Source: an uncultured Spirochaetales bacterium (lineage in GTDB: Bacteria; Myxococcota_A; UBA9160; UBA6930). From it: 64,000 nucleotides of DNA. A program made the position numbers and the translations under genes. Of this stretch, positions 1-64,000 are shown one piece after another (positions within the stretch are counted from its first letter, which is position 1; every line of letters starts with the position of its first letter). The stretch is taken from contig CAYWRY010000001.1 of NCBI GenBank assembly GCA_964460485.1, positions 21,761 to 85,760 of the forward strand. The letters are read 5' to 3'. Under the pieces are notes generated by a model. That model worked only from the letters and a program-made list of their open reading frames with translations. It had not been told where the DNA came from and ran no database searches.

Positions 1-167
1 AGCCAGCCGATCTGCGGGCCGTTGCCGTGGGTGACGACCACGGCATGCTCGCGCGCGAGCGCGGCGACGATCTCGGCGGCGCGCGCGACGGCGGTCTGCT
101 GCTGGGCGAGGGTGGCGCCGCCCGGCGGCGCCAGCGCGTGTCCGCCCAGCGCGACCACGAGCCTCAC
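1..167 (-). CDS. arcC: carbamate kinase, N-terminal part only (gene continues past the left edge)
   Basis: Not in the ORF track because there is no stop in the window. The reverse complement of 1..167 reads (GTG)RLVVALGGHALAPPGGATLAQQQTAVARAAEIVAALAREHAVVVTHGNGPQIGWL. This is an amino-acid-kinase N-terminus with the GNGPQ(V/I)G motif typical of carbamate kinase. The GTG at 165-167 overlaps the upstream stop (GTGA). Confidence 0.65.
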   Translation of the reverse strand, partial: MRLVVALGGHALAPPGGATLAQQQTAVARAAEIVAALAREHAVVVTHGNGPQIGW

Positions 168-1498
168 GGCAACGCTCGCGCGAGGAAGCCGTCGACGAAC
201 GCGCCGAGCCCGGGTTCGCGCGTCTCCGCGTACTCGTAGCGCGCGCGCACCACCGGCAGGCGCAGGCCGAGCAGCGCGGCGAGGTCGATGGGCGTGCCGG
301 CCACGATCGCGTCGGCGGGCGCGGCGTTCAGCGTGGCGGCGAGGGCGGCGCGCTGCGCGGCGTTGTAGCCCAGCGCCGGCAGCACGGGCCCGAGGTGCGG
401 GTAGCGCGCGAGCTCGGCCGCGAGCTCCGGGGGAGCGAACGGGCGCGCGTCTACGATCTCTCTCGCGCCCGCGCGCACCGCCGCCACGTAGCCGGCGCCG
501 TACGGCATGCCGCCGTGGGTGAGCGTCGGGCCGTCGTCCACCACCACCACGCGCTTGCCGCGCACGAGCGCGTCGTCGGCCAACGCGACGGGCGAGGCGC
601 CGCGCACGCGCGGCACGTGCGGTGCGATCGCCGCGAGCGCGGCTTCGACGCGCGCCACGCTCTCCGCCGGCGCCGCGTCGGACTTCGCCACGACGAACAC
701 GTCCGCCATCCGCGCCACCGCCTCGCCCGGATGGTGCGTGTCGACGTCGCCCGGACGCAGCGCGTCGGCGAGCACGACGTGGAGGCCGGGGCGCACGAAG
801 GGGAAGTCGTTGTTCCCACCGTCCCAGAGCAGGACGTCGGCCTCTGCTTCCGCCGCGCTCACGATCGCGCGGTAGTCGACGCCGGCGAACACCGTGCAAC
901 CGCGCTCCAGGTACGGCTCGTACTCCTCGCGCTCCTCGATCGTCGCCGCGGCGACGTCGAGGTCGGAGCGCATCGCGAATCGCTGGACGCGCTGCGCGGC
1001 GAGGTCGCCGTAGGGCATCGGGTGGCGCAGCGCGGCGACGCGCAGTCCGCGCACGCGTAGCCGAGCGGCGATCCAGCGCGCGACCTGGCTCTTGCCGCAG
1101 CCCGTGCGCACCGCCGAGACGGCGATCACCGGGCGCGCGGAGCGCAGCATGGTGCGCGGGCCCGCGAGCGAGAAGTCACAGCCGGCGGCGAGCGCGCGCG
1201 AGGCGAGGTGCATCACGTGAGCGTGGGTCACGTCGCTGTAGGCGAACACCACTTCGTGCGCCCCGTGCTTTGCACACAGCGCCTCCAGCGCGGACTCGGG
1301 CTCGATCGGCACCCCGTTCGGATAGAGCGAACCCGCCAGCGAGGCGGGAAAGGTCCGTCCGGCGATGCCCTCGATCTGCGCCGCCGTGAACGCGACGACC
1401 TCCACCGCCGGATCGTCGCGCCAGAGCGTCAGAAAGTCGTGGAAGTCGCGGCCCGCAGCGCCGAGCACCACGAGGCGCCGCCGCTGGCGGGCGCTCAC
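164..1498 (-). CDS. COG2403-type predicted GTPase / cyclic 2,3-diphosphoglycerate synthetase-like protein
   Basis: C-terminal 444 aa of track ORF 164..2470. GTG at 1496-1498 overlaps the upstream stop (GTGA). Translation VVLGAAGRDFHDF...AVRTGCGKSQVARW...LLWDGGNNDFPF is protein-like and matches this family from memory. The rest of the track ORF is Arg/Pro junk. Confidence 0.75.
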   Translation of the reverse strand: MSARQRRRLVVLGAAGRDFHDFLTLWRDDPAVEVVAFTAAQIEGIAGRTFPASLAGSLYPNGVPIEPESALEALCAKHGAHEVVFAYSDVTHAHVMHLASRALAAGCDFSLAGPRTMLRSARPVIAVSAVRTGCGKSQVARWIAARLRVRGLRVAALRHPMPYGDLAAQRVQRFAMRSDLDVAAATIEEREEYEPYLERGCTVFAGVDYRAIVSAAEAEADVLLWDGGNNDFPFVRPGLHVVLADALRPGDVDTHHPGEAVARMADVFVVAKSDAAPAESVARVEAALAAIAPHVPRVRGASPVALADDALVRGKRVVVVDDGPTLTHGGMPYGAGYVAAVRAGAREIVDARPFAPPELAAELARYPHLGPVLPALGYNAAQRAALAATLNAAPADAIVAGTPIDLAALLGLRLPVVRARYEYAETREPGLGAFVDGFLARALP

Positions 1499-2298
1499 GG
1501 CTTCGCGCGCTCTCCGCCCGCGCAGCGCACGCAGGCGGTGCTGCCCGGCAGCGCGCGCAGGCGCGCGACCGGGATGCGGTCGCCGCAGTGGTCGCAGATG
1601 CCGAAGCGCCCCTGCGCCGCGCGCTCGAGGGCGTGGTCGAGGGCCGCGAGCCGCCGCGCCTTGGCAGCCTCGAGCACTTCCGAGAGCTGCTCGTCGGTGC
1701 GCAGCGACGCGGCGTCGGCCTGGTCGCCGGGCTCGCGCCGCTCCTCCGTGCGCCGGCGGTCGCGTTCCGCGAACTGCGCCAGCTCCTTGGCCACCGCGTC
1801 GCGCTCGCGGCGCAGCTCTTTCAGCAGCGTCTGCTCGGGGGGGACCGGCGCGCGCTCCGTGCTGAGACGCTCCGTCCAGAGATGCGTGGCGAGCGCGCGC
1901 AGCGCGTCGGTCTCGGAGAGGATGCCCGCCAGTCGCCCCGCGCCGTCGACGATCGGCAGGCAGCCGATGCGCCGGTCCGCCATGCGCTCGGCGGCGTGCT
2001 GGAGGGAATCGTCGGGGCCGAGCGTGTCGGGCGCGTGAGTCATCAGGTCCGCAACCGTCCAGTTCGCTTCGGCGTCGCGGGCCTCGACGTCGATCGGGCC
2101 GCGCAGGCTCGCGCCGACGGGCAGGGCGCTGCGCAGGTCGTCGAGCGCGAGCACGCCGACCACGCGGCGGTCTCCGTCGACGACCGGGAGGTGGCGGACG
2201 CCGTGGCGAATCATGCGCTCGTGAGCGGCGAGCGCCGACTCGTCGGCGGTGGCGGTGACGGGGTCCCCGCTCATCCAGCTCTTGATGGCGTCGTGCAT
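1495..2298 (-). CDS. CBS-pair domain fused to a DksA/TraR C4 zinc-finger domain
   Basis: C-terminal 267 aa of ORF 1495..3717, starting MHDAIKSW with GGAGGA 6 nt upstream. The N-terminal half is two CBS-like repeats (HLPVVDGDRRVVGVLALDDL, CLPIVDGAGRLAGILSETD). The C-terminal half has a coiled coil, the tip motif DQADAA (DxxDxA) and CDHCGDRIPVARLRALPGSTACVRC (CxxC-N17-CxxC). Confidence 0.85.
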   Translation of the reverse strand: MHDAIKSWMSGDPVTATADESALAAHERMIRHGVRHLPVVDGDRRVVGVLALDDLRSALPVGASLRGPIDVEARDAEANWTVADLMTHAPDTLGPDDSLQHAAERMADRRIGCLPIVDGAGRLAGILSETDALRALATHLWTERLSTERAPVPPEQTLLKELRRERDAVAKELAQFAERDRRRTEERREPGDQADAASLRTDEQLSEVLEAAKARRLAALDHALERAAQGRFGICDHCGDRIPVARLRALPGSTACVRCAGGERAKP

Positions 2299-2333
2299 CG
2301 GGCTTCCTCCTTGCGCGTCGGCGGAAGGCCAGG

Positions 2334-2349
2334 TGCAAGCGTAGTGCCG
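2334..2349 (-). promoter_or_regulatory. sigma-54 (-24/-12) promoter candidate for the CBS-DksA operon
   Basis: Minus strand reads CGGCACTACGCTTGCA (GGCAC-N5-TTGCA, GG to GC spacing exact). There are 36 nt between the GC and the start codon at 2298, and that stretch contains the GGAGGA RBS. Confidence 0.7.
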
Positions 2350-2453
2350 CACGCGGCTCCTTCCGCACACGTTGCGTCCGGACTCGTCCCGGCGGGTCTG
2401 GGTCGCAGCGACCCACCCCGGGCGCGCCGCGGCATGGGCGCGTCGGGGTTCGG

Positions 2454-2469
2454 TGGCATCCTGCGTGCA
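2454..2469 (+). promoter_or_regulatory. sigma-54 promoter candidate for the K+ channel gene
   Basis: TGGCATCCTGCGTGCA with correct GG-N10-GC spacing. Only 16 nt lie between the GC and the ATG at 2485, so the predicted leader is very short. Divergent from the 2334..2349 site. Confidence 0.6.
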
Positions 2470-2484
2470 CGAGGTGCCGCCCAC

Positions 2485-3492
2485 ATGACGACGACCCCGG
2501 CGCAGCGCATCGCCTTCGCAGCCGCCGCGCTCGCGTTGATCGCGGCGTTCGGAACGGCGGGCTACGTGCTGCTCGAGGGGTGGCCGGTCCTCGACGCGCT
2601 CTACATGACGGTGACCACGATGACGACCGTGGGCTACCGCGAGGTCCATCCGCTGAGCCGCGCGGGTCTGGTCTTCACGATGGTGCTGATCGTCGTCGGG
2701 GTGGGCGGAGCCCTCTACCTGCTCACGCAGGTGGCGGAGCTCATCCTGGACCGCCGCCTGCGCGCGGGCCTGCGAAGGAGAGTCATGGAGCGCTCGATCG
2801 GAAGGCTGTCGGGGCACATCGTGGTGTGCGGGTACGGACGCTTCGGCCGCGTCGTGGCCGACGAGCTGCGCCGCGCCGGGGAGCCGGTCGTGGTCGTGGA
2901 CCTCTCGACCGCGCTCGAAGACGAGCTGGCGACGACAGGCCTGCCGTTCGTGATCGGCACGGCGGCGTCCGACGAGACCCTCGAGCGCGCCGGGGTCGCG
3001 CGCGCTCGAGCGATCGTGGTGGCGACCTCCTCGGACGCGGACAACGTCTTCATCACGCTCGCTGCGCGCGAGCTGAATCCCGGGATCCAGATCTACGCGC
3101 GGGGTGAGAGCGACGCCGCTGCCCGGCGCCTCGAGCGCGCGGGCGCATGCTCGGTGACCTCCCCCTTCCGCATCGGCGGCCAGCGCGTGGCGGCCTCGAT
3201 CCTGCGACCTTCCGTGGTCGATTTCCTCGAGATCGGGCGTCCCCGGCAAGGCGGCGAGGTGGACCTCGAGGAGGTGCGCGTCGCGGCGGGGTCCGCCCTC
3301 GTCGGGCGCGCAGTTCGCGATCTGGAAGCCGAGGCAAGCGGCGTGCGGGTCGTGGCCGTCAAGCGCGCCGGCGAGTCGATGTTGCTGGCGCCGGTCGCCG
3401 AAACGACCATCGGCGCCGGCGACCACGTCGTCGTGATCGGGTCGCGGGCGCCGCTGCTCAAGCTCGCGGAGTCTGCTGCGACCGGCCGCTGA
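2485..3492 (+). CDS. two-TM K+-channel-like protein with RCK (TrkA-N/TrkA-C) domains
   Basis: C-terminal 335 aa of ORF 1588..3492. Contains a pore helix and filter MTVTTMTTVGYRE, a Rossmann motif VVCGYGRFG and a TrkA-C-like tail. The filter is non-canonical: GYRE where GYGD is expected. Confidence 0.85.
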   Translation: MTTTPAQRIAFAAAALALIAAFGTAGYVLLEGWPVLDALYMTVTTMTTVGYREVHPLSRAGLVFTMVLIVVGVGGALYLLTQVAELILDRRLRAGLRRRVMERSIGRLSGHIVVCGYGRFGRVVADELRRAGEPVVVVDLSTALEDELATTGLPFVIGTAASDETLERAGVARARAIVVATSSDADNVFITLAARELNPGIQIYARGESDAAARRLERAGACSVTSPFRIGGQRVAASILRPSVVDFLEIGRPRQGGEVDLEEVRVAAGSALVGRAVRDLEAEASGVRVVAVKRAGESMLLAPVAETTIGAGDHVVVIGSRAPLLKLAESAATGR

Positions 3493-3580
3493 TTGGGGCA
3501 TCCGGAGACGGCTCGGCTCCCCGACGGGTCCATCTGCCCCGCCGCGCGGTGCCGGCTGATGCGAGGCCGCGCCTCGGCGC

Positions 3581-3596
3581 GGGCACGCCCTGTGCT
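3581..3596 (+). promoter_or_regulatory. sigma-54 promoter candidate for usp-mgtE
   Basis: GGGCACGCCCTGTGCT (GGCACG-N4-GTGC). There are 27 nt to the ATG at 3623, with GGAGGTG in between. Nearly identical to the 42852..42867 site. Confidence 0.6.
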
Positions 3597-3622
3597 CCGT
3601 TCGACCGGGCGGAGGTGACGTC

Positions 3623-4507
3623 ATGCGTGCCCCCCGCAAGATCGTGGTGGCGACGGACTTCTCCGCCTGCGCAGAGCGCGCGCTCTCGGTGGCGCTCGCG
3701 ATCGGCGCCCACGGCAAGGCCGAGATCCATCTCGTGCACGCGCTCGAGGTGCCCGCGGTGGCCTACACGCCCTACGCGACGGCGCTCCCCGACGACCTGC
3801 TGGCCGCCGCGCGCGAGTCGGCGCAGCGGCGCCTCGCCGGCGCGGAAGCGGGCGTCCGCGCGAGCGGCCTCCCGGTTTCGTCGAGCCTCGCGAGCGTGCC
3901 CGCCGGGTCGGCGATCGCGAGCACGGCCAAGCAGATCGGCGCGGATCTGGTGGTGGTCGGATCGCGTGGGCACACGGGGCTCAAGCGGCTCGCGCTGGGC
4001 AGCGTCGCCGAGCACACGGTGAAGGAGTCGCCAGTTTCAGTGCTGACCGTGCGCGGCGAGGGCCACGCCGAGACGCCGAGAGTGATCGTCGTCGGCGTCG
4101 ACTTCTCGGAGGGCTCCGAGCGCGCGGTGGCCCTCGCCGCGGACTGGGCGCGCAGCTTCGGCGCGCAGCTCCAGCTGGTGAACGGTCTCGCTCTGACGAT
4201 GCCGTTCCTCGCGCCCTACGAGGTGACGGTTCCCGACGCGCTGATCGACGAGAGCTACGCCAATGCGAACAAGCGGCTCGCGGCGATCGCCGAGACGCTG
4301 CGCGACCTCGACGTGCACGCGAGCGTGGTGAGCGCCGCGCCCCACGACGCGCTCGACACGGTCGCCGCGCGCGTGAAGGCGGACCTGATCGTGACCGGCT
4401 CGCGCGGGCTGCGCGGGCTCCGGCACGCGCTGCTGGGCAGCGTGGCCGAGCGCACGCTGCGCCACGCGCCGTGCAGCGTGCTCACCGTGAAGAGCGCCGT
4501 CGCGTAG
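3623..4507 (+). CDS. tandem universal stress protein (two UspA domains)
   Basis: Full track ORF, 294 aa. Both halves have USP hallmarks (KIVVATDFS...VVGSRGHTGLKRLALGSVAEHTV and VIVVGVDFS...VTGSRGLRGLRHALLGSVAERTL). Paralog of 40242..41126. Confidence 0.9.
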   Translation: MRAPRKIVVATDFSACAERALSVALAIGAHGKAEIHLVHALEVPAVAYTPYATALPDDLLAAARESAQRRLAGAEAGVRASGLPVSSSLASVPAGSAIASTAKQIGADLVVVGSRGHTGLKRLALGSVAEHTVKESPVSVLTVRGEGHAETPRVIVVGVDFSEGSERAVALAADWARSFGAQLQLVNGLALTMPFLAPYEVTVPDALIDESYANANKRLAAIAETLRDLDVHASVVSAAPHDALDTVAARVKADLIVTGSRGLRGLRHALLGSVAERTLRHAPCSVLTVKSAVA

Positions 4508-4521
4508 CGCAGGCGCGCGGG

Positions 4522-5520
4522 GTGGAGGTGGAGGCGCAAGCTGCCGCGCCGCGCGAGGGCGCGCTGGTGCTGTTCGAGACGGCCGCGCAGCACGCCACGC
4601 GGCGGGTACCGATCGCGCGCCCGGAGGAAGCCGCCGGCGTGCTGCGCGCCTCGCTCCTGGGACGGCGCTTCGACAGCGCCGCCCACGTGGTGGTGTGCGA
4701 CGCGAACGGACGCTTCCTCGGCCTGCTGCGCACCGAGGACCTGCTGTCGGCGCCCACACACGCGCCGGTGGGCGGGCTGATGGACGCCGCTGCGCCCGTC
4801 GTGGCGCCGGGCGTGGACCAGGAGGTCGCCGCCGTTCGCGCCGCGCAGCGCGGCGAATCGGCGCTCAGCGTCGTCGATGGCGACGGACGCTTCGTGGGGC
4901 TGATTCCGCCGGACCGACTGATCGCGGTCCTGCTCGCCGAGCACGAAGAGGATCTTTCGCACCACGGCGGCTTCCTGGTGCGCGCCGACGCCCTGCGCAC
5001 GAGCGAGGAGCCCGTGCGCATGCGCTTCCGCCATCGCCTGCCATGGCTTCTGCTCGGCCTCGCCTGTGCCCTCGCCGCGGCCGATCTCGTCGCCGGCTTC
5101 GCGACGACGCTCGAGCGGCGCGTCGCGCTCGCGTTCTTCCTGCCCGGCATCGTCTATCTCGCAGACGCCGTCGGCACGCAGACGGAGACGCTGGTCGTGC
5201 GGGCGCTGTCGCTGGGCGTCTCCCTGCGGCGCATGGCCGCGCGCGAGCTGCTGACCGGCTGCGCGATCGGCGTGGCGCTTGCGGCGCTGGCGTTTCCCCT
5301 GCTGTGGCTGCGCTGGCGGGAGGCGGACCTCGCAGCAGCGGTGTCGCTCGCGATGCTCGCCGCGTGCTCCACGGCGACCGTCGCAGCGATGGCGCTGCCG
5401 TGGCTGCTCCAGCGCTCTGGCTTCGACCCCGCCCTCGGCAGCGGCCCGCTCGCGACCGTGCTCCAGGACCTGATCTCGATCCTGCTGTTCTTCGGGATCG
5501 CGGGCGCGATCGCGCCGTGA
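4522..5520 (+). CDS. mgtE: MgtE-family Mg2+ transporter (CBS pair plus MgtE membrane domain, no long N-domain)
   Basis: ORF 4471..5520. The GTG at 4522 was chosen because it lies just after the usp stop, so the start is uncertain. Contains CBS-like repeats, then FFLPGIVYLADAVGTQTETLVVRAL and 5 hydrophobic segments. Confidence 0.8.
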   Translation: MEVEAQAAAPREGALVLFETAAQHATRRVPIARPEEAAGVLRASLLGRRFDSAAHVVVCDANGRFLGLLRTEDLLSAPTHAPVGGLMDAAAPVVAPGVDQEVAAVRAAQRGESALSVVDGDGRFVGLIPPDRLIAVLLAEHEEDLSHHGGFLVRADALRTSEEPVRMRFRHRLPWLLLGLACALAAADLVAGFATTLERRVALAFFLPGIVYLADAVGTQTETLVVRALSLGVSLRRMAARELLTGCAIGVALAALAFPLLWLRWREADLAAAVSLAMLAACSTATVAAMALPWLLQRSGFDPALGSGPLATVLQDLISILLFFGIAGAIAP

Positions 5521-5542
5521 GGCGCCGGGAGCGGCGCTGGGC

Positions 5543-6382
5543 TCAGTGCGGCTGCGACGGCGGGGGCGCGCCGCGGCGGCCCGGCAGGTACTCGACGCCC
5601 GGCTGGCGCCGCACGGGCTGCGGATAGAGGGCCATCAGCTGAAGGACCTCTGCCGGCATCTCGGTGGAGACGCTGAGGCCGAGCTTGCGCGCCTCGTCCA
5701 CGGTGACGGGGTAGTCGTGCGTCCAGCGGCCCTCGGACAGATCGCTCGCGAGCGTGTCGCGCACGTGCTCGGGGAGCCGGTCCGCGGTGATGTCCTGAAT
5801 CGTCTGGCGGAGCTGTTTCAGCGCCATCTCGCTCTGGTCGGCGAGGATCAGGGTCTCGTCGTCGACCTCGGCGATCGGTTTGCGCTCGACGGCGCGCAGG
5901 ATCGAGGCCGCCGGCGCGCCGCCGACCTGCGGATCCGCCGGGCCGAGCACCGCGTGCTCGCTCATCACGATCTCGTCGGCGGCGAGCGCGATCAGCGTGC
6001 CGCCCGACATCGCGTAGTGCGGCACGAACACGGTCACCTTGCCGGGCCGCCGCGCCAGCGCGCGCGCGATCTGCGTCGAGGCCAGCGCGAGGCCGCCGGG
6101 CGTGTGCAGGACGAGATCGATGGGCAGCGCGGGATCGGTGAGATGGATCGCGCGCAGGATCTGCTCCGAGTCGTCCACGTCGATGTACCGGAAGACCGGA
6201 ATGCCGAGGAAGCTCATCGTCTCCTGGCGGTGGACGAGCGAAATGACGCGCGAGCCGCGCGCCTGCTCGATGCGGCCGATCAGGCGCGCGCGCATCGCCT
6301 CGAGCAGGCGTTGCCGGATCATCGGCTGCACCGCGAGCGCCAGGAAAACCAGCCAGATCCACTCGCTCACGCGGCTCTCCAT
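5543..6382 (-). CDS. SDH-family Clp-fold serine protease (periplasmic/membrane-anchored, PF01972-like)
   Basis: C-terminal 279 aa of ORF 5543..6772, starting MESRVSEWIWLVFLALAV (N-terminal TM). Contains LVLHTPGGLALAS and HYAMSGGTLIALAADEIVM, typical of this family from memory. Confidence 0.75.
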   Translation of the reverse strand: MESRVSEWIWLVFLALAVQPMIRQRLLEAMRARLIGRIEQARGSRVISLVHRQETMSFLGIPVFRYIDVDDSEQILRAIHLTDPALPIDLVLHTPGGLALASTQIARALARRPGKVTVFVPHYAMSGGTLIALAADEIVMSEHAVLGPADPQVGGAPAASILRAVERKPIAEVDDETLILADQSEMALKQLRQTIQDITADRLPEHVRDTLASDLSEGRWTHDYPVTVDEARKLGLSVSTEMPAEVLQLMALYPQPVRRQPGVEYLPGRRGAPPPSQPH

Positions 6383-6414
6383 CGCACCGAACCGAGCGTC
6401 GCAGGGCACCAGAT

Positions 6415-6430
6415 AGCAAGCCGCATACCG
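6415..6430 (-). promoter_or_regulatory. sigma-54 promoter candidate for the protease gene
   Basis: Minus strand reads CGGTATGCGGCTTGCT. The spacing is exact and the -12 TTGCT is perfect, but the -24 is GGTAT. There are 33 nt to the start at 6382. Almost identical to the acs site at 22541..22556. Confidence 0.5.
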
Positions 6431-6562
6431 CGCGCGGGCCGCCGGCGCCGCAAGATCGCACAGAAGCCGGGGCCTCGCGCCTCGCATCGCGCCGCGTTGA
6501 GGCACAGGTCCGCAGCCCGCACGGGCCGCGGCAGCCATCGTGTCCGGAGCCAGTGCCGCGCG

Positions 6563-6578
6563 CGGCATGCGCGTTGCA
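6563..6578 (+). promoter_or_regulatory. sigma-54 promoter candidate for the hsp20-CxxCH-groEL-hpf operon
   Basis: CGGCATGCGCGTTGCA (GGCAT-N5-TTGCA). There are 37 nt to the ATG at 6615, with AGGAGG at 6602-6607. Confidence 0.7.
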
Positions 6579-6614
6579 CAGCTTCTCGACGCCACCTTCA
6601 CAGGAGGAATGACG

Positions 6615-7076
6615 ATGGCGGAGAAAGAGAAGCGGGCGATCGCCCGCTGGAACCCGTTCGAGGATCTGGGCTGGTGGTTCCCGAGTCTCTCGCGCACGAG
6701 CGAGGGCGACCTGCTCGAAGACTTCTGGGGCCGTCGCGGCCCCGGGCAGTTTTCGCCGGCGACCGACATCACCGAGGACGACGGCCACTACGTCGTGAGC
6801 GCCGAGCTGCCGGGCATGAAACGCAGCGACATCAGCGTCGACGTCCACGACGGCGTGCTCACGATCCGCGGCGAGAAGAAGAGTGAACGCGAGGAGAAGA
6901 GCGAGAAGCGCCGCTACGTGGAGCGCAGCTTCGGCGCGTTCAGCCGCGCGTTCACCCTGCCGAGCGACGCCGACGAGAGCAAGGTCGAGGCGACCTTCAA
7001 GGATGGCGTCCTCACCGTCACGCTTGCGAAGTCCGAGGCCCGCAAACCTCGCGTCATCGACGTGAAGGCGTCGTGA
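6615..7076 (+). CDS. Hsp20/alpha-crystallin small heat-shock protein
   Basis: ORF 6540..7076. The ATG at 6615 sits 7 nt after AGGAGG. Alpha-crystallin core: DITEDDGHYVVSAELPGMKRSDISVDVHDGVLTIRGEKK...FSRAFTLPSDADESKVEATFKDGVLTVTL. Paralog at 42906..43361. Confidence 0.9.
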   Translation: MAEKEKRAIARWNPFEDLGWWFPSLSRTSEGDLLEDFWGRRGPGQFSPATDITEDDGHYVVSAELPGMKRSDISVDVHDGVLTIRGEKKSEREEKSEKRRYVERSFGAFSRAFTLPSDADESKVEATFKDGVLTVTLAKSEARKPRVIDVKAS

Positions 7077-8266
7077 TGCGATACGCAGCGGGAGTCGCGC
7101 TGGCGACTGGGCTCTCGTTGCTCTCGTGGGCCGCGCGCGCGGAAGCTCCGTCCGATCCGGATGCCGCCGCGCGCGCGGCCATGCAGCGCGTCTACGCGGC
7201 GATGACCGTGCTGTTGCCGGCCTCGGCGAAGGACGGCGGCTTCTCGGATCCCGCGCAGCGCGAGCAGCTGCGCGGCGCGTTCGAGACGCTGCGGGGGGCG
7301 GCCGTCGACCTGCGCGCCCACGGCACGAGCCGCGACGCGAGCTTCGGCCTGCACGCGAGCAACCTCGCCGACGACGCGCTGAACGCCAGCAGCGCCTTCG
7401 CCCTCGGCGACGAGGAGGAGGCGCGCTTCGCCTTCACGTTGCTGACCCAGCGCTGTACCGACTGCCACTCGCGGCTTCCCGACGTACAGGACTCGCCGCT
7501 CGCCGCGCGGCTCGTGCAGCTTCCGGAGGTGAAGGCGCTCGCTCCGCTCGAGCGCGCGCGCGTCGACGTCGCGCTGCGGCGCTTCGACGAGGCGCTCGCC
7601 ACCTGGGAGCAGGCATTTTCCGAGCCGGCGATCCCGCCCGCGGAGCATGAGCTGGCGGGCACGCTGGCCGACTATCTGACGATCGCGCTGCGCGTGAAGG
7701 CCGACGCGCAGCGCCCGCAGGCGGTGCTGCGCAAGTTGGCGAATCGTCCGGACGCGCCGGGCTATCTGCGCAACCGGTTGGTGGCGTGGGCGGTCTCGCT
7801 CGCCCGCGTCGGAGCGGAGCTCGCCCAGTCGACGCCTTCCATCCAGCACGCCCGCGAGTGGGCGATGATGGCGCGCAACCTGTCGGACCTGCCGACCGCC
7901 CGCGACGGGTTGGTCTACGACCTGGCGGCGTCGAGCCTCTTGCTGCGCTGGATCGACGCGCGCGAGAAGGGCAGTCGGGCGCCGCAAGACCTCGAGCTGG
8001 CGACCGCGTACTACGAGCTGGCGGTGATCGAAGACCGCACGGCGTTCTCGATCTGGGCGCCGCGCACGGACGTGTACATGGAGGCGGCGGTGCGCGCCGC
8101 GCCCTCGGGCCCGCTCGCGCGCCGTGCCTACGCGCGGGTCGAGGAGCAGCTCATGACCGAGCTGGGCGCGACCAGCCCCGACGGCTTGCCCGAGCCCGAA
8201 CGCGCGCGCCTCGCGGCGCTGCGCGCGCTGGTCGAGGGCGCCCACGCCGGCGGCAAGGCGAAGTAG
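7073..8266 (+). CDS. secreted helical protein with a single CxxCH motif (function unknown)
   Basis: Full ORF, 397 aa. ATGA overlap with the hsp20 stop. Signal peptide [25 protein letters not shown] and a CTDCH motif. Alignable along its whole length to 30882..32117 (CAGCH). Confidence 0.75.
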
Positions 8267-8310
8267 CCGCCGCACGAAGCTCGGAAGCGAGCACCGGAGG
8301 AGAGTTCGCC

Positions 8311-9933
8311 ATGTCGCACACGCAGATTCTGTTCCGCGACCAGGCCCGCGCGCGGATCCTCGCCGGCGCCGCGCTGCTGGCCGACGCCGTGCGGCCGACG
8401 CTCGGTCCGAAAAGCCGCTGCGTGCTGATCGACAAGAAGTGGGGCACGCCACTGGTCTGCGACGACGGCGTCACGATCGCGAAGGAGATCAACCTGAAAG
8501 ATCCCGAGGAGAACCTCGGCGTGCGCATGCTGCGCCAGGCTTCGGTGCGCACCGGCGACGCGGTCGGCGACGGCACGACCACCTCGACGCTGCTCGCCCA
8601 CGCGATCTTCGCGGAGGGGCTGCGCAACGTGGTCGCGGGGGCGAGCGCCATCGACCTGAAGCGCGGGCTCGAGCGCGGGCTCGCGGCGGCGGTGGAGGCG
8701 CTGCGGGGGCTCTCGAAGCCGGTGAGCAGCGCGAGGGAGAAGGCGCAGGTGGCGACCATCTCCGCCCACAACAATCCGGCGATCGGGAACCTCGTCGCGG
8801 AGGCGCTCGAGAAGGTGGGCGGCGAGGGCATCGTCACCGTCGAGGAGGCGAAGGGCACCGAGACGACGCTCGAGGTCGTCGAGGGCATGCAGTTCGATCG
8901 CGGCTTCCTGTCGCCCTACTTCGTCACGGATCCCCAGAAGCTCGAGGCGGTGCTGGTCGACCCGCTGATCCTGCTCCACGACAAGCGCATCGCGACCATG
9001 AAGGACCTGGTGCCGCTGCTCGAGCGCGTGGTGCGCAACGGCCGCTCGCTCTTGATCGTCGCCGAAGAGGTCGAAGGCGAGGCGCTCGCGACGCTGGTGG
9101 TGAACAAGCTGCGCGGCGCGCTGAGCTGCCTCGCCGTGAAGGCGCCCGGCTTCGGCGACCGCCGCAAGGCGATGCTCCAGGACATGGCGATCCTGACGGG
9201 CGGCAAGGTGATCTCCGACGAGGTCGGCCTCAAGCTCGAGAACGTGGATCTCAGCGACCTCGGCTCCGCCAAGAAGGTGGTGGCCAACCAAGAGGCCACC
9301 ACGCTGATCGACGGCGCGGGCGCGAAGGAGCTGATCGAGGCGCGCTGCACGGAGCTGCGCAAGCAGATCGACGAGTCGAAGTCGGACTACGACAAGGAGA
9401 AGCTGCAAGAGCGGCTCGCGAAGCTCGCGGGCGGCGTGGCGGTGATTCGCGTGGGCGCTCCGTCGGAATCCGAGATGAAGAACCGCAAGGACGCGTTCGA
9501 CGACGCGATCGCCTCCACGAAGGCCGCCATCGCCGAAGGCATCGTGCCGGGCGGCGGCCTGCCGCTGCTGCGCATCGCGGAGGCGGTGCTGCGCGAGGAG
9601 AAGAAGTGCGAGGGCGACGAGGCGACCGGACTGCGCATCCTGCGCAGCGCACTGGAAGCGCCCGCGCGCCAGATCGCGCTCAACTCCGGTGCGGACGCCG
9701 GCGTGGTCGTGGACCGTCTGCGCAGCGGCAGCGGCGCGTTCGGCTTCGACGCGCGCCACGGGGACTACGTCGATCTCGTGGAGGCGGGCATCATCGACCC
9801 GACCAAGGTCGTGCGCATCGCGCTGGAGAACGCGGTCTCGGTGGCGGGTACGCTGCTGCTGGCGGAAGCCACGCTCACCGAAATCGAGGACGACAAGAAG
9901 GAAGGGCAGCCCGAGCTGCCGGCGGGGATGTGA
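8311..9933 (+). CDS. groEL: chaperonin GroEL (divergent, no adjacent groES)
   Basis: C-terminal 540 aa of ORF 7786..9933. GGAGGAG lies upstream of the ATG at 8311. Contains [30 protein letters not shown] and [15 protein letters not shown]. The C-terminus ends [10 protein letters not shown] without a GGM repeat. Confidence 0.9.
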
Positions 9934-9937
9934 CGCC

Positions 9938-10471
9938 ATGGAGATTCACTGGCGCAACGCGAAAGAGCTCTCGGGCGACGTGCGCGCGAAGGCGGAGGAG
10001 CAGCTCGCGAAGCTCGCCGAGCATCATCGCGACATGATCGACCTGACCGTCGACGTGGAGCGCAAGAGCGCGCATCACAAGCTGGGCAAACGCCGCGTCG
10101 AGATCCGTTGCCAGGCGCGCGGGACGAACCTTGTCGCGAACGGCGAGGCCGACGAGCTCGGGCTCGCGCTGCGCGACGCTCTGCGCACCTTCCGGCGCGA
10201 AGTCGAGAAGCTGCGGGACCGGCGCCGCGACGCGCGCGCCGAGCGCCCGGCCGAGCCGCCGCTGCGCGGCGTGATCGATCGCGTGGAGCGCGCGGGCGGC
10301 TTCGGCTTCCTCATCACCGACGCCGGCGAGCGCGTCTACTTCCACCGCAACGCGGTGGGCGGCGGGCTCGACTTCGATCGCCTCGAGGGCGGCGAGACCG
10401 TGGCCTTGAACTACGAAGCCGGCGGCGAGGGCCTGCAAGCCACGTTCGTGCGCTCGCTCGAGCCGGGCTGA
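9938..10471 (+). CDS. HPF/RaiA-like ribosome-associated domain fused to a cold-shock (CSD) domain
   Basis: C-terminal 177 aa of ORF 9689..10471. The ATG is 5 nt after the groEL stop. N-terminal MEIHWRN..VRAKAEEQLAKLAEHHRDMIDLTVDVE...VEIRCQARGTNLVANGEADELGLALRDALRTFRREVEKLRD follows the HPF/YfiA pattern. C-terminal GVIDRVERAGGFGFLITDAGERVYFHRNAV...GETVALNYEAGGEGLQATFV follows the CspA pattern. Confidence 0.75.
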   Translation: MEIHWRNAKELSGDVRAKAEEQLAKLAEHHRDMIDLTVDVERKSAHHKLGKRRVEIRCQARGTNLVANGEADELGLALRDALRTFRREVEKLRDRRRDARAERPAEPPLRGVIDRVERAGGFGFLITDAGERVYFHRNAVGGGLDFDRLEGGETVALNYEAGGEGLQATFVRSLEPG

Positions 10472-10707
10472 GCGCGGCGCTCTGGAGTCCCGTGGGCTGC
10501 GCCACCCGGTCACGCGGCGACCGTCTGCTCCGGCACCAGCCGAATGCGGCGCTCGTCGACCATGCGCGCGAGCACGGCGGCGAAGCCGCGGAGCGCGGGC
10601 CCGTCACCGAGTGGGCGAGCGGTTCGGCCGCGTTCGCGCGGCACACCGTCGTCGCCTCGCGCGTGCCCGCGACGATCGAGGACGTGCGCGCGCGCGGAGG
10701 GCCTGGC

Positions 10708-11262
10708 GTGAGGGGCGGAGTCGTGACGGCTGCCCTGTGCGCAATGCTGGCCTGCGCGGCGCCGCTCGGTCCCGTGCGCGAGGCAGCGGCCCGCGAGCGC
10801 GGCGCCGCGGCGATAGCGCCGTTCAAGCAGCGCCTGCTCGCCGAGCTCACCGCGGCGCTCGCGAGCGGCGGCGCCGAGAACGCGCTCGACGTGTGCCGTC
10901 TGCGCGCGCCGGCGCTCGCGCGCGAGGTGAGCACTGCGGCGGCGCGCGTGGGGCGCACGAGCCACAAGCTGCGCAATCCCGACAACGCGCCGCCCGCGTG
11001 GGCGGCGCCGCTGCTCGCGAGTTACGTGGCGGGCGAGCGCACGAACGAGTCGAGCGTCGTTCCGCTGCGCCGCGGCGGCGCCGGCTACGTCGAGCCGATC
11101 TTCACGGGTCCGCTCTGCCTGACTTGTCACGGCGAGCAAATCGCGCCGTCGCTCAGGGCGAAGCTGAGCGCGCTCTATCCCGAGGATCGCGCCACCGGCT
11201 TCCGCGCGGGAGAGCTGCGCGGGCTCTTCTGGGTCGAGCTCGCCGCGGAGGACACGCCCTGA
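10708..11262 (+). CDS. DUF3365 (Tll0287-like) c-type-heme periplasmic domain protein
   Basis: ORF 10108..11262. GTG at 10708 sits 7 nt after GGAGG, but the start is uncertain. Signal-like VVTAALCAMLACAAP, a CLTCHG heme-c motif and GELRGLFWVEL. Confidence 0.65.
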   Translation: MRGGVVTAALCAMLACAAPLGPVREAAARERGAAAIAPFKQRLLAELTAALASGGAENALDVCRLRAPALAREVSTAAARVGRTSHKLRNPDNAPPAWAAPLLASYVAGERTNESSVVPLRRGGAGYVEPIFTGPLCLTCHGEQIAPSLRAKLSALYPEDRATGFRAGELRGLFWVELAAEDTP

Positions 11263-11313
11263 TTCTCGCTCGGCGTGTGCGGCCGGAGCAGCCGCGTGCC
11301 CGCCGCGAAGCTC

Positions 11314-11784
11314 TCACTCGCGCTTCGCCAGCCGCACGATCTTCGGGAGCGCGAGCCTCCTCCAGTCGGCGAAGCGCATGCGCACCGCTTCGTCGTGGGT
11401 GCCGCCGTTGAAGGTGATCTGCTCGTCTTGCTCGAGCGCCTCGCTCGCGTAGACGGGAAGGTCGTAGAGCACGCCGAAAGGCGGCGCGGCGCCCGGCTCG
11501 CAGTCGGGGCAGAGCGTCTTCAGGTCCGTCTCGGTCGCGACGCGGACCTGTTTCGCGCCGAGCGCCTTGCGCAGCTTCGAGGGCGCCAGGTGCTCGTTCG
11601 CCGGCATCACCGCCATCGCCGGCTTGCCGTCGATCCACACGAACACCGTCTTCGCGAACGCTTGCAGCGGCGTGAAGGTGTCGAGCGCCGTCTTCGCGGC
11701 GTGGAAGTCGCGGCGGTGATGGATCTGCGTGTAGTCGACACCCGCGGCGTCGAGCAGCTGCTGGAGTCGGCCGAGTCCGGACAT
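11314..11784 (-). CDS. YbaK/EbsC-like aminoacyl-tRNA deacylase domain protein
   Basis: C-terminal 156 aa of ORF 11314..11973. MSGLGRLQQLLDAAGVDYTQIHH...AKTVFVWIDGKPAMAVMPANEHLAPSKLRKALGA...FNGGTHDEAVRM, with GGAGG upstream. Confidence 0.65.
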   Translation of the reverse strand: MSGLGRLQQLLDAAGVDYTQIHHRRDFHAAKTALDTFTPLQAFAKTVFVWIDGKPAMAVMPANEHLAPSKLRKALGAKQVRVATETDLKTLCPDCEPGAAPPFGVLYDLPVYASEALEQDEQITFNGGTHDEAVRMRFADWRRLALPKIVRLAKRE

Positions 11785-11806
11785 GGCACCTCCCCGGGGT
11801 TTCTCC

Positions 11807-12919
11807 CTAATAGATCGACCAGCGACGCACACCCATCGCGCGCGCCACGCGCGCGAGCGCGAGCTCTTCGGCCGCGGCGTGCGGCGTCGCGCGGCTCTCG
11901 CGCGCGGCGACGAGCACGGCCTCCGTGTTCGCTCGGATGCGCTCCTCGATCGCCGCGAACGCCTGGCTCTCACTCGCCCCGTGATGCTCGGCGGAGGCGC
12001 AGATCACGCCGCCGGCGTTGGCGATGAAGTCGGGCAGCACGACCACGCCGCGCTGGGCGAGCGCGACCTCGGCGTCCGCCGTCACGGCGATGTTCGCGCC
12101 GGGCGCGACGACGCGCGCGCGCAGGCGGCCGGCGTCGGCGCCTCGAATCGCGTCGGGCCGCGCGGCCGGGATCCAGATCTCGCAGTCGAGGGCGAGCAGG
12201 GCCGCCGCGGAGACCGGCTTCGCGCCCGCGAACTCCGCCACCGCACGCCCGCTGCGCTTCCACGCGATCAGCGCCTCCACATCGAGGCCGCCGGCGTGCG
12301 CGATCGCGCCCTTCGAGTCGGCCGCGCCCACCAGCACCGCACCCGCGCGGGCGAGCTGCCGCGCCGCGTGAATGCCCACCGAGCCGAAGCCCTGCACGAC
12401 GAAGCGCGCGCCCGCGAGGGCAAAGCCGGCGTGCTGCGCCGCGATCTCCACCGCGTGGCGCAGGCCGAAACCGGTAGCCCCCAGCTCGTCGAGCGGGATG
12501 CCGCCCAGCTCGCGCGGCAGGCCGACCGCGCGGCCGATCTCGTCGCGCACCCAGGCCATGCAAGCTTCGTCGGTGCCCATGTCGGGGCCGAAGATGTAGT
12601 CGCGCTCGCCGCGCAGCGCGCAGGCGAAGGCGCGCACGAGCGCCTCCTTCTGGGCGCGCGGCATGTGCGGATCGCCGACCAGCACCGACTTGCCGCCGCC
12701 GTGGGGCAGGCCGGCAGCCGCGTTCTTCAGCGTCATCGCGCGCGCGAGGCGGAAGCATTCATCGAGGCTCGCGTCCGGCGCGATGCGCAGCCCGCCGATC
12801 GACGGTCCCGCCGCCACGTTGTCGACCACCAGGATCCCGCGCAGCCCGAGCTTCGGCTGCTGGACGTGGATCACCTTGGCAGGGCCCCACGCGTCGGCGA
12901 GCGCGAACGGGTCGCTCAC
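11807..12919 (-). CDS. Glu/Leu/Phe/Val dehydrogenase family protein
   Basis: C-terminal 370 aa of ORF 11807..13039. GTG at 12919 with GGAGG upstream. Contains the GLPHGGGKSVL catalytic-Lys motif and an NAD fold VVQGFGSVG. Confidence 0.85.
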   Translation of the reverse strand: MSDPFALADAWGPAKVIHVQQPKLGLRGILVVDNVAAGPSIGGLRIAPDASLDECFRLARAMTLKNAAAGLPHGGGKSVLVGDPHMPRAQKEALVRAFACALRGERDYIFGPDMGTDEACMAWVRDEIGRAVGLPRELGGIPLDELGATGFGLRHAVEIAAQHAGFALAGARFVVQGFGSVGIHAARQLARAGAVLVGAADSKGAIAHAGGLDVEALIAWKRSGRAVAEFAGAKPVSAAALLALDCEIWIPAARPDAIRGADAGRLRARVVAPGANIAVTADAEVALAQRGVVVLPDFIANAGGVICASAEHHGASESQAFAAIEERIRANTEAVLVAARESRATPHAAAEELALARVARAMGVRRWSIY

Positions 12920-12946
12920 TTCACGGCGCCTCCGCGCCCGCGATAG

Positions 12947-12962
12947 AGCAAGGCCCGTTCCA
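12947..12962 (-). promoter_or_regulatory. sigma-54 promoter candidate for the dehydrogenase-ybaK-like operon
   Basis: Minus strand reads TGGAACGGGCCTTGCT with exact spacing and a perfect -12 TTGCT. There are 28 nt to the GTG at 12919. Confidence 0.55.
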
Positions 12963-13105
12963 ACGCGCACGTCTCCTCGCGTCCGCGAGCCGCGCGCTTC
13001 TGCGGTCGATGGCGGGCAGTCTCCGCTGCGACGCCCCAAACTGAGTCACAGTGCCACGCTCGATCCGGGCCCCGGACGCCAAGCGGTTATCCGCCGCCGG
13101 CCGCG

Positions 13106-13121
13106 CGGCACGTCGCTTGCT
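13106..13121 (+). promoter_or_regulatory. sigma-54 promoter candidate for the APH/AAA kinase gene
   Basis: CGGCACGTCGCTTGCT, a near-consensus GGCACG-N4-TTGCT. There are 28 nt to the ATG at 13149, with GGGAGG in between. Confidence 0.7.
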
Positions 13122-13148
13122 GACCGGACGGAAGGGAGGCGCGGCGCG

Positions 13149-14837
13149 ATGTCCGAGGACGGCCTGACTCCCGCCCAGCTCGCCTCGCTCGCGACCGCCG
13201 CCGCGTACCCGGGCGACCCGAGCGCCGCGGGCGGCGTGCGCTGGATCCAGACGCATCTCTCCCACGTGTTCCTGACGAGCGATCGCGTCTACAAGCTGCG
13301 CAAGGCGACGCGCCTCTCGTTCGTGGACTTCGCTGCGCGCGCCGAGCGCAACGCCGACTGCCTGCGCGAGGTCGCACTGAACCGCCGACTGGCGCCGGAC
13401 GTGTACCTCGGCGTCGCGCCGGTGCGCGCGGCGGGGCAGCGGGTCGAGATCGGCCCGGTCGGCGAGGCCCTCGTGCCGGGCTGCGAGCACGTGGTCGTGA
13501 TGCGGCGGCTGCCGGAAGGCGCCGACGCGCTCTCGCGGCTCGAGCGCGGCGCGCTCGGCGCGCGAGATCTCGACCTCGTCGCCGCGCGCATCGCGGCCTT
13601 CCACGCCGCGCACGGTCTCGGTGCACCAGCGCCCTTCGCGGCGGCGGAGTGGGCGTCGCGCGTCGCGGCGCCGATGCGAGGGAACGTGGCGTCGCTGCGC
13701 GAGTCGGCGCGCGTGCGGGTCGCCGCGAGCGCGGAGGTGGAGGCCCTCGCCGCGGAGACCGAGCGCGCGATCGCCGCGCACGCCGGGGCGATCGAGCGCA
13801 GGCGCTGCGAGGGCCGCGCGGTCGAGGGCCACGGCGACCTCCACCTCCAGCACGTCTGGTTCGAGGCGTCGCCTGACAGCCCAGACGCGCCGCCACGCCT
13901 CTCGCTGATCGACTGCCTCGAGTTCAAGGAAGAATGGCGCCAGATCGACGCCGCGAGCGAGGTGGCGTTCCTGGCCATGGATCTCGCGTACCGCGGCGCT
14001 CGCCCGCTCGGCGAGCGCTTCCTGCGCAAGTACGCCGCGCTGCGCGACGACTTCGGCCTCTACGACGTCGTGGACTTCTTCGTCGCCTATCGCGCCGCCG
14101 TGCGCGCGAAGGTGGCCGCCTTGGCGGCCTGTGATCCCGCGATCGCGCCGGGGCAGCGCGAGCGCGCCGTGGAGAGCGCGGCGCGACACCTGGCGCTCGC
14201 GCGCGAAGCGCTGCGGCCGCCCGCGGCTGCGCCGCTGCTCGTCGTGTGCGGCAGCGTGGGCACGGGCAAGAGCACCCTCGCGGAGGAACTCGCCGACGCG
14301 ACCGGCGGCGCTGTCGTCTCGTCGGACCGCACGCGCAAGGCGCTCGCGGGCATCGCTCCCGAGAGCCGCGCGCAGGCGCGCGCGGGCGCTCCGCTCTACG
14401 CCGACGCCGTGACCGACCGCGTCTACGCCGCGCTGCTGGAGCGCGCCGCCCCCGTGCTCGGCTCGGGGCGCGCCGCCGTGCTCGACGCCACGTTCGCGCG
14501 CGCGAAGCACCGCCTGGCCGCGCGCGACTTCGCCGCGGCGCGCGGCGTTCGCGCGCTGCTGGTCGAGGCGACCTGCGACGAGGCCGTCGCGCGCGAGCGC
14601 GTCGCCCGCCGCGCCGCGCTCGGTGCCGATCCTTCCGATGCAGGACCCGAACGCGTCGCGCCGAGTCGCGCGGCCTTCGAGCCGATCCGCGAATGGCCCG
14701 CCGCAGACCGACTCTCGGTCCGGACGGATTCCGGCACGGCGGACGAGCGAGCTGCGGCCCTACGGATTTGGGTCGAGGCGCATTCGGCTGGGCGCCCGCC
14801 AGATCCTCCGGCCGGCGCGCGGGCTCCTTTCGCCTGA
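13149..14837 (+). CDS. bifunctional aminoglycoside-phosphotransferase-like / P-loop (AAA) ATP-binding protein
   Basis: C-terminal 562 aa of ORF 12663..14837. The APH-type kinase motif HGDLHLQHVWF and IDCLEF are followed by a P-loop, VCGSVGTGKSTLA. Confidence 0.8.
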   Translation: MSEDGLTPAQLASLATAAAYPGDPSAAGGVRWIQTHLSHVFLTSDRVYKLRKATRLSFVDFAARAERNADCLREVALNRRLAPDVYLGVAPVRAAGQRVEIGPVGEALVPGCEHVVVMRRLPEGADALSRLERGALGARDLDLVAARIAAFHAAHGLGAPAPFAAAEWASRVAAPMRGNVASLRESARVRVAASAEVEALAAETERAIAAHAGAIERRRCEGRAVEGHGDLHLQHVWFEASPDSPDAPPRLSLIDCLEFKEEWRQIDAASEVAFLAMDLAYRGARPLGERFLRKYAALRDDFGLYDVVDFFVAYRAAVRAKVAALAACDPAIAPGQRERAVESAARHLALAREALRPPAAAPLLVVCGSVGTGKSTLAEELADATGGAVVSSDRTRKALAGIAPESRAQARAGAPLYADAVTDRVYAALLERAAPVLGSGRAAVLDATFARAKHRLAARDFAAARGVRALLVEATCDEAVARERVARRAALGADPSDAGPERVAPSRAAFEPIREWPAADRLSVRTDSGTADERAAALRIWVEAHSAGRPPDPPAGARAPFA

Positions 14838-14839
14838 AC

Positions 14840-14855
14840 GGGCACGCGGGATGCA
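14840..14855 (+). promoter_or_regulatory. sigma-54 promoter candidate for cfa-oxidoreductase
   Basis: GGGCACGCGGGATGCA (GGCACG-N4-ATGCA), starting 3 nt after the upstream stop. There are 50 nt to the ATG at 14905, with GGAGGGGAGG in between. Confidence 0.5.
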
Positions 14856-14904
14856 GATAGGCTGTGCGGGCAGGGGGTGGCGAGGACGCAGGAGGGGAGG
14901 TCCG

Positions 14905-16104
14905 ATGGCTCGGTTCCCAATGGCCCCACTCGCAAAGGCATGCGCCGCACGCATCCACCGCGCGCTCGGGAGCCCGCCGCTCCGCATGGAGCTGCCGGCA
15001 GGCGAGGCGGTGGGCCCTCCCGCCGGAGCGGCGGTCGCAACCCTGCGCTTCCGCGACCTGCGCGCGCCCCTCGCCCTGGCGCTGGATCCGGACTTCGCGC
15101 TCGGCGAGCTCTACGCGCGCGGCCGGATCGAGGTCGACGGATCGCTCGTCGAGCTGCTCTGTCTCACCGACCGCGTGCCCACCGGCACGGGTCCGCTCGG
15201 CCGACTGCTCGCGCGGCGCTCGCCGCCGGGCGCGTCGCGCCAGGCGCTCGGGCGGGCGGCCGGCAACGCGCGCCGTCATTACGACGTGGGCAACGAGTTC
15301 TACGCGCTCTGGCTCGACGAGCGCATGGTCTACACCTGCGCGTACTTCGCGCAGCCGGGCATGACGCTCGAGGAAGCGCAGCTCGCGAAGCTCGACCACG
15401 TCTGCCGCAAGCTGCGGCTGCGTCCGGATCAGCGCGTGCTCGAGCTCGGCTCCGGCTGGGGCGCCCTCGCGATCCACATGGCACGCCGCTTCGGGGCGCG
15501 CGTGCGCGCCTTCAATGTTTCGCTCGAGCAGGTGAGCTGGGCGCGCGAGCAGGCGGAGAAGCAGGGCGTGGCCTCGCGCGTGGAGTTCGTGCTCGACGAC
15601 TACCGAAACGCGGCAGGCCGATACGACGCGCTCGCCTCGGTGGGCATGCTCGAGCACGTGGGCCCGGCCCACTACGAGGAGCTGGGGCGCGTGATCGCGC
15701 GAACGCTCGCGCCCGAGGGGCTCGGGCTCATCCACACGATCGGGCGCTCGCGCCCGCAGCCGCTCAACCGCTGGGTCGCGACGCGCGTCTTCCCGAACGC
15801 CCATCCGCCGTCGCTCTCCGAGATGATGCGCATCTTCGAGCCGCAGGACTTCGCCGTGCTCGACGTCGAGAATCTGCGCCTCCACTACGAGCGAACCGCG
15901 ACCGAGTGGCTCGCACGCTACCAGCGCAATCGGCGCTTGATCGCCGAGCGCGTGCCGGAGGAGACGGCGCGCGGCTTCGAACTCTATCTCGCCGGCACCG
16001 TCGCCGCGTTCCGCTGCGCGTGGATGTGCCTCTATCAGGTCGTGTTCACGCGCGCGAAGAACGCGGCGATTCCGTGGACGCGCGCCGACCTCTACAGCCA
16101 CTAG
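14905..16104 (+). CDS. cfa: cyclopropane-fatty-acyl-phospholipid synthase family SAM methyltransferase
   Basis: C-terminal 399 aa of ORF 14623..16104. Contains HYDVGNEFYALWLD, YTCAYF, the SAM motif VLELGSGWG and MLEHVG. Confidence 0.85.
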   Translation: MARFPMAPLAKACAARIHRALGSPPLRMELPAGEAVGPPAGAAVATLRFRDLRAPLALALDPDFALGELYARGRIEVDGSLVELLCLTDRVPTGTGPLGRLLARRSPPGASRQALGRAAGNARRHYDVGNEFYALWLDERMVYTCAYFAQPGMTLEEAQLAKLDHVCRKLRLRPDQRVLELGSGWGALAIHMARRFGARVRAFNVSLEQVSWAREQAEKQGVASRVEFVLDDYRNAAGRYDALASVGMLEHVGPAHYEELGRVIARTLAPEGLGLIHTIGRSRPQPLNRWVATRVFPNAHPPSLSEMMRIFEPQDFAVLDVENLRLHYERTATEWLARYQRNRRLIAERVPEETARGFELYLAGTVAAFRCAWMCLYQVVFTRAKNAAIPWTRADLYSH

Positions 16105-16114
16105 GGCCGGGTTC

Positions 16115-17218
16115 GTGGAGCGCGTGGACGTGCTGATCGTCGGCGGCGGCCCCGCCGGGTCGTCGCTCGCGTTTGGGCTGCGCGGCAGCGGGCTGCGCGT
16201 GCGCGTGATGGACCGCGCGCGCTTCCCGCGCGACAAGACCTGCGCCGGCTGGGTGACGCCGGCAGTGTGGAGCGCGCTGGGAATCGATCCCGCCGCGTAC
16301 GCGGCCGCGGGCCGCACGCTCCAGCCGATCCGCGGCTTCGAGATTCGCCGCATGGGCGACGCACCCGCCCGCGCCCGCAGCGACGCGGTCGTCAGCCACG
16401 GAATCCGCCGCTGCGAGCTCGACGCTTTCCTCCTCGCGCGCTGCGGGGCCGAGCTGCGTCTCGGCGAGGGCGTGCGCGCGATCGAGCGAGCCGCGGACGG
16501 CTGGAGCGTGAACGGCGAGGTCCATTCGCGCCTCGTCGTCGGCGCGGGAGGTCATTTCTGTCCGGTGGCCCGAGCGCTGCAGGCCGGGCAGCCCAAGGAG
16601 CAGCCGATCGCGGCGCAGGAGCTGGAGCTGCCGATCTCCGCGGACGAGATCCGCGCGATCGGCGTCGACGCGGAGCTGCCGGAGATCCAGTTCACGCGCG
16701 ACCTCGCCGGCTACGCGTGGGTGTTTCGCAAGGGCGACTACTTGAACGTCGGGCTCGGGCGCCGCGGAGGCACGAGCGTCGGCGCCGAGCTGCGCGCTTT
16801 CCTGCGCGCGCGCGGGCTGCCGGAAGCGTGGAGCGGCGCCGTGAGAGGTCACGCGTACCTCACGTACGGCTCGACGCGCCGCCCGCTCGTGCGCGAGCGC
16901 GTCGCGCTCGTTGGAGACGCCGCCGGCCTCGCCTATCCGAAGAGCGGGGAAGGGATCCGGCCGGCGGTGGAGTCGGGCTTGTTGCTGGCGCGCGCGATCG
17001 CGCGCGCTGGCGACCCGGGCGATCCGCGCGCGCTCGCCGCCTACGAGCGCGCGCTGCTCGCGCGCTTCGGCGTGCGCGGCGACGGCGCAGCCCAGGGCGG
17101 CGTTGCGCGCTGGGAGGCTGCGGTCGCCGGGCGGCTCTTCGCGAGCCGCTGGTTCGCGCGGCGCGTGGTGGTGGACCGCTGGTTCCTGAACGCGGGGCAG
17201 GCTGCGCTCGCGGCCTAG
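16115..17218 (+). CDS. geranylgeranyl-reductase-family FAD-dependent oxidoreductase
   Basis: Full ORF, 367 aa, GTG start. Contains DVLIVGGGPAGSS, CAGWV and LVGDAAGLAYPKSGEGI. Confidence 0.8.
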   Translation: MERVDVLIVGGGPAGSSLAFGLRGSGLRVRVMDRARFPRDKTCAGWVTPAVWSALGIDPAAYAAAGRTLQPIRGFEIRRMGDAPARARSDAVVSHGIRRCELDAFLLARCGAELRLGEGVRAIERAADGWSVNGEVHSRLVVGAGGHFCPVARALQAGQPKEQPIAAQELELPISADEIRAIGVDAELPEIQFTRDLAGYAWVFRKGDYLNVGLGRRGGTSVGAELRAFLRARGLPEAWSGAVRGHAYLTYGSTRRPLVRERVALVGDAAGLAYPKSGEGIRPAVESGLLLARAIARAGDPGDPRALAAYERALLARFGVRGDGAAQGGVARWEAAVAGRLFASRWFARRVVVDRWFLNAGQAALAA

Positions 17219-17243
17219 CGTGGTCGGCGATCGCTCGAGCGCC

Positions 17244-17265
17244 CTCGGCGCGCCGCGCCGCCGAG
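17244..17265. terminator. hairpin between convergent genes (possible bidirectional terminator)
   Basis: CTCGGCG-cgccgcgc-CGCCGAG: 7-bp stem, 8-nt loop, no U tract. Lies between the stop at 17218 (+) and the stop at 17281 (-). Confidence 0.3.
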
Positions 17266-17280
17266 CGCGTCGGCACGCGC

Positions 17281-17526
17281 TCAGCGGGCGCGCGCAGCGA
17301 CGTAGGCCGCCGCTGCGTCGAGCGTCGCGACCTGCGCGTAGTCCGACTCCGGTACGTCGACGCCCGTGCGCTCGTGGATGGCGACGAGGGCGTTCAGGAA
17401 GTCCAGCGAGTCGATGTCGAGCTGCTCGCGAAGGTCGGCGCGCGGGTCGACGGCCGAGAAGTCCACCTCCGGCGCGTAGCGCGCGAAGACCTCGCACAGG
17501 AGCGCGCGCGCCTCGGAGTTCGTCAT
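17281..17526 (-). CDS. acyl carrier protein (phosphopantetheine-binding)
   Basis: C-terminal 81 aa of ORF 17281..17670. ATGA overlap with the E2 stop. Contains the DIDSLDFLNALVAI Ser attachment motif. Confidence 0.8.
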   Translation of the reverse strand: MTNSEARALLCEVFARYAPEVDFSAVDPRADLREQLDIDSLDFLNALVAIHERTGVDVPESDYAQVATLDAAAAYVAARAR

Positions 17527-18833
17527 GCCAGCTTCTCCGGCTCGAGCAGGGCGCGCTCCAGTGCCCTGAGAAACACTGCACCGCGGTGGCCGTTGCTCAC
17601 GCGATGATCGGCGGCCAGCGTCGCCTGCACGATCGTGCGCACGCACAGTCCGCCCTCGCGATCCACCCACGGTCGCGGCGCAGGCGCGCCGAAGCCGACG
17701 ATCGCCACCTGCGGCGGGTAGATCACGGCGTGCACCGAGTCGACGCCGCCGTCACCGAGGCTCGTGACCGTGAGCGTTGCGCTCGCCATCTCCGAGGCGC
17801 GCAGCTTTCCGCTGCGCGCGCGCTCGCCGAGCTCGCGCAGCGCGCGCATCAACTCGCCGAGCGGCTTCGCGCCGGCGTCGAGGATCGCCGGCGCCACGAG
17901 GCCGCCGCCGCGCAGCGCGATCGCAACGCCCAGATGCAGCGCGGGCGCCGCGCGGAACGCGCCGCGCTCGTAGTGGCCGTTCAGCTCCGGCACCGCCGGC
18001 AGCGCCAGCGCGACGGCGCGTAGCAGCAGCGCCGCGGGCAGGATGCGCTCGGCAACCGGACGCTCGCGGTTGCGCGACTCGAGCCACGCGAGCGCGGGGG
18101 TGAGATCGAGGGCCGCGCTCAGGTAGTAGTGGGGGATCTCGCGCTTCGAGCGCTCCATCAGCGCCGCGATCACCCGCTGTCGCGAAGCGCTGCGGTCGGC
18201 GGCGGGCTGGGGCGGCGCAGAGGGGGGAGGAATCGGCGTCACTGCCTGCACGGCAGCGCTCCTGGGCGCGGCGCTTGCCGCCGCACGCACGTCGTCGGCG
18301 GTGATCGCGCCGCCGGGCCCGCTTCCGGCGAGGCGCGCAAGCTCGACGCTCAGCTCGCTCGCGAGGCGTCGCGCGAGGGGCGTCGCGTGCAGACGTTCGC
18401 CCGTCGGCGTCGCGCCGGCTGGCGGTGCGGGCCGGCGCGCGCCGAGCGGCGGCGGCGCGTCTGCGCGAAGCGGCGCGCCCAGGGGCGGCGGTGCTGCCGC
18501 CGCGGGAACTGCGGCCGCACGCGCGGGCTCGGGCGCTGCGGCGATCGCCCCGGGCGCCGTCGCTCGCGCGGCGCCCCCGCCGCGAATCAGCGCCAGCGGC
18601 CCGCCGACGGGCACCTTGTCGCCGACGGACGCGATCAGCCGCTCGACCACGCCGTCGTCGAAGATCTCCACCTCCATCTCGGCCTTCTCGGTCTCCACGT
18701 CGACGACGATGTCGCCGCGGGCGACGCGATCGCCGGGCGCGACGCGCCAAGCGAGGACGGTGCCCGTCTCCATGTCCGCGCCGAGCGAGGGCATCAGGAA
18801 CTCGCGCGTCGCGGCGGCGCTCGCCTCAGCCAC
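17523..18833 (-). CDS. 2-oxoacid dehydrogenase E2 (dihydrolipoamide acyltransferase)
   Basis: Full ORF, 436 aa. Lipoyl domain [13 protein letters not shown], an Ala/Pro linker, an E3-binding-like segment and the catalytic DHRVSNG. Confidence 0.9.
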
Positions 18834-19806
18834 GGCGGCCGACCGTGGCCTCAGCGGCTGCGACGATCCGCGCGACGGAGGGAAGCGCGGCGTCCTCGAG
18901 GTGCTTCGCGTACGGCACCGGCACTTCGGCGCTGCACACGCGCGCGACTGGGGCGTCGAGCTCGAAGAACGCCCGCTCCTGGATGCGCGCCGCGATCTCC
19001 GCCGAGAGGCTGCCGCTGCGCCAGCCCTCGTCGACGACCACGGCGCGGTGAGTGCGCGCCACCGCCGCGAGGATCGCCGGCTCGTCGAGCGGCCGGAGCG
19101 AGCGCAGGTCGAGCACGCGCGCGGAGATGCCGCGCTGCGCGAGCGCTGCCGCGGCCTCGAGCGTCTTCGGCAGCGAGCTGCCGTAGCTGATCAGCGCCAC
19201 GTCGTCGCCTTCGCGCCGGATGCGCGCGTCGTGGATCGAGACCGGTCCAGCGTCCTCGGGCAGCTCGCCCTCGGCGTTCAGCAGCGCGGTGGCTTCGAAG
19301 ATCAGCACGGGGTTCGGATCGCGCAGCGCGGTGGCGAGCATGCCGTAGGCGTCCTCGTGGGTTCCCGGCGCGAGCACCTTGATGCCGGGAATGTGCGCGT
19401 ACCAGCCTTCGAGACTGTGGGAGTGCTGCGCGGCGAGCTGGCGGCCGCCCCCGGTCGCCATGCGGATCACGAGCGGCACCGCGAGCTGGCCGCCGGACAT
19501 GTGCAGCAGCGTCGCCGCGTTGTTCACGATCTGGTCGAGCGCCAGGAGGCTGAAGTTCACGGTCATGATCTCGACGATCGGGCGCATGCCGTTCAAGGCC
19601 GCGCCGATGCCGGCGCCGACGAAGGCGGACTCGGAGAGCGGCGTGTCGCGCACGCGCTCCGGGCCGAACTCGGCGAGCAGCCCCTTGCTCACCGCGAAGC
19701 AGCCGCCGTAGGCGCCCACGTCCTCGCCCATCAAGAAGACGCGCTCGTCGCGCGCGAGCGCCTCGCGCAGCCCGCGCCGCAGCGCCTCGCGGTAGCTGAG
19801 CTTCAC
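18826..19806 (-). CDS. 2-oxoacid dehydrogenase E1 beta subunit
   Basis: C-terminal 326 aa of ORF 18826..20892. GTG at 19806 (GTGA overlap) with GGAGG upstream. Contains [15 protein letters not shown] and [20 protein letters not shown]. Confidence 0.9.
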
Positions 19807-20777
19807 GACGCCTCCGCGAGCACGAAGCGCTCGAGATCTTCGAGCGGCTCGAGCGGCGCGGCCTCCGCGAAGGCAACCGCGTCGGCGAGCTCGCCGGCGA
19901 TCTCGCGCTCCAGGGCTTCCTGGGCGGCGTCGTCCCAGGCGCCGGCCGCGCGAAGGGACGCCGCGAGCGCCGCGATCGGATCGCGCCGCTTCCACTGCTC
20001 GACCTCGGCCTTGTCTCGGTAGAGCTCGGGGTCGTACATCGAGTGCGCGCGGAAGCGATAGGTGCGCAGCTCGAGGAAGCACGGCGCGCCGCCGCGCGCA
20101 TAGGCGACCGCGCGTCGGGCCGCCGCGTCCACGGCGAGCGCATCCATGCCGTCGACGCTCCACGCGGGCATCTCGTAGCTCGCCGCCTTGATCGCGAGAT
20201 TCGTCTCCGACTCCGAGCGCGCGAGCGCGGTGCCCATCGCATAGAGATTGTTCTCGCAGCAGAAAACCACCGGCAGCTGCCAGAGCGCGGCGAGGTTCAT
20301 GGACTCGTGGAACTCGCCCTCGGCCATCGCACCCTCGCCGAAGAAGCAGGCGGTCACGCAGGGCCGCGCGCGCATGCGGTCGGCGAGCGCGATGCCGACT
20401 GCGAGTGGGATCCCGCCGCCCACGATCGCGTTGCCGCCGTAGAAGCGCTTCGACGCGTCGAACAGGTGCATCGAGCCGCCGCGCCCGCGGCTGCAGCCGG
20501 CAACCTTGCCGAACATCTCCGCCATCAGCGCGCGCATGGAGAGGCCGCGCGCGAGCGCGTGGCCGTGCTCGCGGTAGGTGGAGACGACCCCATCCTCCGC
20601 CGCGAGCGCGCCCATCACGCCGGCCGCGACCGCCTCTTCGCCCACGTACAGGTGCAGGAAGCCGCGGATCTTGCTCGCGGAGTAGAGCTCCGCGCACTTC
20701 TCCTCGAAGCGCCGGATGCGCAGCATCTCGCGCAGCAGCGCGCGCCCGCGCTCGCTCGCGCCGGCGGGCGCGCTCAC
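19803..20777 (-). CDS. 2-oxoacid dehydrogenase E1 alpha subunit (TPP-dependent)
   Basis: C-terminal 324 aa of ORF 19803..21755. GTG at 20777 (GTGA overlap). Contains [19 protein letters not shown] and the TPP motif [33 protein letters not shown]. Confidence 0.9.
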
Positions 20778-22528
20778 GACTCCGGCTCCAGGGTCGAGAG
20801 GTCGCCTTCGGGCAGGCCGAGCTCGCGCGCCTTGAGCAGGCGGCGCAGCACCTTGCCGCTGCGCGTCTTCGGCAGCGCGTCGACGAAGGCAATCTCCTTC
20901 GGCGCCACCGCGGGCCCGAGCCGCGCGCGCGCGAAGCCGAGCAGCTCGCGAAGCAGCGCCTCGCTCGGGGCGACGCCCGGCCGCAGGGCGACGAAGGCCT
21001 TGATCACCGCGCCGGCGATCGGGTCGGGCTTCCCGATCACGCCGGCCTCGAGCACGGCCGGGTGAGCCATCAGCGCGCTCTCCACCTCGAAGGGGCCGAC
21101 GAGGTGCCCGGAGGACTTGATCACGTCGTCCGCCCGGCCCACGAACCAGTAGTAACCGTCGGCGTCGGCGCGCACGAGGTCGCCGGACAGGTACCAGCCG
21201 TCCGCGAAGCACTTGCGGTAGCGCTCCTCCTCGCCCAGGTAGGCGCGGAACATCGACGGCCAGCCCGCGCGCAGCGCGAGCTCGCCCTGCGCATCCGGCT
21301 CCGTCAGCACGCGCACCCGGTCGCCCTCGCGCGCGATCACGGCGGCCTCGATCCCCGGCAGCGGCTTGCCCATCGAGCCGGGCTTGATCGGGAGCGCCGC
21401 GTAGTTCGCGACCATGATCCCGCCGGTTTCCGTTTGCCACCAGTTGTCGTGGATGGGCAGCCCGAACGCCTCGATGCCCCAGTGCACGGCCTCGGGGTTC
21501 AGCGGCTCGCCTACGCTCGCAACGAAGCGCAGCGCCGGCAGCCGTCGCTCGCGCGCGAGCGCGCTGCCCGCCTTGATCAGCATGCGCACCGCGGTGGGCG
21601 CCGTGTACCAGACGCTCACGCGCTCGCGCTCCAGCGTCTCGTACCAGCGGCGCGGCTCGAACTCGGCTTCGTCGACGATGGACGTGAGGCCGAGCGCGAG
21701 CGGCGCCACGATTCCGTAAGAAGTGCCCGTCACCCAGCCGGGATCGGCCGTGCACCAGAACACGTCGCCGGGCTGGAGGTCGAGGGCGAAGCGCGCCGTC
21801 GCCACGTGCGCAACGACCGCTTCGTGCACGTGCAGGGCGCCCTTCGGCTTGCCCGTGGTGCCGCTGGTGAAGTGCAGCAGGGCCGGGTCCTCGGGCCGCG
21901 TGGGTGCGATCGCATGCTCCGGCTTCTCCGCCGCGAGCAGTGCGTCGAGATCGAGCGTGCCCGGCGGCAGCGTCTCGCCGGGAGCGCAGCCCGCGAGCAG
22001 CACGTGGGCGAGCCCCGGCACGCGCGCTCGGATGGGCGCGACCTTGCGCGCGTAGAGAGCGGGGGTCGTGACGAGCACGCGGCCGTCGCCGAGCGCGAGC
22101 CGCTGCTGGACCGGCTCGGGGCCGAACGCCGAGAACATCGGGCAGAAGACCGCGCGCTGGCGGAGCGCTCCGAGCGCCGCGACGTAGAGCGCCGGGATCC
22201 GGCCCGCGAGCGTGAAGACGCGCTCGCCCGGGGCGACGCCCAGCCGCGCCAGCAGGTTCGCGAAGCGGGCCGCGTACCCCGTCAGCTCGCGGAACGTGAG
22301 GTCCCGCGGCGCGCCGCTCTTGGGCAGCCAGCGCAGCGCCACGCGGTTCGCGTTCGCTCCGCCGGCGTGCCGGTCGAGCGCCTCGTGAGCGATGTTGAGG
22401 CCCGCGCCGCCGGGCAGCCCGTCGAGCAGGCTCCGCGCGTCACTCCAGCGGAAACGCGCGCGCTCTCGCTCGTAATCGGCGAGGTTGGGCGGACGCACCA
22501 GGGACTTCTCGATCGTTCCGGACGCCAC
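20774..22528 (-). CDS. AMP-forming acyl/acetyl-CoA synthetase
   Basis: Full ORF, 584 aa, GTG start. Contains [27 protein letters not shown] and [11 protein letters not shown]. Confidence 0.9.
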
Positions 22529-22540
22529 GGCCTGGCGCGG

Positions 22541-22556
22541 AGCAAGCCGCGTACCG
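22541..22556 (-). promoter_or_regulatory. sigma-54 promoter candidate for the acs-E1-E2-ACP operon
   Basis: Minus strand reads CGGTACGCGGCTTGCT with exact spacing and a perfect -12. Only 13 nt lie between the GC and the GTG at 22528, so the transcript would be essentially leaderless. Confidence 0.55.
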
Positions 22557-22659
22557 GCCGCGCTGGCTCCTGTGCGGAGCGGGCGTCCTCGGGCAAGGGA
22601 TCCGGATCGGCGCCCGGGGCGACCTGCCCCGGCTCAGGGCGATCGCGAGGCGCGCCGTC

Positions 22660-23214
22660 TCACCAGCGGCGGACGCGACCCACGTCAATGTGGACGAAGC
22701 TCGGGCCGGGGTAGAAGCCGACGCCGCCGCCGCCCAGCCCGAGCGCGACGTCCCGCAGCGTCTGCAATTCGCAGCCCGGCAGCCGCACGTCGATGGCTTG
22801 TCCGACCATGTGAAGGCTGCGCCGCGCGACGCCTCCGCTGCGCGCCGCCAGCGCCGAGTTCGTCGCCGCCGAGCGATAGCCGGAGATCACGTGAAACGCC
22901 TCGCGCGACTCGAGCTGTGTGTGGAGGCGATGGAGCAGGTCGAGCAGGCGCAAGTCGATCGCGTGGACGTCGCCCGAGTAGTGGTCGCGCAGCAGGTGGT
23001 CGATGGCGGCGAGTCCCTCGCGCACCGGCTGGCCGCCAGCCCAGTAGACGACGCGGCCGCGCTCGCCAGTGTGCGTGTGGAAGAAGGCGAGGGCGCGCTC
23101 GTCCGCTGGGGCGGCGCGCACGGCGCGCGGGACCACGAGCGCGGCAGCGCCCAGCGCGGCGTCGCGCAGGAGCGCGCGCCGCGAGAGCGAGGCGCCGGGA
23201 AGCTCGTCCGTCAC
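22660..23214 (-). CDS. DUF882 / peptidase M15A (YcbK/MepK-like) with Tat signal
   Basis: Full ORF, 184 aa, GTG start (GTGA overlap). Contains SRRALLRDAALGAAALVVP, SGYRSAATN and HMVGQAIDV. Confidence 0.85.
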   Translation of the reverse strand: MTDELPGASLSRRALLRDAALGAAALVVPRAVRAAPADERALAFFHTHTGERGRVVYWAGGQPVREGLAAIDHLLRDHYSGDVHAIDLRLLDLLHRLHTQLESREAFHVISGYRSAATNSALAARSGGVARRSLHMVGQAIDVRLPGCELQTLRDVALGLGGGGVGFYPGPSFVHIDVGRVRRW

Positions 23215-24149
23215 GAGCAGGGTCCCCCCAGCGCGCCGAGCGTCACGTCGATGGCGACGCCTTCCTGCGCCCCCAGCACTTCTCTCGCACGCGCCCAGTC
23301 GATTCGCTTCGTCAGGCCGTTCTCAGCGGCGAGCAGCTCGAGGCGCGCCGGCGCGCGTTCGCTCCGGCGATAGGCATCGGGGTGCACCTCGAGGCACACG
23401 CGCCCGTCGGCGAGCGCGCCCAGCAGCAGCGGCTCGTACACGATCGTCACCGTCTCGCCGAGGGGCGTACGCTCGTAGAGCGCCGCCGCGTCGTCCGGAT
23501 GCAGGCGGATGCAGCCGTGGGTGCGGAGCGCGTAGACGCTCGCGGGCGCGTTGGTGCCGTGAATGCCGCAGCTCGACCGCGACAGCCCGAGCCAGTGGCG
23601 GCCGAGCGGATTCTCGGGACCGGGCGGAACGATCGTCTTCACGGGCTTCCCCTCGCGGCGCATCTCGTCCTGGATCGAGAGCGGGACGATCCACGGCTTG
23701 TCGGTCGCGCGCGCCTCGATCTCGAACTCGCCGATCGGCGTGCGCCAGCTTGGCCGTCCCGCGGCGACGGGGTACGCGGCGACCACCGCCCCTCGGCGGC
23801 GCTGGAAGAGCATGCGTTGCGGCACGTTGATCAGGATCGCGTCGGCGGAGAGCATCGCCGTGACCGCCGGCACGAGGTGCGGATTCTCGACGCGCAGCGT
23901 CTGGCCGAGGGCGAGGCGCGCGTCCGCGGCGAGTCCGTTTGCGCGGGCGAGGGCGGGCACCGACACACCGAAACGCGCGGCCACGCTCGTCAGGGAGTCG
24001 CCCGCCGCCGCCGCGACCTCGTGCACGCCGCCCATGCGCTCGCGCGCGAGGGACGGCGCCGCGGCCGGCTCCAGCACGGATGCGCGCGCGCTCCCGCACA
24101 GCGCGAGGCCGGCGAGGAGCAGCGACGCCATGCGCCGCGCCGGTCTCAC
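23211..24149 (-). CDS. L,D-transpeptidase (YkuD) with LysM domain
   Basis: Full ORF, 312 aa. GTG at 24149 gives a GTGA overlap; an alternative ATG lies at 24131. Has a signal peptide, LysM HEVAAAAGDSLTSVAARFGVSVPALARANGL and the catalytic THGCIRL. Confidence 0.85.
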   Translation of the reverse strand: MRPARRMASLLLAGLALCGSARASVLEPAAAPSLARERMGGVHEVAAAAGDSLTSVAARFGVSVPALARANGLAADARLALGQTLRVENPHLVPAVTAMLSADAILINVPQRMLFQRRRGAVVAAYPVAAGRPSWRTPIGEFEIEARATDKPWIVPLSIQDEMRREGKPVKTIVPPGPENPLGRHWLGLSRSSCGIHGTNAPASVYALRTHGCIRLHPDDAAALYERTPLGETVTIVYEPLLLGALADGRVCLEVHPDAYRRSERAPARLELLAAENGLTKRIDWARAREVLGAQEGVAIDVTLGALGGPCS

Positions 24150-24613
24150 TTCGGCGGAGCGGCGGGTGCGGCGGCGGCCTTCTCGGGCTGGCCTGCGAGC
24201 GCGCGGCTCGCGTCCTCGAGCGCGCGATCGAGGGTCGTCACCTCGTCCACGTCGCCGCGCCGGATCTGGTCCGCGAGCTGGCTAAGCGCTTTCTCGGCGG
24301 TCTCGAGGCGCCGCCGGTCCTCGCCGGCGCTGCGCTGCGCGAAGTAAGCGAAGCCGACCGCCGCCTTCTCCAGCTCGTCGGCGGCATAGCTGCGCCGGTC
24401 CTTCACGAAGCCGCGCCGCGCGCGGGTCATGTGCACGTCAGGTTCCTGAACCCTCACGAAGGTCTCGTGCTGCCGGATGAACACCTTGTCGCTGCCGATG
24501 AACCAGCGCTTGGTGTCCGCGTGGGCGTCAGCGCCCGGCAGGAGCGCGAGTCCGAGTCCGAGGGCGGCCGCGCGCAGGAGAGCGGTTCGGGAAGGTCGAA
24601 TCGGCATGGTCAT
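24146..24613 (-). CDS. secreted hypothetical protein
   Basis: C-terminal 155 aa of ORF 24146..25003. MTMPIRPSRTALLRAAALGLGLALLPGADAHA signal, with GGAGG 7 nt upstream. Helical, acidic/basic, Ala/Pro tail. No family recognised. Confidence 0.6.
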   Translation of the reverse strand: MTMPIRPSRTALLRAAALGLGLALLPGADAHADTKRWFIGSDKVFIRQHETFVRVQEPDVHMTRARRGFVKDRRSYAADELEKAAVGFAYFAQRSAGEDRRRLETAEKALSQLADQIRRGDVDEVTTLDRALEDASRALAGQPEKAAAAPAAPPK

Positions 24614-24645
24614 CTCGAATCCTCCACTGACATCGAACCGCTTCC

Positions 24646-24661
24646 AGCAAGGTTCGTTCCG
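24646..24661 (-). promoter_or_regulatory. sigma-54 promoter candidate for the hypothetical-ldt-DUF882 operon
   Basis: Minus strand reads CGGAACGAACCTTGCT with exact spacing and a perfect -12 TTGCT. There are 33 nt to the start at 24613. Confidence 0.5.
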
Positions 24662-24723
24662 TCTCCGCTGGCTCCCCGGATGGCGCCACCGGGCGGGCCG
24701 CGCGCCCCGAGCCGAGGTCGAGT

Positions 24724-24739
24724 CGGCATGGCCGATGCA
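24724..24739 (+). promoter_or_regulatory. sigma-54 promoter candidate for the PRT-malic enzyme operon
   Basis: CGGCATGGCCGATGCA. There are 26 nt to the ATG at 24765, with AGGAGG at 24753-24758. Divergent from 24646..24661. Confidence 0.55.
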
Positions 24740-24764
24740 CAATCGCCCGCGCAGGAGGGCGCGC

Positions 24765-25409
24765 ATGTTCGAGAACCGCAGCGACGCGGGCCGCCAGCTC
24801 GCGAGGCGCCTCGCTCGCTTCCGGGGCCACGACGTCGTCGTGCTCGCCCTCCCGCGTGGCGGCGTGCCGGTCGCGTTCGAGGTTGCGCAGGCGCTCGGCG
24901 CTCCCCTCGATTTGCTGCTCGTACGAAAGCTCGGCGCGCCGGGGCACCCGGAGCTCGCCGCCGGTGCGATCGTGGACGGCGAGACGCTCGAGATCGTCGC
25001 CAACGAGGACGTGCTGCGGCTGACGGGTGCGGACCACGCGTTTCTCGAGCGCGTCGCGCAGCGCGAGCTCGCCGAGCTGGAGCGCCGCCGCGCGCTGTAC
25101 TTGGGCGCGCGGCCGCCGCTCGCGGTGAAGGGCCGGACGGCGATCGTCGTCGACGACGGCGTGGCGACCGGTGCGACGGTGCGCGCCGCGCTGCGGGGCC
25201 TGCGCCGGCGCGCGCCCGCGCGCGTCGTGCTCGCCGTGCCGGTGGCTGCGCCGGAGGCGCTCGCGTCGCTCGCCGCCGAAGCGGACGAGACCGAGTGCCT
25301 CGAGGCGCCCGCGAGCTTCGGCGCCGTGGGCTCCTTCTACCGCGACTTCCGCCAGACCGGCGACGCGGAGGTGATCGCGCTGCTGGAGCGCGCAGCGAAG
25401 CCGGCATGA
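24765..25409 (+). CDS. phosphoribosyltransferase-family protein
   Basis: C-terminal 214 aa of ORF 24477..25409. Contains MFENRSDAGRQLARRL...VVVLALPRGGVPVA and the PRPP-binding loop AIVVDDGVATGAT. Confidence 0.8.
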   Translation: MFENRSDAGRQLARRLARFRGHDVVVLALPRGGVPVAFEVAQALGAPLDLLLVRKLGAPGHPELAAGAIVDGETLEIVANEDVLRLTGADHAFLERVAQRELAELERRRALYLGARPPLAVKGRTAIVVDDGVATGATVRAALRGLRRRAPARVVLAVPVAAPEALASLAAEADETECLEAPASFGAVGSFYRDFRQTGDAEVIALLERAAKPA

Positions 25410-26761
25410 GCGAACGCGAACCGGCGCCGCAGCCCGAGCTCGAGACGCCCACGCAGGCCGCACTGCGCCTCGGTCCGCTCTACCGTGGCAAGCTGCAGAC
25501 GGTGCCGAAGGTGCCGGTGCGCGGGCTCGGCGACTTCGCGCTCTGGTACACGCCGGGCGTCGCCGCGCAGTCGCGCGCGGTCGCGGCGCAGCCGGCGCTC
25601 GTCTTCGAGCACACCAACAAGTCGAACCTCGTGGCGGTCGTCTCCGACGGGACGCGCGTGCTCGGCCTGGGCGACATCGGCCCGCTCGCGGCGCTGCCCG
25701 TGATGGAGGGCAAGGCGCTCCTGTTTCGCGTGCTGGGCGGCGTCGACGCGGTCGCGCTGTGCCTCGACACCAAGGACCCCGACGAGCTGGTGCGCACGGT
25801 CGAGATTCTCGCGCCCTCCTTCGGCGGCGTGAACCTCGAGGACATCGCGCAGCCGAAGTGCTTCGACGTGCTGGCGCGGCTGCGCGAGCGGCTCGACGTC
25901 CCCGTCTGGCACGACGACCAGCAGGGCACGGCGACCGTCGTGCTCGCGGCCGTGCGCGCGGCGCTGCGGGTCGTCGGCAAGCGCCTCGCCGACGCGAAGC
26001 TCGCGTTCGTCGGCTGCGGCGCCGCGAACACGGCCAGCGTACGGCTGCTGCGCGTGGCGGGCGCCGACCCGCGCGCGATGGTGATCTGCGACCGCAGCGG
26101 CGTGCTGCACCCGCTGCGCTCCGATCTCGACGCGCTGCGCGCGCGGGCTCCGCACAAGTGGGAGCTCGCGCACGTCACCAACGCCGAGCGCGTCACCGGC
26201 GGTGTGCGCGAAGCGCTGCGGGGCGCGGACGTGTGCATCGCGTTCAGCGAAGCGCGGCCCGGCGTGATCCGCCCCGAGTGGGTCGGCGAGATGGCGCGCG
26301 ATGCCGTGGTGTTCGCGTGCGCCAACCCGGAGCCGGAGATCTGGCCCGCCGACGCGCTCGCGGCCGGAGCGCGCATCGTGGCGACGGGCCGCAGCGACTT
26401 CGCCAACCAGCTCAACAACTCGCTGGTCTTCCCCGGCATGTTCCGCGGCGCGCTCGACGTGCAAGCGCGTGCGATCAGCGAGGGCATGGCGCTCGCCGCG
26501 GCCGAGGCGCTGGAGCGGCTCGCGGAGGGACGCGGCCTGCGCGAGGGCCGCATCCTGCCGCTGGTCACCGACGAGGAGACCGCGGTGCGCGTGGCCGTCG
26601 CGGCCGGGGGCGCGGCTTGCGCCGAAGGGCTCGCGCTCGCGCCGAAGGACGAAGCGGAGCGGGGCCGCGAGGCGCGCCGCGCGATCGGCGACGCGCGCGC
26701 GCAGCTGGACGCGCTCGTCGCCGCGGGCCTCGTGCGGCTGCCGGAGCACGCCCCGCGTTAG
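25406..26761 (+). CDS. NAD(P)-dependent malic enzyme (short form)
   Basis: C-terminal 451 aa of ORF 23939..26761. ATGA overlap with the upstream stop. Contains LYTPGVA, VVSDGTRVLGLGDIG, PVMEGKALLF, NLEDI, DDQQGTA and NNSLVFPG. Confidence 0.9.
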   Translation: MSEREPAPQPELETPTQAALRLGPLYRGKLQTVPKVPVRGLGDFALWYTPGVAAQSRAVAAQPALVFEHTNKSNLVAVVSDGTRVLGLGDIGPLAALPVMEGKALLFRVLGGVDAVALCLDTKDPDELVRTVEILAPSFGGVNLEDIAQPKCFDVLARLRERLDVPVWHDDQQGTATVVLAAVRAALRVVGKRLADAKLAFVGCGAANTASVRLLRVAGADPRAMVICDRSGVLHPLRSDLDALRARAPHKWELAHVTNAERVTGGVREALRGADVCIAFSEARPGVIRPEWVGEMARDAVVFACANPEPEIWPADALAAGARIVATGRSDFANQLNNSLVFPGMFRGALDVQARAISEGMALAAAEALERLAEGRGLREGRILPLVTDEETAVRVAVAAGGAACAEGLALAPKDEAERGREARRAIGDARAQLDALVAAGLVRLPEHAPR

Positions 26762-29445
26762 GCCGCTGCGCCCGCGCGCCGCGCGCCAAGCGCTCGCAGG
26801 AGCGTGGTCGCTGCCAGCGAGCCGAGGCTCGCGGCGAGCACGAGCAAGAGAGCGCGGGCGGGAAGGGGCGCGAGCGCGAGCACGCCCGCGAACGCGGGCA
26901 GGGTGCCCGCGGCCGCAATCAGGCCCGCGCACAGCGCGACGGCGCCCCACGCCCACGGGTTGCGCGTGACCTCGCTGCGCCACACGCGCGAGCCCGCTCC
27001 GCGCATGTCGAACACGTGCCAGAGCTGTGCGAGCGCGAGGGTGTAGAACGAGACGGTGACGACTTCGGCCTCGCCCAGGCCGAGCCCGCGCGAGGCCAGC
27101 GCCATGGCCGCGAACACGCTCGCGCTGATCGCGAGGCTCCCCCGCAGCGCCGCGCGCCAGTGCGCGGCCGCGAGCAGCGCTTCGCGCGGGTCGCGGGGCG
27201 GGCGATGCATCACGCCCTCCGGGCCCTCGGAAGCGCCGAGCGCGAGCGCCGGGAAGACGTCCGTCACGAAGTTTAGGAAGAGGATCTGGAGCGGCAGCAG
27301 CGGCAGCGGGGCGCGCAGCGCGGCGGCGAGGCCGACCACGAGGATCTCGCTGAGGTTGCACGCCACCAGGTAGATCACGAACGCGCGGATGTTCCCGAAA
27401 ATCACCCGGCCCTGGTGGACGGCGGCGACGATCGTCGCGAAGGCGTCGTCGCGCAGGACGAGGTCCGCCGCCTCGCGCGCGACCGCCGTGCCGCGCTCGC
27501 CCATCGCGATGCCGATGTCCGCCTTGCGCAGGGCCGGCGCGTCGTTCACGCCGTCGCCCGTCATCGCTACCACCGCGCCGTGCGCCTGGTGCAGGGCGAT
27601 CAACGCGAGCTTCTGCTCCGGGCTCGCGCGCGCCACGATCGGCGCCGCGAGCGCCGCCTCGCCGCTCGCGGCGAGCGCGTCCCCCCGCAGCACGGGCGCG
27701 TTCGCGTCGTGCACGAGCCCCACGGCGAGCGCGACGGTGCGCGCGGTCGCGGGCTGGTCGCCGGTCGCCATCACCACGCGGATGCCGGCGCCGCGGCAGG
27801 CCGCGAGCGCGCCTCGCACGTTCGGGCGCGGAGGGTCGAGCAGACCGACGAGGCCGAGCAGCGTCAGCCCCGCGTAGGGATCCTCGTCGGCGCGTGCCGC
27901 GCGACGCTCCGCGACTGCGAGCACGCGCAGCCCGCGGAGCGCCATCTCCTCGTTTCGCGCCAGCCAGCGAGCGCGCACCTCGCTGTCGAGGGCGCGCGCG
28001 GCCGCGCCGTCGGCGACGGCGCTGCACGCGGCGAGCACGGGCTCGGGCGCTCCCTTCACGGCGACGCGGAACGCCTCGGCTTCGCGGTGGACGGACGCCA
28101 TCATCTTCTGCGCCGGGTCGAAGGCGACGCTGCGCACCTCCGGCAGGCGCGCCACGAGCGCTTCGCGCTCGATGCCCGCCTCGCGCGCGGCGGCCAGGAG
28201 CGCGAGCTCGAGCGGATCTCCGACCGCCTCTGCGCCGTCGGCGAGCGCGGCGTCGTTGCACAGCGCGCCCGCTTCGAGCGCGCGCCTCAGCTCGAGCTCG
28301 GCGCCGGCGTCCAGCGGGCTGCCGTCGCGCGAGAAGGCGCGCGCGCCGGTGGCGACGCGCATTGCGCCGCCCGGCAGCGCGAGCTCGACCACCGTCAGGC
28401 GGTTCTCGGTGAGCGTGCCCGTCTTGTCGACGATCACGACGCCCGTGGCGCCGAGCGTCTCCACCGCCGCGAGCCGATTCACGAGGGCGTTGCGCTTTGC
28501 CATGCGGCGCACGCCGCGCGCGAGGGCGAGCGTCGCGATCACCGGAAGTCCCTCGGGCACGGCGGCGACGGCGAGCGCGAGGGCGGTCTCCACCATCACC
28601 GCCGGGTCGCGCTGCGCGGCGACGCCCGCGCCGATCACGAGCGCGGCGACGGCCACCGCGAGGACGAGCAGGCGGCGGCCCAGCCGGTCGAGGCGCCGCT
28701 CGAGCGGCGTCGGCGCGTCGGGCACTGCCTCGACGAGCCGGGCGATGCGTCCTAGCTCGGTGCTCGCGCCGGTGGCCACCACCACCGCTTCGCCCGAGCC
28801 GCGCGTCAGGGCCGAACCCTTGAAGAGCATGCCCGGCCGCTCGGCGAGCGGCGCAGCGGCGTCGACCGGCTCCGCGCGCTTGGCGACCGGCAGCGATTCG
28901 CCGGTGAGCAGCGACTCGTCCGCCTGGAGCTTCGAGCCCGACAGGATGCGCAGGTCCGCCGCGATCAAGTCGCCGGCTTCCAGCAGCACGATGTCTCCGG
29001 GCACGATGCGGTCCGCGTCGACGCGCTGGCTCCGGCCGTCGCGGCGCACGCTCGCCCGCTCGACGCCGAGCCTGCGCAGCGCCTCCACGGCGCGCACCGA
29101 CCGCAGCTCCGTCGCGAAGCCGATCGCGGCGTTGATCGCCAGCACGACGCCGATCGCCGCCGCCTCGAGGCGGTGCCCGGACGCGAGCGAGAGCCCGACG
29201 CCCACCGCGAGCATCGCCACCACGACGCTCTCGAACTGCGCAGCGAGCACGGCGAGCGCGCTGCGCGTGCGCGCCCGGCGCAGCTGATTCGGCCCGAAGC
29301 GCGAAAGGCGCGCCTGCGCTTCGGCGCTCGACAGGCCGCTGCGCGCGTCGACGGCCAAGGCCGCGAGCAGGGCGTGCGGTTCCGCCGCATGGGGAGCAGC
29401 GGGCGGAGCTTGCGGTGCCGCTGCGGGCGTCGGCGCGCGCTGCAT
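26758..29445 (-). CDS. cation-transporting P-type ATPase (P2-like)
   Basis: Full ORF, 895 aa. Contains LTGESLPV, DKTGTLT, MTGDGVNDAPAL and multiple TM segments. Its stop overlaps the convergent malic enzyme stop. Confidence 0.9.
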   Translation of the reverse strand: MQRAPTPAAAPQAPPAAPHAAEPHALLAALAVDARSGLSSAEAQARLSRFGPNQLRRARTRSALAVLAAQFESVVVAMLAVGVGLSLASGHRLEAAAIGVVLAINAAIGFATELRSVRAVEALRRLGVERASVRRDGRSQRVDADRIVPGDIVLLEAGDLIAADLRILSGSKLQADESLLTGESLPVAKRAEPVDAAAPLAERPGMLFKGSALTRGSGEAVVVATGASTELGRIARLVEAVPDAPTPLERRLDRLGRRLLVLAVAVAALVIGAGVAAQRDPAVMVETALALAVAAVPEGLPVIATLALARGVRRMAKRNALVNRLAAVETLGATGVVIVDKTGTLTENRLTVVELALPGGAMRVATGARAFSRDGSPLDAGAELELRRALEAGALCNDAALADGAEAVGDPLELALLAAAREAGIEREALVARLPEVRSVAFDPAQKMMASVHREAEAFRVAVKGAPEPVLAACSAVADGAAARALDSEVRARWLARNEEMALRGLRVLAVAERRAARADEDPYAGLTLLGLVGLLDPPRPNVRGALAACRGAGIRVVMATGDQPATARTVALAVGLVHDANAPVLRGDALAASGEAALAAPIVARASPEQKLALIALHQAHGAVVAMTGDGVNDAPALRKADIGIAMGERGTAVAREAADLVLRDDAFATIVAAVHQGRVIFGNIRAFVIYLVACNLSEILVVGLAAALRAPLPLLPLQILFLNFVTDVFPALALGASEGPEGVMHRPPRDPREALLAAAHWRAALRGSLAISASVFAAMALASRGLGLGEAEVVTVSFYTLALAQLWHVFDMRGAGSRVWRSEVTRNPWAWGAVALCAGLIAAAGTLPAFAGVLALAPLPARALLLVLAASLGSLAATTLLRALGARRAGAAA

Positions 29446-29495
29446 GCGGCGAGATTCGCGCGGCGCGTCCCCGGAGACGCCGCGCGCCGAGTCGC

Positions 29496-29975
29496 TCAGA
29501 GCGCGGCTTTCGCGAGCAGCGGCAGCAAGTCGAAGGTCGAGATCACGCCCACCAGCGCGCCGTGGTCAGTCACCCAGATGCGATGGATGCGGTCGCGATG
29601 CATGCGCGCCGCCACCTCGCCGATCGGCATGCTTGCGCTGACAGTCGCCGCGCCGGGCGTCATCACCTCCTCGGCGGTCACCTGGCGCAGCCGATCCTGG
29701 AAGTCCGCCGGCGCGCCGCGGCTCCAGTCCGGGCCGGAGAACTCCACCAGCTCGCGCAGGTACTCGCTGCCGAAGGCTCCCGACTCGGCCTGCTCGATCG
29801 CCGCGTTCACCAGGTCGGTCGAGGTGATCACACCGAGCACGCGGCCTTGGTCGTCGATCACCGGCGCGCCGTGGATCTCCTCGTCGCCGAACAGCCGGTG
29901 CACCTCGGCGAGCGGCGTCTCGGGCGACACCGAGATCACGGGGCTCTGCATTACGTCGCGCGCGCACACCGCCAT
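29496..29975 (-). CDS. stand-alone CBS-pair protein
   Basis: C-terminal 159 aa of ORF 29496..30461. MAVCARDVMQSPVISV...HGAPVIDDQGRVLGVITSTDL...HRIWVTDHGALVGVISTFDL, with GGGAGG upstream. Confidence 0.8.
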   Translation of the reverse strand: MAVCARDVMQSPVISVSPETPLAEVHRLFGDEEIHGAPVIDDQGRVLGVITSTDLVNAAIEQAESGAFGSEYLRELVEFSGPDWSRGAPADFQDRLRQVTAEEVMTPGAATVSASMPIGEVAARMHRDRIHRIWVTDHGALVGVISTFDLLPLLAKAAL

Positions 29976-29995
29976 CGCTCCCCTCCCGGCCGGGC

Positions 29996-30421
29996 TCAGC
30001 CGGCCTCCTTCGCCATCAGGGCTTCCTCGCGTCGCTCGTGCAGCACGAGGCGCGGCAGCCAGGCTCCGAGCAGGGTATCGCCGGCCGCGAGGTCGCGTGC
30101 GCGCAGGGCGGCGGCGACTTCGACCACCGCCCCGCGCAGAGCCTCGTGGTCGCGCACGAACTCCGCCAGCTCGTCGGCGGTCGCGGCGTCGCGACCGTGG
30201 AGCGCCGGGAAGTAGACCTGCTCCTCGAGCGTGAAGTGCGCCTCGAGCGCATCGGCGAAGCGCGCGAAGGATTGCTCCGCGCCCGCGGCGTCGCCCCGCG
30301 CCAGCGCGTTCTCGAAGACCTCGTGGAACTCGTCGAGCTGGTGGTGCTGCGAGGCGATGCGAAGCGCCTCGCGGCGCAGCCGGAGCCCGAGGCCGGAGTC
30401 GTTCGAGGTCGGGTCCGTCAC
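29996..30421 (-). CDS. hemerythrin-like (HHE cation-binding) domain protein
   Basis: Full ORF, 141 aa, GTG start. His/Glu-rich four-helix pattern: QHHQLDEFHEVFE...LEAHFTLEEQVYFPAL...FVRDHEAL...HERREE. Confidence 0.7.
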   Translation of the reverse strand: MTDPTSNDSGLGLRLRREALRIASQHHQLDEFHEVFENALARGDAAGAEQSFARFADALEAHFTLEEQVYFPALHGRDAATADELAEFVRDHEALRGAVVEVAAALRARDLAAGDTLLGAWLPRLVLHERREEALMAKEAG

Positions 30422-30456
30422 TGCCAGTCCGCCTGGGCGTTCGAGAATGAGTTCGA

Positions 30457-30472
30457 GGCAATCGTCGTGCCG
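30457..30472 (-). promoter_or_regulatory. sigma-54 promoter candidate for the hemerythrin-CBS-ATPase operon
   Basis: Minus strand reads CGGCACGACGATTGCC (GGCACG-N4-TTGC, near consensus). There are 36 nt to the GTG at 30421. Confidence 0.7.
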
Positions 30473-30587
30473 CGTGCGGCGCCGCGGGCTGACCGCGCGG
30501 GCGTGGCGTGCGGGACGGTTCGCCCGCTCGTCGGGGCGCGCCGCATCAGGCCGGGCGCTCCCACCGGGCGACGATCCCCGCCCGCGG

Positions 30588-30603
30588 CGGCACGAACGCT
30601 GCT
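30588..30603 (+). promoter_or_regulatory. sigma-54 promoter candidate for the DUF4404 gene
   Basis: CGGCACGAACGCTGCT. Only 13 nt lie between the GC and the ATG at 30616, so the transcript is predicted leaderless. Divergent from 30457..30472. Confidence 0.6.
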
Positions 30604-30615
30604 ATCTCGACCCGC

Positions 30616-30867
30616 ATGCCCACCCGCGACGTTCACGACGCCGTCGAGAAGCTTCACACCGCGCTCGCGGACGCCCCGACGCTCACGCCCGAGCTGCGTA
30701 GCGAGCTCGAGAGCGTGCTGCGCGACGTCGAGCGCGCGCTCGGAGGGCGCGAGCGGCCGCTGGCAACGCGCGCGACCGAGCTGACCGCGCGCTTCGAGGC
30801 GAGCCATCCCCGCCTGGCCGAATCCCTCGCCGCGCTCGCCCGTGCGCTCGCCGGCGTGGGGATCTGA
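30616..30867 (+). CDS. DUF4404-like small protein
   Basis: C-terminal 83 aa of ORF 30508..30867. MPTRDVHDAVEKLHTALADAPTLTPELRSELESVLRDVERAL...SHPRLAESLAALARALAGVGI fits the DUF4404 pattern from memory. Confidence 0.65.
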   Translation: MPTRDVHDAVEKLHTALADAPTLTPELRSELESVLRDVERALGGRERPLATRATELTARFEASHPRLAESLAALARALAGVGI

Positions 30868-30881
30868 CGCGCCACCACGCT

Positions 30882-32117
30882 TCACGGCTGCGCCTGGCGC
30901 AGCCCGGCGAGCGCGCGCAGCTCGGCGAGCCAATCGGTCACGTCGCGCGGGACGTCGAGCCCGGCCGAGCCCATCCAGCCGAGCACCGTCTGCTCCTCGA
31001 GCACGCCGTAGGCGTCGCGCGCGATGTCGCTGTTCGGCGCCGCGCGGATCGCGCTCTCGAGATAGGCCTCCGCCTGCGGCAGACCGCGGGACGGGTCGTT
31101 GCGGAGCTCGGCGAGGCCGAGCAGGTAGCTCGCCTCCGCGCGCTCGTCGGGGTTCGCGAGGCCGCGCGCGAGCGCGCGGTGCAAGAGCGCCGAGGCGACC
31201 AGGTCGTGCACGAGCGCGCTCCGATCCGCGGGAAAGCGCCGGCGCGCCTCCGCCTTGGCCAGCACCTCGCGCGCCTCGACCAGCGTCGAGGCCTGCTCGT
31301 AGGGAGCGAGTTGAGCCAGCGCCTCGCGCCAGCTCGCGAAGAGCTGGCCGAGATAGGGCGGGGCGTCGCCGCGCGCGGCGAGCGCCGCCAGCATGCGTCC
31401 TGCGCGCGCATAGTCGCTGCGCACGCGCAGGGCGACCACCAGGTAGTCCTCGAGCGCGCCCTCGAAGTCGAGCGCCGAGAGCGAGGTCGAGCGCGCGGCG
31501 AAAAGCTTCTCGTAGGTTTCGAGCGCTGCGTCGAACTGGCGCGTTGCGATCAGCAGCCGCGCGCGCGCGGTGGGCGGCGCGCTCTGCATGCGCGCGGTGA
31601 GCGGGACGCCCACCGCGTGCTCGCGGGGATCGGGCAGGCGCACGTGACAGCCGGCGCAGTCGTCCACCACCTGGTTCAGCAGGAAACGCGCCTCGTCGGA
31701 GCTGCCCGCCTGAAAGCGCTTCGCGATCTCGGTCGCGTCCTCGGAGAGCCGGCGGGCGAAGAATCGGAAGCCGGGCGTGTCGTCGCCCCCGTGGAGCTCG
31801 AGCGCCGAGGCGTTGCGGGAGAGCTCGCGCAGCGCGCCGCGCAGCTCCTCGCGCGCGGCGGGCGAGGCGAACGTCTCCTGATCCTGTGCGTACGGCAGTG
31901 CGATCTCGAGCGCCGAGACGATGCCCACCATGCGCGCGGGGGTGTTCGGCAGCTCCTCGGCCGCCGGCTGCTGAGGCGCACAAGCGGTCGAGGTGGCGAA
32001 CAGGACGACGAAAGAGAATGGGACGAAACGCCCCGCTCCGCGTCCGATCGCCTCGATGCGCGCCCCGCCATCGCAGCTCGCCACGTGCGCCGCCCCCGCC
32101 GTTTCCGAGTCCTTCAC
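30882..32117 (-). CDS. secreted/lipoprotein-like helical protein with a single CxxCH motif (paralog of 7073..8266)
   Basis: C-terminal ~411 aa of the 1448-aa track ORF 30882..35228. GTG at 32117 sits 9 nt after GGAGG; an alternative GTG lies at 32084. Hydrophobic FVPFSFVVLFATSTAC, then DDCAGCHVRLP. Collinear similarity to 7073..8266 runs to the C-terminus (...LAELRALAG vs ...[10 protein letters not shown]). Confidence 0.7.
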   Translation of the reverse strand: MKDSETAGAAHVASCDGGARIEAIGRGAGRFVPFSFVVLFATSTACAPQQPAAEELPNTPARMVGIVSALEIALPYAQDQETFASPAAREELRGALRELSRNASALELHGGDDTPGFRFFARRLSEDATEIAKRFQAGSSDEARFLLNQVVDDCAGCHVRLPDPREHAVGVPLTARMQSAPPTARARLLIATRQFDAALETYEKLFAARSTSLSALDFEGALEDYLVVALRVRSDYARAGRMLAALAARGDAPPYLGQLFASWREALAQLAPYEQASTLVEAREVLAKAEARRRFPADRSALVHDLVASALLHRALARGLANPDERAEASYLLGLAELRNDPSRGLPQAEAYLESAIRAAPNSDIARDAYGVLEEQTVLGWMGSAGLDVPRDVTDWLAELRALAGLRQAQP

Positions 32118-32148
32118 GTGCTTCCACCTCCGGTGTCGTTCGCAGGAC

Positions 32149-32164
32149 TGCAGGCAACATGCCG
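32149..32164 (-). promoter_or_regulatory. sigma-54 promoter candidate for the CxxCH paralog 2 gene
   Basis: Minus strand reads CGGCATGTTGCCTGCA with exact spacing. There are 32 nt to the GTG at 32117, containing GGAGG. Confidence 0.55.
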
Positions 32165-32173
32165 CTCCTCGCT

Positions 32174-32189
32174 TGGCATCGCCCCTGCA
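32174..32189 (+). promoter_or_regulatory. sigma-54 promoter candidate for the small membrane protein gene
   Basis: TGGCATCGCCCCTGCA. There are 15 nt to the ATG at 32204. It is back-to-back with 32149..32164, only 9 bp apart. Confidence 0.6.
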
Positions 32190-32203
32190 GAACGCATGGC
32201 GGC

Positions 32204-32494
32204 ATGAGTCCACGCGCTCGTCACGCCGCCATCGCCTGCGCGCTCGGGGCCGCGTTGGCGCTCGCCGGGGCCTTCGCGCTCGTCGGCCTTCGCCTGTACG
32301 CCATGTTCGAGCGCACGCTTCGGATCTTTGCAGGCGACGCGGGCACGCGGCCGCCGACCGGCCCTGACCTCGCGGCGGTGATGCTCGCCGTCGTGGCCGC
32401 GCTGCTCGCGTTCGGCGCGATCGCGCTCGCCGTCGCGGGGCGCCGCGCGGCGTTGGCCGTCGAGCGCGCGTCGCTGATCGAGCTCGGCGCCTGA
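32204..32494 (+). CDS. small two-TM membrane protein (hypothetical)
   Basis: C-terminal 96 aa of ORF 31886..32494. MSPRARHAAIACALGAALALAGAFALVGL...LAAVMLAVVAALLAFGAIALAV. GC3-rich codons and a dedicated promoter match support it. No family recognised. Confidence 0.45.
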   Translation: MSPRARHAAIACALGAALALAGAFALVGLRLYAMFERTLRIFAGDAGTRPPTGPDLAAVMLAVVAALLAFGAIALAVAGRRAALAVERASLIELGA

Positions 32495-32517
32495 GCGCGG
32501 CCTCGAGGGCGGATCGG

Positions 32518-32533
32518 CGGCACGCTTCCTGCT
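32518..32533 (+). promoter_or_regulatory. sigma-54 promoter candidate for the coiled-coil/prs-like/AMP-phosphorylase-like/beta-CASP operon
   Basis: CGGCACGCTTCCTGCT (GGCACG-N4-CTGCT). There are 42 nt to the ATG at 32575, with GAGGAGGA in between. Confidence 0.7.
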
Positions 32534-32574
32534 CCGGTTTGGGCGGTCGAGGCCCCGAGGCCGAGGAGGATCCG

Positions 32575-32838
32575 ATGACGCTTCGCGACGTGCTGAAAGA
32601 GGAGCTCGATGCGTTCCGCGAGCTGCGGGACGAGCTCCGCGTGCAGTCCCAGCTCGGCAAGGCGGAGGCCCGCGATCGCCTGCGCGAGCTCGAGCAGCGC
32701 TGGCACAAGCTCGAAGGGCGGCTCGACGGCGTCCGCAAGGATGCAAAGGGCGACGCCGAAGACGTCCGCGAAGCCCTGCGGCTGCTCGCGCGCGAGCTGA
32801 AGGAAGGCTTCGAGCACGTGCGGTCGCGGCTGTCGTAG
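32575..32838 (+). CDS. small coiled-coil protein (hypothetical)
   Basis: ORF 32539..32838. The ATG at 32575 sits 4 nt after GAGGAGGA. MTLRDVLKEELDAFRELRDELRVQSQLGKAEARDRLRELEQRWHKLEGRL... is highly charged and helical. Confidence 0.6.
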   Translation: MTLRDVLKEELDAFRELRDELRVQSQLGKAEARDRLRELEQRWHKLEGRLDGVRKDAKGDAEDVREALRLLARELKEGFEHVRSRLS

Positions 32839-32864
32839 CTCGCTCGGCCCGAGGCGCAGAAGTC

Positions 32865-33776
32865 ATGCTGATGCGAACGACGCGCCTGGCAGTGCACTGC
32901 TTTCCGGATTCGCTCGTGTTCGCTCGCAAGCTCGCGAGCGCGCTCGGGGCCACCCTCTCGCGCGTCGCGCTGCATTACTTCCCCGACGGCGAGACGCGCG
33001 TGCGAATCGAGCCCGGCAGCGGGGACGCGCTGCTCGTTCGCTCGCTGCACGATCCCAACGCGAAGCTGTTCGAGCTGCTGCTCGCGGCGTCGGCGCTGCG
33101 CGAGGGCGGCGCGCCCAGCGTCACGCTGGTCGCCCCCTACCTGCCGTACATGCGGCAGGACCGCGCCTTCGCGCCCGGAGAGGCCGTGTCCCAGCGCGTG
33201 CTGGGTCGACTGCTCGGCAGCAACTTCGAGCGCGTGATCTCCGTCGAGCCGCACCTGCACCGCATTGGCTCGCTCGCCGAGGTGTTCCCCTGCGAGACGC
33301 TCGCGCTCTCGGCGGCGCCGGCGATCGCGCGCTGGCTCGCCGCACAGCGCGAGCCCTGCTGGGTGGTGGGCCCCGACGAGGAATCGGAGCGCTGGGTGCG
33401 CGCGATCGGCGAGGCGGCGAAGCTGCCGCACGCGGTCGCGAGGAAGCAGCGCGCAGGCGACGACGCGGTGCTCGTCAGCTTGCCGCGCGGAGTGCGCGCT
33501 CCCTGTGCGCGCGCGGTGATCGTGGACGACATCGCCAGCTCCGGCGCCACCCTCGCAGCCGCTGCGCGCGCCCTCTACGAGGCCGGCGCAGAGTCCGTCG
33601 ACGCGGTCGTCGCCCACGCGATCTTCGCGCCGGGCGCGGAGGCGCGGCTGCGCGAGGCGCGCATCGGGCGCTTCGTCTCCTGCGACACGCTTCCGCATCC
33701 GACCAATGCAATCGAGGTGGCGGGCATCATCGCCGACGCCCTGCTCGCGGGCTCGGTCGCCCACGCGACCGTCTGA
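32865..33776 (+). CDS. ribose-phosphate pyrophosphokinase (PRPP synthetase) family protein
   Basis: Full ORF, 303 aa. Contains YFPDGETRVRI, LVAPYLPYMRQDR and the PRPP loop VIVDDIASSGATL. Confidence 0.8.
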   Translation: MLMRTTRLAVHCFPDSLVFARKLASALGATLSRVALHYFPDGETRVRIEPGSGDALLVRSLHDPNAKLFELLLAASALREGGAPSVTLVAPYLPYMRQDRAFAPGEAVSQRVLGRLLGSNFERVISVEPHLHRIGSLAEVFPCETLALSAAPAIARWLAAQREPCWVVGPDEESERWVRAIGEAAKLPHAVARKQRAGDDAVLVSLPRGVRAPCARAVIVDDIASSGATLAAAARALYEAGAESVDAVVAHAIFAPGAEARLREARIGRFVSCDTLPHPTNAIEVAGIIADALLAGSVAHATV

Positions 33777-35267
33777 ATGTTCCGCCTGAAGCGCATGTGC
33801 ATCGACACGCTCTCGGAGCACGTCGTGTTCATCCACGAGAGCGCCGTCGCGGAGGGCCGCCTCGGCTTCCAGCCCCTCGACCGCGTGCGCCTCCTCGACG
33901 GCAACGGCCGCGAGCTGACGGGTGTCCTCAACTTCTGTCGAGACGCGCTGTTGGCGCGCGACGAGATCGGGCTCTCCGACGTCGCCTTCCGCGACTTCGG
34001 GCTTCCGGAAGGGGCGCGCGTGCGCGCGACCCAGGCACCCGCACCCGACAGCGTCGAGCACGTGCGGCACAAGCTGCGCGGCGGCCGCCTCGCGCGCGCG
34101 GACTTCGACGCCGTGCTGCGCGACGTGTGCGCTCGCCGCTACTCGAAGCCCGAGCTCTCGATGTTCGTGCTCGCCTGCTCGCTGCGGCAGCTCGACCGGG
34201 CCGAGCTGGTGGCGTTCACCGAGGCGATGGTCGCCTGCGGCTCGCGGCTGGCCTGGGACGCCGAGGTCGTCGTCGACAAGCATTCGATCGGCGGCGTGCC
34301 GGGGAATCGCACCACCATGGTCGTGGTGCCGATCGTGACGTCGCTGGGCCTCACCATGCCGAAGACGTCGTCTCGCGCGATCACGAGCCCGAGCGGAACC
34401 GCGGACACGATGGCGACGCTTGCGGAGGTCGCGCTCTCGCCGGAGACCATTCGCCGCGTTGTGGAGCAGACCGGCGGCTGCATCGCCTGGGGCGGCGCCC
34501 TCGACCTGGCGCCGGCGGACGACGTGCTGATCACCGTCGAGCGCCCGATGGGCATCGACACCGAGGCGCAGATGATCGCGTCGATCCTCTCGAAGAAGAA
34601 GACGGCGGGCGCGACCCACGCGCTGATCGACGTGCCCGTGGGACCGAGCGCGAAGGTGCGCAGCCACCGCGCCGGAGAGGAGTTGGCCGAGCTGTTCCGC
34701 CACGTGGGCGAAGCCGTCGGGCTCACGCTCGACGTCGTGCTGACGGAGGCGCACGGGCCGATCGGCTGCGGCGTCGGGCCGCGCCTCGAAGCGCTCGACG
34801 TGCTCGCGGTGCTGGAGCGCAAGCCCGACGCGCCGCGCGACCTGCGCGAGAAGAGCCTGTTCCTCGCGGCGCGGCTGCTCGAGCGCGCGGGCGCCGTGCC
34901 CGACGCGGGTGGCTACCGCGCGGCGCAGGAGGCGCTCGACTCGGGCGCCGCCCTCGAGCGCTTCTCGGCGATTCGCGCGCTCCAGGGAGCGCGCGACCTC
35001 CCGCCGCCCGCGCCCTTCACGGCCGTCGTGCCCGCGCCCAGCGACGGCCGCGTCCGCGCGCTGGATTGCCTGCGCATCGCGCGCATCGCGAGGCTCGCCG
35101 GCGCGCCGGCGAATCCCGCGGCGGGGCTGCGTGTGCTCTGCCGCGTGGGCGACGTGGTCGCGCGCGGCGAGCCGCTGCTCGAGGTCCACGCGCTGAGCGA
35201 GGCGCAGCTCGGCTTCGCGGTGGCGCACGCCGAGCAGGCGCCCGACCTCGTCGAGATCGGGTTCTGA
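33777..35267 (+). CDS. thymidine phosphorylase family protein of the AMP-phosphorylase-like type (long N-terminal domain)
   Basis: Full ORF, 496 aa. The ATG immediately follows the upstream stop. The N-terminal ~90 aa are collinear with the archaeal AMP phosphorylase N-domain as I recall it. Core motifs: DKHSIGGVPGNRTT, SSRAITSPSGTADT and SKKKTAGA. Confidence 0.8.
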   Translation: MFRLKRMCIDTLSEHVVFIHESAVAEGRLGFQPLDRVRLLDGNGRELTGVLNFCRDALLARDEIGLSDVAFRDFGLPEGARVRATQAPAPDSVEHVRHKLRGGRLARADFDAVLRDVCARRYSKPELSMFVLACSLRQLDRAELVAFTEAMVACGSRLAWDAEVVVDKHSIGGVPGNRTTMVVVPIVTSLGLTMPKTSSRAITSPSGTADTMATLAEVALSPETIRRVVEQTGGCIAWGGALDLAPADDVLITVERPMGIDTEAQMIASILSKKKTAGATHALIDVPVGPSAKVRSHRAGEELAELFRHVGEAVGLTLDVVLTEAHGPIGCGVGPRLEALDVLAVLERKPDAPRDLREKSLFLAARLLERAGAVPDAGGYRAAQEALDSGAALERFSAIRALQGARDLPPPAPFTAVVPAPSDGRVRALDCLRIARIARLAGAPANPAAGLRVLCRVGDVVARGEPLLEVHALSEAQLGFAVAHAEQAPDLVEIGF

Positions 35268-35299
35268 GCGCGACGCCGGCGGGTGCAGCGGGAGGTCGC

Positions 35300-36691
35300 G
35301 TGAGCGCCACGCTTCAGTTCCTCGGCGCCGCCGAGACCGTGACCGGCAGCCGGTTCCTGCTGCGCACGCGCCGCGCGCGCGTGCTGGTCGACTGCGGGCT
35401 GTTCCAGGGCCCGAAGGCGTTGCGCCTGCGCAACTGGGCGCCGTTCCCGATTCCGCCCCGCGAGCTCGACGCGGTCGTGCTCACGCACGCGCACGTCGAC
35501 CACGCGGGCTTCGTGCCGCGCCTGGTCGCGGAGGGGTTCCGCGGTCCCGTGTTCGCAACGCGCGGGACCGAGGCGCTCTGCGGTGTCGTGCTGCCGGACA
35601 GCGGGCGCCTGCACGAAGAGGACGCCAGCGTCGCCAACGCGGAGGGCTGGTCGCGGCACGCGCCCGCGCTGCCGCTCTACACCGAGGAGGATGCGCTGCG
35701 CGCGCTCGAGCGCTTCCGCCGCGTGGAGACGGATGCGTGGTTCGACGTCGCGCCCGGCGTGCGCGGCCGCTTCGCCCGCGCCGGCCACATCCTCGGGGCC
35801 GCGTCGCTCGTCCTGGAGGATGAGGCGTCCGGGCGGCGGGTTGGGTTCTCGGGAGACCTGGGTCGCCCCGCGCACCCGCTGCTCCGGCCGCCCGAGCCCA
35901 TGCCGCGCGTCGACGCGCTGGTGTGCGAGTCGACCTACGGCGACCGCAAGCACCCGCCCAGCGCGGAGGTGGTGGCGGCGCTCGGCGCCGCGATCGCGCG
36001 CACCGCGGCGCGCGGCGGGGTGACGCTGATCCCCGCGTTCGCCGTCGACCGCACCGAGGTCATGCTCCTCCACTTGCGCGAGCTCATGCAGAGCGGCGCC
36101 GCGCCGCGCCTACCGGTCTACGTGGACAGCCCGATGGCGCTCGCGGCGCTCGCCATCTACCGGCGCGCGATCTCCGAGCGCTGGCCCGAGATTCGCGCCG
36201 ATCTGCGGGGTGACGGGACGCTCTTCGATCCCGGCGACCTGCGCGAGGTGCGCACGCTGGCGCAGTCGCGCGAGCTGCAGGCCGGCGGCATCGGGCCGTG
36301 CATCATCGTGTCCGCCTCGGGCATGGCGACCGGCGGTCGCGTGCTGCGCCATCTGGCGCGGCACCTGCCCGACCCGCGTGCGAGCGTCGCGCTGGTCGGT
36401 TATCAGGTGCCCGGCACGCGCGGGCACCGGCTCTTGCGCGGCGAGCGCGCCGTCAAGATGCTGGGGCGCTACGTGCCCGTGCGCGCGGAGGTGGTGAACC
36501 TCGCCGGCTTCTCGGTGCACGCGGACGCGGACGAGACGCTCGCCTGGCTCGGCAGCGCCGAGGCCGCGCCGGAAATCTGCTACGCGGTGCATGGCGAGCC
36601 GGAGCCGACGCGCGCGCTGGCCGCGCGCATCGACGCCGAGCTCGGCTGGGCGGCGGTCGCGCCGCGCGATGGCGAGCGCGTGGGGATCTGA
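35300..36691 (+). CDS. MBL-fold beta-CASP family hydrolase (RNA-metabolising type)
   Basis: C-terminal 463 aa of ORF 33797..36691. GTG at 35300 follows GGAGG. Contains GSRFLL, THAHVDHAG, CESTYGD and FSVHADADE. Confidence 0.85.
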   Translation: MSATLQFLGAAETVTGSRFLLRTRRARVLVDCGLFQGPKALRLRNWAPFPIPPRELDAVVLTHAHVDHAGFVPRLVAEGFRGPVFATRGTEALCGVVLPDSGRLHEEDASVANAEGWSRHAPALPLYTEEDALRALERFRRVETDAWFDVAPGVRGRFARAGHILGAASLVLEDEASGRRVGFSGDLGRPAHPLLRPPEPMPRVDALVCESTYGDRKHPPSAEVVAALGAAIARTAARGGVTLIPAFAVDRTEVMLLHLRELMQSGAAPRLPVYVDSPMALAALAIYRRAISERWPEIRADLRGDGTLFDPGDLREVRTLAQSRELQAGGIGPCIIVSASGMATGGRVLRHLARHLPDPRASVALVGYQVPGTRGHRLLRGERAVKMLGRYVPVRAEVVNLAGFSVHADADETLAWLGSAEAAPEICYAVHGEPEPTRALAARIDAELGWAAVAPRDGERVGI

Positions 36692-36786
36692 GGACGCGGA
36701 GCGGCCGCGCTCGGTCAGCGCGCGCAGCTCACCGGCGGAGGCCCCGGGGCCGCACTGCTCGGCTCGCGCAGCGGCCGCCGCCGTGC

Positions 36787-37293
36787 TCACCGCCTCCACG
36801 TCACGCGCACGAGGTTTTCGCGCGACGAGGCCGGGACGCGCAGCGTGCCGCGGTGGGCGCGGCGGAGCGCAGCCCCGATCCCGCGCGCCAGCTTGGAGTC
36901 GGTGGTCGCGATCTCGAGGCCGTCGGCCGTCGCCTGGATCGACGCGATGCGCTTCAGCGGGTGCTCGGCGCGCTCGCGCTCTTCGACGTTGCGCGCCAGG
37001 TGCTCGAGCTCTTCGCGATGCTCGGCGACGTACGCACCATGCATCTCCACCACGCCCGCCGGATAGCCGTCCGCGATGCGCTTGCAGGCAGGGCACACCA
37101 CCGGCGCCGCGTCGGCCGGAGCCGCCCCCCAGGCCCAGCGCCCGTTCCGGTAGATCGCGCGGCACTCGCTGCACGCGCTCGGGTCGGGAAGCTTGCGCCG
37201 CAGCGCATAGGGGTCCGAGCGCAGGGGCTTCTTCTGCGCATCCTGGCGCGGCAGGGATCCGGCAGCGTGAGTCTTCGAGCGTTGGCGTCGCAT
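36787..37293 (-). CDS. small Cys-cluster protein (CxxC...CxxC), BCAM0308-like
   Basis: C-terminal 168 aa of ORF 36787..37452. GAGGAGGA lies upstream of the ATG at 37293. CSECRAIYRNGRWAW...VCPACKRIADGYPAGVVEM. The family name is from memory of an NCBI label and needs checking. Confidence 0.65.
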   Translation of the reverse strand: MRRQRSKTHAAGSLPRQDAQKKPLRSDPYALRRKLPDPSACSECRAIYRNGRWAWGAAPADAAPVVCPACKRIADGYPAGVVEMHGAYVAEHREELEHLARNVEERERAEHPLKRIASIQATADGLEIATTDSKLARGIGAALRRAHRGTLRVPASSRENLVRVTWRR

Positions 37294-37316
37294 GGGTCCT
37301 CCTCGGGCGGAGAGAA

Positions 37317-37332
37317 TGCACGGCCCGTACCG
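37317..37332 (-). promoter_or_regulatory. sigma-54 promoter candidate for the BCAM0308-like gene
   Basis: Minus strand reads CGGTACGGGCCGTGCA with exact spacing. There are 24 nt to the ATG at 37293. Confidence 0.45.
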
Positions 37333-37450
37333 CGGGCGCTGGGCGGGCCCCGCCCGGTGGTGCCGCCGCGCGGCGGGCGGCGTTCGGGCCCCTGCGCGGC
37401 GCCCCGCACGGTGTTTGATTGCCGCGGAGCGCCGGCCCATAGTTCGAGCC

Positions 37451-38695
37451 ATGAACTTCGATCGCGAGTCCCTCCTCGCGTTCTACGAGCTCAGCGACAC
37501 GGAGATCGCCCGCCTCGCCGAGCTGCGGCCGATGCTCGAGAAGCGTGCCGACAGCTTGGTCGCCGCCTTCTACCGGCACCTGCTGGGCTTCCCCGAGACG
37601 CGCAAGCTGCTGCGCGATCCGCGGGTCACCGAGCGGCTGCTGGGGGAGCAGAAGCGCTACCTGCTGAGCCTCGCCTCGCCCACGATCGACGACGCGTACC
37701 TGGAGCAGAGACGCCAGATCGGCGTGGCGCACGAGCGCATCGGGCTCGCGCCGACCTGGTACCTGGGCGCCTATTCGCTCTACGAGGCGCTGCTCGTCCC
37801 CATCTTGCTCGAGGAGTACTCATCGAACCTGGAGCGCGCCCGCGGGCTGCTCATGACCCTGCGGCGGCGGCTGCATCTCGACGCGGCGCTCGCGCTCGAG
37901 ACCTACGTGGACCGTCGCGAGCGGGATCTCGAGTACCTGAACCAGCAGCTTGCCGAGGCGAGCCGCAAGCTCGCGCGCGACCTCGAGAGCACCGGCGTCG
38001 AGCTGCGCTCGAGCCGCGCGCGGGCGCAGGCGGCCGAGCGGCTCGCCTCGATCGGCACCCTCGTCGCCGGCCTCGCCCACGAGATCGGCACGCCCATGGG
38101 CGTGATCCAGGGCCACGCCAAGCTGCTCGAGAACGCCGTGCAGGACGAGAGCGGGCGCTGGCGCCTGCGGACGATTCAGGCACAGATCTCGCGGATCGCG
38201 CGGATCATGGAGAGCCTGCTCAACATGGCGCGGCCCTCCGCGCGGCGTACCCGCGTCCTGGTTGCGCTGCCGGCGGTGCTCGACAACACGCTGGCTTTCC
38301 TGACGGAGCGGCTCACGCGGCGGCGCGTCGAGGTGGTGCGCGACTACGCCGAGACGCCGTCGATCCGCGCCGACCCCGAGGCGCTCCAGCAGATCTTCCT
38401 GAACCTGGTGATGAACGCGATCGACGCCATGCCAAGCGGCGGAGAGCTGCGCGTCTCGATCGCCCCGATCGAGGCCGGCGCGGAGGTGCGCATCGCGGAC
38501 AACGGGAGCGGCATGCCCCCCGAGGCGCGCGAGCGGATCTTCGACCCGTTCTTCACGACGAAGGAGGCCGGCCAGGGCCACGGGCTCGGCCTCGCGGTCG
38601 CCCAAGGCATCGCCCACGACCACGGCGGCGAAATCACCCTGGTCCGCTCCGGCCCGGGCGGCACCGAGTTTCGCGTCACGCTCGCGGCTGAGTGA
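37451..38695 (+). CDS. globin-coupled (protoglobin domain) sensor histidine kinase, cytoplasmic
   Basis: C-terminal 414 aa of ORF 37292..38695. The N-terminal sensor-globin pattern includes the proximal-His region RRQIGVAHERIGLAPTWYLGAY. This is followed by a coiled coil, H-box LAHEIGTP, N-box NLVMNAIDAM and G-boxes DNGSGM and GHGLGL. Confidence 0.85.
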   Translation: MNFDRESLLAFYELSDTEIARLAELRPMLEKRADSLVAAFYRHLLGFPETRKLLRDPRVTERLLGEQKRYLLSLASPTIDDAYLEQRRQIGVAHERIGLAPTWYLGAYSLYEALLVPILLEEYSSNLERARGLLMTLRRRLHLDAALALETYVDRRERDLEYLNQQLAEASRKLARDLESTGVELRSSRARAQAAERLASIGTLVAGLAHEIGTPMGVIQGHAKLLENAVQDESGRWRLRTIQAQISRIARIMESLLNMARPSARRTRVLVALPAVLDNTLAFLTERLTRRRVEVVRDYAETPSIRADPEALQQIFLNLVMNAIDAMPSGGELRVSIAPIEAGAEVRIADNGSGMPPEARERIFDPFFTTKEAGQGHGLGLAVAQGIAHDHGGEITLVRSGPGGTEFRVTLAAE

Positions 38696-38798
38696 GCGGG
38701 GGACCCGGGGCTGGGGCACGGCGTCGCCGCCCGCGGCGTGATGTGGTGCAGAATGCCTCGCAACGGGAGGTTCGAGGTGCCGCATCGGCTGGCGCCAT

Positions 38799-38814
38799 TG
38801 GCATGAAGCCTGCT
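38799..38814 (+). promoter_or_regulatory. sigma-54 promoter candidate for the activator gene itself
   Basis: TGGCATGAAGCCTGCT. There are 15 nt between the GC and the ATG at 38829, so the leader is predicted to be very short. Implies autoregulation. Confidence 0.6.
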
Positions 38815-38828
38815 CCAACTAGAACCGC

Positions 38829-40238
38829 ATGCGACACACGGCTCAGATCCTCATCGTCGACGATGACCGCGCCATGCGCGAAATGCTTGCCTCGCTGTTC
38901 AAGGAGCGCGGGCTCTGGGTGGAAGAGGCGAGCTCCGCTCGCGCTGCACTCGAGCTCGCGGCGGAGCGCGAGTTCGACGTGGTGCTCTCCGACATCCGCA
39001 TGCCCGGCCTCTCGGGCATCGAGCTGGTGGGACAGCTGCGCCGGCTGCGTCCCAACACGCCGGTCGTGCTGATGACGGCATTCGGCACGATCGACTCGGC
39101 GGTCGAGGCGATGCGCGCGGGCGCCTTCGACTACATCACCAAGCCCTTCGAGCCGGAAGCGGTGAGCTTCGCCGTGGATCGCGCCATCGAGCGCGCGGCC
39201 CTGGCGCGCGAGAACGAGACGCTGCGGCGCGCGGTGCAGACCACCGGCGAGCTGGGCGAGTTGATCGGCTCGAGCGCTGCGATGCGCGACATCATCGCGC
39301 TGATCCAGCGCGTGGGTCACAGCCGCGCGAGCGTGCTGATCACGGGCGAGAGCGGCACGGGAAAGGAGGTGATCGCGCGGACGCTGCACTTCCACGGCGC
39401 GCGTCGCGAGATGCCGTTCGTGCCGATCAACTGCACGGCGATTCCCGAGGGCCTGCTCGAGAGCGAGCTGTTCGGTCACGTGCGCGGCGCCTTCACCGGC
39501 GCGCACACCAACAAGCGCGGCCTGTTCGAGAAGGCCAATGGCGGGACGCTGTTCCTCGACGAGGTCGGCGACATGGGCCTCGCGCTCCAGGGCAAGCTGC
39601 TGCGCGTGCTCCAGGATCGCGAGATCCGGCCGGTGGGCGGTACCCAGACGATCAAGGTGGACGTGCGCATCATCGCGGCCACCAACAAGGACCTGCCCGC
39701 CGAGATCGCCGCCGGGCGTTTCCGCGAGGACCTGTTCTACCGGCTGAACGTCGTGCCCATCCACGTCCCGCCCCTGCGCGAGCGCACCGACGACATCCCG
39801 GCGCTGGTGGAGGCCTTCCTGCGGCGCCACGGCGAGGGGCGCAAGCGCTTCGTCTCCGCCGAGGCGATGGCCGTGCTGCGCGCGCAGCCGTGGCGCGGCA
39901 ACGCCCGCGAGCTGGAGAACACGATCGAGCGCGCGATCGCGCTGACGGACGTGGAGACGCTGGGCCCCGCCGACATCCCGCTGCCGGCGAGCACCGGGGG
40001 TCCGCCCGCGACAGGAGCCTCCGCAGGAGCGCCGGTGGATCTCGACACCCTGCTGCGCGCTGCGGCGGCGCGCGGCACGAGCCTGCGCGACCTCGACGAG
40101 AAGTACACGGCCATCGTGCTCGCCCACACGGGGGGCAACAAGGTGCGCGCGTCGCAGATCCTCGGCATCGACCGGAAGACGCTCTACCGTCGCGCCGAGC
40201 GCCGCGCCCGCGAAGAGGGCGCGAGCGACGAGGAGTGA
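38829..40238 (+). CDS. sigma-54-dependent response regulator (NtrC family: REC-AAA+-HTH)
   Basis: Full ORF, 469 aa. REC domain ILIVDDD...SDIRMPG, Walker A GESGTGKE, the sigma-54 contact loop GAFTGA, FLDEVG and a C-terminal Fis-type HTH NKVRASQILGIDRKTLYRR. Confidence 0.92.
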   Translation: MRHTAQILIVDDDRAMREMLASLFKERGLWVEEASSARAALELAAEREFDVVLSDIRMPGLSGIELVGQLRRLRPNTPVVLMTAFGTIDSAVEAMRAGAFDYITKPFEPEAVSFAVDRAIERAALARENETLRRAVQTTGELGELIGSSAAMRDIIALIQRVGHSRASVLITGESGTGKEVIARTLHFHGARREMPFVPINCTAIPEGLLESELFGHVRGAFTGAHTNKRGLFEKANGGTLFLDEVGDMGLALQGKLLRVLQDREIRPVGGTQTIKVDVRIIAATNKDLPAEIAAGRFREDLFYRLNVVPIHVPPLRERTDDIPALVEAFLRRHGEGRKRFVSAEAMAVLRAQPWRGNARELENTIERAIALTDVETLGPADIPLPASTGGPPATGASAGAPVDLDTLLRAAAARGTSLRDLDEKYTAIVLAHTGGNKVRASQILGIDRKTLYRRAERRAREEGASDEE

Positions 40239-40241
40239 CGC

Positions 40242-41126
40242 GTGAAGAGCCCCCGCAAGATCCTGGTGGCGACCGACTTCTCCGCCGGCGCCGAGCGCGC
40301 GTTGGACACGGCGCTCGCGCTCGCCGCTCCAGCGAAGGGCGAAGTGCACGTGGTGCACGCGCTCGAGATCCCGCTGCCGATGTTCGAGCCCTACGCGGTC
40401 GCGCTTCCGCCGGAGCTGATCGGCGCCGCCCGCAAGACGGCGCAAGAGAAGCTCGCCGCGGCCGGCGAGAAGGTGCGCGCGCGCGGTCTCACCGGCACGA
40501 CCTTCCTCGGCGAGGTGCCGGCTTCGATGTGCGTCGCCGAGCGCGCCAAGGCAATCGGCGCGGATCTGGCGGTGATCGGCACCCACGGCCACACCGGCTT
40601 CAAGCGCTTCCTGCTCGGCAGCGTCGCGGAGCGCACGGTGAAGGAATCTCCGGTCTCGGTGCTCACGGTGAAGGGCGAGGGGCGCGCCGAGGCGCCCAAG
40701 ACGATCGTGATCGGCGTCGACTTCTCGAAGCACTCCCAGGAAGCCGTGGAGCTGGCCGCGGACTGGGCGCGGGCGTTCGGCGCGACTCTCTACCTGGTGC
40801 ACGGCCTCGAGCTGCGCATGCCGTTCGTCACTCCGTACGAGGTATCGGTGCCGGACGCGCTCATCGACGCCGCCTACGCGGAGGGCAAGAAGCGCCTCCA
40901 GGAGCTGGCCGGGAAGCTCACGGGCGTGAACGTGCGCACGGAGCTCGCGAGCGCACCCGCCCACGCGGCCCTCGACGGCGTGGCAGAACGCGTCCGCGCG
41001 GACTTGATCGTGACCGGCTCGCGCGGCCTCGGCGGCATCAAGCATGCGGTGCTCGGCAGCGTCGCGGAGCGCACGCTGCGCCACGCGCCGTGCAGCGTGC
41101 TCACGGTGAAGTCGCACATCGGGTGA
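40242..41126 (+). CDS. tandem universal stress protein (paralog of 3623..4507)
   Basis: Full ORF, 294 aa. GTG is 4 nt after the activator stop. Roughly 60% identical by eye to 3623..4507 and the same length. Confidence 0.9.
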   Translation: MKSPRKILVATDFSAGAERALDTALALAAPAKGEVHVVHALEIPLPMFEPYAVALPPELIGAARKTAQEKLAAAGEKVRARGLTGTTFLGEVPASMCVAERAKAIGADLAVIGTHGHTGFKRFLLGSVAERTVKESPVSVLTVKGEGRAEAPKTIVIGVDFSKHSQEAVELAADWARAFGATLYLVHGLELRMPFVTPYEVSVPDALIDAAYAEGKKRLQELAGKLTGVNVRTELASAPAHAALDGVAERVRADLIVTGSRGLGGIKHAVLGSVAERTLRHAPCSVLTVKSHIG

Positions 41127-41215
41127 CGCGGCGCCGCTCGCGCGGCGGCGAGGCGAAGCATGGGGATCGGTGAGGCGCCGCGAATCCGGCTCGCCGCTCG
41201 CGCCGGCGCGCGCTG

Positions 41216-42808
41216 ATGAGTGCGCTGAGCCAAGTGGGATCGATGCTCGCGCTCGGCGTGGCGCTGCTGCTGTTCGGGATGTGGCTGCTGCGCGAGGGGA
41301 TGCGCGAGTTCGCCGGCGCGCGGCTCCAGCGCTGGCTCACGCGCGTGACCCAGAGCCCACTGCGCGGCGCGCTGGCCGGGGCGGCCGCCACGGCGGCGGT
41401 GCAGTCGTCGAGCGCGACGATCGTCACGGCGATCGGCTTCGCGAGCACGGGTCTACTCGAGTTCTCGCAGGCGCTCGGGATCGTCTTCGGCGCGAACGTC
41501 GGCACGACGCTGACCGGCTGGCTGGTGCTCGCCGTCGGGATCCGCTGGAAGCTCGTCTTCGCAGCGCCGCTGCTCGCCCTCGTGGGCGTCTGGCTGCATC
41601 TCTATGCCCAGCGCCGCCTCGCCAGCGCCGGCCGCGTGATCGGCGGACTCGCGCTCGCGCTGCTCGGCATCGAGGCGCTCGGCAGCGCCCTCTCCGGAGA
41701 CGCGGTGGCGAGCGCACTCGCGGCAGTTCCGGGCGACTCCCTCGGCTCCCGGCTCGCGCTGGTCGCCATCGGCACCGGGATCACGCTGGTCGCGCAGTCC
41801 TCCTCGGCGGGCGTGGCCGCGGCGCTCGCGGCCGTGCATGCGGGGGCGCTCGACCTCGGCCAGGCCGCCGCGGTGGTGATCGGCTTCGACCTCGGCACGA
41901 CGGGCAGCGCCGTGCTCGCCTCGCTGCGCGGCTCGCTCGCCGCGCGCCGCACCAGCTTCGCGCACGTGATCTTCAACGTGTTCACCGCGCTGGGCGCGCT
42001 GCTGCTGCTGCCCGCGCTTTCCGTGCTGCTCGCGGCCCTTGCGCGCAGCGGGCACGCGCTGTCCCCGGAGGTCGCGCTCGTGGCCTTCCACTCGACCTTC
42101 AACCTGGCCGGCGCGGCCGCGGCGATCCCGCTGGCGGGCCCGTTCGCCGCGCTCGTCGAGCGTCTCGTCCCCGAGCGGCGGCGCACGCTCACGCGCCGGC
42201 TCGACGCGCGGCTGCTGCGGGAGCCCGACGTCGCCCTCGACGCGGCGTCGGCGACGCTCGGCGAGATCGCGCTCCAGGCGTTCGCGCGGCTCGAGGGCAT
42301 GCTCGCCGGAACGCCGTGCGATCCCGGCGAGATCGAGCTGCTCGAGAGCGCGCTCGTGGAGACCCAGCAGTTCGTGGCCCGGATCCGGTGTGAGGCGAGC
42401 GAGGCGCAGGCGCTCGTCTCCGCGCTGCACGCCGTCGACGAGCTGCACCGCCTGCTCGATCGCATGCAGCAGGAGGGACGCGTCGCGCCCTTCGCCGAGG
42501 ACGCCGAGCTGGCGGGGCGTGCGCGCGCGCTTTCGGCTGCGCTGCCCCGGCCCCTGGAGGCGCGCGAGCGCGCCGAGGGCGGAGTGGAGCGCGCCGCCGC
42601 CGAGCTCGCCGCGGAGCGCAGCGCTCACCGCGAGCGCATCCTCGCGGCGGCCAGTCGCGGCGAGCTCACGCCCGCGGCGGCCCTCGACCGCATGGACAGC
42701 TGGCGCTGGCTGGAGCGTTGCGCTCACCACGCGTGGCGGATCGTCCACCACATTGGCCGAGTCGGCGCCTCGAGCGGCGCCGAGCGCGAGCCCGCAGAGC
42801 CCTCTTGA
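41216..42808 (+). CDS. Na/Pi cotransporter family protein with PhoU-like C-terminal region
   Basis: Full ORF, 530 aa. Repeated QSSSAT/QSSSAG motifs, GANVGTT/GFDLGTT and multiple TM segments. Confidence 0.85.
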   Translation: MSALSQVGSMLALGVALLLFGMWLLREGMREFAGARLQRWLTRVTQSPLRGALAGAAATAAVQSSSATIVTAIGFASTGLLEFSQALGIVFGANVGTTLTGWLVLAVGIRWKLVFAAPLLALVGVWLHLYAQRRLASAGRVIGGLALALLGIEALGSALSGDAVASALAAVPGDSLGSRLALVAIGTGITLVAQSSSAGVAAALAAVHAGALDLGQAAAVVIGFDLGTTGSAVLASLRGSLAARRTSFAHVIFNVFTALGALLLLPALSVLLAALARSGHALSPEVALVAFHSTFNLAGAAAAIPLAGPFAALVERLVPERRRTLTRRLDARLLREPDVALDAASATLGEIALQAFARLEGMLAGTPCDPGEIELLESALVETQQFVARIRCEASEAQALVSALHAVDELHRLLDRMQQEGRVAPFAEDAELAGRARALSAALPRPLEARERAEGGVERAAAELAAERSAHRERILAAASRGELTPAAALDRMDSWRWLERCAHHAWRIVHHIGRVGASSGAEREPAEPS

Positions 42809-42851
42809 GCCGCGCGTGGCGCGCGCCGGCTGCGCCCGCGAGCGCATCGCC

Positions 42852-42867
42852 GGGCACGCCTCGTGCA
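42852..42867 (+). promoter_or_regulatory. sigma-54 promoter candidate for the second hsp20
   Basis: GGGCACGCCTCGTGCA. There are 39 nt to the ATG at 42906, with GAGGAGG in between. Very similar to the usp site at 3581..3596. Confidence 0.6.
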
Positions 42868-42905
42868 CTCGGATCGCAGTGCAAGAAGCGTACGAGGAGG
42901 CGTCC

Positions 42906-43361
42906 ATGGCCGAGAGCAGGCGGCCCGGTGTTGCGACGCACGGGCCCGCCAGAGTCGACCCACCGGCGGAGGGCGCGGGCGCGCGAGTCTATCCCCGCGA
43001 GTTCCTGGAGGCGTTCTGGGGCCACGGCGGGCGGGAGTTGCCCGTACTCGACGTGTGCGAGGGCGAGGACGGCTACGTCGTGAGCGCCGAGCTGCCCGGC
43101 GTGAGCCGCGAGGACGTGACCGTCGAGGTGCTCGGGCACGTGCTCACGATCCGGGGCGAGAAGAAGCGTGCGTGCGAGCGGGAGGCCGAACGCTGCCGCG
43201 TCGTCGAGCGCACGTTCGGCGCGTTCTCGCGCAGCTTCACGCTGCCCGCGGACGCGAACGCAGAGCGCATCTCCGCCACGCTCGAGCACGGTGTGCTGAC
43301 CGTGACGGTGGCCAAGCAATGCGAGCGGGCGCCGCGCGTGATCGAGGTCGGCTCGAGCTGA
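42906..43361 (+). CDS. Hsp20/alpha-crystallin small heat-shock protein (second copy)
   Basis: C-terminal 151 aa of ORF 42039..43361. LDVCEGEDGYVVSAELPGVSREDVTVEVLGHVLTIRGEKK...FSRSFTLPADANAERISATLEHGVLTVTV. Confidence 0.9.
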   Translation: MAESRRPGVATHGPARVDPPAEGAGARVYPREFLEAFWGHGGRELPVLDVCEGEDGYVVSAELPGVSREDVTVEVLGHVLTIRGEKKRACEREAERCRVVERTFGAFSRSFTLPADANAERISATLEHGVLTVTVAKQCERAPRVIEVGSS

Positions 43362-43384
43362 CGCCCTCGCGCCTGCGGAGGGCG
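43362..43384 (+). terminator. hairpin immediately after the hsp20 stop (possible terminator; marks the right end of the island)
   Basis: CGCCCTC-gcgcctgcg-GAGGGCG: 7-bp stem, 9-nt loop, no U tract. Confidence 0.35.
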
Positions 43385-43428
43385 AACGCGTGCGCCGCCG
43401 CGGCGCGCAGGCGCTCTAAGATGCGCGC

Positions 43429-44373
43429 GTGCCGTCGCCCATCCACGCCTACGTCCCCTTCGCCGCCGCGCTGCGGCCACTGCTGGAGAAGCACTTCCCA
43501 GGCCGCGAGGTCGTCTGCTGGAGCAAGCCCGAAGAGTTCGCCGCAGGCCTCGGCGAGGCGACCTACCTGTTCGCGCTGCTCCCGCCCCGCGACCAGTGGG
43601 CGCGCGCCGAGAAGCTGCGGCTGATCCAGGCTTTCGGTGCGGGCGTCGACTACCTGCTGCCGGCCGTCGGGCTGCCGGAGCGCGTCGTGATCGCCAATCA
43701 GCGCGGCATGTCGGCGGAGCCCATGGCCGAGTTCGCGCTCGCGCTGGTGCTCGCGCTCGTGAAGCGGCTGCCGGTCTTCGTGAGCGCCCAGCGCGCGCAC
43801 CGCTGGGAGCGACATCTGCCCGAGCGCGCGGCGGGGAAGACGCTCGGCGTGCTCGGCCTCGGTGCGATCGGGCTCGCGCTCGCCGAGCGCGCCCACGCGC
43901 TCGGCATGCGCGTGATCGGCACCCAGCGCGTGCCGAAGGAGCATCCGGCGGTCGCGCGCGTCGAGCCCCAGTCGGGCACCGAGCGCGTGCTCGCGGAGAG
44001 CGACGTGGTGGTGATCCTCGTGCCGCTCACGGACGAGACGCGTGGCTCGATCGGCGCAGCGCAGCTCGCGCGCATGAAGCCCAGCGCGTACCTCGTCAAC
44101 CTCGCGCGCGGTGGCATCGTCGACGAGGCGGCGCTGGGACGCGCGCTGGCGGACGGCCGGATCGCCGGCGCGGCCTTCGACGTGTTCGCCACCGAGCCGC
44201 TGCCTGCCGACCACCCGCTCTGGGACGCGCCGAACTTCTGGGTGACGCCGCACGTCGCCGGCGGCTTCCCCGAGCTGCTCGAGACGTCGGTGCGCCTGTT
44301 CGCAGACAACGTCGCGCGGCTCGAGCGGGGCGAGGCGGTGGCCTCGGCGGTCGACCGCGTGCGGGGGTATTAG
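43429..44373 (+). CDS. D-isomer-specific 2-hydroxyacid dehydrogenase family protein
   Basis: Full ORF, 314 aa, GTG start. Contains GVLGLGAIG, LVNLARGGIVDE and TPHVAG. Confidence 0.85.
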   Translation: MPSPIHAYVPFAAALRPLLEKHFPGREVVCWSKPEEFAAGLGEATYLFALLPPRDQWARAEKLRLIQAFGAGVDYLLPAVGLPERVVIANQRGMSAEPMAEFALALVLALVKRLPVFVSAQRAHRWERHLPERAAGKTLGVLGLGAIGLALAERAHALGMRVIGTQRVPKEHPAVARVEPQSGTERVLAESDVVVILVPLTDETRGSIGAAQLARMKPSAYLVNLARGGIVDEAALGRALADGRIAGAAFDVFATEPLPADHPLWDAPNFWVTPHVAGGFPELLETSVRLFADNVARLERGEAVASAVDRVRGY

Positions 44374-44477
44374 GGTCGCGTGCGCGCCTTGCAGCTCTCG
44401 CGCAGCCTCGCGAGCAGGGGCGTACGCCGGCGCGTCGCGCCCGTGCTCGCGGGCGCCGCGCGGATGCGAGCCGCCTC

Positions 44478-45641
44478 GTGAGCACGCGCCCCCTCGAGCG
44501 CGCGCGTGCGAACCGGGCCATCAGCTTCTACGAGCTGGCCGACCGCCTGCTGTTGCGGCCGCTCGGTCCGGAGCTGGGCCACAAGCTGGCGCTGCTCGCG
44601 CTCGCCGCGCGCTTCTCCTTCGCGACGCCACAGGTGAACGATCCGTATCCCTGGCGGGGCCTCACCTTCCCGAATCGCGTGGGCGTCGCCGCGGGCTTCG
44701 ACAAGAACGGCTTCGCGCTCACGGGGCTCGCCGAGATCGGCGCCGGTTTCGCCGAGATCGGAACGATCCTCACGCGACCCTGGCCCGGCAACGCGCTGCG
44801 GCCGCGCATGGCGCGGCTCGACTCCGTGCGCGGCATCTGGAACCGCCTCGGCTTCCCGAGCATCGGCGTCGCGCGCGTCGCGGAACGTCTCGCCCGCTTC
44901 CGGCGCGGCGACATTCTGATCGGCTGCAACATCGCTCCGCACCCGCTGACGCTGCGCGCGGCCGGAGAGCCGGGCTTCGCGGCTCGCGTCCGCGCAGAGC
45001 TGGACGAGCTCGTCACGCAGCTTCACCCGTTCGCGAAGTTCTTCGTGGTCAACATGAGCTCGCCGAACACGAGCGGCCTGCGCGGCGTGCTCTACGGCGA
45101 GGGCTTCGCCCAGGAGATCGTCGCGCCGCTGCGCGCGCGGGTGGTGCGGCTCTCGGAGGAGCGCGGGCAGAAGTGGCCCACGCCGCTGCTCGTGAAGCTT
45201 CCGCCCGAGACCCCGGAGCGCGAGCCGTGGACCGCCGCGACGCTGCGCCCGCTCGCCGGCCCGCTCGCCCACGCCGAGGTGTGCGACGGCTTCGTCGCCG
45301 TGAACACGTCCAGCGGGCTCGCGCTGCAGAAGGCGCCGGCGGCGCGGCCCGACGCGCCGGGCGGCGTCTCGGGGGCGCCGCTCTTCCCGCTCGCGCTCGG
45401 CGCGATGCGCGCGCTGGTGGAGATCGCATTGCCGGGGCAGCTGCGCATCGGCGTCGGCGGCGTGATGCGGCCCGAGGATGCGGTCGCCCTCGTCGACGTG
45501 GGCGCGAACCTGGTCGAGCTCTACTCGGGGATGATCTATCAGGGGCCGACGCTCCTCTGGAAGTGCGCCGACGCGGTGCAGGAGTACGCCGAGGTGGTGG
45601 AATACGGGCTCCCGCCGCGCGCGGAGCGGCCGAAGCTCTGA
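44478..45641 (+). CDS. pyrD: dihydroorotate dehydrogenase (quinone, class 2-like)
   Basis: C-terminal 387 aa of ORF 43596..45641. GTG at 44478, start uncertain. Contains AAGFDKNG, NMSSPNTSGLR and GVGGV. Confidence 0.75.
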   Translation: MSTRPLERARANRAISFYELADRLLLRPLGPELGHKLALLALAARFSFATPQVNDPYPWRGLTFPNRVGVAAGFDKNGFALTGLAEIGAGFAEIGTILTRPWPGNALRPRMARLDSVRGIWNRLGFPSIGVARVAERLARFRRGDILIGCNIAPHPLTLRAAGEPGFAARVRAELDELVTQLHPFAKFFVVNMSSPNTSGLRGVLYGEGFAQEIVAPLRARVVRLSEERGQKWPTPLLVKLPPETPEREPWTAATLRPLAGPLAHAEVCDGFVAVNTSSGLALQKAPAARPDAPGGVSGAPLFPLALGAMRALVEIALPGQLRIGVGGVMRPEDAVALVDVGANLVELYSGMIYQGPTLLWKCADAVQEYAEVVEYGLPPRAERPKL

Positions 45642-45642
45642 G

Positions 45643-46056
45643 CTAGGGCTCGCGCGGCTCGAGTCGAATCGCCACATGGCCGCCCGCGTCGGCGCCGCTC
45701 GCGCGCAGCAGCTCTTCAGACCAGCCGTACTTCGCCAGCATCAGCTCGTCGATGCGCGCGACGGACTCGGGCGCGTCGACCACCGTCGCGCGGAACGCGC
45801 GTGTCTGGCCGCTGCGCTCGAGCTCGACGTCGGGGTTCGAGCGGATGCGCGGCAGCCAGGTGGCGTTGCTCGCGCCCGTGCGCAGCCAGGCGTGGCCGGC
45901 GTCGTCCACGACCCAGAGTCGCGTCTCGTGTTCGCCGTCCTCGCCGTGCGAGTGCAGCACCACCACTTCGACGCGCTCGGCCATCGCCACGTACAGCACG
46001 CCGAGCGTCACGACCGCGAGTGCGAGCGCGAGCGCGAGGCCTTTCAGGATCTTCAC
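45643..46056 (-). CDS. membrane-anchored hypothetical protein
   Basis: Full ORF, 137 aa. N-terminal TM MKILKGLALALALAVVTLGVLYVA, followed by a protein-like soluble domain. No family recognised. Confidence 0.6.
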   Translation of the reverse strand: MKILKGLALALALAVVTLGVLYVAMAERVEVVVLHSHGEDGEHETRLWVVDDAGHAWLRTGASNATWLPRIRSNPDVELERSGQTRAFRATVVDAPESVARIDELMLAKYGWSEELLRASGADAGGHVAIRLEPREP

Positions 46057-46084
46057 GGGGACTCCTCGGAGGCGCGCGGGGAGG

Positions 46085-47056
46085 TCAGAGCGTCAGCACC
46101 ATCACCGCCTTCGCGGTGTGCATGCGGTTCTCGGCCTGGTCGAAGACGCGGCTGCGAGGATGCTCGAACACGTCGTCGTCCACCTCGCGCAGTTCCGGAT
46201 GGGCACGGCCGAACTCGGTCGCGTCGTCGTGGAGGGCCGGCAGGCAGTGCAGGTAGATCGTGTCGTCGCGGCCGGTGAGGGCCACCAGCTTGCGGGTCAC
46301 GCGGTAGTCGCGCAGCAGCGCGGCGCGCTCTGCGACCAGGTGCTCCTCGCCCATCGACACCCACACGTCGTTGTAGACCGCGTCGCAGCCCGACAGCGCC
46401 TCGTGGGGATCCTCGGTGATCGTGATGTCCGCGCCGACGGAAGCGTGCGCGAACAGCTCCTTCACCAGCGCGGGGCTGGGCTGCAGCGCGCGCGGCGCGA
46501 GCACGCGCAGGTCGACGCCCATCTTCGCCGCGCCCACCATCAGCGAGGTGACGACGTTGTTGCGGCCGTCGCCCACGTAGCAGAGCTTGGTGCCGCGGAT
46601 GTGCCCCACGTTCTCGCGCAGGGTGAGCAGGTCGGCGAGCACCTGCGTCGGGTGGTAGGTGTCGCACAGCGCGTTCCACACCGGAATCCCGGCGTGCTGG
46701 GAGAGCTCGCGCACGAGCGCGTGCTGGAAGCCGCGAAACACGATGCCGTCGAACAGGCGGCCGAGCACGCGCGCGATGTCCTTCACCGACTCCTTCTCGC
46801 CGAAGCGGATGTCGGCGGGCGGCAGCACCTCGAGGTTCGCGCCCTCGTCCGCGGCAGCCACCGCGAAGGACGCGCGCGTGCGCGCGGAGGGCTTCAGGAA
46901 GATCAACGCGATGTTCTTGTTGGCGAGGCGCCGCGGATAGATTCCGGCGCGGCGCGCGGCCTTCAGGTCGGCGGCGGTGTCGACCATCAACGCGATCTCG
47001 TCTGCGCTGAAGTCCCGCAGCGTGAGGAGACTGCGCCCCTTGAGTGAGATGGGCAT
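46085..47056 (-). CDS. argF: ornithine carbamoyltransferase
   Basis: C-terminal 323 aa of ORF 46085..47374, with AGGAG upstream. Contains KPSARTRASF, HPTQ, DVWVSMG and HCLPA. An anabolic versus catabolic (arcB) role cannot be decided from sequence. Confidence 0.9.
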   Translation of the reverse strand: MPISLKGRSLLTLRDFSADEIALMVDTAADLKAARRAGIYPRRLANKNIALIFLKPSARTRASFAVAAADEGANLEVLPPADIRFGEKESVKDIARVLGRLFDGIVFRGFQHALVRELSQHAGIPVWNALCDTYHPTQVLADLLTLRENVGHIRGTKLCYVGDGRNNVVTSLMVGAAKMGVDLRVLAPRALQPSPALVKELFAHASVGADITITEDPHEALSGCDAVYNDVWVSMGEEHLVAERAALLRDYRVTRKLVALTGRDDTIYLHCLPALHDDATEFGRAHPELREVDDDVFEHPRSRVFDQAENRMHTAKAVMVLTL

Positions 47057-47215
47057 GCTTCGCTCCTGCGCGGGGGCTGGGAGGCGACGCATCCTATCGA
47101 AGCGGTCCCGCGAGGCTACTAAGGTCCGCGCCACCCAGCGGAGCAGCGCGTCGCCCGGAGACGGGTTCGGGGAGCGAGGCGCCGCCGGCGACGAGGAGCC
47201 TCGGGGCGTCCGGGA

Positions 47216-47659
47216 ATGCGCGTCATCTATCTGAGCCCGGACGAGCTCGATGCGCCGCCGCCGCCCTATCGCACGGGGGCGGGCGGGCGCGTGTGGCTGA
47301 GCGAGCGCGGCGAGCTCGAAACGGACGAGCGAGTCCGCCTCTCCGCGAACACCGTGCACGCGCTCGAGGGCCACGGCGTGCTGGAAGCGCTCAACCGCCT
47401 GCCGCTCGAGCTCGGCCGGCTTGGTGGGGGCCGCGACGTGCTCGTGCCGCAGTCCGCGCTCGACGACGCGGCCGACATCCTCAGCGAGGCCGACCGCAAG
47501 ACCTACGGGGCCAGCTACGAGTTCGTCGTCGCGCAGGGGGATGGCGTCGAGTGGCGCATCCGCATCGAGAACCGCGAGTACCAGCGCGCGCTGGCGCGGC
47601 TGCGCGATCTGATCGTCGCCGCCAGCCGCCAGGGCTTCGCGGTGTGGCTGCGAATCTGA
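47216..47659 (+). CDS. hypothetical protein
   Basis: Full ORF, 147 aa, with balanced, protein-like composition (MRVIYLSPDELD...YEFVVAQGDGVEWRIRIENREYQRALARL). No family recognised. Confidence 0.55.
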   Translation: MRVIYLSPDELDAPPPPYRTGAGGRVWLSERGELETDERVRLSANTVHALEGHGVLEALNRLPLELGRLGGGRDVLVPQSALDDAADILSEADRKTYGASYEFVVAQGDGVEWRIRIENREYQRALARLRDLIVAASRQGFAVWLRI

Positions 47660-47819
47660 GGGCGAGCGCGCAGCGCGCTAGCTCAGTTCGTGAAGCCGCG
47701 CGCGATCCGCGCCGCGACGCAGTGCAGATCTCGCGCAGAGAGCCGCAGGCCAATGGAGCCCGAAAAGACTGGCCGCCGCCGCGCTGGCCCTGATACACAG
47801 CGCGCCTCACGAGGTACGC

Positions 47820-48647
47820 ATGCCCGCATCGCCGCTCGTCTCCGAGCCGTCCCCCGGCGTTCGGCTGATCACGTTGAATCGCCCGGAGAAGAAGAACGCG
47901 TTCGACGACGCGCAATGGGACGGCTTCGCGGACGCGCTGCGCGCGGCGAACGCCGACGACGATGTGGCGGCCGCGGTCGTCACCGGCGCGGGCGGCGACT
48001 TCTCGGCGGGCGTCGACCTGAGCTCCTTCGCCGGTGGGCTGCGCGCGCGCCCGGGGCCCTTCGCGAGCGGCTACGACAACACCATGGACGCGCTCGTCGC
48101 CTTCGAGAAGCCGCTGCTCGCCGCGGCGAGCGGCGTGTGCGTCGGCTTCGGCGCGACCTTCCTCTTCCACTGCGATTGCGTCCATCTCGGCGAGAGCGCG
48201 CGGCTGCGACTGCCGTTCGTACGGCTCGGCCTCGTGCCGGAGGGCGCGAGCAGCTTCCTGCTGCAGGCGCTCGTGGGGCCACGCCGCGCCGGCGAGCTGA
48301 TGTACACGGCCGCGTGGATCCCCGCGGCCCGCGCGCTCGAGCTCGGGCTCGCGACCTCGGTGCACGGTGACGCCGACGTGCTCGAGGTGGCGTTGCGCCG
48401 GGCGCGCGAGATCGCGCAGTTCCCGGTGTCGGCGCTGCGCGAGACGAAGCGCACGCTGAAGGCGGGCCTCGCGGCGGGCGTGCGCGGCGCGCTCGCCGCG
48501 GAGGCGGCCGGCATGAGGGCGCAGGCCGGCTCGGTCGAGAACGTGGAGGCCGTGCGCGCGTTCATCGAAAAGCGCGAGCCGGACTATCGGGCGGCGCGCG
48601 CCAGGGCGCGCGAGGCCCGCGCGGGCGGCGCGCGGGAGAAGACGTGA
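47820..48647 (+). CDS. enoyl-CoA hydratase/isomerase family protein
   Basis: Full ORF, 275 aa. Contains ITLNRPEKKNAF, VVTGAGGDFSAGVDL and GFGATFL. Confidence 0.85.
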   Translation: MPASPLVSEPSPGVRLITLNRPEKKNAFDDAQWDGFADALRAANADDDVAAAVVTGAGGDFSAGVDLSSFAGGLRARPGPFASGYDNTMDALVAFEKPLLAAASGVCVGFGATFLFHCDCVHLGESARLRLPFVRLGLVPEGASSFLLQALVGPRRAGELMYTAAWIPAARALELGLATSVHGDADVLEVALRRAREIAQFPVSALRETKRTLKAGLAAGVRGALAAEAAGMRAQAGSVENVEAVRAFIEKREPDYRAARARAREARAGGAREKT

Positions 48648-49492
48648 GCAAGCCCGTCGCGTTCATCACCGGTGCCTCGCGCGGAATCGGCAAGGCGACT
48701 GCTCTCGCGCTCGCCGAGCGGGGTTACGACCTCGTGATCTCCGCGCGCAGCGTCCACGGCGGCGAGCAGCACGAGTACTCGCCCACCGCGCAGCATTCGC
48801 TCTTGCGGGCGATGCCGGGCAGCCTCGCCGAGACCGAGCAGCTCGCGCGCGCGCGCGGCGCCGAGGTACGGGCGCTGCCCATGGACCTGCTCGACCGCGA
48901 GAGCACGCGCGCCGCGGCGCGAGGCGCGCTCGCCGCGTTCGGGCGCGTCGACGTGCTGGTGAACAACGCGATCTATCAGGGTCCGGGCGTGATGGACCGC
49001 GTGCTCGCGCTCGACCTAGAGCACGTCGAACGCGTGCTGCTCGGCAACGTCACCCATCAGCTGCTGGTGGTGCAGGAGATCCTGCCGCACATGCTCGCCC
49101 GCAAGCGCGGGGCGATCGTGAACCTCGTCTCCGCGGCGGGCATGGGCGACCCGCCGCCGGGTAGCGGCGCCTGGGGCTTCGCCTACGGCGCGTCCAAGGC
49201 GGCGCTGATCCGCATGGCGGGCGTGCTCGCTTCGGAGCACGCCGGCGCGGGCGTCTCCTTCTTCAACCTCGAGCCGGGGCTGGTGCTCACCGAATCCATG
49301 CGCGAGCAGGGGCTCACGGAAGATCTCCTGCGCGCGGTGCCCGGCGGCGGCGCGCCGCCGGTGGTGCCCGCGGCGGTGATCGCCTGGCTCGTCACGAGCC
49401 CCGACGCGGCGCGCTGGCACGGCAAGACGATCCACGCGCAGCCTGCGGCGAAGGAGCTGCGCCTCGTGCCGGGCTGGCCGGCCGAGGCGTGA
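48644..49492 (+). CDS. SDR-family oxidoreductase
   Basis: Full ORF, 282 aa, GTG start overlapping the upstream stop. Contains ITGASRGIG, NNA and YGASKAAL. Confidence 0.85.
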   Translation: MSKPVAFITGASRGIGKATALALAERGYDLVISARSVHGGEQHEYSPTAQHSLLRAMPGSLAETEQLARARGAEVRALPMDLLDRESTRAAARGALAAFGRVDVLVNNAIYQGPGVMDRVLALDLEHVERVLLGNVTHQLLVVQEILPHMLARKRGAIVNLVSAAGMGDPPPGSGAWGFAYGASKAALIRMAGVLASEHAGAGVSFFNLEPGLVLTESMREQGLTEDLLRAVPGGGAPPVVPAAVIAWLVTSPDAARWHGKTIHAQPAAKELRLVPGWPAEA

Positions 49493-50997
49493 GCGCGCGC
49501 CGGCGCCTGGCGCTCGCGCTGCTCGCGGCGGCGCTCACCACCTGCGCGTTTCCGCCGCTCGGCGTCTGGCCGCTCGCGCTCGTCATGCTCGCGCCGCTCG
49601 CGCTCGCGCTCGCGAGCGCCGGGCCGCTCGCGGCGTTCGCCGTCACCTTCCTCTACTCGCTGGCGATGGGCCTTTCGATCGTGCGCTGGCTCGTGCATGC
49701 GCTGGCCGGCGGTTACGGCGTCGCTGCCGCCTCCGCCTGGGCCTTCACGGCCGGGCTCGTGGCGCTCTACGCGCTCGCGCCGGCCGCGGCGATGGCGGCC
49801 TTCGCCGCGCTGCGCCCGCGGCTCTCGCCCGCGCTCGCGCCGCTCGCCTTGGCGGCGCTCTACGCGTTCTCCGAGTGGCTGCGCGGCGCGCCGCTCGGAC
49901 TGCCGTGGCTCTACGCTGCCCACGCCCTGGCGCCCGCGGCGAGCCTGATCCAGAGCGCGGATCTGTTCGGCGCGGCGGGCGTCAGCTTCCTCGCCGTCGC
50001 GCTCGCGAGCGGAATCGGCTTTGCCGTCGCTGCGCGCGACTGGCGGCCGCTCGCGGCGCCCGTTGCGCTGTGGGTGCTCGCGCTCTCCTACGGCGCGGCG
50101 CGGGTGGCGACGCTCGCGGAGGGGGAGCTGCTGCGCGTGGGGGTGGTGCAAGCGTCGATCGCGCAAGCACAGCGCTGGCGCGAGGGGCTCGCCCTGGCTC
50201 ACGTCGAGGACCAGCTCGCGCTCACGCGGGAGCTGCTCGATCGCGCCGGCGAGCTCGACGTCGTCGTGTGGCCCGAGACGGCGATCGACGACGTGCTCGA
50301 GCGCGACGCGCGCCTGCTCGCCGCGCTGCGCCGGCAGGTGGAGGCGAGTCGCGTGCCCATCGTCGCGGGCGCCCAGCGCCAGATCGGCGGCGTCTCGAAC
50401 TCGGCGTTCCTCGTCATCCCGCGCGCCGGCCTGATCGAGAGCTACGAGAAGCAGCGCCTCGTGCCCTTCGCCGAGTACGCGCCGGCGTGGGGCGGCCCGC
50501 TGAGCGGGCTGCTCGCGCCGCTCGGCGAGCGCATTCCGTATCGCGCCGGCACGCAGGCCCGAGTCTTCCGTCGCCTCGGCACGCCGTTCGCGACGCCGAT
50601 CTGCTTCGAGATCACCGACGCCGCGCTGGTGCGCCGGCTCGCGACGAGCGGCGCGCGCGTGCTCTTCAATCTCTCCAACGACGCGTGGTTCGGGCGCACC
50701 GGCTACGCGGAGATGCACCTCGCCCACGCCGTCTTCCGCGCCGTCGAGCTGCGCACGCCCGTGGTGCGCGCGACGAGCTCGGGCGTCTCGGCACTGATCG
50801 ACGCGCGCGGCGCGGTGACCGAGCGCCTCGGCGTCGGCGCGCGCGGCTCGCTGCGCGGCGCCGTGCGCGCGAACGCGACGCCCAGCGCGGTCGCGCGCTG
50901 GGGCGACGCCCCGGGTCTCGGCGTGCTGGCGCTCGCCACGGCGCTGCCGGTCGCGCTGCGGCGGCGAATGCGGGAGCGCGGCAAAGCGCGAGCGTGA
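49489..50997 (+). CDS. lnt: apolipoprotein N-acyltransferase
   Basis: Full ORF, 502 aa. N-terminal multi-TM region, then a CN-hydrolase domain with WPETA, KQRLVPFAEY and PICFE. Confidence 0.85.
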   Translation: MSARRRLALALLAAALTTCAFPPLGVWPLALVMLAPLALALASAGPLAAFAVTFLYSLAMGLSIVRWLVHALAGGYGVAAASAWAFTAGLVALYALAPAAAMAAFAALRPRLSPALAPLALAALYAFSEWLRGAPLGLPWLYAAHALAPAASLIQSADLFGAAGVSFLAVALASGIGFAVAARDWRPLAAPVALWVLALSYGAARVATLAEGELLRVGVVQASIAQAQRWREGLALAHVEDQLALTRELLDRAGELDVVVWPETAIDDVLERDARLLAALRRQVEASRVPIVAGAQRQIGGVSNSAFLVIPRAGLIESYEKQRLVPFAEYAPAWGGPLSGLLAPLGERIPYRAGTQARVFRRLGTPFATPICFEITDAALVRRLATSGARVLFNLSNDAWFGRTGYAEMHLAHAVFRAVELRTPVVRATSSGVSALIDARGAVTERLGVGARGSLRGAVRANATPSAVARWGDAPGLGVLALATALPVALRRRMRERGKARA

Positions 50998-51045
50998 GCG
51001 CGGTGCGCGCGCGTCGCGAACGATCCTCGACCGAGCGCCGCGCCG

Positions 51046-53919
51046 CTACTGCGCGTTCGGGCCGTTGTCGCACTCTCCGGCGGTTCCCGCGCAGATCGGC
51101 AGCTCGTTCGAGAACAGCCCCAACGGATTCTGCACCTGGAGCAGGTGCAGACCGGCGCCCGGGTTGTTCACGAGGTCGATCGTCACGTTGCCCGGATTGC
51201 AGAAGCCGCCCGCGCTGCCCGCGGAGCAGGTCAGGGTTCCGGTCGCGAGCGCGCCGTCGACGAAGATCGTGGCCGCCGTCGATACGTCCTCGCCGCGCAC
51301 GTTGAAGGCCGGCGGGCTGCCGGTGGCGGAGAAAAGCGGCAGCGGCGGATCGCCGATCGCCGTGGCCGCGGTGGGCGTCCCGGCGGTGGAGAGCAGCGGC
51401 TGGCGCGAGGTGTTCGCGTTGGCGCGCAGATGGGCGGTGAGCGTGAGGAACGTCGTGCCGTTGGCGGCCTCGGCCCGCAGCGCGGCGGGCGTCAGCGAGA
51501 AGGAGTCGGCCGCGTACACGGCGCCGTTGAAGCTGACGAGCAGCGTCGTGCCCAGCCGGCGGCCGATGCCGCGCAGGTTCACCGCGCCGCGCGCGTCTGC
51601 GGCTTCGAGCGCGCTCATCAAGGTGAGCGTCTCGGGCAGATTCGCCGTGACGGTGTTCAGCGTCAGCTGGCGGCCGGTCGCGCCCGAGGTGCCGGTGCTG
51701 GCCTCCTCGAACATCTCGAAGATGTGCTGCGGCCGGACGCCGTAAACCGCGTCGAACACGAAGAAGGCCGCGCCGAACGTCGTCTGCTCGCGGAAGCCGA
51801 GGTTCGGGTCCCACTCGAAGCCAGGCTCGTTGCCGGCCGTGGCGAAGGCGAGGATCTCCTCCGCGTTCGTGACGCCGAGCGAGAACTGGAGCGTGCGATC
51901 GGTGAGTCCGCGCATGGTGGGTGCGTCGAAGCCGTTCAGCGTGGCCGAGTTGGTGGAGGCGCCGAGCGGCAGGGCGTGGCAGCCGCCGTCGGCATCGGCG
52001 CAGGAGCGCGGCTGGCCGGGACCGTCCTGATTCACGAAGAAGTCGGCGAAGCCCTTGCGCGCGGAGACGGCCACCCCGCCCTGGGTCGCGGGCGTCGCGT
52101 CCGAGAGGCGCGAGAGGTTGTCGCCCACGCGCCGCGCGCGCGCCGGCGGGTATGCGACCGAGGCCAGGAAGCTCGCCATGTCGTCGCGCTCCTGCGCGCT
52201 GAGCTCGTTGCCGCCCGGCGGGCAGGAGCCGCTCTGGTCGCACATCACGCCGGAGAGGCTGCCGTTCACGAGATCGAGGAAGCAGTCGTGATCGCCGTCC
52301 GCGTCGCCGAGCGCGCAGTCGGTTCCGCCGGACCCGGCGAACCCCACCGAGCCGTTGCCGCCGCCGAAGGGGTCGCCCAGCGTGCCATCCCAGTGCAGCG
52401 GCAGCGTGTTCTTCAGGCCGCGGATCGGCATGGTGGTGCGCGGCTCGTCGCCGCTCGGGCAACCGATCGCCGCGCACTCGCCGCCGATCCGCCACAGCAG
52501 CTGGTCCACGTTCGCGTCTGGGTGGCAGCTCGCGCACGAGAAGTTTCCGGTCGTGGACGCGAACGCGTTGTTGAAGGCAATCGCGCCGCGCCGCACCGCC
52601 GCCGGCGTCGGATCGCGGCCGACCGGGAGCGTCGCGACCGGCGCGAGCGCGCCGCCGGGACCGAGGGCGATCTGCGTGACCGTGTTGTCGAGCGAGCTCA
52701 GCACGTAGGCGGTGCCCGTCGCCCCGCTCGGCGAGTGGAGGGCGATGCCCTTCGGAATCGCGCCCACGTCGAGCACGGCCAGCGGCGCTCCGGCGGGCAA
52801 GCTCGACGAGAAGCTCGCCACGCGGCTCGCGCCGGCGGCGGTCATCAGCACCACCGACCCGTCGCCCGACAGCGCGATGCCGTAGGGCGTGGCGAGCGAG
52901 TTCGAATGGGTCGTCGGGATCGGCTCGACGGCGGACACCGTCGGCGCGCCGCAGCCGCTCGCGTCGCACGTCACCGCGGCGAGCTCGTTGTCGAACATGC
53001 GGTTGTCGAGCGTCGCCAGCACCTCGCGGTGTGCGCCGTTCACGGCGTTGCGCGCGTCGGTCTGGGCGACGAACGCGCGGCCGTTCGCGTCGACGGCGAG
53101 GCCGTAGAGCAGCGTGCCGAGGCCGGAGACGACCGCGACCTCCTGGTCGTTCGCCGTGTCGTAGACGAACAGGTCGCGATCGGGCGCCTGCGGGTCGATC
53201 TGGATGTTCTTCGCAGCGCCGGGCAGGTTCGGCTCGGTGACGAAGGTCTGGAGCTGCGGCAGGCCGATCGAGCACTGGGGACCGGTCGGCACGCCCACGG
53301 GGCAGGCCGAGATCTCGCTCTGGTTGCCGCTCTCGAAGGCGGCCACGTAGAGCAGGCCGTTGCGCACGGCGATCGCGCGCGGCTCGGAGCCGCGGACGGG
53401 AATGAAGCCGGTCACCTGATAGGTCGCGGTGTCGATCACGGCGATCAGGTCGCGGGAGGAGAGCGCGACGTAGGCCTTCGCGTTGCCGGCGAAGGCGATG
53501 CCGGCCGGCTCGTCGAACAGCGTGGCCAGCGCCGCATCGAGCACCTGGATCGTCTCGACGACCTCGCGGTAGCTCGCGCTGCCGGGCGTCACGTCGATCA
53601 CGCTGATCGAGTCGCTGACGTGGTTCGAGACCCAGACCTCGCTGCCGTCGGGCCTCACCGCCACCGAGACGGGCTCGAGGCCGACGTCGACGTTGCGCAC
53701 GGAACGGAACGGCGAGGTGGTGAGGATCTGGAGCGTGTTGCTCGTCGTGTTCGCGACGTAGACCTCGTGGCCGCTGGCGGAGACCGCGATCGGGTTCACC
53801 TGCGGGCTCGCGAAGTTCTGGTAGCCGGGCACCTCGTGGACGGAGGCGCCGCCGGCGAGGCCAGCAGCGGGCAAACAGAGTACGAGAGCGGCGGCCGCGA
53901 CGCGCAGCGACATGGGCAC
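51046..53919 (-). CDS. large secreted protein: YVTN-type beta-propeller repeats plus a CxxCH (cytochrome-c-peroxidase-like) region and a C-terminal beta-rich domain
   Basis: Full ORF, 957 aa. Signal MPMSLRVAAAALVLCLPAAGLAGGA. Repeated xVYVANxxSNTLxV-like propeller blades, NFSCASCHPDANVDQLLW, then SCADADGGCHALPLG. Confidence 0.8.
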   Translation of the reverse strand: MPMSLRVAAAALVLCLPAAGLAGGASVHEVPGYQNFASPQVNPIAVSASGHEVYVANTTSNTLQILTTSPFRSVRNVDVGLEPVSVAVRPDGSEVWVSNHVSDSISVIDVTPGSASYREVVETIQVLDAALATLFDEPAGIAFAGNAKAYVALSSRDLIAVIDTATYQVTGFIPVRGSEPRAIAVRNGLLYVAAFESGNQSEISACPVGVPTGPQCSIGLPQLQTFVTEPNLPGAAKNIQIDPQAPDRDLFVYDTANDQEVAVVSGLGTLLYGLAVDANGRAFVAQTDARNAVNGAHREVLATLDNRMFDNELAAVTCDASGCGAPTVSAVEPIPTTHSNSLATPYGIALSGDGSVVLMTAAGASRVASFSSSLPAGAPLAVLDVGAIPKGIALHSPSGATGTAYVLSSLDNTVTQIALGPGGALAPVATLPVGRDPTPAAVRRGAIAFNNAFASTTGNFSCASCHPDANVDQLLWRIGGECAAIGCPSGDEPRTTMPIRGLKNTLPLHWDGTLGDPFGGGNGSVGFAGSGGTDCALGDADGDHDCFLDLVNGSLSGVMCDQSGSCPPGGNELSAQERDDMASFLASVAYPPARARRVGDNLSRLSDATPATQGGVAVSARKGFADFFVNQDGPGQPRSCADADGGCHALPLGASTNSATLNGFDAPTMRGLTDRTLQFSLGVTNAEEILAFATAGNEPGFEWDPNLGFREQTTFGAAFFVFDAVYGVRPQHIFEMFEEASTGTSGATGRQLTLNTVTANLPETLTLMSALEAADARGAVNLRGIGRRLGTTLLVSFNGAVYAADSFSLTPAALRAEAANGTTFLTLTAHLRANANTSRQPLLSTAGTPTAATAIGDPPLPLFSATGSPPAFNVRGEDVSTAATIFVDGALATGTLTCSAGSAGGFCNPGNVTIDLVNNPGAGLHLLQVQNPLGLFSNELPICAGTAGECDNGPNAQ

Positions 53920-54059
53920 CTCGTGCGATCGGACGCAGCGTCCGCGGTTGCGCTGCGTGCGGGCCGCATCTTACGTCGCGCGAACCCGCAGCGGGCGCGC
54001 AAGTTGCGTGGAGTTCGGGTTACGCTGTGCGACCCCGAGTCACAACCGAGGAGTCCGCC

Positions 54060-54365
54060 GTGATCGTGATTCACGCTTCCGTGCTGCTCGACCCTGCGAA
54101 GACCGAGGCCGCGACCGCGGCCGCGAAGGAGATGATGGCCGAATCGCGCAAGGAGGCCGGCTGCCACGCCTACACGTTCACGCGCGATCTCAGCGAGCCC
54201 GGGCGCTTCTACGTCATCGAGGAGTGGGAGAGCGACGAGGCGCTGGCGGTGCACTTCAAGACGCCGCACATGGCGAAGTTCCAGTCGGTGATGCCGGGGT
54301 TCGGGATCAAGGAGATGAAGGCGGAGCGGTTCGTGGTGTCTTCTCACGGTCCGCTGAGGCCGTGA
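54060..54365 (+). CDS. antibiotic-biosynthesis-monooxygenase (ABM) domain protein
   Basis: ORF 54027..54365. GTG at 54060 sits 6 nt after GAGGAG; an alternative GTG lies at 54027. VIVIHASVLLDP...FYVIEEWESDEALAVHFKTPHM. Confidence 0.7.
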   Translation: MIVIHASVLLDPAKTEAATAAAKEMMAESRKEAGCHAYTFTRDLSEPGRFYVIEEWESDEALAVHFKTPHMAKFQSVMPGFGIKEMKAERFVVSSHGPLRP

Positions 54366-54511
54366 GAGGTCGATACCGGCGCCGCGGCTGCTCGTGCTGG
54401 GCGCGCTCGCGCGCTCGTCGAGGGAGGGAGGGCGCGGATCGGCGCGGCCTACGGCCGCGCCTGCCGCGCGCTGCGCGTCGATTCGCGTGGCAGTGGAGAC
54501 GCGCGGCCGGG

Positions 54512-54976
54512 TCAAGAACGCTTGCGCTGGGCGGCGGCGAGCTCGTCGAGGTGGAGGTGGTGGGAGAGGTCGCCGAGCAGGTCCATCCGGATGTGGCGCT
54601 CGGAGAAGCGCCAGGCGCCGTCGACCTTCGCGAAGCGGTCGTGGTAGCGGCCGGCGACGACGATCTGGAGCGGCTGGCCGGGGGCCGCTTGCAGGACGGT
54701 GAAGCGAGAGCGGGCACTGGCGGTCGCGCCGCCGGGGGCGATCTCCACGAGCACGTTCGTGGTGACGTGCTGGGTCCGCGGCGTCCCGTCGGCGTAGAGC
54801 CGGATCAGCGAGGCGTTGAGGGCTGCGACTTGACGCCAGTCCGTGAGGGGCGGCTGGTCGCCAGCGCAGTAGATGGCGTGCTCGAAGAGGCGTGCCATGC
54901 CCTCGAGGTCGCCGCTGTCGATGCGCTCGGCGTAGCTGAAGAGGAGATTGCGGATCGCCTGCTCGTCGCTCGTCAC
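54512..54976 (-). CDS. SnoaL-like / NTF2-fold protein
   Basis: C-terminal 154 aa of ORF 54512..55225, GTG at 54976. DEQAIRNLLFSYAERIDSGDLEGMARLF...GRYHDRFAKVDGAWRFSER. Confidence 0.7.
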   Translation of the reverse strand: MTSDEQAIRNLLFSYAERIDSGDLEGMARLFEHAIYCAGDQPPLTDWRQVAALNASLIRLYADGTPRTQHVTTNVLVEIAPGGATASARSRFTVLQAAPGQPLQIVVAGRYHDRFAKVDGAWRFSERHIRMDLLGDLSHHLHLDELAAAQRKRS

Positions 54977-55050
54977 GGAGAGGTCCTCGCCGTCAGCCCG
55001 CGGTCTGCGCGCAGTCGAGCGCCAGCTTGCCTGCGAAGCGCGCGGCGGAG

Positions 55051-56118
55051 TCAGTCGGGGAAATGCGGCATCACCTCTTTCGTGAGCAGGCGCAGCGACT
55101 CGTCCCACCACGCGGGCTCGCCGCTGAAGTCGTAGATCATCGCGAGCAGCGTCCCGAAGCCGCCGGTCGCGTCTGCGAGGCTGCGCAGCTTGCGCGTCAC
55201 GCTGTCCGGCGAGCCGACCAGCCACGAGCGCTCGATCAGGTAGTCGACGCTCAGCAGCCGCTCGGGATCGCCGGGATGGAGGAAGTGCTTCGCCATGCCG
55301 CTGCCCACGTAGAACGGCAAGAGATATTCGCGCCAGCAGCGCCCGAGCGCTCCCTCGCGAGCGCGGCGCTGCGCCTCCGCGTCCGTCGGCGCCACGTAGA
55401 CCTCGCGCACGAGGCGCCAGTCGGCGCGCCGCGGCGTGCGGCCGCTGCGCCGCGCGCCTTCCTCCACGGAGCTCCAGTGCGATGCGGTGTGCGCGTCGTT
55501 CAGCGAGATCGAGAGCGGCAGGAAGCCGCGCTCGCCGGCGAGCTTCAGCGTCTCGGAGCCGGCGGAGAGGCCCGCGATGCCGATCGGCGGGTGCGGCTTC
55601 TGGTAGGGCGTCAGATGCAGCTTCAGGAACTCGAAGCCCGAGGCGGGCTTGCTCACTCTCCAGAACGCGCCGTCGAAGTCGAAGGGCTCGCCGCGCCAGA
55701 GGCGCAGCATGATGTCGAGCGATTCGAGCGTCATACGCCGGTTCTCGCCGCCGGCGGCATCGACGCCGTAGAGGGCGAGATCGCTCGGCAGCGCGCTAAT
55801 CCCGACGCCGAGCATGTAACGCCCGCGCGCCAGGTGATCGAGGAAGGCGATGCGGTGCGCGAGCTCGATCGGGTGGTGGTAGGGCAAGAGGTGTGCGCCC
55901 GGGCAGAGCTTGATCTGCGAGGTGCGCAGCAGCGCCTGCGCGATCAGCAGATCCGGGGCGGGCACGGGCTCCCAGGGTGCGGTGAAGTGCTCGCCGATCC
56001 ACGCTTCCGAGAAACCGGAGCGGTCGAGCTGCTCGAGCTGTGCGAGGTCCCACTGGAGCGCGTCGTAGAGCGGGCGCTCGGGCGGATGGGACGGCATGAA
56101 GAACGCGCCGAGCTTCAC
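55051..56118 (-). CDS. LLM-class (luciferase-like) flavin-dependent oxidoreductase
   Basis: C-terminal 355 aa of ORF 55051..57828. GTG at 56118 (GTGA overlap). VKLGAFFMPSHPPERP...FSEAWIGEHF... Confidence 0.8.
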   Translation of the reverse strand: MKLGAFFMPSHPPERPLYDALQWDLAQLEQLDRSGFSEAWIGEHFTAPWEPVPAPDLLIAQALLRTSQIKLCPGAHLLPYHHPIELAHRIAFLDHLARGRYMLGVGISALPSDLALYGVDAAGGENRRMTLESLDIMLRLWRGEPFDFDGAFWRVSKPASGFEFLKLHLTPYQKPHPPIGIAGLSAGSETLKLAGERGFLPLSISLNDAHTASHWSSVEEGARRSGRTPRRADWRLVREVYVAPTDAEAQRRAREGALGRCWREYLLPFYVGSGMAKHFLHPGDPERLLSVDYLIERSWLVGSPDSVTRKLRSLADATGGFGTLLAMIYDFSGEPAWWDESLRLLTKEVMPHFPD

Positions 56119-57635
56119 GGCAACTCCTCGCCGTAGAGCGCGGACGCCCAGAGCCGCCGGTTCGCTTCGTTCGGTGCGCGCACCACGCGGCACGGGTCGT
56201 CGATCTCCAGGGTGGCGCGCGCCGCGGCGTCGTAGCGCGGCCAGCCGCAGGCGAGGCCTGGGTGGGCCGGATCGCCCGTGCGGGCGAACGCGGACCAAGC
56301 ATCCATCGTGGCCCGAACGACGCGCCGCGCGCGCGCGTCGTCGCCAGCGAACGCGGCGAGCGCGGGCGAATCCGCGTGCGTGCCCAGCGCGAAGGGCACG
56401 TCGAGGGCGTGACAGGCGCCGAGCGCGCCAGCGCGCAGCGGAGAGCGCCAGGCGAAGCGATACATCCAGGTGTCGGGGCACACGCGCGCTCGCGCCTCGG
56501 CGAGCGCGGCGCTCGGCACGAACAGGCTCGCGTCCGTCTCGAGCGCGAAGAAGCGATCGAGGGGCGTCGCGCCCGAGTACGCGGCGACGATCTTCTGCGC
56601 GGCGGCCGCGCGCGCGTCGCGATCCCCGGAGAGCTTCGAAGCGACGAAGGGCGCGAGCGCGGCCTCCGGCATGGCGCCGAAGCCGGGCACGAGCTGGAAG
56701 AGGCGCATCTCGTCGGCGGTCGTGCCGATCGCGAGCGCGATGTCGGGCGCGCTGCCCGCCGCCACCGCCCGCATCGGCCACTCGGGCAGCGAGTCGCCGT
56801 CGACGACGGGCGCGAAGAACATCCCGATGCGCCGCGCGCCCGCCTCGGCGCACTGCTGCTGCGCCGCGAGGATGCGCTCCGCGGGCAGCGAGCGCAGCCA
56901 GGCGAGATCGCGCACGTCGCCGCCGAGCTTCTCGCCGAGCTGCGCCGCGCGCTCGGCGCCCTCCGCTGCGCTCAGCTGCCCGGCGGGCGCCGCGCTCTGC
57001 ACGATCGCGCGCGCGAACAGCCCGCGCGCGGCGGGCATCGCGAGCAGCGCCACGATGCTGCCCGCGCCCGCGCTCTCGCCGAACACGCTGACGCGCGCCG
57101 GGTCGCCGCCGAACGCCGCGATCTCGCGCTGGATGAAGCGCAGTGCCGCGAGCTGGTCGAGCAACCCGAGGTTCGAGCGGCCGTCGCCGAGGTGCAGGAA
57201 GCCGAGCGCGCCGACCCGGTAGTTCAAGGTCACGACGATCACGTCGCCGCGCGCCGCCAGCGCAGCGCCCTGATAAGCGGGCCCCGCCGCCGTGCCGCTC
57301 GCGAACGCCCCGCCGTGCAGCCAGACCATCACGGCGCGCGGCTCGCGCGCGGGCGCGCTCGGTCTCCACACGTTCAGCGTGAGGCAGTCCTCGCTCTGCG
57401 GGTGCTCGGCGAGCAGCCCGAGATCGAAGGAGAGTCCGTCGCGCGGCTGGAGGGGGGCGGGGCCGTGGGCGACGCACGCGCGCGCGCCGAGCCAGGGCCG
57501 CGCGGGCTGGGGCGGCTCGAAGCGCAGCACACCCACCGGCGGCGCCGCGTAGGGGATACCGAGGAACGTCTGGGCGCTGCCGCGGGCGAAGCCGCGCAGC
57601 GTGCCGAGCGAGGTCGCAATTTCGGGTGCAGTCAC
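56115..57635 (-). CDS. carboxylesterase type B family protein
   Basis: C-terminal 506 aa of ORF 56115..57794, GTG at 57635. Contains FLGIPYAAPP, EDCLTLNVW, WLHGGAF and the nucleophile elbow FGESAGA. Confidence 0.85.
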   Translation of the reverse strand: MTAPEIATSLGTLRGFARGSAQTFLGIPYAAPPVGVLRFEPPQPARPWLGARACVAHGPAPLQPRDGLSFDLGLLAEHPQSEDCLTLNVWRPSAPAREPRAVMVWLHGGAFASGTAAGPAYQGAALAARGDVIVVTLNYRVGALGFLHLGDGRSNLGLLDQLAALRFIQREIAAFGGDPARVSVFGESAGAGSIVALLAMPAARGLFARAIVQSAAPAGQLSAAEGAERAAQLGEKLGGDVRDLAWLRSLPAERILAAQQQCAEAGARRIGMFFAPVVDGDSLPEWPMRAVAAGSAPDIALAIGTTADEMRLFQLVPGFGAMPEAALAPFVASKLSGDRDARAAAAQKIVAAYSGATPLDRFFALETDASLFVPSAALAEARARVCPDTWMYRFAWRSPLRAGALGACHALDVPFALGTHADSPALAAFAGDDARARRVVRATMDAWSAFARTGDPAHPGLACGWPRYDAAARATLEIDDPCRVVRAPNEANRRLWASALYGEELP

Positions 57636-57808
57636 GGCGAGCACGGTGGCGCACGCGCGCGTGCGGCGGCAAACGGGTCGCGCGCGCAATGCGCGCGCGC
57701 TCGCACTGCCCCGGCCCCGGCTCGCGCGAGGACGCATTCTGCGAACGCGGTTGCGGTGGGGACGCGCGGCGCGCGAGTAGAGTGGGACTCCCAAGCCGGA
57801 GATGCCCC

Positions 57809-59068
57809 ATGGACTTCGAGATTCCCAAAGAGATCGCCGACTACCTCGGCGTGCTCGACGCCTTCATCGAGCTCGAGATCAAGCCGCTCGAACGCGAGAA
57901 CGACAACGTCCGCTTCTTCGACCACCGTCGCGAGCACTCGCGCACGGACTGGGACAACGACGGCGAGCCGCGCCCCGAATGGGAGGCGCTGCTGCGCGAG
58001 ATGCGGCGGCGCGCCGACGCCGCGGGCCACCTGCGCTTCGCGCTGCCGAAGGAGCTGGGCGGCAAGGACGGCTCGAACCTCGCGATGGCGATCATCCGCG
58101 AGCACCTCGCCACGAAGGGGCTCGGGCTGCACAACGACCTGCAGAACGAGGCTTCGATCGTCGGCAACTTCCCGACCGTGCTGATGATGTGGCACCGCGG
58201 TACGCCGGATCAGAAGAGGGAGTTCCTGCCCGGGATGTTGGACGGGACGCGCCGCGTCGCGTTCGGGCTCACCGAGCCGAACCACGGCAGCGATGCACTG
58301 TTCCTCGAGACGACGGCGGTGAAGCAGGGCAACGAGTGGGTGATCAACGGCATGAAGCGCTTCAACAGCGGCATGCACCACGCCACCCACGACATGGTGT
58401 TCGCGCGCACGAGCGGCAAACCCGGCGATCCGCGCGGCATCACCTGCTTCCTGGTCCCCACCGACTCGCCCGGGCTGAAGGTCGAGTTCCAGTGGTGGAC
58501 CTTCAACATGCCGACCGATCACGCGGAGGTGTCGCTGCAGGACGTGCGCGTCGACGACTCCGCGATCCTCGGCGGCCTCGGCGAAGGCCTCGACATGGCG
58601 CAAATGTTCGTGCACGAGAACCGCATCCGGCAGGCGGCCTCGAGCCTCGGCGCGGGGCAATACTGCATCCTCGAGGCGGTGAAGTACGCGAAGGAGCGCA
58701 AGACCTGGGGCAAGCCGCTGGCCGTCAATCAGGCGATCCAGTGGCCGCTCGCCGAGCTGCACACCGACGCGGAGTTCATCCGCAACACGATCCGCCGCGT
58801 CGCCTGGGCGATGGACAGCCGCAAGGACCCCTCGCGCGTGGACGCGAAGCTGTCGGCGCAGATCGCGATGGTGAACTACCGCGCGAACCAGTTCTGCTGC
58901 AAGGCCGCGGACGCCGCGATCCAGACCCACGGCGGCATCGGCTACACGCGCCACAAGCCCTTCGAGCACATCTACCGCCACCACCGCCGCTACCGCATCA
59001 CCGAGGGCTCGGACGAGGTGCAAATCCGCAAAGTGGCGCAGCAGCTGTTCGGGCGCATCACCTCGTAA
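57809..59068 (+). CDS. acyl-CoA dehydrogenase family protein
   Basis: C-terminal 419 aa of ORF 57626..59068. MDFEIPKEIADY...FGLTEPNHGSD...THGGIGYT...ITEGSDEVQ. Confidence 0.85.
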   Translation: MDFEIPKEIADYLGVLDAFIELEIKPLERENDNVRFFDHRREHSRTDWDNDGEPRPEWEALLREMRRRADAAGHLRFALPKELGGKDGSNLAMAIIREHLATKGLGLHNDLQNEASIVGNFPTVLMMWHRGTPDQKREFLPGMLDGTRRVAFGLTEPNHGSDALFLETTAVKQGNEWVINGMKRFNSGMHHATHDMVFARTSGKPGDPRGITCFLVPTDSPGLKVEFQWWTFNMPTDHAEVSLQDVRVDDSAILGGLGEGLDMAQMFVHENRIRQAASSLGAGQYCILEAVKYAKERKTWGKPLAVNQAIQWPLAELHTDAEFIRNTIRRVAWAMDSRKDPSRVDAKLSAQIAMVNYRANQFCCKAADAAIQTHGGIGYTRHKPFEHIYRHHRRYRITEGSDEVQIRKVAQQLFGRITS

Positions 59069-59094
59069 CAAGTCGCTCCGCCACCGCGCTCGCT

Positions 59095-59128
59095 GCGGGC
59101 ATTCCCCTCCCGGAGGGCGCCCGCTTTC
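59095..59128 (+). terminator. rho-independent-type terminator after the ACAD gene
   Basis: GCGGGC-attCCCTcccggAGGGc-GCCCGC followed by TTTC. It is a nested GC-rich hairpin 27 nt after the stop. Confidence 0.5.
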
Positions 59129-59201
59129 ATGCTGGCTTCATACGCGCGCTCGCGGATTCGCGTAGTCGTCTGATCGCACGCAACCAGAAGGAGGACGTGC
59201 G

Positions 59202-59825
59202 ATGGCGAAGCGAGCGATGCGGGCGATTCGCTGGCTGGGAGAGGGCGCATTCGGCGCGGCGGTGGCCGCCGCCGTGTTCGCCGCGCTGACGGGAATGATC
59301 GGGCGTGGGCCGGGTGCGAGCTGGCGGGCAGTCGATGCGCGCCCAATCGTGTTCAGCCTCTCGCTGCCCGAAGAGCGGCAGGAGGCGAAGCGCCCCGAGA
59401 AGCCGGTGCGAGCGGAGCACCTTCTGCCGCCGGTGAACTCGGGCACGCACCTCCGTTGCATCGGGCCCGACGCCATCCGCGACGCGCCGAGGCTGCGCTG
59501 GGTCGCGCTGGAGCCCCGCTCGCAGCGCATCGACGTCGGGCCGGCCGGCTCCGACGTGGAGGTGCCCACGCCCTGGGTTCGCATCCCGCCCGAGTACCCG
59601 CCGAACGGTCGCGGCGACGGCAGCGTGCTCGTGCGCTTCGACGTGACGAGGCTCGGCAGCGTGGCCAACGCCCGCGTCGTCGAGTCGACGCCGCCCGGCA
59701 TGTTCGACCGAGCCGCCCTGCGTGCGATCGAGCGCTGGCGCTACCGACCCGCGGTCGTCGACGGGGTGCCCGTCGAGCGGCGCGGTCTTCAGGTGCGGCT
59801 GCGTTTCGAGCTCGAGACGACCTGA
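59202..59825 (+). CDS. TonB C-terminal-domain protein (energy transducer TonB family)
   Basis: Full ORF, 207 aa. N-terminal TM AFGAAVAAAVFAALTGMI. C-terminal PEYPPNGRGDGSVLVRFDVTRLGSVANARVVESTPPGMFDRAALRAIERWRYRP. Confidence 0.75.
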   Translation: MAKRAMRAIRWLGEGAFGAAVAAAVFAALTGMIGRGPGASWRAVDARPIVFSLSLPEERQEAKRPEKPVRAEHLLPPVNSGTHLRCIGPDAIRDAPRLRWVALEPRSQRIDVGPAGSDVEVPTPWVRIPPEYPPNGRGDGSVLVRFDVTRLGSVANARVVESTPPGMFDRAALRAIERWRYRPAVVDGVPVERRGLQVRLRFELETT

Positions 59826-59873
59826 CCGAATCGCGCAGGCCGCCGCCGCACGGGGCGCGGCCGGCGCGCGGGC

Positions 59874-60257
59874 TCAAGCCGCGACTTCCTCTTCGACCTC
59901 TTCCTCGACCTCGTACTCCGAGCCCTCCAGCTCCTTCGCGTTCTCGGCCGTGTCTTCCTTCGCGATCTCGATCTTCTCGGGCTTGCCGCCGGCGTGGGTC
60001 GCGATCAGGTGGTCCGCATGGACCTCCTGCACGAGCAGCACGCGGTCGTCGACCAGCAGCTCCCAGCCCGCGGCCACCGCGACCGGCACGACCAGCAGGC
60101 GGCGCAACCCGAACGCCCGCCACCGCACGCGGCGGCGGATGCGGCGCCGGCGCACGCGGCGGCGCACGCGGCGCCGGTGGCGGTGGCGCGGGCCCGCGAA
60201 GGCGGGCGAGGCACAGAGCGCGACGACGGTGGCGAGCAGCTGGCGTCGAGACAGCAT
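59874..60257 (-). CDS. small Tat-signal protein with a poly-arginine tract and an acidic tail (hypothetical)
   Basis: C-terminal 127 aa of ORF 59874..60563, with GAGGAG upstream of the ATG at 60257. MLSRRQLLATVVALCASPAFAG, then PRHRHRRRVRRRVRRRRIRRRVRWR, a hydrophobic segment, and the tail EGSEYEVEEEVEEEVAA. Confidence 0.5.
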   Translation of the reverse strand: MLSRRQLLATVVALCASPAFAGPRHRHRRRVRRRVRRRRIRRRVRWRAFGLRRLLVVPVAVAAGWELLVDDRVLLVQEVHADHLIATHAGGKPEKIEIAKEDTAENAKELEGSEYEVEEEVEEEVAA

Positions 60258-60345
60258 GAAGTCTCCTCGGTGCGGTGCGCCGCGAGGCGGCCCGTTCAGC
60301 ATTGAACCATTGTCGGCCGGCGGCGTTGCGCGATGAAGGGCTTCG

Positions 60346-61260
60346 TCAGCGGGATGCGCGATCGGAGCGGGCCTTGCGCCGGCCCCTGCCGCCCGCCTGC
60401 GCGCGGAGCCAGCCCCGGAACGCCCGGATCGCCGGCTCCTCTGCGCGGCTCGGCAGACACACGACGTAATAGGCGAACGGAGCCGGCTCCGTGCGCGCGA
60501 AGGGCTGCACGAGGCGGCCGGCACGCAGGTCCGCTTCCGCGAGGCGAAGGCGCGCCAGCGCAACGCCGTGCCCGGCGACCGCCGCCTGCACGAGCTGCCC
60601 CGAGTCCTCGAACGAGGCCGCGCTCGGCCGGCGCGCCGCGCAGGCCGGCCGCGGCGAGCCAGTCGCGCCAGCCCGCGTGCGAGCCGTCGTGCAGGAGCGT
60701 GTGACGCCGGAGGTCTTCGGGCCGCGCGAGGGCGCGCCGCGGGCTCGCGACCGGCGCGATCTCGTCGCGCGGCAGCAGCTCGACGTGGAGGCCGGGGTAC
60801 TCGCCGCGGCCACAGCGGATCGCGACGTCCACGGGGTCGCGCGCCAGATCCGCCAGCTCGGGCGACGAGTGGAGCGCGAGGTCGACGCGCGGGTGCTTCG
60901 CGCGGAAGTCGCCGAGGCGGGGCACCAGCCAGCTGGCCGCGAAGCTCGGCAGCACGCTCACGCGCAGCGCGGCGGCGCCGCGCCTCGGCACGAGAGCGCG
61001 CGTCGCCGCGTCGAGCGCGTCGAAGGCCTCGCGCACCGCGGGCAGGTAGCGGGCGCCGGCAGGCGCGAGGCGCAGCGCGCGATGCAGGCGCACGAACAGC
61101 TTCACGCCGAGGGCGTCCTCGGGCGCGCGCACCTGACGGCTGATCGCGCCTCCTGCGTCACTTGCAGCTCCGCGCCAGCCGCCTTGAACGAAAGCCGGCG
61201 CGCCGCCGCCTCGAAGGCGCGCAGCGCGTTCAGCGGCGGGAGGAAGCGGCGCAGGCTCAC
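60346..61260 (-). pseudogene. LysR-family (GcvA-like) transcriptional regulator interrupted by two compensating frameshifts
   Basis: Three track ORFs tile one LysR. The HTH LPPLNALRAFEAAARRLSFKAAGAELQVTQ is in the frame of 61102..61317. GAISRQVRAPEDALGVKLF...LLHDGSHAGWRDWLAAAGL is in the frame of 60296..61132. SFEDSGQLVQAAVAGHGVALARLRLAEADLRAGRLVQPF...FRGWL is in the frame of 60346..60813. The first and last segments share a frame and the total is 915 nt. The shifts lie near 61148-61156 and 60615-60630. Confidence 0.6.
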
Positions 61261-61334
61261 GCGCGCAAACCTATTGCAACGCGCGAGAACATTTCCTTGG
61301 ACGCGACGCGCGCGCACGGGTATCCGATCCGGCC

Positions 61335-61967
61335 ATGCTCACGCTCTACGACTACCTGGAATCCGGCAACGGCTACAAGGCGCGGCTGATCCTGCACCTG
61401 CGCGGGCTCCCGTTCCGCCGCGTCGAGCTGGACATCCTGAAAGGCGAGACGCGCACGCCCCAGTTCCTCGCCAAGAACCCGAACGGCCGCATTCCCGCGG
61501 TCGAGCTCGAGGACGGGCGTGTGCTGTTCGAGTCGAACGCGATCCTCTCGTACTTCGCGGACGGCACGCCGCTCGCCGGCCGAGACGCCTGGGAACGCGC
61601 GCAGATCCTGCAGTGGATGTTCTTCGAGCAGTACAGCCACGAGCCGAACGTCGCGACGCTGCGCTTCTGGCACCTGGCCAAGCTGCTCTCGAAGAAGGCG
61701 CCGGCGGAGATCGCCGCGAAGCAGTCGGGCGGCGAGGCGGCGCTGGCCATCCTCGATGCACAGCTTGCCTCGCGCGACTGGCTCGTCGGCGGGCGCTTCA
61801 CGATCGCCGACGTCGCGTTGTTCGCCTACACGCACGTGGCCGGGGAGGGCGGCTTCGATCTCGGGCGCTGGCCGGCCGTGCAGCGCTGGATCGGGCGCGT
61901 GGAAGCGCAGCCGGGCTTCGTGCCGATCACCGAGGACTTCGGCGTGCCCGCCTCGCCGATGCCCTAG
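61335..61967 (+). CDS. glutathione S-transferase
   Basis: Full ORF, 210 aa. Contains NPNGRIPAVELEDGRVLFESNAILSYF and a C-terminal helical domain. Divergent from the LysR pseudogene. Confidence 0.85.
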   Translation: MLTLYDYLESGNGYKARLILHLRGLPFRRVELDILKGETRTPQFLAKNPNGRIPAVELEDGRVLFESNAILSYFADGTPLAGRDAWERAQILQWMFFEQYSHEPNVATLRFWHLAKLLSKKAPAEIAAKQSGGEAALAILDAQLASRDWLVGGRFTIADVALFAYTHVAGEGGFDLGRWPAVQRWIGRVEAQPGFVPITEDFGVPASPMP

Positions 61968-61976
61968 CGGCCGCGG

Positions 61977-62444
61977 CTATGCCGCCCGCGCCAGCATCCC
62001 GCCGAGGATCCCGCACGCCGTCAGAAAGCCGAACAGCGCGCCCGCCATCGCGAAGCGGCCCGCCAGGCGGTGGCGCGCGGCGAGCTCGCGCGGCGCGGGA
62101 GGGTCGCCGGCCTGCTGCGTCACGCGGCGCGTGCGCGCCAGCCGGCGGCCCAGCGCGAAGGCACAGCCGCCGGCCACGAGCATCGTCGCGACGAAGATCT
62201 CGTGGACGTAGAGATTCCCGCGCGCGAGCGCCGACCAAGCGGCGACGTCCTCGCCGCCGAGCAGCGCGACCTTCGCGAGGTAGGCCACCAGGAACGCCGC
62301 GATCCAGAACCCCGCTCGCGTCATCGCGCGGCGGTGGTCCGCTACGCGGTTCTCGCGGATCGCGCGCATGCCGCGCATGCCGAGCGCCAGCACGAGGGCC
62401 ATGTTCGCCAGCGCCCAGCACCAGAAGAGCAGCTTCGGAGACAT
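61977..62444 (-). CDS. DUF420-like four-TM membrane protein
   Basis: ORF 61977..62465. I prefer the internal ATG at 62444 (MSPKLLFWCW). Four hydrophobic segments and ADHRRAMTRAGFWIAAFLVAYL resemble DUF420 from memory. Confidence 0.5.
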   Translation of the reverse strand: MSPKLLFWCWALANMALVLALGMRGMRAIRENRVADHRRAMTRAGFWIAAFLVAYLAKVALLGGEDVAAWSALARGNLYVHEIFVATMLVAGGCAFALGRRLARTRRVTQQAGDPPAPRELAARHRLAGRFAMAGALFGFLTACGILGGMLARAA

Positions 62445-62550
62445 CGCGGGCGCACAGTAGAGCACGCCGCGCGGCGCCAGGCATCGGCGCGCGCGTCGCG
62501 GCGGGCGCGCGCTGCGGGCATCATGGGCCTCCGCTCTCGCTGGAGGATCC

Positions 62551-63750
62551 GTGACGCAGCCGACTCCGCCGATGCCGATCGACCTGCTCGACGGCGACTT
62601 CTACGCGCGCGATCCGCACGCCGCCTTCCGCTGGCTGCGCGCGAACGCGCCCGTGTTCTGGGACGAGAAGAACGGCGTCTGGGGGATCACGCGGCACGCG
62701 CACGTGCAGGAGGTGGCGAAGGCGCCGCAGCTCTTCTGCAGCAGCGGCGGCTCGCGGCCCGACTCGCCGCCGATCCCGTCGATGATCAACATGGACGACC
62801 CCATGCACCGGCGGCGGCGCGCGCTCGTGAACCGCGGCTTCACGCCGCGGCGCATCGAGGAGCAGGAGCAGCTCGCGCGCAGCGCGAGCCGGCGGCTGCT
62901 CGCCGCGGTCGCGGCGCGTGGCGAGTGCGACTGGGTGCGCGACGTCGCTCGGCACCTGCCCATGATCATGATCGGCGACATGCTGGGGGTCGCCGAGGCC
63001 GACCACGAGAAGCTGCTGAAGTGGTCCGACGACATGCTGCTCGGCACCAACGTGAACGCGACGCCCGAGGCGCGCGCTGCCGCGATGAAGGCCGGCGCGG
63101 AGTGGATCACCTACCACGCGCAGGTCGTGGCAGACCGGCGCGCGAAGCCGCCCGGCGACGACCTGATCAGCACGCTCGTCCATGCGCAGATCGAAGGCGA
63201 GCGCCTCGACGGCGAGGCGCTGCGGCAGGAGGCCCTGCTGATCCTCATCGGCGGCGACGAGACCACGCGCCACGTCTTGACGGGAGGCCTCTACGAGCTG
63301 CTGCGCCACCCCGAGCAGAAGCGGGCGCTGGCGCGCGAGCCTAAGCGCATCCCGACCGCGGTCGAGGAGATGCTGCGCTGGGTCACGCCCATCCAGAACA
63401 TGAACCGCACGGCGACCCGCGACGTGGATTTCCACGGCGCGAGAATCCGCAGGGGCGACAAGCTCTTGCTGCTCTACCCCTCAGCCAATCGCGACGAGGC
63501 GGTGTTCGACGACCCGTTCCGCTTCGACGTCGCCCGCGAACCGAACGAGCACCTCGCCTTCGGCGGCTACGGCCCGCACTTCTGCCTCGGGGCGTCGCTG
63601 GCTCGCCTGGAGCTGCGCGTGATGTTCGAAGAGCTGCTGGCGCACTTCCCGGACGTCGAGCTCGCGACCGCGGGTGAGCCCGAGCGCCGCAAGTCGAACT
63701 TCATCGTGGGCTTCGAGCGCCTGCCGATTCGCTGGCGGGCGCGCGCCTGA
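62551..63750 (+). CDS. cytochrome P450
   Basis: Full ORF, 399 aa, GTG start. I-helix GGDETT, EEMLRW, and the heme loop FGGYGPHFCLGASLA. Confidence 0.9.
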   Translation: MTQPTPPMPIDLLDGDFYARDPHAAFRWLRANAPVFWDEKNGVWGITRHAHVQEVAKAPQLFCSSGGSRPDSPPIPSMINMDDPMHRRRRALVNRGFTPRRIEEQEQLARSASRRLLAAVAARGECDWVRDVARHLPMIMIGDMLGVAEADHEKLLKWSDDMLLGTNVNATPEARAAAMKAGAEWITYHAQVVADRRAKPPGDDLISTLVHAQIEGERLDGEALRQEALLILIGGDETTRHVLTGGLYELLRHPEQKRALAREPKRIPTAVEEMLRWVTPIQNMNRTATRDVDFHGARIRRGDKLLLLYPSANRDEAVFDDPFRFDVAREPNEHLAFGGYGPHFCLGASLARLELRVMFEELLAHFPDVELATAGEPERRKSNFIVGFERLPIRWRARA

Positions 63751-64000
63751 GGCGGGGGCCAGGGGCGGCGCGGATGTGCCGGGAGGAGCCGCCCCCGACG
63801 ACGGAAGTCAGGGATGCGCACCCACTTCGTGCCACGTCTCGCCAGAACCAGGGGCCGCTGGCTGGCGAGTCGCGTGTTTCGAGGCGACGTCCTCCCGGCG
63901 CGAGCCATGACACCACGCGAATCCCTCGGCACGCTGTGAAGTGATTCACAAGCGCGCCCGCGGGCGCGCGCGTCCTGCACCACGGAGCCCACGTTGTCCT

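What the first reader, a model, noticed from the sequence alone, without database searches (positions are those of the whole stretch)
2334..42867. Nineteen sigma-54 (-24/-12) promoter matches sit directly upstream of nearly every transcription unit in the left 43 kb
Reading each intergenic region on both strands, I found 19 sites matching nGG-x-A-Y-N6-TGC-w. All have the exact GG-N10-GC spacing of sigma-54 promoters.

Sites by coordinate:
- 2334-: CGGCACTACGCTTGCA
- 2454+: TGGCATCCTGCGTGCA
- 3581+: GGGCACGCCCTGTGCT
- 6415-: CGGTATGCGGCTTGCT
- 6563+: CGGCATGCGCGTTGCA
- 12947-: TGGAACGGGCCTTGCT
- 13106+: CGGCACGTCGCTTGCT
- 14840+: GGGCACGCGGGATGCA
- 22541-: CGGTACGCGGCTTGCT
- 24646-: CGGAACGAACCTTGCT
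- 24724+: CGGCATGGCCGATGCA
- 30457-: CGGCACGACGATTGCC
- 30588+: CGGCACGAACGCTGCT
- 32149-: CGGCATGTTGCCTGCA
- 32174+: TGGCATCGCCCCTGCA
- 32518+: CGGCACGCTTCCTGCT
- 37317-: CGGTACGGGCCGTGCA
- 38799+: TGGCATGAAGCCTGCT
- 42852+: GGGCACGCCTCGTGCA

Each points toward a gene start 13-50 nt downstream of its GC. Together they cover about 19 of roughly 20 inferred transcription units in the island. The sensor kinase gene is the clear exception.

The same eye scan of every gene-upstream region from 43.4 to 64 kb found none.

As a rough back-of-envelope estimate (about 36% G, 36% C, 14% A, 14% T), the invariant core has a probability near 1.6e-4 per position per strand. That predicts fewer than one chance hit in the short windows upstream of about 45 starts. 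This is an estimate, not a computed scan.
Basis: partly seen in the sequence, partly recalled or inferred. Interest (0 to 1): 0.88.

Follow-up and report, generated by a model that had tools for sequence, protein, structure and literature searches.

The report
Sigma-54 promoter cluster, oxygen-sensor stress island
A 43-kb block of stress and low-oxygen survival genes in an uncultured myxobacterium has a real sigma-54 promoter in front of almost every operon and carries its own haem-globin sensor kinase and sigma-54 activator; it is a larger and simpler relative of the oxygen-responsive NmpR regulon of Myxococcus xanthus.

Summary
All 19 strings are at the stated coordinates. A weight matrix scores the 19 sites at 13.2-19.5 bits and everything else at 12.7 or less. 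All 19 lie outside coding sequence and point at the adjacent gene. None lies right of 43.4 kb.

In relatives with roughly 85% protein identity, 15 orthologous sites keep GG, A and TGC at 100%, while the flanks are at chance identity (about 31%).

The island (43 genes) encodes one NtrC-type activator with a GAFTGA loop, next to a protoglobin histidine kinase. The other genes include USPs, HSP20s, GroEL, a ribosome hibernation factor, CBS proteins, hemerythrin and a P-type ATPase.

The sigma-54 reading is supported. The best explanation is a single haem-sensor to activator to sigma-54 regulon for low-oxygen or stress survival.

Not shown: rpoN itself, any enhancer (UAS) motif, the signal and its polarity, and transcription start sites.

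Closest known systems are M. xanthus NmpRSTU (sigma-54), with the Burkholderia lxa locus and the mycobacterial DosR regulon as functional analogues. This is a new variant of a known kind, of moderate interest.

The parts
1..43361 (.). Regulon cluster of 43 genes. It continues left of the window for at least two more genes of the first operon.
   Evidence: Gene map; Pfam. GC is 73.9%, the same as the flank at 72.7%, so it is not a compositional island.
2334..2349 (-). Sigma-54 promoter for the operon CBS + DksA/TraR zinc-finger protein, 444-aa unknown, AA_kinase (then NuoF-like, left of the window)
   Evidence: 18.1 bits. SD and ATG follow after 36 nt. Ortholog at L119 6241-.
2454..2469 (+). 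Sigma-54 promoter for the TrkA-type K+ channel gene (ATG 2485); leaderless-type spacing
   Evidence: 15.4 bits. ATG follows after 16 nt with no room for a leader. Ortholog at L119 6370+ with the same spacing.
3581..3596 (+). Sigma-54 promoter for Usp-MgtE
   Evidence: 13.2 bits; leave-one-out 8.9, the second weakest. Ortholog at L119 7487+ scores 14.8.
6415..6430 (-). Sigma-54 promoter for the SDH-protease/NfeD gene
   Evidence: 19.5 bits. Ortholog at L119 9345-.
6563..6578 (+). Sigma-54 promoter for HSP20, TPR-like unknown, GroEL, HPF (S30AE) and a Tll0287-like gene
   Evidence: 18.4 bits. SD and ATG follow after 31 nt. Ortholog at L119 9482+.
12947..12962 (-). Sigma-54 promoter for glutamate dehydrogenase and YbaK
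   Evidence: 17.0 bits. Ortholog at L119 17700-; the unusual GGA at -24 is conserved.
13106..13121 (+). Sigma-54 promoter for the zeta-toxin/AAA_33 kinase-like gene
   Evidence: 19.2 bits. Ortholog at L119 17839+.
14840..14855 (+). Sigma-54 promoter for cyclopropane-fatty-acid synthase and an FAD protein
   Evidence: 14.1 bits. A strong SD and an in-frame ATG at 14905 follow. Ortholog at L119 19597+.
22541..22556 (-). Sigma-54 promoter for AMP-binding ligase, 2-oxoacid dehydrogenase E1a/E1b/E2 and a carrier protein
   Evidence: 18.8 bits. The start is GTG after 13 nt or after 43 nt. No ortholog was available for comparison.
24646..24661 (-). Sigma-54 promoter for a 155-aa unknown, YkuD L,D-transpeptidase and M15 peptidase
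   Evidence: 19.3 bits. SD and ATG follow after 33 nt.
24724..24739 (+). Sigma-54 promoter for phosphoribosyltransferase and malic enzyme
   Evidence: 15.8 bits. SD and ATG follow after 26 nt.
30457..30472 (-). Sigma-54 promoter for hemerythrin and a CBS protein (possibly also the P-type ATPase)
   Evidence: 14.2 bits; leave-one-out 8.6 because it ends TTGCC. Orthologs at L087 2982-, L090 4874- and L092 9150- all end TTGCG.
30588..30603 (+). Sigma-54 promoter for the DUF4404 gene; leaderless-type spacing
   Evidence: 16.9 bits. ATG follows after 13 nt. L087 has the identical 16-mer, and the same 12-nt gap is kept in L087 and L090.
32149..32164 (-). Sigma-54 promoter for a 411-aa unknown; back-to-back with the next site
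   Evidence: 18.1 bits. Ortholog at L087 4672-.
32174..32189 (+). Sigma-54 promoter for a small membrane protein (ATG 32204); leaderless-type spacing
   Evidence: 14.3 bits. It lies 9 bp from the divergent site. Ortholog at L087 4699+, where the gap is 11 bp.
32518..32533 (+). Sigma-54 promoter for an 87-aa protein, a PRPP-synthetase-like protein, an AMP/thymidine-phosphorylase-like protein and a beta-CASP nuclease
   Evidence: 17.2 bits. The GGCACGCTTCCTGCT core is identical in L087 (5024+) and L088 (20601+, kinase 63% identical).
37317..37332 (-). Sigma-54 promoter for an NMD3-like zinc-ribbon protein
   Evidence: 15.3 bits. Orthologs at L087 9852- and L093 9936-.
37415..37443 (+). Candidate sigma-70-type promoter of the sensor kinase gene (TTGATT-17-CATAGT, 7 nt before the ATG)
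   Evidence: Conserved as TTGACA-16-CATnAT-6..9-ATG in four relatives (alignment A6). It falls below the strict E. coli-type threshold. Inferred.
37451..38695 (+). Globin-coupled sensor histidine kinase (Protoglobin + HisKA + HATPase_c)
   Evidence: Pfam. The globin domain matches HemAT at E = 5.5e-16, with Tyr41 and His94 aligned to the HemAT sequence. The transmitter is ZraS/AtoS-like.
38744..38757 (+). Conserved block (TTGGTrCAnAnTGCC) about 45-60 nt upstream of the activator gene's -24 element; function unknown
   Evidence: Alignments A2 and A4. It does not recur elsewhere in the window.
38799..38814 (+). Sigma-54 promoter for the activator gene and a Usp gene (autoregulation); leaderless-type spacing
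   Evidence: 19.2 bits. The -24/-12 bases are invariant in six relatives across alignments A2 and A4, and the site and spacing recur in L121. The ATG always lies 12-17 nt after the 16-mer.
38829..40238 (+). NtrC-type enhancer-binding protein (REC + AAA+ Sigma54_activat + HTH_8)
   Evidence: GAFTGA loop, Walker A motif and receiver Asp54. Pfam. Best NCBIfam matches are AtoC, NtrC and ZraR, all below their equivalog cut-offs.
42852..42867 (+). Sigma-54 promoter for the second HSP20 gene (ATG 42906); right edge of the cluster
   Evidence: 14.8 bits. SD and ATG follow after 39 nt. Ortholog at L087 15690+ scores 10.7.

Best explanation
The 19 elements are genuine sigma-54 (RpoN) -24/-12 promoters. 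Together they make a 43-gene cluster transcriptionally silent unless an enhancer-binding protein is active.

The most likely driver is the single NtrC-type activator encoded in the cluster. It would be phosphorylated by the adjacent haem-globin sensor kinase.

- The kinase gene is read from its own conserved sigma-70-like promoter, so the sensor is always present.
- The activator gene has a sigma-54 promoter of its own, which gives positive feedback.

When the haem signal changes, the phosphorylated activator would open the sigma-54 closed complexes. That would switch on chaperones, ribosome hibernation, USP/CBS energy-status proteins, hemerythrin, ion transport, envelope and lipid remodelling, and nucleotide salvage. 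I favour loss of O2 as the signal; NO, CO or redox change are alternatives.

Shown here: the promoter elements, their placement, their conservation, and the regulator pair.

Inferred: that this one activator serves all 19 promoters, the nature and polarity of the signal, the start sites, and that five transcripts are leaderless.
For: Motif statistics and placement:
- The pattern and weight-matrix scans show strong enrichment.
- The information profile matches TGGCACG-N4-TTGCW and nothing outside the 16-mer is conserved.
- All sites lie outside coding sequence and point at a start codon 13-50 nt after the -12 C.

Phylogenetic footprint:
- For 15 orthologous pairs against L087 and L119, identity is 82% in the 16-mer and 100% at GG, A and TGC. 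It is 30-32% in the 30-nt flanks.
- The site upstream of the activator gene is invariant in relatives whose kinase is down to 57% identical.

Regulators:
- The activator has a GAFTGA loop, a Walker A motif, a receiver Asp and HTH_8.
- The kinase has a protoglobin domain with Tyr41 and His94 aligned to HemAT, and a ZraS/AtoS-like transmitter.
- The kinase-activator-Usp trio stays linked to USP, HSP20, CBS, hemerythrin, DUF4404, HPF, P-type ATPase and (in L121) cbb3 oxidase genes. Sigma-54 sites are present in L087, L088, L089, L119 and L121.

Precedent: M. xanthus NmpR, an NtrC-like regulator downstream of a protoglobin kinase, activates sigma-54 promoters of CBS, USP, P-type ATPase/cbb3 and hemerythrin genes under hypoxia (PMC11841059).
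Against: - No shared enhancer (UAS) motif was found upstream of the 19 promoters.
- The NmpR box is not enriched.
- Two divergent pairs leave only 9 bp and 62 bp between the promoters, which is little room for enhancers.
- rpoN is not in the available DNA.
- AfGcHK, the studied globin kinase, is switched on by O2, and M. xanthus needs an inverting hybrid kinase (NmpS) to obtain hypoxic induction. No inverter is present here. Either this kinase has the opposite polarity or the island is induced by O2.
- No expression data exist.
Confidence: 0.7

Rival explanations
1. The elements are sigma-54 promoters, but the island is not one regulon. Several enhancer-binding proteins encoded elsewhere in the genome each drive a subset. 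The local activator controls only its own operon and a few neighbours.
For: No common UAS was found. The conserved non-promoter blocks differ between intergenic regions. From background knowledge, Myxococcota carry dozens of NtrC-like activators. The TPR-like gene keeps a sigma-54 site in L120, where it sits away from any kinase-activator pair.
Against: Only one activator is encoded in 64 kb. Its linkage with the same target families persists across relatives whose kinase is down to 57% identical, and in the much more distant L121. Promoter density drops to zero at the edge of the cluster.
Confidence: 0.22
2. The motif is not a sigma-54 promoter. It is the operator of another transcription factor, or the promoter of an ECF-type sigma factor.
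For: No transcription start or sigma-54 dependence data exist, and rpoN has not been seen.
Against: The motif is asymmetric and strictly co-oriented with genes. The 10-nt GG-GC spacing is too short for a -35/-10 pair. The information profile is the sigma-54 consensus. A GAFTGA activator, which can act only with sigma-54, sits in the island. Start codons 13-16 nt after the GC in five cases fit a start site at +12.
Confidence: 0.04
3. The matches are chance or compositional matches in GC-rich DNA, or copies of a dispersed repeat.
For: A plain mismatch count against TGGCAC-N5-TTGC is not enriched.
Against: The pattern gives 19 matches against 2.5 expected. The matrix gives 19 against 1.75 at 13 bits or more. 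No site lies in 59 kb of coding DNA. The flanks are unrelated to each other, so the sites are not a repeat family. The core bases are conserved in orthologous positions.
Confidence: 0.01

Closest known systems
NmpRSTU oxygen-utilisation regulon of Myxococcus xanthus (McAllister et al. 2025, PMC11841059; Bretl et al. 2018, PMC6211767)
   Same: Both are in the phylum Myxococcota. Both have a protoglobin-domain sensor kinase upstream of an NtrC-like activator that acts at sigma-54 promoters, and the activator regulates its own gene. The targets include a CBS protein, a USP, a P-type ATPase and hemerythrin, plus cbb3 oxidase in the distant relative L121.
   Different: - There is no NmpS hybrid kinase or NmpT double receiver here, so this is a direct two-component pair. 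That removes the inverter that gives hypoxic induction in M. xanthus.
- The globin domain is closer to HemAT (E = 5.5e-16) than to the NmpU homologue AfGcHK (E = 4.2e-5).
- The GCGCA-N5-TGCGC NmpR box is not enriched.
- There are 19 promoters and 43 genes in one contiguous block, against 7 promoters and 23 genes scattered in M. xanthus.
- This island adds HPF, GroEL, HSP20, K+/Mg2+/Pi transport, envelope and lipid genes.
Burkholderia cenocepacia low-oxygen-activated (lxa) locus (Sass et al. 2013, PMC3721108)
   Same: It is one contiguous block of about 50 genes with a shared regulatory motif at 17 intergenic points. It encodes six USPs and an alpha-crystallin/HSP20, with transport, nucleotide and lipid metabolism genes. 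It is needed for anoxic persistence.
   Different: The lxa motif is an Fnr/Anr-type TGA-N6-TCA operator, not a sigma-54 promoter. It has no globin kinase or enhancer-binding protein. The phylum is different.
DosR/DevR dormancy regulon of Mycobacterium tuberculosis (background knowledge, plus PMC3390679 for the S30AE factor)
   Same: Haem-based sensor kinases switch on USPs, HSP20 (HspX), an S30AE ribosome-stabilising factor, a CBS protein, a P-type ATPase and phosphoribosyltransferases under hypoxia, NO or CO.
   Different: DosS and DosT use GAF-haem domains. DosR is a NarL-type regulator acting with the housekeeping sigma factor. Actinobacteria have no sigma-54.
Klebsiella nif cluster and flagellar clusters as dense sigma-54 promoter clusters (background knowledge)
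   Same: Nearly every operon of a contiguous cluster has a -24/-12 promoter served by one dedicated activator.
   Different: The function is different (nitrogen fixation or motility). Their UAS elements are well defined. Their activators are not controlled by a globin kinase.

Membership tests
Sigma-54 (RpoN) -24/-12 promoter | GG and GC doublets separated by exactly 10 nt | tested here: met
   19 of 19 sites.
Sigma-54 (RpoN) -24/-12 promoter | Extended consensus TGGCACG-N4-TTGCW | tested here: met
   The column profile is y-G-G-c-A-y-G-N4-t-T-G-C-w, with no information outside it. The first base is mostly C rather than T.
Sigma-54 (RpoN) -24/-12 promoter | Located upstream of and co-oriented with a gene, at a distance compatible with a start site about 12 nt after the GC | tested here: met
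   All 19 are outside coding sequence and co-oriented, with starts 13-50 nt after the -12 C.
Sigma-54 (RpoN) -24/-12 promoter | A bacterial enhancer-binding protein with an AAA+ GAFTGA loop is available | tested here: met
   Gene 38829-40238 encodes REC + Sigma54_activat + HTH_8, with GAFTGA present.
Sigma-54 (RpoN) -24/-12 promoter | The genome encodes rpoN | not testable with these tools
   The source genome is not retrievable. No RpoN-box peptide occurs in the window or the fetched loci. The lineage is Myxococcota, where rpoN is the rule; that is background knowledge.
Sigma-54 (RpoN) -24/-12 promoter | Enhancer (UAS) sites upstream of the promoter | tested here: inconclusive
   Dyad, k-mer and EM searches and window-versus-L119 or L087 footprints gave no shared motif.
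Sigma-54 (RpoN) -24/-12 promoter | Mapped start sites and dependence on sigma-54 and activator | not testable with these tools
   This requires experiments.
NmpRSTU system (M. xanthus) | Protoglobin sensor kinase orthologous to NmpU/AfGcHK | tested here: inconclusive
   A protoglobin domain is present, but it matches AfGcHK only at E = 4.2e-5 against HemAT at 5.5e-16. No NmpU sequence was available.
NmpRSTU system (M. xanthus) | Four-component relay with hybrid kinase NmpS and double-receiver NmpT | tested here: not met
   No other kinase or receiver gene was found. This covers the 64-kb window, apart from a few small ORFs that were not scanned, and the +/-10 kb around the pair in five relatives.
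NmpRSTU system (M. xanthus) | Paired GCGCA-N5-TGCGC NmpR boxes upstream of the sigma-54 sites | tested here: not met
   With up to 2 mismatches there are 355 matches against 340 expected. The exact GCA-N5-TGC core occurs 39 times, and only 3 of these are intergenic.
NmpRSTU system (M. xanthus) | NtrC-like output regulator that autoregulates and targets CBS, USP, P-type ATPase and hemerythrin genes | tested here: met
   for gene content; for the site upstream of the activator gene. Regulation itself is inferred.
DosR/DevR dormancy regulon | NarL-type DosR regulator with GAF-haem kinases | tested here: not met
   The regulator is an NtrC-type EBP and the sensor is a globin. The resemblance is in gene content only.
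Burkholderia lxa locus | Fnr/Anr-type TGA-N6-TCA motif at the intergenic points | not tested
   The intergenic signal found here is the sigma-54 element. The lxa motif was not searched for.

The most novel reading that the evidence does not exclude
In uncultured Myxococcota, a HemAT-like haem-globin kinase would directly phosphorylate one sigma-54 activator. That activator alone would switch on a 43-gene, 19-promoter survival programme: ribosome hibernation, chaperones, ion homeostasis, and envelope and nucleotide remodelling. This would be a sigma-54-wired counterpart of the mycobacterial DosR dormancy regulon. Several of its mRNAs, including the activator's own, would be made leaderless directly from sigma-54 promoters.
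Probability: 0.4. Interest if true: 0.6.

Novelty: new variant of a known kind. Interest (0 to 1): 0.45.

Why it matters
If the local kinase-activator pair drives all 19 promoters, this is a compact and nearly complete gas- or stress-responsive regulon in one stretch of DNA. Sensor, activator, promoters and targets are all present, and the lineage has no cultured representative.

It would show that the low-oxygen persistence gene set (USP, HSP20, HPF, CBS, hemerythrin, P-type ATPase) has been placed under three different regulatory systems: DosR, Fnr/Anr and sigma-54. It would also give a simpler two-component version of the Myxococcus Nmp relay in which to study signal polarity.

The conserved 13-16 nt distance between the -12 element and the ATG makes the idea of leaderless sigma-54 transcripts directly testable.

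The practical value is modest. The promoter type, the activator family and the general idea of oxygen-responsive sigma-54 control in myxobacteria are already described.

Tried and rejected
The source organism and its rpoN could therefore not be recovered that way. Taxonomy rests on source labels (Myxococcota or Deltaproteobacteria MAGs).
- Three contig look-ups failed: the AMP-binding ligase and the 444-aa protein, tried twice to extend the island leftwards. Only 1.7 kb left of the window was seen in the source genome itself (L005), plus the L119 ortholog.
- Searches for a shared enhancer found nothing convincing. These covered k-mer enrichment, exact dyads and an EM motif search (11-14 bits, noise level). 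The enriched words CCACCGGGCG and GGAGCCAG are not conserved in L087 or L119. Conserved blocks differ from region to region and do not recur.
- The M. xanthus NmpR box is not enriched.
- A mismatch-count scan with the textbook consensus was uninformative at 73.5% GC.
- Rfam and tRNA scans of the window found nothing.
- The strict E. coli-type sigma-70 scan found no promoter upstream of the kinase. The candidate rests on conservation instead.
- A search for the RpoN-box peptide in all fetched DNA was negative.
- Two near-matches, CGCCACGCGCCGTGCA at 4460 and 41079 (11.3 bits), were rejected. They lack the GG, and each lies in the 3'-terminal coding region of one of the two USP paralogues.

Full report

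The window is 73.5% G+C. All 19 16-mers are at the stated positions and strands.

I called genes from a codon log-odds model, since third-position GC is about 0.9 in real frames. I corrected the calls with gene calls on identical metagenome contigs. This gives 62 genes, 59.4 kb coding and 4.6 kb non-coding.

Scans of the whole window on both strands gave these results:
- GGHAYN6TGCW has 19 matches, against 2.51 +/- 1.77 in dinucleotide-preserving shuffles. The nineteenth reader site, 30457-, ends in C. The one extra match, 24432-, is inside a gene and scores below 9 bits.
- GGCAYGN5TGC has 12 matches against 2.65 expected.
- A weight matrix from the 19 sites scores them at 13.2-19.5 bits and everything else at 12.7 or less. 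Leave-one-out scores are 8.6-18.1.
- Markov simulations give 1.75 hits at 13 bits or more, against 19 real hits.
- A plain mismatch count against TGGCAC-N5-TTGC is not enriched. In this composition the information is in the A/T positions.

Aligned on the 16-mer, information is confined to yGGcAyG-N4-tTGCw. Nothing is conserved from -70 to +30 around it. The sites are therefore not copies of a repeat.

All 19 are outside coding sequence and point at the adjacent gene. They cover 19 of about 21 unit starts in the island against 0 of about 13 in the flank (Fisher p = 1e-7). The units without a site are the sensor kinase gene, the Na/Pi transporter gene, and possibly the P-type ATPase gene.

**2. 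What is in the island?**

- **Leftwards from 2334-:** a CBS + DksA/TraR zinc-finger protein, an unknown protein and an amino-acid kinase. Beyond the window edge the operon continues with a NuoF-like subunit and, in the L119 ortholog, a molybdopterin oxidoreductase.
- **2.4-17.2 kb:** a TrkA-type K+ channel; Usp-MgtE; an NfeD-type protease; then HSP20, a TPR-like unknown, GroEL, HPF (S30AE) and a Tll0287-like protein. These are followed by glutamate dehydrogenase and YbaK, a zeta-toxin/AAA_33 protein, and cyclopropane-fatty-acid synthase with an FAD protein.
- **17.3-29.4 kb:** an acyl-AMP ligase with 2-oxoacid dehydrogenase E1/E2 and a carrier protein; an unknown with a YkuD L,D-transpeptidase and an M15 peptidase; a phosphoribosyltransferase and malic enzyme; a P-type cation ATPase.
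- **29.5-37.3 kb:** hemerythrin and a CBS protein; DUF4404; several small or unknown proteins. One operon encodes a PRPP-synthetase-like protein, an AMP/thymidine-phosphorylase-like protein and a beta-CASP nuclease. An NMD3-like zinc-ribbon protein follows.
- **37.4-43.4 kb:** the globin kinase; the activator with a Usp; a Na/Pi cotransporter; a second HSP20.

To the right of 43.4 kb are ordinary metabolic genes: pyrD, ornithine carbamoyltransferase, enoyl-CoA hydratase, Lnt, an esterase, acyl-CoA dehydrogenase, GST and P450. GC content is the same on both sides. The same right flank is present in the relative L087. This is a regulon cluster, not a recently acquired island.

**3. The regulators**

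Gene 38829-40238 is a complete NtrC-type enhancer-binding protein. It has a receiver domain with Asp54, a Walker A motif, the GAFTGA loop that contacts sigma-54, and HTH_8. It is nearest to AtoC, NtrC and ZraR but falls below every equivalog cut-off.

Gene 37451-38695 has Protoglobin + HisKA + HATPase_c domains. Its sensor domain matches HemAT (E = 5.5e-16) and two other globin-coupled sensors much better than AfGcHK (E = 4.2e-5). Tyr41 and His94 align with the HemAT sequence. Its transmitter is ZraS/AtoS-like, which is the kind that partners sigma-54 activators.

No other kinase, receiver or activator gene was found among the window genes that were scanned.

**4. Conservation**

The kinase family is abundant in metagenomes. 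The only taxonomic labels are Myxococcota or Deltaproteobacteria MAGs.

I fetched relatives at several distances:
- L087 (kinase 83% identical) and L119 (TPR-like protein 86% identical), from the same sample; they cover the right and left parts of the island.
- L090, L092 and L093 (74% in the globin domain).
- L088 (63%).
- L089, which is the same locus as L094 (57%).
- L121, a distant relative on a 5.8-Mb contig.

Every window promoter with an available ortholog has a site at the same place. For 15 pairs, ungapped identity is 82% in the 16-mer, with GG, A and TGC at 100% and the spacer at 33-67%. Identity is 30-32% in the 30-nt flanks, which is chance level. Even the unusual GGT and GGA variants are kept. 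A sixteenth ortholog, upstream of HSP20 in L087, scores 10.7 bits.

The site upstream of the activator gene is invariant in six relatives across the two alignments of the kinase-activator spacer, while the rest of that spacer diverges.

[quoted passage not shown] It has six sites at 13 bits or more in 21 kb. In L120 the TPR-like gene sits alone and still has a site.

**5. Anatomy of the promoters**

Fourteen promoters are followed by a Shine-Dalgarno sequence and a start codon 24-50 nt after the -12 C.

Five have the ATG only 13-16 nt after it, with no Shine-Dalgarno sequence: 2454+, 30588+, 32174+, 38799+ and possibly 22541-. With the start site expected 12 nt after the C, these mRNAs would be leaderless or have leaders of 4 nt or less.

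The spacing is conserved:
- For the activator gene it is 12-17 nt after the 16-mer in all relatives examined, including L121.
- For DUF4404 it is exactly 12 nt in three genomes.

This is a sigma-70-type, leaderless arrangement. The window copy, TTGATT-17-CATAGT, falls below the strict scan threshold.

Six promoter pairs are divergent, with 9-143 bp between the 16-mers. The 9-bp back-to-back pair 32149-/32174+ is conserved in L087 (11 bp). An analogous pair exists in L121 (9 bp).

**6. Mechanism**

Best explanation (confidence 0.7): sigma-54 holoenzyme sits in closed complexes at the 19 promoters. The constitutively expressed haem kinase controls phosphorylation of the activator. The activator then opens the complexes and amplifies its own synthesis.

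The elements, their placement, their conservation and the regulator pair are shown. The one-activator claim and the signal are inferred.

The main gap is that I found no shared enhancer motif. The published NmpR box is not enriched.

A second uncertainty is polarity. AfGcHK is O2-activated, and M. xanthus inverts the signal through NmpS. No inverter is present here. Hypoxic induction, which the gene content and the cbb3 linkage in L121 suggest, would require a deoxy-active kinase.

The main rival (0.22) is control by several activators encoded elsewhere.

**7. Comparison with known systems and novelty**

The closest system is M. xanthus NmpRSTU (PMC11841059). It runs from a protoglobin kinase to an NtrC-like NmpR to sigma-54 promoters, with 7 promoters and 23 genes. 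The targets include a CBS protein, a USP, a P-type ATPase with cbb3 oxidase, and HemN with hemerythrin, and the system is induced by hypoxia.

The window differs in five ways:
- It has two components rather than four.
- Its globin is HemAT-like.
- It lacks the NmpR box.
- It has nearly three times as many promoters, all in one block.
- It has added hibernation, chaperone, ion-transport and envelope genes.

In layout it resembles the Burkholderia lxa locus, which has 50 genes and a shared Fnr/Anr-type motif at 17 intergenic points (PMC3721108). In content it resembles the DosR regulon.

A full-text search for 'globin-coupled' together with 'sigma-54' returned one unrelated paper. A search for leaderless sigma-54 transcripts in Myxococcus returned nothing relevant.

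My rating is a new variant of a known kind. The feature is real and coherent, and of moderate interest.

Noticed in passing
window 2454-2487, 30588-30618, 32174-32206, 38799-38831, possibly 22526-22556; also 37415-37453: Five sigma-54 promoters place the ATG 13-16 nt after the -12 C with no Shine-Dalgarno sequence, which implies leaderless or nearly leaderless mRNAs. The spacing is conserved in relatives. The kinase gene shows the same leaderless geometry behind a sigma-70-like promoter.
   Followed up: partly
window 32149-32189; L087 4672-4714; L121 9452-9492: Two divergent sigma-54 promoters lie back to back with only 9-11 bp between their -24 ends. The arrangement is conserved in L087, and an analogous pair serves different genes in the distant L121. 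There is no room for an enhancer between them, and two holoenzymes would probably clash.
   Followed up: partly
window 38744-38757: A conserved block, TTGGTrCAnAnTGCC, lies 45-60 nt upstream of the activator gene's -24 element in five relatives. It contains an NtrC-like TGGTGCA half-site but does not recur elsewhere in the window. It could be an autoregulatory site or a second promoter.
   Followed up: partly
window 30512-30525 and 32020-32034: GGGACGGTTCGCCC lies midway between the divergent hemerythrin and DUF4404 promoters and is conserved in L087 and L090. It resembles GGGGCGTTTCGTCC, about 140 bp upstream of the 32174+ promoter inside the neighbouring gene. Two copies are too few to call a UAS, and the motif is not enriched overall.
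   Followed up: partly
window 4460-4475 and 41079-41094: An identical 16-mer, CGCCACGCGCCGTGCA (11.3 bits, lacking the GG), lies in the 3'-terminal coding region of each of the two USP paralogues. One sits just upstream of the MgtE gene and the other upstream of the Na/Pi transporter gene. It is best explained by coding conservation between the paralogues, not as a promoter.
   Followed up: yes
window 2350-2375, 6536-6562, 22557-22580, 24662-24685: Four promoters share GGAGCC(A)G 5-9 nt upstream of the -24 element. It is not conserved in the L119 orthologs of two of them, so it is probably not functional.
   Followed up: yes
window 32865-36691: An operon encodes a PRPP-synthetase-like protein, a thymidine/AMP-phosphorylase-like protein (archaeal-type models score best) and a beta-CASP metallo-nuclease. 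It suggests nucleotide or RNA salvage as part of the response. The L119 relative adds an RNA 3'-phosphate cyclase (RtcA) gene to its island.
   Followed up: no
window 7181-8266, 30882-32117, 164-1498, 32575-32838: Four conserved proteins have no Pfam or NCBIfam family: a TPR-like protein of about 380 aa, and proteins of 411, 444 and 87 aa. They travel with the regulon. The 87-aa gene keeps an identical promoter core in relatives whose kinase is down to 63% identical.
   Followed up: partly
window 24432-24446 (-): This is the only pattern match inside a gene (GGAACCTGACGTGCA). It scores below 9 bits and is consistent with the 2.5 chance matches expected.
   Followed up: yes

Follow-up and report, generated by a model that had tools for sequence, protein, structure and literature searches.

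Divergent pairs of putative sigma-54 promoters in a 41-kb island of stress- and dormancy-related genes

Why should 12 of 19 sigma-54-type promoters, all found within one 41-kb stretch of DNA, stand back to back in six pairs, and could the two members of a pair be served by the same activator sites? The window, by which we mean the whole 64-kb stretch that was analysed, contains at ~2.3-43 kb an island of ~19 short transcription units, every one of which begins with a -24/-12 promoter of its own. The stress-, dormancy- and oxygen-related genes of the island encode USPs, two Hsp20s, a GroEL paralogue, a ribosome-hibernation factor (HPF), CBS proteins, a hemerythrin, a P-type ATPase, ion channels and enzymes of cell-wall remodelling and central metabolism. 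The DNA belongs to an uncultured Myxococcota bacterium, and the GC content of its genome is 74%. The reading that we favour, with a probability of roughly 0.7, is that a kinase and an activator encoded in the island drive it through sigma-54, and that the wide pairs share activator sites.

Boxes were placed on a codon-bias gene map made in this analysis. The canonical pattern TGGCAC-N5-TTGCW, with up to two mismatches allowed, matched 27 times where 15.5±4.3 matches were expected, and 1 of 100 shuffles reached 27. The relaxed pattern BGGHAY-N6-TGCH, a post hoc fit to the sites, gave 20 matches against an expected 3.5±1.9, a number reached by none of 100 shuffles. Placement does not depend on the choice of pattern: 19 of the 20 relaxed matches were wholly intergenic, and intergenic DNA makes up 7.2% of the window. 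Every one of these 19 boxes was aimed at a gene, with the start codon 12-41 nt downstream (in the six pairs, 12-35 nt beyond the 16-mer), and the GG-N10-GC spacing was strict at every site. All 19 fit the relaxed pattern, and 13 of them departed from the consensus at no more than two of its 11 specified positions. An initial annotation of this DNA had counted 19 sites, which is the number of intergenic matches recovered here. Its list of six divergent pairs also agreed with the sequence, in which all twelve boxes were found as listed, in position and strand, each pair in a divergent intergenic region; the count of five in its title did not (Table 1). As a baseline, with a divergent pair defined as boxes within 160 bp of each other, the relaxed pattern yielded one such pair in 80 unrelated bacterial loci (1.29 Mb), compared with six in the 64-kb window.

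Table 1. Boxes, intergenic regions and associated features of the island. Positions are those of the window; distances in nt run from the box to the gene named.
Feature	Coordinates	Strand	Sequence	Context
Pair 1, intergenic region	2302-2484			gap between 16-mers 104 bp
Pair 1, left box	2334..2349	-	CGGCACTACGCTTGCA	32 nt before ATG of CBS + DksA/TraR zinc-finger gene (1495-2301), which has a strong SD, AAGGAGG
Pair 1, right box	2454..2469	+	TGGCATCCTGCGTGCA	15 nt before ATG of TrkA-type K+ channel gene (2485-3492)
Single box	3581..3596	+	GGGCACGCCCTGTGCT	26 nt before tandem-USP gene (3623-4507); same box in L094
Pair 2, intergenic region	6383-6608			gap 132 bp
Pair 2, left box	6415..6430	-	CGGTATGCGGCTTGCT	32 nt before SDH-type ClpP-like protease gene (5543-6382)
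Pair 2, right box	6563..6578	+	CGGCATGCGCGTTGCA	30 nt before Hsp20 gene (6609-7076), followed by 397-aa ORF, GroEL and HPF-CSD fusion
Pair 3, intergenic region	12920-13148			gap 143 bp
Pair 3, left box	12947..12962	-	TGGAACGGGCCTTGCT	27 nt before Glu/Leu/Phe/Val dehydrogenase gene (11807-12919)
Pair 3, conserved block	13033..13060	.	CGCCCCAAACTGAGTCACAGTGCCAC	midway in pair; candidate shared activator or architectural site
Pair 3, right box	13106..13121	+	CGGCACGTCGCTTGCT	27 nt before AAA_33 kinase-like gene (13149-14837)
Single box	14840..14855	+	GGGCACGCGGGATGCA	upstream of cyclopropane-fatty-acid-synthase-like gene
Single box	22541..22556	-	CGGTACGCGGCTTGCT	12 nt before GTG, acyl-CoA synthetase/E1/E2/ACP operon (17281-22528)
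Pair 4, intergenic region	24614-24764			gap 62 bp
Pair 4, left box	24646..24661	-	CGGAACGAACCTTGCT	32 nt before 155-aa ORF / L,D-transpeptidase / M15 peptidase operon
Pair 4, right box	24724..24739	+	CGGCATGGCCGATGCA	25 nt before phosphoribosyltransferase (PRTase) + malic enzyme genes
Pair 5, intergenic region	30422-30615			gap 115 bp
Pair 5, left box	30457..30472	-	CGGCACGACGATTGCC	35 nt before hemerythrin + CBS genes; possibly also serves P-type ATPase
Pair 5, conserved block	30512..30552	.		[GT]TTCGCC ... GGGGC ... GCGYCA
Pair 5, right box	30588..30603	+	CGGCACGAACGCTGCT	12 nt before DUF4404 ATG (leaderless class)
Pair 6, intergenic region	32118-32203			gap 9 bp
Pair 6, left box (compact)	32149..32164	-	CGGCATGTTGCCTGCA	31 nt before 411-aa ORF (30882-32117)
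Pair 6, right box (compact)	32174..32189	+	TGGCATCGCCCCTGCA	14 nt before ATG of 96-aa membrane ORF (32204-32494)
Single box	32518..32533	+	CGGCACGCTTCCTGCT	before 87-aa ORF / PRPP-synthetase-like / nucleoside-phosphorylase-like / beta-CASP operon
Single box	37317..37332	-	CGGTACGGGCCGTGCA	23 nt before NMD3-like 168-aa gene, divergent from kinase gene
Globin-coupled sensor histidine kinase	37451..38695	+		Protoglobin-HisKA-HATPase_c (PF11563 + PF00512 + PF02518)
Single box	38799..38814	+	TGGCATGAAGCCTGCT	14 nt before ATG of NtrC-type activator gene
NtrC-type sigma-54 activator	38829..40238	+		REC, Sigma54_activat, AAA_lid_14, HTH_8; then tandem USP gene
Single box	42852..42867	+	GGGCACGCCTCGTGCA	38 nt before the revised start (42906) of second Hsp20 gene

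Orthologous boxes were compared in syntenic Myxococcota contigs in which the sensor kinase shows 77-85% identity; boxes at orthologous positions came from L086, L087, L090-L095 and L088, and pair 1 had no orthologous DNA in this comparison. In these contigs 17 of the 19 sites recurred at the orthologous place, with GG and GC retained and spacers varying. Conservation was confined to the -24 and -12 positions, and both elements appear to be under purifying selection. The boxes of pairs 5 and 6 were kept in 6 of 6 lineages, those of pair 3 in 3 of 3 (both being present in L093 and L094) and those of pair 2 in 2 of 3. The left box of pair 5 and both boxes of pair 6 were each kept in five relatives, and the right box of pair 6 reads as a TGGCTC variant in two. 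Among the single boxes, that of the acyl-CoA synthetase operon keeps an identical 12-nt spacing in L094 and L095, and the box at 32518 hardly changes, even in its spacer, across L086, L090-L092 and L088. Boxes also precede the cyclopropane-fatty-acid-synthase-like orthologs in L087, L093 and L094, and the second Hsp20 box is found in L086. The box of the activator gene is kept in six relatives, L088 at 63% identity among them, and lies 12-14 nt upstream of the ATG in seven lineages.

The proteins that might work these promoters lie in the island itself. No kinase or activator other than the protoglobin kinase and the NtrC-type activator is encoded in the window, and no rpoN was found within its 64 kb. 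The kinase gene has no -24/-12 box of its own. In its globin part it resembles HemAT and the Geobacter globin sensor, and candidate functional residues, read by eye from the translation and not from an alignment to NmpU or AfGcHK, are a proximal His94 and a distal Tyr41 in the globin part and a phosphoacceptor His209. In the activator, both the GAFTGA loop and Walker A are intact. Judged by their geometry, orientation, distance to the start codon and conservation, and by the presence of a GAFTGA activator in the island, the boxes are very probably real sigma-54 promoters.

We propose that the protoglobin kinase would report O2 (or another haem ligand) to the NtrC-type activator, which would then bind enhancer sites in the island, contact promoter-bound sigma-54 holoenzyme by DNA looping and open the promoters. 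From the box at 38799 we infer that the activator would also boost its own gene by autoregulation. Tight packing of oppositely oriented units, all with one class of promoter, would account for the six divergent pairs. Where the pairs are wide (four of them, 104-143 bp), the inter-promoter DNA lies at about -40 to -150 of both promoters, and would thus most likely hold activator sites serving both directions. The conserved central blocks of pairs 3 and 5 are candidates for such two-way sites. In six lineages the block of pair 5 keeps a constant distance, 45-46 bp, to the hemerythrin box, and the TGAGKCACAG of the pair 3 block is also found in pair 2 (6498-6511), in both cases 64-65 bp from the + box.

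A common activator motif around the sites, for which the initial annotation had proposed motif discovery, did not emerge. Gibbs sampling, k-mer and dyad searches turned up no motif that all pairs share, and none shared by all promoter regions rose above the shuffled or non-coding background. The consensus of the Myxococcus xanthus activator NmpR, GCGCA-N5-TGCGC, which was established by experiment, was not enriched, with 355 loose matches against 340 expected, and the pair regions contain a single perfect GCA-N5-TGC core, in pair 1. No fixed AT-rich (IHF-like) patch was seen across 76 stacked promoters. Each of the two conserved central blocks is specific to its own pair. Support for the suggestion that divergent promoters share enhancers is thus partial: the blocks midway in pairs 3 and 5 are candidate sites, and a motif common to all pairs did not appear. 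For the wider pairs we consider shared enhancers plausible. Myxobacteria encode dozens of activators, so that several could share the island.

These same results lend weight to another explanation, namely that the sigma-54 promoters are real and their pairing is a mere by-product of dense divergent packing, each promoter having its own enhancers, possibly with different activators, and no coupling between partners. The lack of a motif common across pairs and the pair-specific central blocks would both be expected to favour it, as would two observations in the relatives. In L095 and L092 both boxes of pair 4 persist with an inserted gene of 454-455 aa between them, the left box no longer adjoining the PRTase box, so pairing is not obligatory. 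In addition, L093 has the Hsp20 box of pair 2 (as does L094) and lacks the protease-side box, which L094 retains. Taken together, the split pair 4 and the halved pair 2 imply that a promoter can function without being coupled to a partner. Against a mere by-product, the geometry of pairs 3, 5 and 6 was constant in every lineage sampled, and the differences between orthologous gaps came to ~1-2 helical turns (132 vs 121, 143/144 vs 123 and 113-115 vs 124) in what is a small sample. Furthermore, an enhancer upstream of either promoter in the 9-bp and 62-bp pairs overlaps the transcribed region of the other promoter, so some interplay is hard to avoid. On balance we hold this explanation to be possible but doubtful, and prefer a kinase- and activator-driven island in which the wide pairs share activator sites.

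A site between the promoters is impossible in the 9-bp pair, whose gap measures 8-12 bp in 6 of 6 lineages, and the 62-bp pair leaves very little room. The earlier placement of the enhancers of compact pairs outside the gap is thus sound in its geometry. Activator sites for these two pairs must be found in the leaders or coding sequence on the flanks, or else work from the other side; the activator must reach the promoters from within the leader or coding sequence of the partner, or from an enhancer nearby. At the 9-bp pair, the two holoenzymes would be placed back to back, and about one helical turn would separate their -24 elements. The two boxes of this pair together form an imperfect inverted repeat. 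If two holoenzymes cannot occupy -24 elements that are ~12 bp apart at the same time, then only one gene would fire per activation event and the pair (32149-/32174+) would be a mutually exclusive switch. Closed-complex footprints of sigma-54 holoenzyme are reported to reach about -34, and footprints of this extent would overlap within the 9-bp spacer; the conserved 8-12 bp spacing is likewise in keeping with a switch. The recognition elements themselves do not overlap, however, and the two boxes do not differ in their degree of conservation, a finding that is equally compatible with co-expression. We regard a switch as unlikely.

It is very improbable that the motif is not sigma-54 at all and reflects chance GC-rich similarity or another factor (an ECF sigma with a GGAAC-type -35, or a palindromic operator): two boxes reading TGGAAC/CGGAAC, the inverted repeat of the compact pair and the 74% GC of the genome speak for it, and against it stand the strict GG-N10-GC at every site, the single orientation toward a gene 12-41 nt from its start codon, the 19 of 20 matches that fall in intergenic DNA (7% of the window), the confinement of conservation to the -24 and -12 positions, and the same box in front of the island's sigma-54 activator gene.

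With its promoters taken as sigma-54-dependent, the island is a dense natural test bed for one enhancer system driving promoters both ways. Among known systems, NmpRSTU of M. xanthus comes closest to it. There, the protoglobin kinase NmpU, a homolog of AfGcHK from Anaeromyxobacter sp. Fw109-5, and the NtrC-like NmpR drive a sigma-54 regulon with positive autoregulation, among whose members are CBS, USP, P-type ATPase and hemerythrin genes, and NmpR binds GCGCA-N5-TGCGC sites, two per promoter and 14-15 bp apart (PMC11841059). The two systems come from the same phylum and, compared by domain architecture, both pair a protoglobin-HisKA-HATPase kinase with a REC-AAA+-HTH activator. Both have intergenic sigma-54 promoters, one of which precedes the activator gene, and the four gene families just named belong to both sets, all four standing behind boxes in the island. 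They differ in that here the kinase gene lies directly upstream of the activator gene, the NmpR site is not enriched, and 19 promoters with six divergent pairs are gathered in one 41-kb island, whereas the 7 promoters of M. xanthus are scattered over the genome. Neither an NmpS-like hybrid kinase or NmpT nor any second kinase or receiver protein turned up, either in the window or, out to ±10 kb, in the relatives. A relay of the NmpS/NmpT type could be encoded elsewhere in the genome; with it missing here, the signal logic may differ from that of M. xanthus.

Sharing of activator sites by divergent sigma-54 operons is not new: it has been described for the orp1/orp2 operons of Desulfovibrio vulgaris Hildenborough, which work with OrpR/DVU2106, sigma-54 and IHF and are co-activated by one activator at palindromic sites between two divergent sigma-54 promoters (PMC3897727). 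The view that the paired geometry is unusual in itself must accordingly be narrowed to two features, namely how densely the pairs occur and the conserved back-to-back arrangement with a 9-bp gap. As in orp1/orp2, two sigma-54 promoters on opposite strands occupy one intergenic region, but orp is a single pair in a wide intergenic region with defined IHF sites, and here there are six pairs, with gaps down to 62 and 9 bp. In Escherichia coli, zraP/zraSR and hyc/hyp are divergent sigma-54 pairs with activator sites (ZraR, FhlA) between the promoters; these are isolated pairs in intergenic regions of at least 100 bp. We know of no case in which -24 boxes lie about 10 bp apart.

In its gene content the island also recalls the DosR/DevR dormancy regulon of Mycobacterium tuberculosis, which is rich in USPs, alpha-crystallin/Hsp20, CBS proteins, a P-type ATPase, phosphoribosyltransferases and a ribosome-hibernation factor. 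Hypoxia-induced USPs are mentioned in the M. xanthus work (PMC11841059). In M. tuberculosis, and probably here, a haem-based gas-sensor kinase presides over such a set of genes, but DosR is a NarL-type regulator that acts at sigma-70-type promoters and is served by GAF-haem sensors, whereas the island has a globin sensor and a sigma-54 activator. The resemblance is one of functional analogy and not of family membership.

Because G+C is 74% across the whole window, a plain ORF listing was uninformative, and genes were mapped instead by their codon-position bias, with the most clear-cut ORFs as training set and a GC3 frame plot as correction. The gene calls that JGI made for identical metagenome contigs agree with this map. 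Where the source of a homolog is named, for the sensor kinase and for other proteins, it is a Myxococcota or Deltaproteobacteria bacterium, which makes the organism an uncultured myxobacterium. The frame plot resolved what had been taken as a single gene over 1588-3492 into two genes, 1495-2301 (-) and 2485-3492 (+), and the start of the second Hsp20 gene (Hsp20b) was reassigned to 42906. No Rfam family was found in the window. Outside the island, which occupies the window from about 2.3 to 43 kb, a 127-aa ORF (59874-60257, minus strand) combines a signal-like N-terminus with an extremely arginine-rich run (RHRHRRRVRRRVRRRRIRRRVRWR).

Every -24/-12 box listed in the initial annotation was found at its position and on its strand, and the total of 19 was likewise matched; the heading of that annotation spoke of five divergent pairs, while its own coordinates, all of them real, and the sequence contain six. 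The textbook sigma-54 consensus with at most 2 mismatches has 27 matches in the window, compared with 15.5±4.3 in shuffled sequence. A relaxed pattern, BGGHAY-N6-TGCH, fitted post hoc to the sites, has 20 matches against 3.5±1.9 expected, a count that 0 of 100 shuffles reached. Since this pattern was picked after the sites had been seen, the placement of its matches is a stronger argument than their number. Intergenic DNA makes up 7.2% of the window, and 19 of the 20 matches lie wholly within it, each oriented to a start codon 12-41 nt away. For the 12 paired boxes, the adjacent start codon is 12-35 nt downstream. All 19 boxes fall within 2.3-42.9 kb, and the other 21 kb hold one match, which is intragenic. 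Inside the island 7 of 7 divergent intergenic regions contain at least one box, and six contain one for each direction, compared with 0 of 5 divergent regions outside. The same pattern applied to 80 unrelated bacterial loci (1.29 Mb) gave 152 matches and only 1 divergent pair within 160 bp. The boxes are very likely sigma-54 promoters.

Divergent box pairs, short-spaced boxes, regulators and genes behind the boxes (window coordinates)
Feature	Position	Placement	Distance between 16-mers
Pair 1	2334 (-) / 2454 (+)	intergenic 2302-2484	104 bp
Pair 2	6415 (-) / 6563 (+)	intergenic 6383-6608	132 bp
Pair 3	12947 (-) / 13106 (+)	intergenic 12920-13148	143 bp
Pair 4	24646 (-) / 24724 (+)	intergenic 24614-24764	62 bp
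Pair 5	30457 (-) / 30588 (+)	intergenic 30422-30615	115 bp
Pair 6	32149 (-) / 32174 (+)	intergenic 32118-32203	9 bp
Short-spaced box, K+ channel	2454-2487		
Short-spaced box, acyl-CoA synthetase (GTG start)	22526-22556		
Short-spaced box, DUF4404	30588-30618		
Short-spaced box, 96-aa ORF	32174-32206		
Short-spaced box, activator	38799-38831		
Sensor kinase, Protoglobin-HisKA-HATPase_c	37451-38695	mid-island	
Activator, REC-AAA+-HTH_8; GAFTGA and Walker A intact	38829-40238	directly downstream of kinase gene	
CBS + DksA-type zinc-finger protein	1495-2301	behind box	
TrkA-type K+ channel, tandem USPs, MgtE-like transporter		behind boxes	
ClpP-like SDH protease		behind box	
Hsp20, 397-aa ORF, GroEL, HPF-cold-shock fusion		behind box	
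Glu/Leu/Phe/Val dehydrogenase + tRNA-editing-domain protein		behind box	
AAA_33 kinase-like protein		behind box	
Cyclopropane-fatty-acid synthase + flavoprotein		behind box	
Acyl-CoA synthetase, 2-oxoacid dehydrogenase E1/E2, ACP		behind box	
L,D-transpeptidase + M15 peptidase		behind box	
Phosphoribosyltransferase + malic enzyme		behind box	
Hemerythrin, CBS protein, possibly P-type ATPase		behind box	
DUF4404 + several small ORFs		behind boxes	
PRPP-synthetase-like, nucleoside-phosphorylase-like, beta-CASP RNase		behind box	
Second Hsp20		behind box	

Homologs of three proteins, namely sensor kinase, dehydrogenase and phosphoribosyltransferase, led to syntenic DNA of relatives, which gave comparative support to 17 of the 19 sites; the orthologous DNA covers pairs 2-6 and does not extend to pair 1. 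One phosphoribosyltransferase-homolog locus (L096) was discarded as an ortholog, its surrounding context being unrelated. A scan of genome contigs with the kinase returned generic kinase-domain matches from many phyla and no orthologous loci, and a scan of metagenome contigs with the 411-aa ORF beside pair 6 returned one 1.4-kb fragment only. In five syntenic contigs (L086, L087, L090, L091 and L092), whose kinases are 77-85% identical to that of the window, pairs 5 and 6 stand at orthologous places, as do the boxes of the 87-aa ORF, the NMD3-like gene and the activator gene. Across lineages the inter-box spacing is 9, 11, 12, 8, 9 and 9 bp for pair 6 and 115, 115, 124, 113, 113 and 111 bp for pair 5. 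Two further contigs, L093 and L094, conserve pair 3 (144 and 123 bp, respectively); pair 2 is conserved in L094 (121 bp), and L093 is without the protease-side box. Orthologous boxes also exist for all three GGGCAC-variant boxes (3581, 14840 and 42852). In the box alignments the GG, the GC and the neighbouring consensus positions are invariant, while spacers and flanks drift. The island of these relatives contains further units with their own -24/-12 boxes (L093, 12142-15071; L094, 11200-13525), which encode RtcB with archease, RNA 3'-phosphate cyclase, a Haem_bd protein and more CBS proteins. In E. coli RNA-repair genes are under sigma-54 control (rtcBA/RtcR), and those of the relatives recall that system.

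The initial annotation had reasoned that the compact pairs would have their enhancers elsewhere than between the two promoters, and on spacing this is sound: an enhancer cannot fit into the 62-bp gap or, most of all, the 9-bp gap, and must lie in the leader or coding DNA of the partner gene or farther away. Beside pair 6, the 411-aa ORF contains in its 5' coding DNA a conserved stretch, CGAATCGCC, which is a candidate enhancer for this pair, its conservation being inseparable from protein-coding constraint. The recognition elements of pair 6 do not overlap. The two GG dinucleotides stand 12-13 bp from each other, and transcription is predicted to start at ~32138 and ~32200, ~62 bp apart. Footprints of sigma-54 holoenzyme in the closed complex extend to about -34, so that two holoenzymes on pair 6 would meet inside the spacer. 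A 12-nt inverted repeat (ATGGCGGCATGA / TCACGCCGCCAT, 32196-32232) over the start codon of the 96-aa ORF was dismissed as a 5' hairpin, being unconserved in orthologs and without significant z-scores.

For the wide pairs a simple shared enhancer is plausible. If the boxes are taken to span -26 to -11, what lies between the promoters in the four wide pairs corresponds to about -27 to -130/-170 of both partners, which is the classical enhancer zone, and orthologous alignment uncovers conserved blocks in two of them. In pair 5 the block [GT]TTCGCC ... GGGGC ... GCGYCA keeps a constant distance of 45-46 bp to the hemerythrin box across six lineages, and in pair 3 the block CGCCCCA..TGAGTCA..GTGCC lies midway between the boxes. 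The orthologous inter-box lengths of pairs 2, 3 and 5 differ by ~10-11 or 20-21 bp (132 vs 121, 143/144 vs 123, and 113-115 vs 124, with 111 as the exception), and these few cases suggest a constraint that keeps helical phase. Against the simple picture, pair 4 is split in two relatives (L095 and L092) by an additional 454-455-aa gene, and neither box is lost. Moreover, motif discovery around the sites found no motif above controls that is common to all promoter regions. A Gibbs sampler run on 14 upstream regions scored inside the range of shuffled controls at widths 12 and 16; at width 20 it reached 12.1 vs at most 11.5 bits in four controls, a marginal excess carried by GC-rich sites with no recognisable motif. 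When 75 promoter instances from 25 families were searched for spaced dyads, nothing but C/G-run dyads came out, the M. xanthus NmpR consensus was not enriched and was rejected as the enhancer site, and no AT-rich patch of the IHF kind at a fixed distance was found among 76 stacked promoters. For the wide pairs the proposal of shared enhancers is plausible, though unproven.

Several individual elements were considered as regulator sites. The best lead is GGGGC(C)GAA(A/C), which precedes the hemerythrin and NMD3-like boxes by 35-60 bp (30505-30530 and 37365-37385); in L090 and L092 (~11285-11320) an inverted pair of GGGGC(C)GAA, GCGTTTCGC-N13-GCGAAACGC, precedes the activator box. The element is a candidate activator half-site, although it is missing from most other promoters. 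Imperfect palindromes occupy the middle of pair 1 (2385-2429; core TGGGTCGC-A-GCGACCCA, 2399-2415) and of pair 4 (24670-24699; core ATGGCGCCAC), and both could be regulator sites. TGAGKCACAG is common to pairs 2 and 3, 64-65 bp from the plus-strand box in both, and GTCTCCGCTG is common to pairs 3 and 4; neither has other copies, and both were rejected as general motifs. Exact palindromic dyads upstream of promoters proved to be GC-rich noise. A k-mer comparison against the remainder of the window showed CCGGGGC and CCCCGG to be enriched (p ~1e-4, uncorrected for thousands of words), and G4/C4 runs occur at 14/kb in sigma-54 intergenic DNA, 7.8/kb in other intergenic DNA and 5.5/kb in coding DNA. 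This C/G-run enrichment is a weak lead and not a motif.

The boxes also differ in their distance to the start codon. Five of the 19 lie only 12-15 nt before it with no Shine-Dalgarno sequence, and for the remaining 14 the distance is 23-41 nt, with AGGAGG-like sites present. Orthologs keep the 12-14 nt spacing of the short class. Conservation of so short a spacing, together with the missing Shine-Dalgarno sequence, would imply leaderless or nearly leaderless mRNAs, a combination with sigma-54 promoters that is not described in the literature we found.

This dense and conserved cluster of boxes in promoter position adjoins a sigma-54 activator and a haem-globin kinase. HemAT and the globin sensor of Geobacter are relatives of the globin part of the kinase, and reading the kinase translation by eye gave three candidate residues, His94 as proximal, Tyr41 as distal and His209 as phosphoacceptor. 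In seven lineages, among them a relative of 63% identity, a box of its own precedes the ATG of the activator gene by 12-14 nt. No -24/-12 box precedes the kinase gene, either in the window (37400-37450) or in L086-L092 (upstream of position 10001). What stands there in relatives, ~8 nt before the ATG, is TTGACA-N17-CATnnT (TTGATT-N17-CATAGT in the window), which looks like a sigma-70-type promoter. The kinase therefore looks constitutively transcribed, and the activator would be the autoregulated partner. There is no further kinase or activator gene within the window, and all six pairs appear to be under this one sensor-activator pair. In the proposed circuit the kinase would detect O2 or another haem ligand and set the phosphorylation state of the activator, which would oligomerise at enhancer sites, remodel sigma-54 holoenzyme already on the promoters and boost its own synthesis.

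Pfam scans assigned the gene content, and the boxes head short transcription units. Two of the products are unusual fusions, one of a CBS pair with a DksA/TraR C4 zinc finger (1495-2301) and one of a ribosome-hibernation (S30AE) domain with a cold-shock domain (9938-10471). Downstream of the 32518 box lies an operon conserved in all relatives (32865-36691), with genes for a PRPP-synthetase-like protein, for a thymidine/AMP-phosphorylase-like protein of 496 aa and for a beta-CASP metallo-RNase; in non-growing cells it may act as a module of nucleotide salvage or RNA turnover. The mycobacterial DosR dormancy regulon comprises USPs, alpha-crystallin, CBS proteins, a P-type ATPase, phosphoribosyltransferases and a hibernation factor, and the gene set of the island resembles it by analogy, the regulators not being homologous. 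In the most far-reaching reading, the 8-12-bp pair is truly bidirectional, the island is DosR-like and all-sigma-54, and about a quarter of its promoters give leaderless mRNAs. On pair 6, two holoenzymes would load together about one helical turn apart, and a single activator assembly in the flanking coding DNA would fire both promoters; the island as a whole would be a globin-sensed dormancy or oxygen-stress regulon wired wholly through sigma-54. We consider this joint reading rather unlikely as a whole, at roughly three chances in ten.

Sigma-54 promoters are the bacterial model of enhancer-dependent transcription, and the reach and side of enhancers and the number of promoters they serve have been studied mostly with single engineered constructs. 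The island offers a natural, conserved and graded series of divergent spacings (9, 62, 104, 115, 132 and 143 bp) that allows direct tests of enhancer sharing, of activation from coding DNA and of the steric limits on back-to-back holoenzymes, and it points to sigma-54 promoters with leaderless mRNAs. Current models are not overturned; the island is of value as a natural setting in which to study how enhancers are shared and promoters crowded, and does not reveal a new mechanism. Four features have no description in the literature found: 19 sigma-54 promoters clustered within 41 kb, a run of six divergent pairs, a pair conserved with its -24 boxes one helical turn or so from each other, and a promoter subclass 12-15 nt from the start codon without a Shine-Dalgarno sequence.

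Co-activation of divergent sigma-54 operons from sites that both use is familiar from zraP/zraSR and hyc/hyp of E. coli. The orp1/orp2 operons of D. vulgaris are activated in the same way by OrpR and IHF (PMC3897727), so that of the geometry called unusual in the initial annotation, it is the density of pairs and the 9-bp pair that stand out and not divergence as such. AfGcHK, the globin-coupled kinase of Anaeromyxobacter sp. Fw109-5, and its homolog NmpU of M. xanthus are active when their haem has O2 bound, and in the Myxococcus relay it is NmpS, missing from the window, that inverts the signal. Heavy use of sigma-54 is documented for Myxococcota, and in M. xanthus both the kinase-to-activator logic of NmpU/NmpS/NmpR and its sigma-54-dependent autoregulation have been demonstrated (PMC11841059). 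The sensor-activator pair of the island and part of its regulon are alike, with the same CBS, USP, P-type ATPase and hemerythrin families as the Nmp regulon (PMC11841059), and with the island this recently described oxygen regulon gains, in uncultured relatives, a larger and clustered gene set of dormancy-like character.

Follow-up and report, generated by a model that had tools for sequence, protein, structure and literature searches.

A predicted class II cytochrome c domain joined to a TPR-like solenoid in two probably exported paralogs from a putative low-oxygen stress island

The window, a stretch of 64,000 nucleotides from an uncultured bacterium, has two paralogous genes (A and B) for proteins, predicted to be exported, of a two-domain family that was previously unnamed and is a new architecture of a known fold. 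According to the structural models, the N-terminal domain is a class II cytochrome c four-helix bundle, like those of cytochrome c', c556/b562 and NaxL, and it is followed by a TPR-like solenoid. The best explanation, which we hold with a little better than even confidence, is that the two proteins are exported monoheme cytochromes for low-oxygen-induced periplasmic electron transfer, in which a class II domain is combined with a docking domain. The genes and the features that define their products are as follows.

7073..8266, + strand: gene A, 397 aa, predicted to be exported, with a class II cytochrome c domain and a TPR-like solenoid
30882..32117, - strand: gene B, predicted lipoprotein paralog of gene A, 411 aa
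7073..7141, + strand: putative Sec signal peptide of gene A (about aa 1-23, ...AARA followed by EA), judged from sequence
31980..31982, - strand: codon of the putative lipobox Cys46 of gene B (TSTA-C), fitting a PROSITE-type lipobox pattern and conserved in B orthologs
7157..7480, + strand: predicted four-helix-bundle cytochrome domain of gene A (aa 29-136), from AF2, Foldseek, profile and hhalign comparisons
7496..8254, + strand: predicted TPR-like all-alpha solenoid of gene A (aa 142-394), 13 helices in the AF2 model

Both open reading frames were found where a preliminary description of this DNA had placed them, with gene B on the minus strand, which that description left unsaid. The two proteins had been called collinear homologs, and a BLASTP comparison of A with B agrees, giving 37% identity over 364 aligned residues (E 3e-52) in collinear order. 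Each has the single CxxCH followed by RLPD that had been reported, at aa 128-137 in gene A and as CAGCH-VRLPD at aa 154-163 in gene B. The export signals noted at both N-termini also appear to be correct; that of gene A is predicted to be of the Sec type and that of gene B of the lipoprotein type, and they are kept in relatives. Signals equivalent to that of gene A are present in orthologs P0002-P0012. In gene B the sequence ...FVVLFATSTA-C46 places a Cys after a hydrophobic signal segment and is consistent with the lipoprotein-like character that had been proposed. Among the 29 B orthologs with at least 57% identity and a complete N-terminus, 27 have the lipobox Cys, at position 13-47, and a lipobox is found in 65 of 345 family members. 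The product of gene A is predicted to be soluble in the periplasm and that of gene B to be lipid-anchored.

The AF2 model of full-length gene A has a pLDDT of 90.4 and a pTM of 0.86, and the model of its N-domain (about 105 residues) has a pLDDT of 92.6. The helices of the modelled bundle span residues 29-52, 60-84, 89-110 and 114-132. The CxxCH (C128-x-x-C131-H132) is at the C-terminal end of the last of these, which is the class II position. Nearly all of the top 50 Foldseek matches to the N-domain in the PDB are cytochrome c', NaxL or cb562, with TM values of 0.63-0.80 and a probability of 1.00. A profile of the N-domain searched against the PDB gives cb562 as the best match (E 0.003), followed by NaxL (0.007) and cytochrome c' (0.09). 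The CxxCH of gene A aligns with the CxxCH of both cb562 and NaxL; the local hhalign comparison with cb562 pairs the motifs at 81% probability over helices 3-4 only, and global hhalign of the N-domain to b562 did not succeed. The Pfam cytochrome c' model PF01322 scores 15.6 bits for A and 13.1 bits for B, both below the gathering threshold of 26.5. It is the most recurrent weak Pfam match (13 of 46 members, 0 above threshold), and there is no NCBIfam match for either protein. Sequence similarity to class II cytochromes is thus below every curated threshold. The earlier remark that no named family was recognised holds for these scores, but not for the fold, since the N-domain fits a named fold class, the class II cytochromes c. 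The CxxCH of both genes is predicted to be the canonical heme-c site of that class.

The residues that may hold the heme are listed below. Conservation counts refer to 313 aligned full-length members, and motif and spacing counts to 345 full-length sequences.

7454..7468, + strand: CTDCH, predicted heme-c attachment motif of gene A (C128, C131, H132), invariant in 313/313, C-terminal end of helix 4
31644..31658, - strand: CAGCH, predicted heme-c attachment motif of gene B (aa 154-158), from sequence and family alignment
7181..7183, + strand: Met37 codon of gene A, candidate distal heme ligand, Met in 308/313 members
31929..31931, - strand: Met63 codon of gene B, equivalent to Met37 of A, 95 residues before His158
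7319..7321, + strand: His83 codon of gene A, end of helix 2, possible alternative ligand or propionate partner, His in 305/313 members

The preliminary description had treated loss of the CxxCH in homologs as an argument against a heme protein. None of the full-length homologs analysed has lost it: C128, C131 and H132 are identical in all of the aligned members and CxxCH is present in 345/345 full-length sequences. The conserved Met of helix 1, which is M37 in gene A and M63 in gene B, is the most likely candidate for the distal heme ligand. The spacing from this Met to the motif His is exactly 95 residues in about 308 of 345 members. The heme ligands of E. coli b562 are Met7 and His102, which have the same spacing of 95. 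The equivalence of Met37 to Met7 is drawn from this spacing and not from an alignment, because the local hhalign comparison covered helices 3-4 only. His83 is almost equally conserved and may be an alternative ligand. In the proposed mechanism the heme would be covalently bound to both Cys of the CxxCH at the end of helix 4, with the motif His as the proximal ligand. It would then be a low-spin His/Met electron-transfer heme, as in cytochrome c556 or b562.

The long TPR-like helical regions seen earlier in the sequence are modelled by AF2 in gene A as the 13-helix solenoid. This domain of about 260 residues has no specific relative. Pfam TPR models give only sub-threshold, single-repeat matches in the solenoid (E 0.018-0.2, in at most 7 of 46 members), and Foldseek matches of gene A to TPR superhelices have E values of 0.14 or worse with low TM. 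A profile search of PDB sequences with the solenoid region gave no relative. TPR-like is used here to describe the modelled shape and makes no claim of TPR membership. The solenoid may serve to dock the cytochrome domain to a partner.

Both genes are associated with sigma-54-type promoter elements.

6563..6578, + strand: sigma-54-type -24/-12 element CGGCATGCGCGTTGCA, putative promoter of hsp20-geneA-groEL, read from sequence and scored
6615..7076, + strand: hsp20 (alpha-crystallin family), gene 1 of the operon, Pfam HSP20 E 7e-27, AGGAGG 7 nt before the ATG at 6615
8311..9933, + strand: groEL paralog, 44 nt 3' of gene A, Pfam Cpn60_TCP1 E 9e-67, start codon and Shine-Dalgarno read
32149..32164, - strand: sigma-54-type element CGGCATGTTGCCTGCA, 33 nt upstream of the gene B GTG, read from sequence

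A sigma-54 match had been described before each gene. Gene B does have its own -24/-12 element, but gene A is without its own promoter in the window and uses that of hsp20. Gene A lies between hsp20 and groEL, as described, and its start overlaps the hsp20 stop (GTGATG at 7073-7078). Since gene A is without a promoter, its start overlaps this stop and the match is upstream of hsp20, the operon is hsp20-A-groEL. Gene B is convergent with a DUF4404 gene (30616..30867, + strand) and is therefore monocistronic, in agreement with the preliminary description.

There are 21 sigma-54-like sites scoring at least 9 of 11 in the window, compared with 9 +/- 2 in shuffles. Such elements are conserved in loci L001, L004-L010 and L014-L018. 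The element GCGGCAyGyGCGTTGCA precedes hsp20 in L001, as well as the A orthologs of L001 and L004-L007, and is perfectly conserved across A orthologs. In L009 and L010 the B orthologs have an equivalent of the gene B element 24-30 nt before them, and in L014-L018 the distance is 33-67 nt. Of 18 family genes, 14 have a sigma-54-like element in the roughly 100 nt before them; at a chance rate of about 7% per gene this corresponds to a binomial P of about 1e-13, in which the close orthologs are not independent. The presence of the -24 GG and -12 GC and their retention in orthologs suggest that genes A and B are served by sigma-54-type promoters. A gapped palindrome search for a shared activator site in 13 sigma-54 promoters of the window found nothing above the GC-rich background. 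The palindrome GGGGCA-N3-TGCCCC, which came from 8-mer enrichment, was rejected as it is perfect in two loci only and shows no overall enrichment in the window. A GCCGCA-N13-14-TGCGGC block about 70 nt upstream of A orthologs is a possible site for that clade, but GCCGC is very common at 73.5% GC.

The window also has a candidate sensor and a candidate activator for these promoters.

37292..38695, + strand: protoglobin-HisKA-HATPase sensor kinase, candidate regulon sensor, Pfam Protoglobin E 4e-35
38829..40238, + strand: NtrC-type sigma-54 activator (Response_reg - Sigma54_activat - HTH_8), Pfam Sigma54_activat E 6e-72

The kinase and activator at 37292..40238 recur beside family genes elsewhere, which supports the earlier idea of a regulon. 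A protoglobin kinase and a sigma-54 regulator adjoin family genes in L003 and L018, and a kinase does so in L009. The recurrent neighbours of the family are protoglobin kinase, NtrC-type regulator, Usp, CBS, hemerythrin and P-type ATPase genes, and ccoGHIS-like genes are 2.5 kb from the family gene in L018. The DUF3365 heme protein that had been pointed out at 10708..11262 is Tll0287-like (PF11845, E 2e-12).

By analogy, the gene island looks like a low-oxygen stress island resembling the NmpR hypoxia regulon of M. xanthus. The sigma-54 regulon under the control of NmpRSTU, a protoglobin/NtrC system, is one of CBS, USP, P-type ATPase/cbb3 and hemerythrin genes, and hypoxia was shown to induce its reporter gene mxan_4236 (PMC11841059). 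The two systems share a protoglobin kinase, an NtrC-like activator and sigma-54 promoters before CBS, USP, P-type ATPase and hemerythrin genes. They differ in that NmpRSTU is a four-component relay whereas the window has a simple kinase-regulator pair, and no member of the cytochrome-solenoid family is among the 23 genes of the NmpR regulon in the sections of the published account that were consulted (PMC11841059). The NmpR box GCGCA-N5-TGCGC is unenriched in the window (42 one-mismatch matches compared with 38 +/- 6 in shuffles), and no tandem NmpR boxes were found upstream of the relevant window promoters. Since the box is unenriched and no shared activator site was found, the link to the local regulator is one of proximity. 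The sigma-54 promoters would transcribe both genes within a stress island that has a protoglobin sensor kinase and an NtrC-type activator; therefore, the proteins are probably made under limiting oxygen. They may add a periplasmic electron-transfer step to the low-oxygen response.

The family also has a recurrent association with class I cytochromes c. In members P0168, P0173 and P0224 a class I cytochrome c domain is fused to the N-terminus. In L003 the stop codon of the family gene is overlapped by a gene for a class I cytochrome c, such genes are nearby in L009, L010 and L013, and none is present within the window itself. The likely partner would be a small class I cytochrome c, supplied as a fused domain in some members and by an adjacent gene in others. 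Because of the conserved Met and these fusions, electron transfer is favoured over gas binding.

It is rather unlikely that the proteins are instead cytochrome c'-like gas binders or sensors, in which a five-coordinate heme or a displaceable Met would allow binding of periplasmic NO, CO or O2. Such a protein might buffer or detoxify the gas, or pass a conformational signal through the TPR-like domain to a bound partner. The best Foldseek matches include NO- or CO-bound cytochrome c' and the NO-binding NaxLS subunit NaxL, and the cytochrome c' family is the only recurrent cytochrome match in Pfam. The island encodes gas or O2-binding proteins (protoglobin kinase, hemerythrin, Tll0287-like heme protein), and NnrS, an NO-response membrane protein, is encoded near one relative (L012). 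However, a Met that is almost invariant where b562 has its ligand speaks for six-coordination, the repeated linkage to class I cytochrome c through fusions and operons speaks for electron transfer, and classical cytochromes c' stand alone at about 130 aa. Weighing against the electron-transfer reading, the cytochromes c' that make up the top structural matches bind gas at a five-coordinate heme and do not serve as electron carriers.

Among known systems, cytochrome c' (PF01322; Alcaligenes xylosoxidans, PDB 1e85) likewise forms a four-helix bundle in the periplasm and has its one CxxCH where helix 4 ends. Foldseek aligns 1e85 with the N-domain at a TMq of 0.74 over about 120 columns, and the weak Pfam and PDB sequence matches to cytochrome c' cover helices 3-4. 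It differs in being a stand-alone protein whose five-coordinate heme binds NO and CO, whereas the family has an added 260-aa solenoid, keeps the helix-1 Met and has a sub-threshold Pfam score. Cytochromes c556 and b562, together with cb562 (c-type variants of b562), have the same fold, and b562 also shares the Met-to-His spacing; but b562 binds its heme non-covalently, and b562 and c556 are single-domain proteins. The best structural match is NaxL (Kusta0087, PDB 6r6m_A), with TM 0.78/0.80 and an rmsd of 2.6 A over 108 columns. The distal heme ligand of NaxL is a Cys and not a helix-1 Met. PDB entry titles for NaxL name Cys-to-Gly and Cys-to-Met mutants. NaxLS is an NO-binding heterodimeric cytochrome c complex of anammox bacteria (PMC11897245). 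Unlike the family, NaxL is a 110-aa heterodimer subunit without a TPR-like domain, and it belongs to another organism and pathway. CcmI/CycH and NrfG are exported TPR-type scaffolds that act on c-type cytochromes; they are heme-free and bind apocytochromes. They thus have no heme of their own, whereas the CxxCH predicts one for the family, and Foldseek and the PDB profile search gave no fold or sequence match of gene A to either of them.

A further suggestion, which is quite unlikely to be correct, is a periplasmic heme-based switch in which reduction or O2/NO binding at a labile-Met heme reshapes the TPR-like solenoid. If so, the solenoid would gate binding to envelope partners (class I cytochromes or MacB-type exporters), and an envelope process would respond directly to redox or oxygen status, with no kinase in between.

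It is very improbable that the proteins are periplasmic accessories or adaptors of a MacB-type ABC exporter with a membrane-fusion protein, with the TPR-like domain binding the transporter or its cargo and the heme serving as a redox switch or structural cofactor. Downstream of the family gene in L014 and L016, on the same strand, are genes for an ABC ATPase, a MacB/FtsX permease and a membrane-fusion protein, the first of them after 23-25 nt. The family gene is convergent with and adjoins such an operon in L015 and L017, and the B orthologs of L009 and L010 have membrane-fusion protein and FtsX genes at a distance of about 5 kb. However, no such transporter is near A or B within the window, and none is near the A orthologs or in L003, L013 or L018. 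The association is found in one clade, which is large, and could reflect inherited gene order and not function. That this clade is tied to exporters and not to cytochromes also counts against the electron-transfer reading.

That the CxxCH is not a heme site at all, and the proteins are ordinary TPR lipoproteins or periplasmic scaffolds with the Cys pair as a disulfide or metal site, is scarcely credible: public pipelines mostly name the relatives 'tetratricopeptide repeat protein' or 'hypothetical protein' and no curated cytochrome model reaches threshold, but both Cys and the His are invariant, the motif occupies exactly the class II position, within a bundle matching cytochrome c', NaxL and cb562, a Met is kept at the spacing of b562, and two relatives are named 'cytochrome c556' by JGI.

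Clustered at 50% identity, the family has 2014 representatives; it is without a model in Pfam or NCBIfam and is found only in metagenomes and MAGs. A narrow alignment genome scan gave 5 close A orthologs, in MAGs labelled Myxococcota, Deltaproteobacteria and, in one case, uncultured Spirochaetales. One family member is rich in K, N and I, suggesting a low-GC source. No paper describing a fusion of a class II cytochrome with a TPR domain turned up in a literature search. Textbooks present class II cytochromes c as proteins of a single domain, and this family joins that heme domain to a conserved 260-residue solenoid. The first biochemical question for the family is whether the predicted heme is an electron carrier or a gas binder. 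With sigma-54-type promoters and a neighbouring protoglobin sensor system in several lineages, the family is a concrete candidate for a periplasmic part in the response of uncultured Myxococcota to low oxygen.

The window (G+C 73.5%) contains two genes, A and B, whose translations agree with a preliminary description of them as paralogs with one CxxCH motif each.

7073..8266, + strand: gene A, ORF of 397 aa
30882..32117, - strand: gene B, ORF of 411 aa
Residues 128-137 of A, + strand: CTDCH-type heme-c motif region, read from the translation
Residues 154-163 of B, - strand: CAGCH-VRLPD, read from the translation

The two proteins are collinear, with 37% identity over 364 residues (E 3e-52), and both are predicted to be exported, as had been described. 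The N-terminus of A reads as a Sec-type signal (…LLSWAARA, then EA), and B has a lipobox (TSTA-C46) whose Cys is kept in its orthologs. The GTG start of B (32117) is preceded by GGAGGTGG, and the N-terminal length that it implies agrees with the orthologs. Proteins of the B clade (P0073-P0098) carry an unusually long, charged N-terminal extension of 25-30 aa ahead of the lipobox segment, in which RR[FLV]A is frequent; the B of the window has GRF instead (32030-32117, - strand). For a c-type cytochrome, export of a Tat-like kind would be unusual. Four coding ORFs of the window bear CxxCH: A, B, a Tll0287-like protein (10708..11262) and a 957-aa protein (51046-53919, - strand) with a beta-propeller (Lactonase/YNCE-like) match and a CASCH motif at about 52536.

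In word-indexed searches, A has 71 related clusters at the 90% identity level and B has 100; almost all of them are metagenomic. Where a relative has a name, which few do, it is a protein from a Myxococcota MAG or bears a JGI label such as 'TPR repeat protein', 'cytochrome c556' or 'mono/diheme cytochrome c family protein'. When 1.84 billion representatives were searched with a profile, 2014 matched at E <=1e-3 and 983 at E <=1e-30; the best 150 of the 2014 are all full-length (about 340-510 aa). Loss of CxxCH in homologs, named beforehand as an observation that would speak against a bound heme, was not seen in any of 345 full-length sequences (exactly one motif in 342, two in 3, zero in none). 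When 313 full-length members are aligned with MAFFT, C128, C131 and H132 (gene A numbering) are invariant, M37 is kept in 308 and H83 in 305. The distance from Met to His is exactly 95 residues in about 308 of the 345 members, the same distance as between Met7 and His102 in E. coli b562. In P0168, P0173 and P0224, the three proteins with two motifs, a class I cytochrome c domain is added at the N-terminus. A lipobox is present in 65/345 members, with Sec-type signals in the others inspected. Paralog pairs recur, on the contigs of loci L001/L009 and L004, on the contig with P0032/P0150 and in L013. In the distant genome of L013 the paralogs (4400-5488 and 7001-8149) are separated by 1.5 kb, and between them lie genes for a single-domain response regulator and a class I cytochrome c.

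The preliminary description recognized no named family; neither A nor B has an above-threshold match in Pfam or NCBIfam, but the N-terminal domain can be placed by its predicted fold with the class II cytochromes c. Recurring Pfam matches are of two sub-threshold kinds, single TPR repeats and cytochrome c' PF01322 (E 0.033 for A and 0.2 for B; 13/46 members). The AlphaFold2 model of A, built from a 46-sequence alignment, has a pLDDT of 90.4 and a pTM of 0.86, and consists of a signal helix followed by two parts.

Helices 29-52, 60-84, 89-110 and 114-132 of A: four-helix bundle, AlphaFold2 model
Residues 142-394 of A: all-alpha solenoid of 13 helices, AlphaFold2 model

The CxxCH is modelled at the extreme end of helix 4. 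The N-terminal domain modelled by itself has a pLDDT of 92.6, and its top 50 Foldseek PDB matches are nearly all class II four-helix cytochromes, with probability 1.00 throughout yet E-values of just 0.02-0.25. The cytochromes matched are NaxL/Kusta0087 (TM 0.78/0.80, rmsd 2.6 A), cytochrome b562/cb562 and the cytochrome c' of A. xylosoxidans (TMq 0.74). A sequence profile of the domain against the PDB gives E-values of 0.003 for cb562, 0.007 for NaxL and 0.09 for cytochrome c', and hhalign matches it to cb562 at 81% probability, with the two CxxCH motifs aligned. The domain very probably has the class II structure and would work like these cytochromes, although its sequence fails the Pfam threshold. 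The best fold matches are of the cytochrome c' kind, which favors a cytochrome c'-like binder or sensor of NO, CO or O2; however, the conserved Met and the fusions to cytochrome c argue against this.

The C-terminal domain has no sequence relative in the PDB at E up to 10, and its Foldseek matches are generic TPR superhelices alone (E 0.14 or worse). Residues R169, F171, E179, Y201, R214, W239, P344 and E357 are conserved in >95% of the 313-member alignment. R207 and R225 are further conserved arginines. The solenoid may dock a partner, for which a small class I cytochrome c is the most plausible candidate: three members have such a domain fused to them, L003 has its gene translationally coupled to the family gene, and L009, L010 and L013 encode one close by. 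Less probably, the family would be an accessory of MacB-type ABC/MFP exporters, whose genes are operonic or adjacent in 4/4 sampled members of one clade (L014-L017) and 5 kb off in L009 (13777-15221) and L010 (12890-13576), but none is near A or B in the window. The neighbors in that clade are an ABC ATPase, an FtsX/MacB permease and a YknX-type membrane-fusion protein (L014 6001-11457, L016 6001-11488, L015 4445-9862, L017 4291-9842), on the same strand as the family gene at two loci and convergent at two. The N-terminus of this clade reads TRARMxELVEALRVALPLSL. It is very unlikely that the CxxCH is a non-heme Cys motif.

A sigma-54 match had been described before each gene. This stands for B, which has its own element; that of A lies upstream of hsp20 and not directly before A.

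6563..6578, + strand: sigma-54-type element CGGCATGCGCGTTGCA, upstream of hsp20
32149..32164, - strand: sigma-54-type element CGGCATGTTGCCTGCA, upstream of gene B

The former is the sole such element for the hsp20-A-groEL operon, in which the start of A overlaps the hsp20 stop and groEL begins 44 nt after A, consistent with the described placement. Gene B is monocistronic, also as described. The A orthologs of related genomes each have their own copy of the operon's element, and GCGGCAyGyGCGTTGCA is perfectly conserved across L001 and L004-L007; these loci mostly lack hsp20, and the gene downstream encodes GroEL or an S30AE/CSD protein. Relatives of B have elements 24-67 nt upstream in L009, L010 and L014-L018. 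Sigma-54 promoter motifs are conserved across lineages, with an element within ~100 nt of 14/18 family genes against ~7% expected by chance. The window has 21 strong sigma-54-like sites, compared with 9 +/- 2 in shuffles. Many are directly upstream of stress genes, namely those for CBS-DksA, Usp, hsp20, hemerythrin, DUF4404, an AAA_33-domain protein, an AMP-binding (acyl-CoA-synthetase-like) protein and the regulator itself.

No shared activator site was found among the sigma-54 promoters of the window. A perfect palindrome, GGGGCA-N3-TGCCCC, occurs in L014 (5895-5909) and L015 (4339-4353), where it precedes the family gene's sigma-54 -24 element by 39-40 nt. Two-mismatch copies lie 39-40 nt before the window promoters of Usp (3581) and the regulator (38799), copies being at 3526-3540, 38745-38759 and 22616-22630; the window total of 7 is not above shuffles (5 +/- 2.4). 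The element facing gene B is back to back, 10 nt apart, with another (32174-32189, + strand) that faces a small predicted membrane protein (about 32206..32494, + strand). A further element at 32518 precedes a 99-aa, charged-residue-rich and apparently helical protein, a PRPP-synthetase-like gene (32865..33776) and a thymidine/AMP-phosphorylase-like gene (33777..35267); this trio (32518-35267) is also conserved in L009.

The family is associated with a stress island (1..41126) that has sigma-54 and protoglobin links, whose gene set parallels the DosR dormancy regulon of M. tuberculosis. The island has two tandem-Usp genes, hsp20, an S30AE-CSD fusion, three CBS-domain proteins, a P-type cation ATPase, a hemerythrin, phosphoribosyltransferases, a heme sensor kinase and a groEL paralog next to which no groES was seen.

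37292..40238: protoglobin histidine kinase and NtrC-type activator

This pair adjoins family genes in L003 and L018, the latter with ccoGHIS-like genes, and the kinase does so in L009. The island gene set also parallels the M. xanthus sigma-54 regulon of the NtrC-type regulator NmpR, with matching Usp, CBS, hemerythrin and P-type ATPase genes; at the head of that regulon, which is responsive to hypoxia, is the protoglobin kinase NmpU (PMC11841059). The NmpR box, however, is not enriched in the window. Three genomes conserve an NMD3-like zinc-ribbon protein beside the protoglobin kinase or the stress island (window 36787-37290, - strand; L009 859-1359; L013 14862-15149). The class I cytochrome c gene that comes after it in L009 is missing from the window. 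The relative in L012 (8164-13386) has neighbors with other stress or NO-linked functions: a GH15 trehalase-like gene, trehalose-phosphate synthase/phosphatase and NnrS.

The family members are predicted exported proteins with a class II cytochrome fold, in which the heme-c motif is invariant and occupies the canonical site. The heme would be attached in the periplasm, where H132, the CxxCH His, and probably M37 may ligate it to give a low-spin electron-transfer center. Low oxygen, signalled by the protoglobin system, would induce the proteins. An electron-transfer role for the family is proposed tentatively, at a little under even chances. A literature search found no described counterpart of the class II cytochrome-solenoid fusion, and this large, uncharacterized family is a new, widespread domain architecture on a familiar fold.
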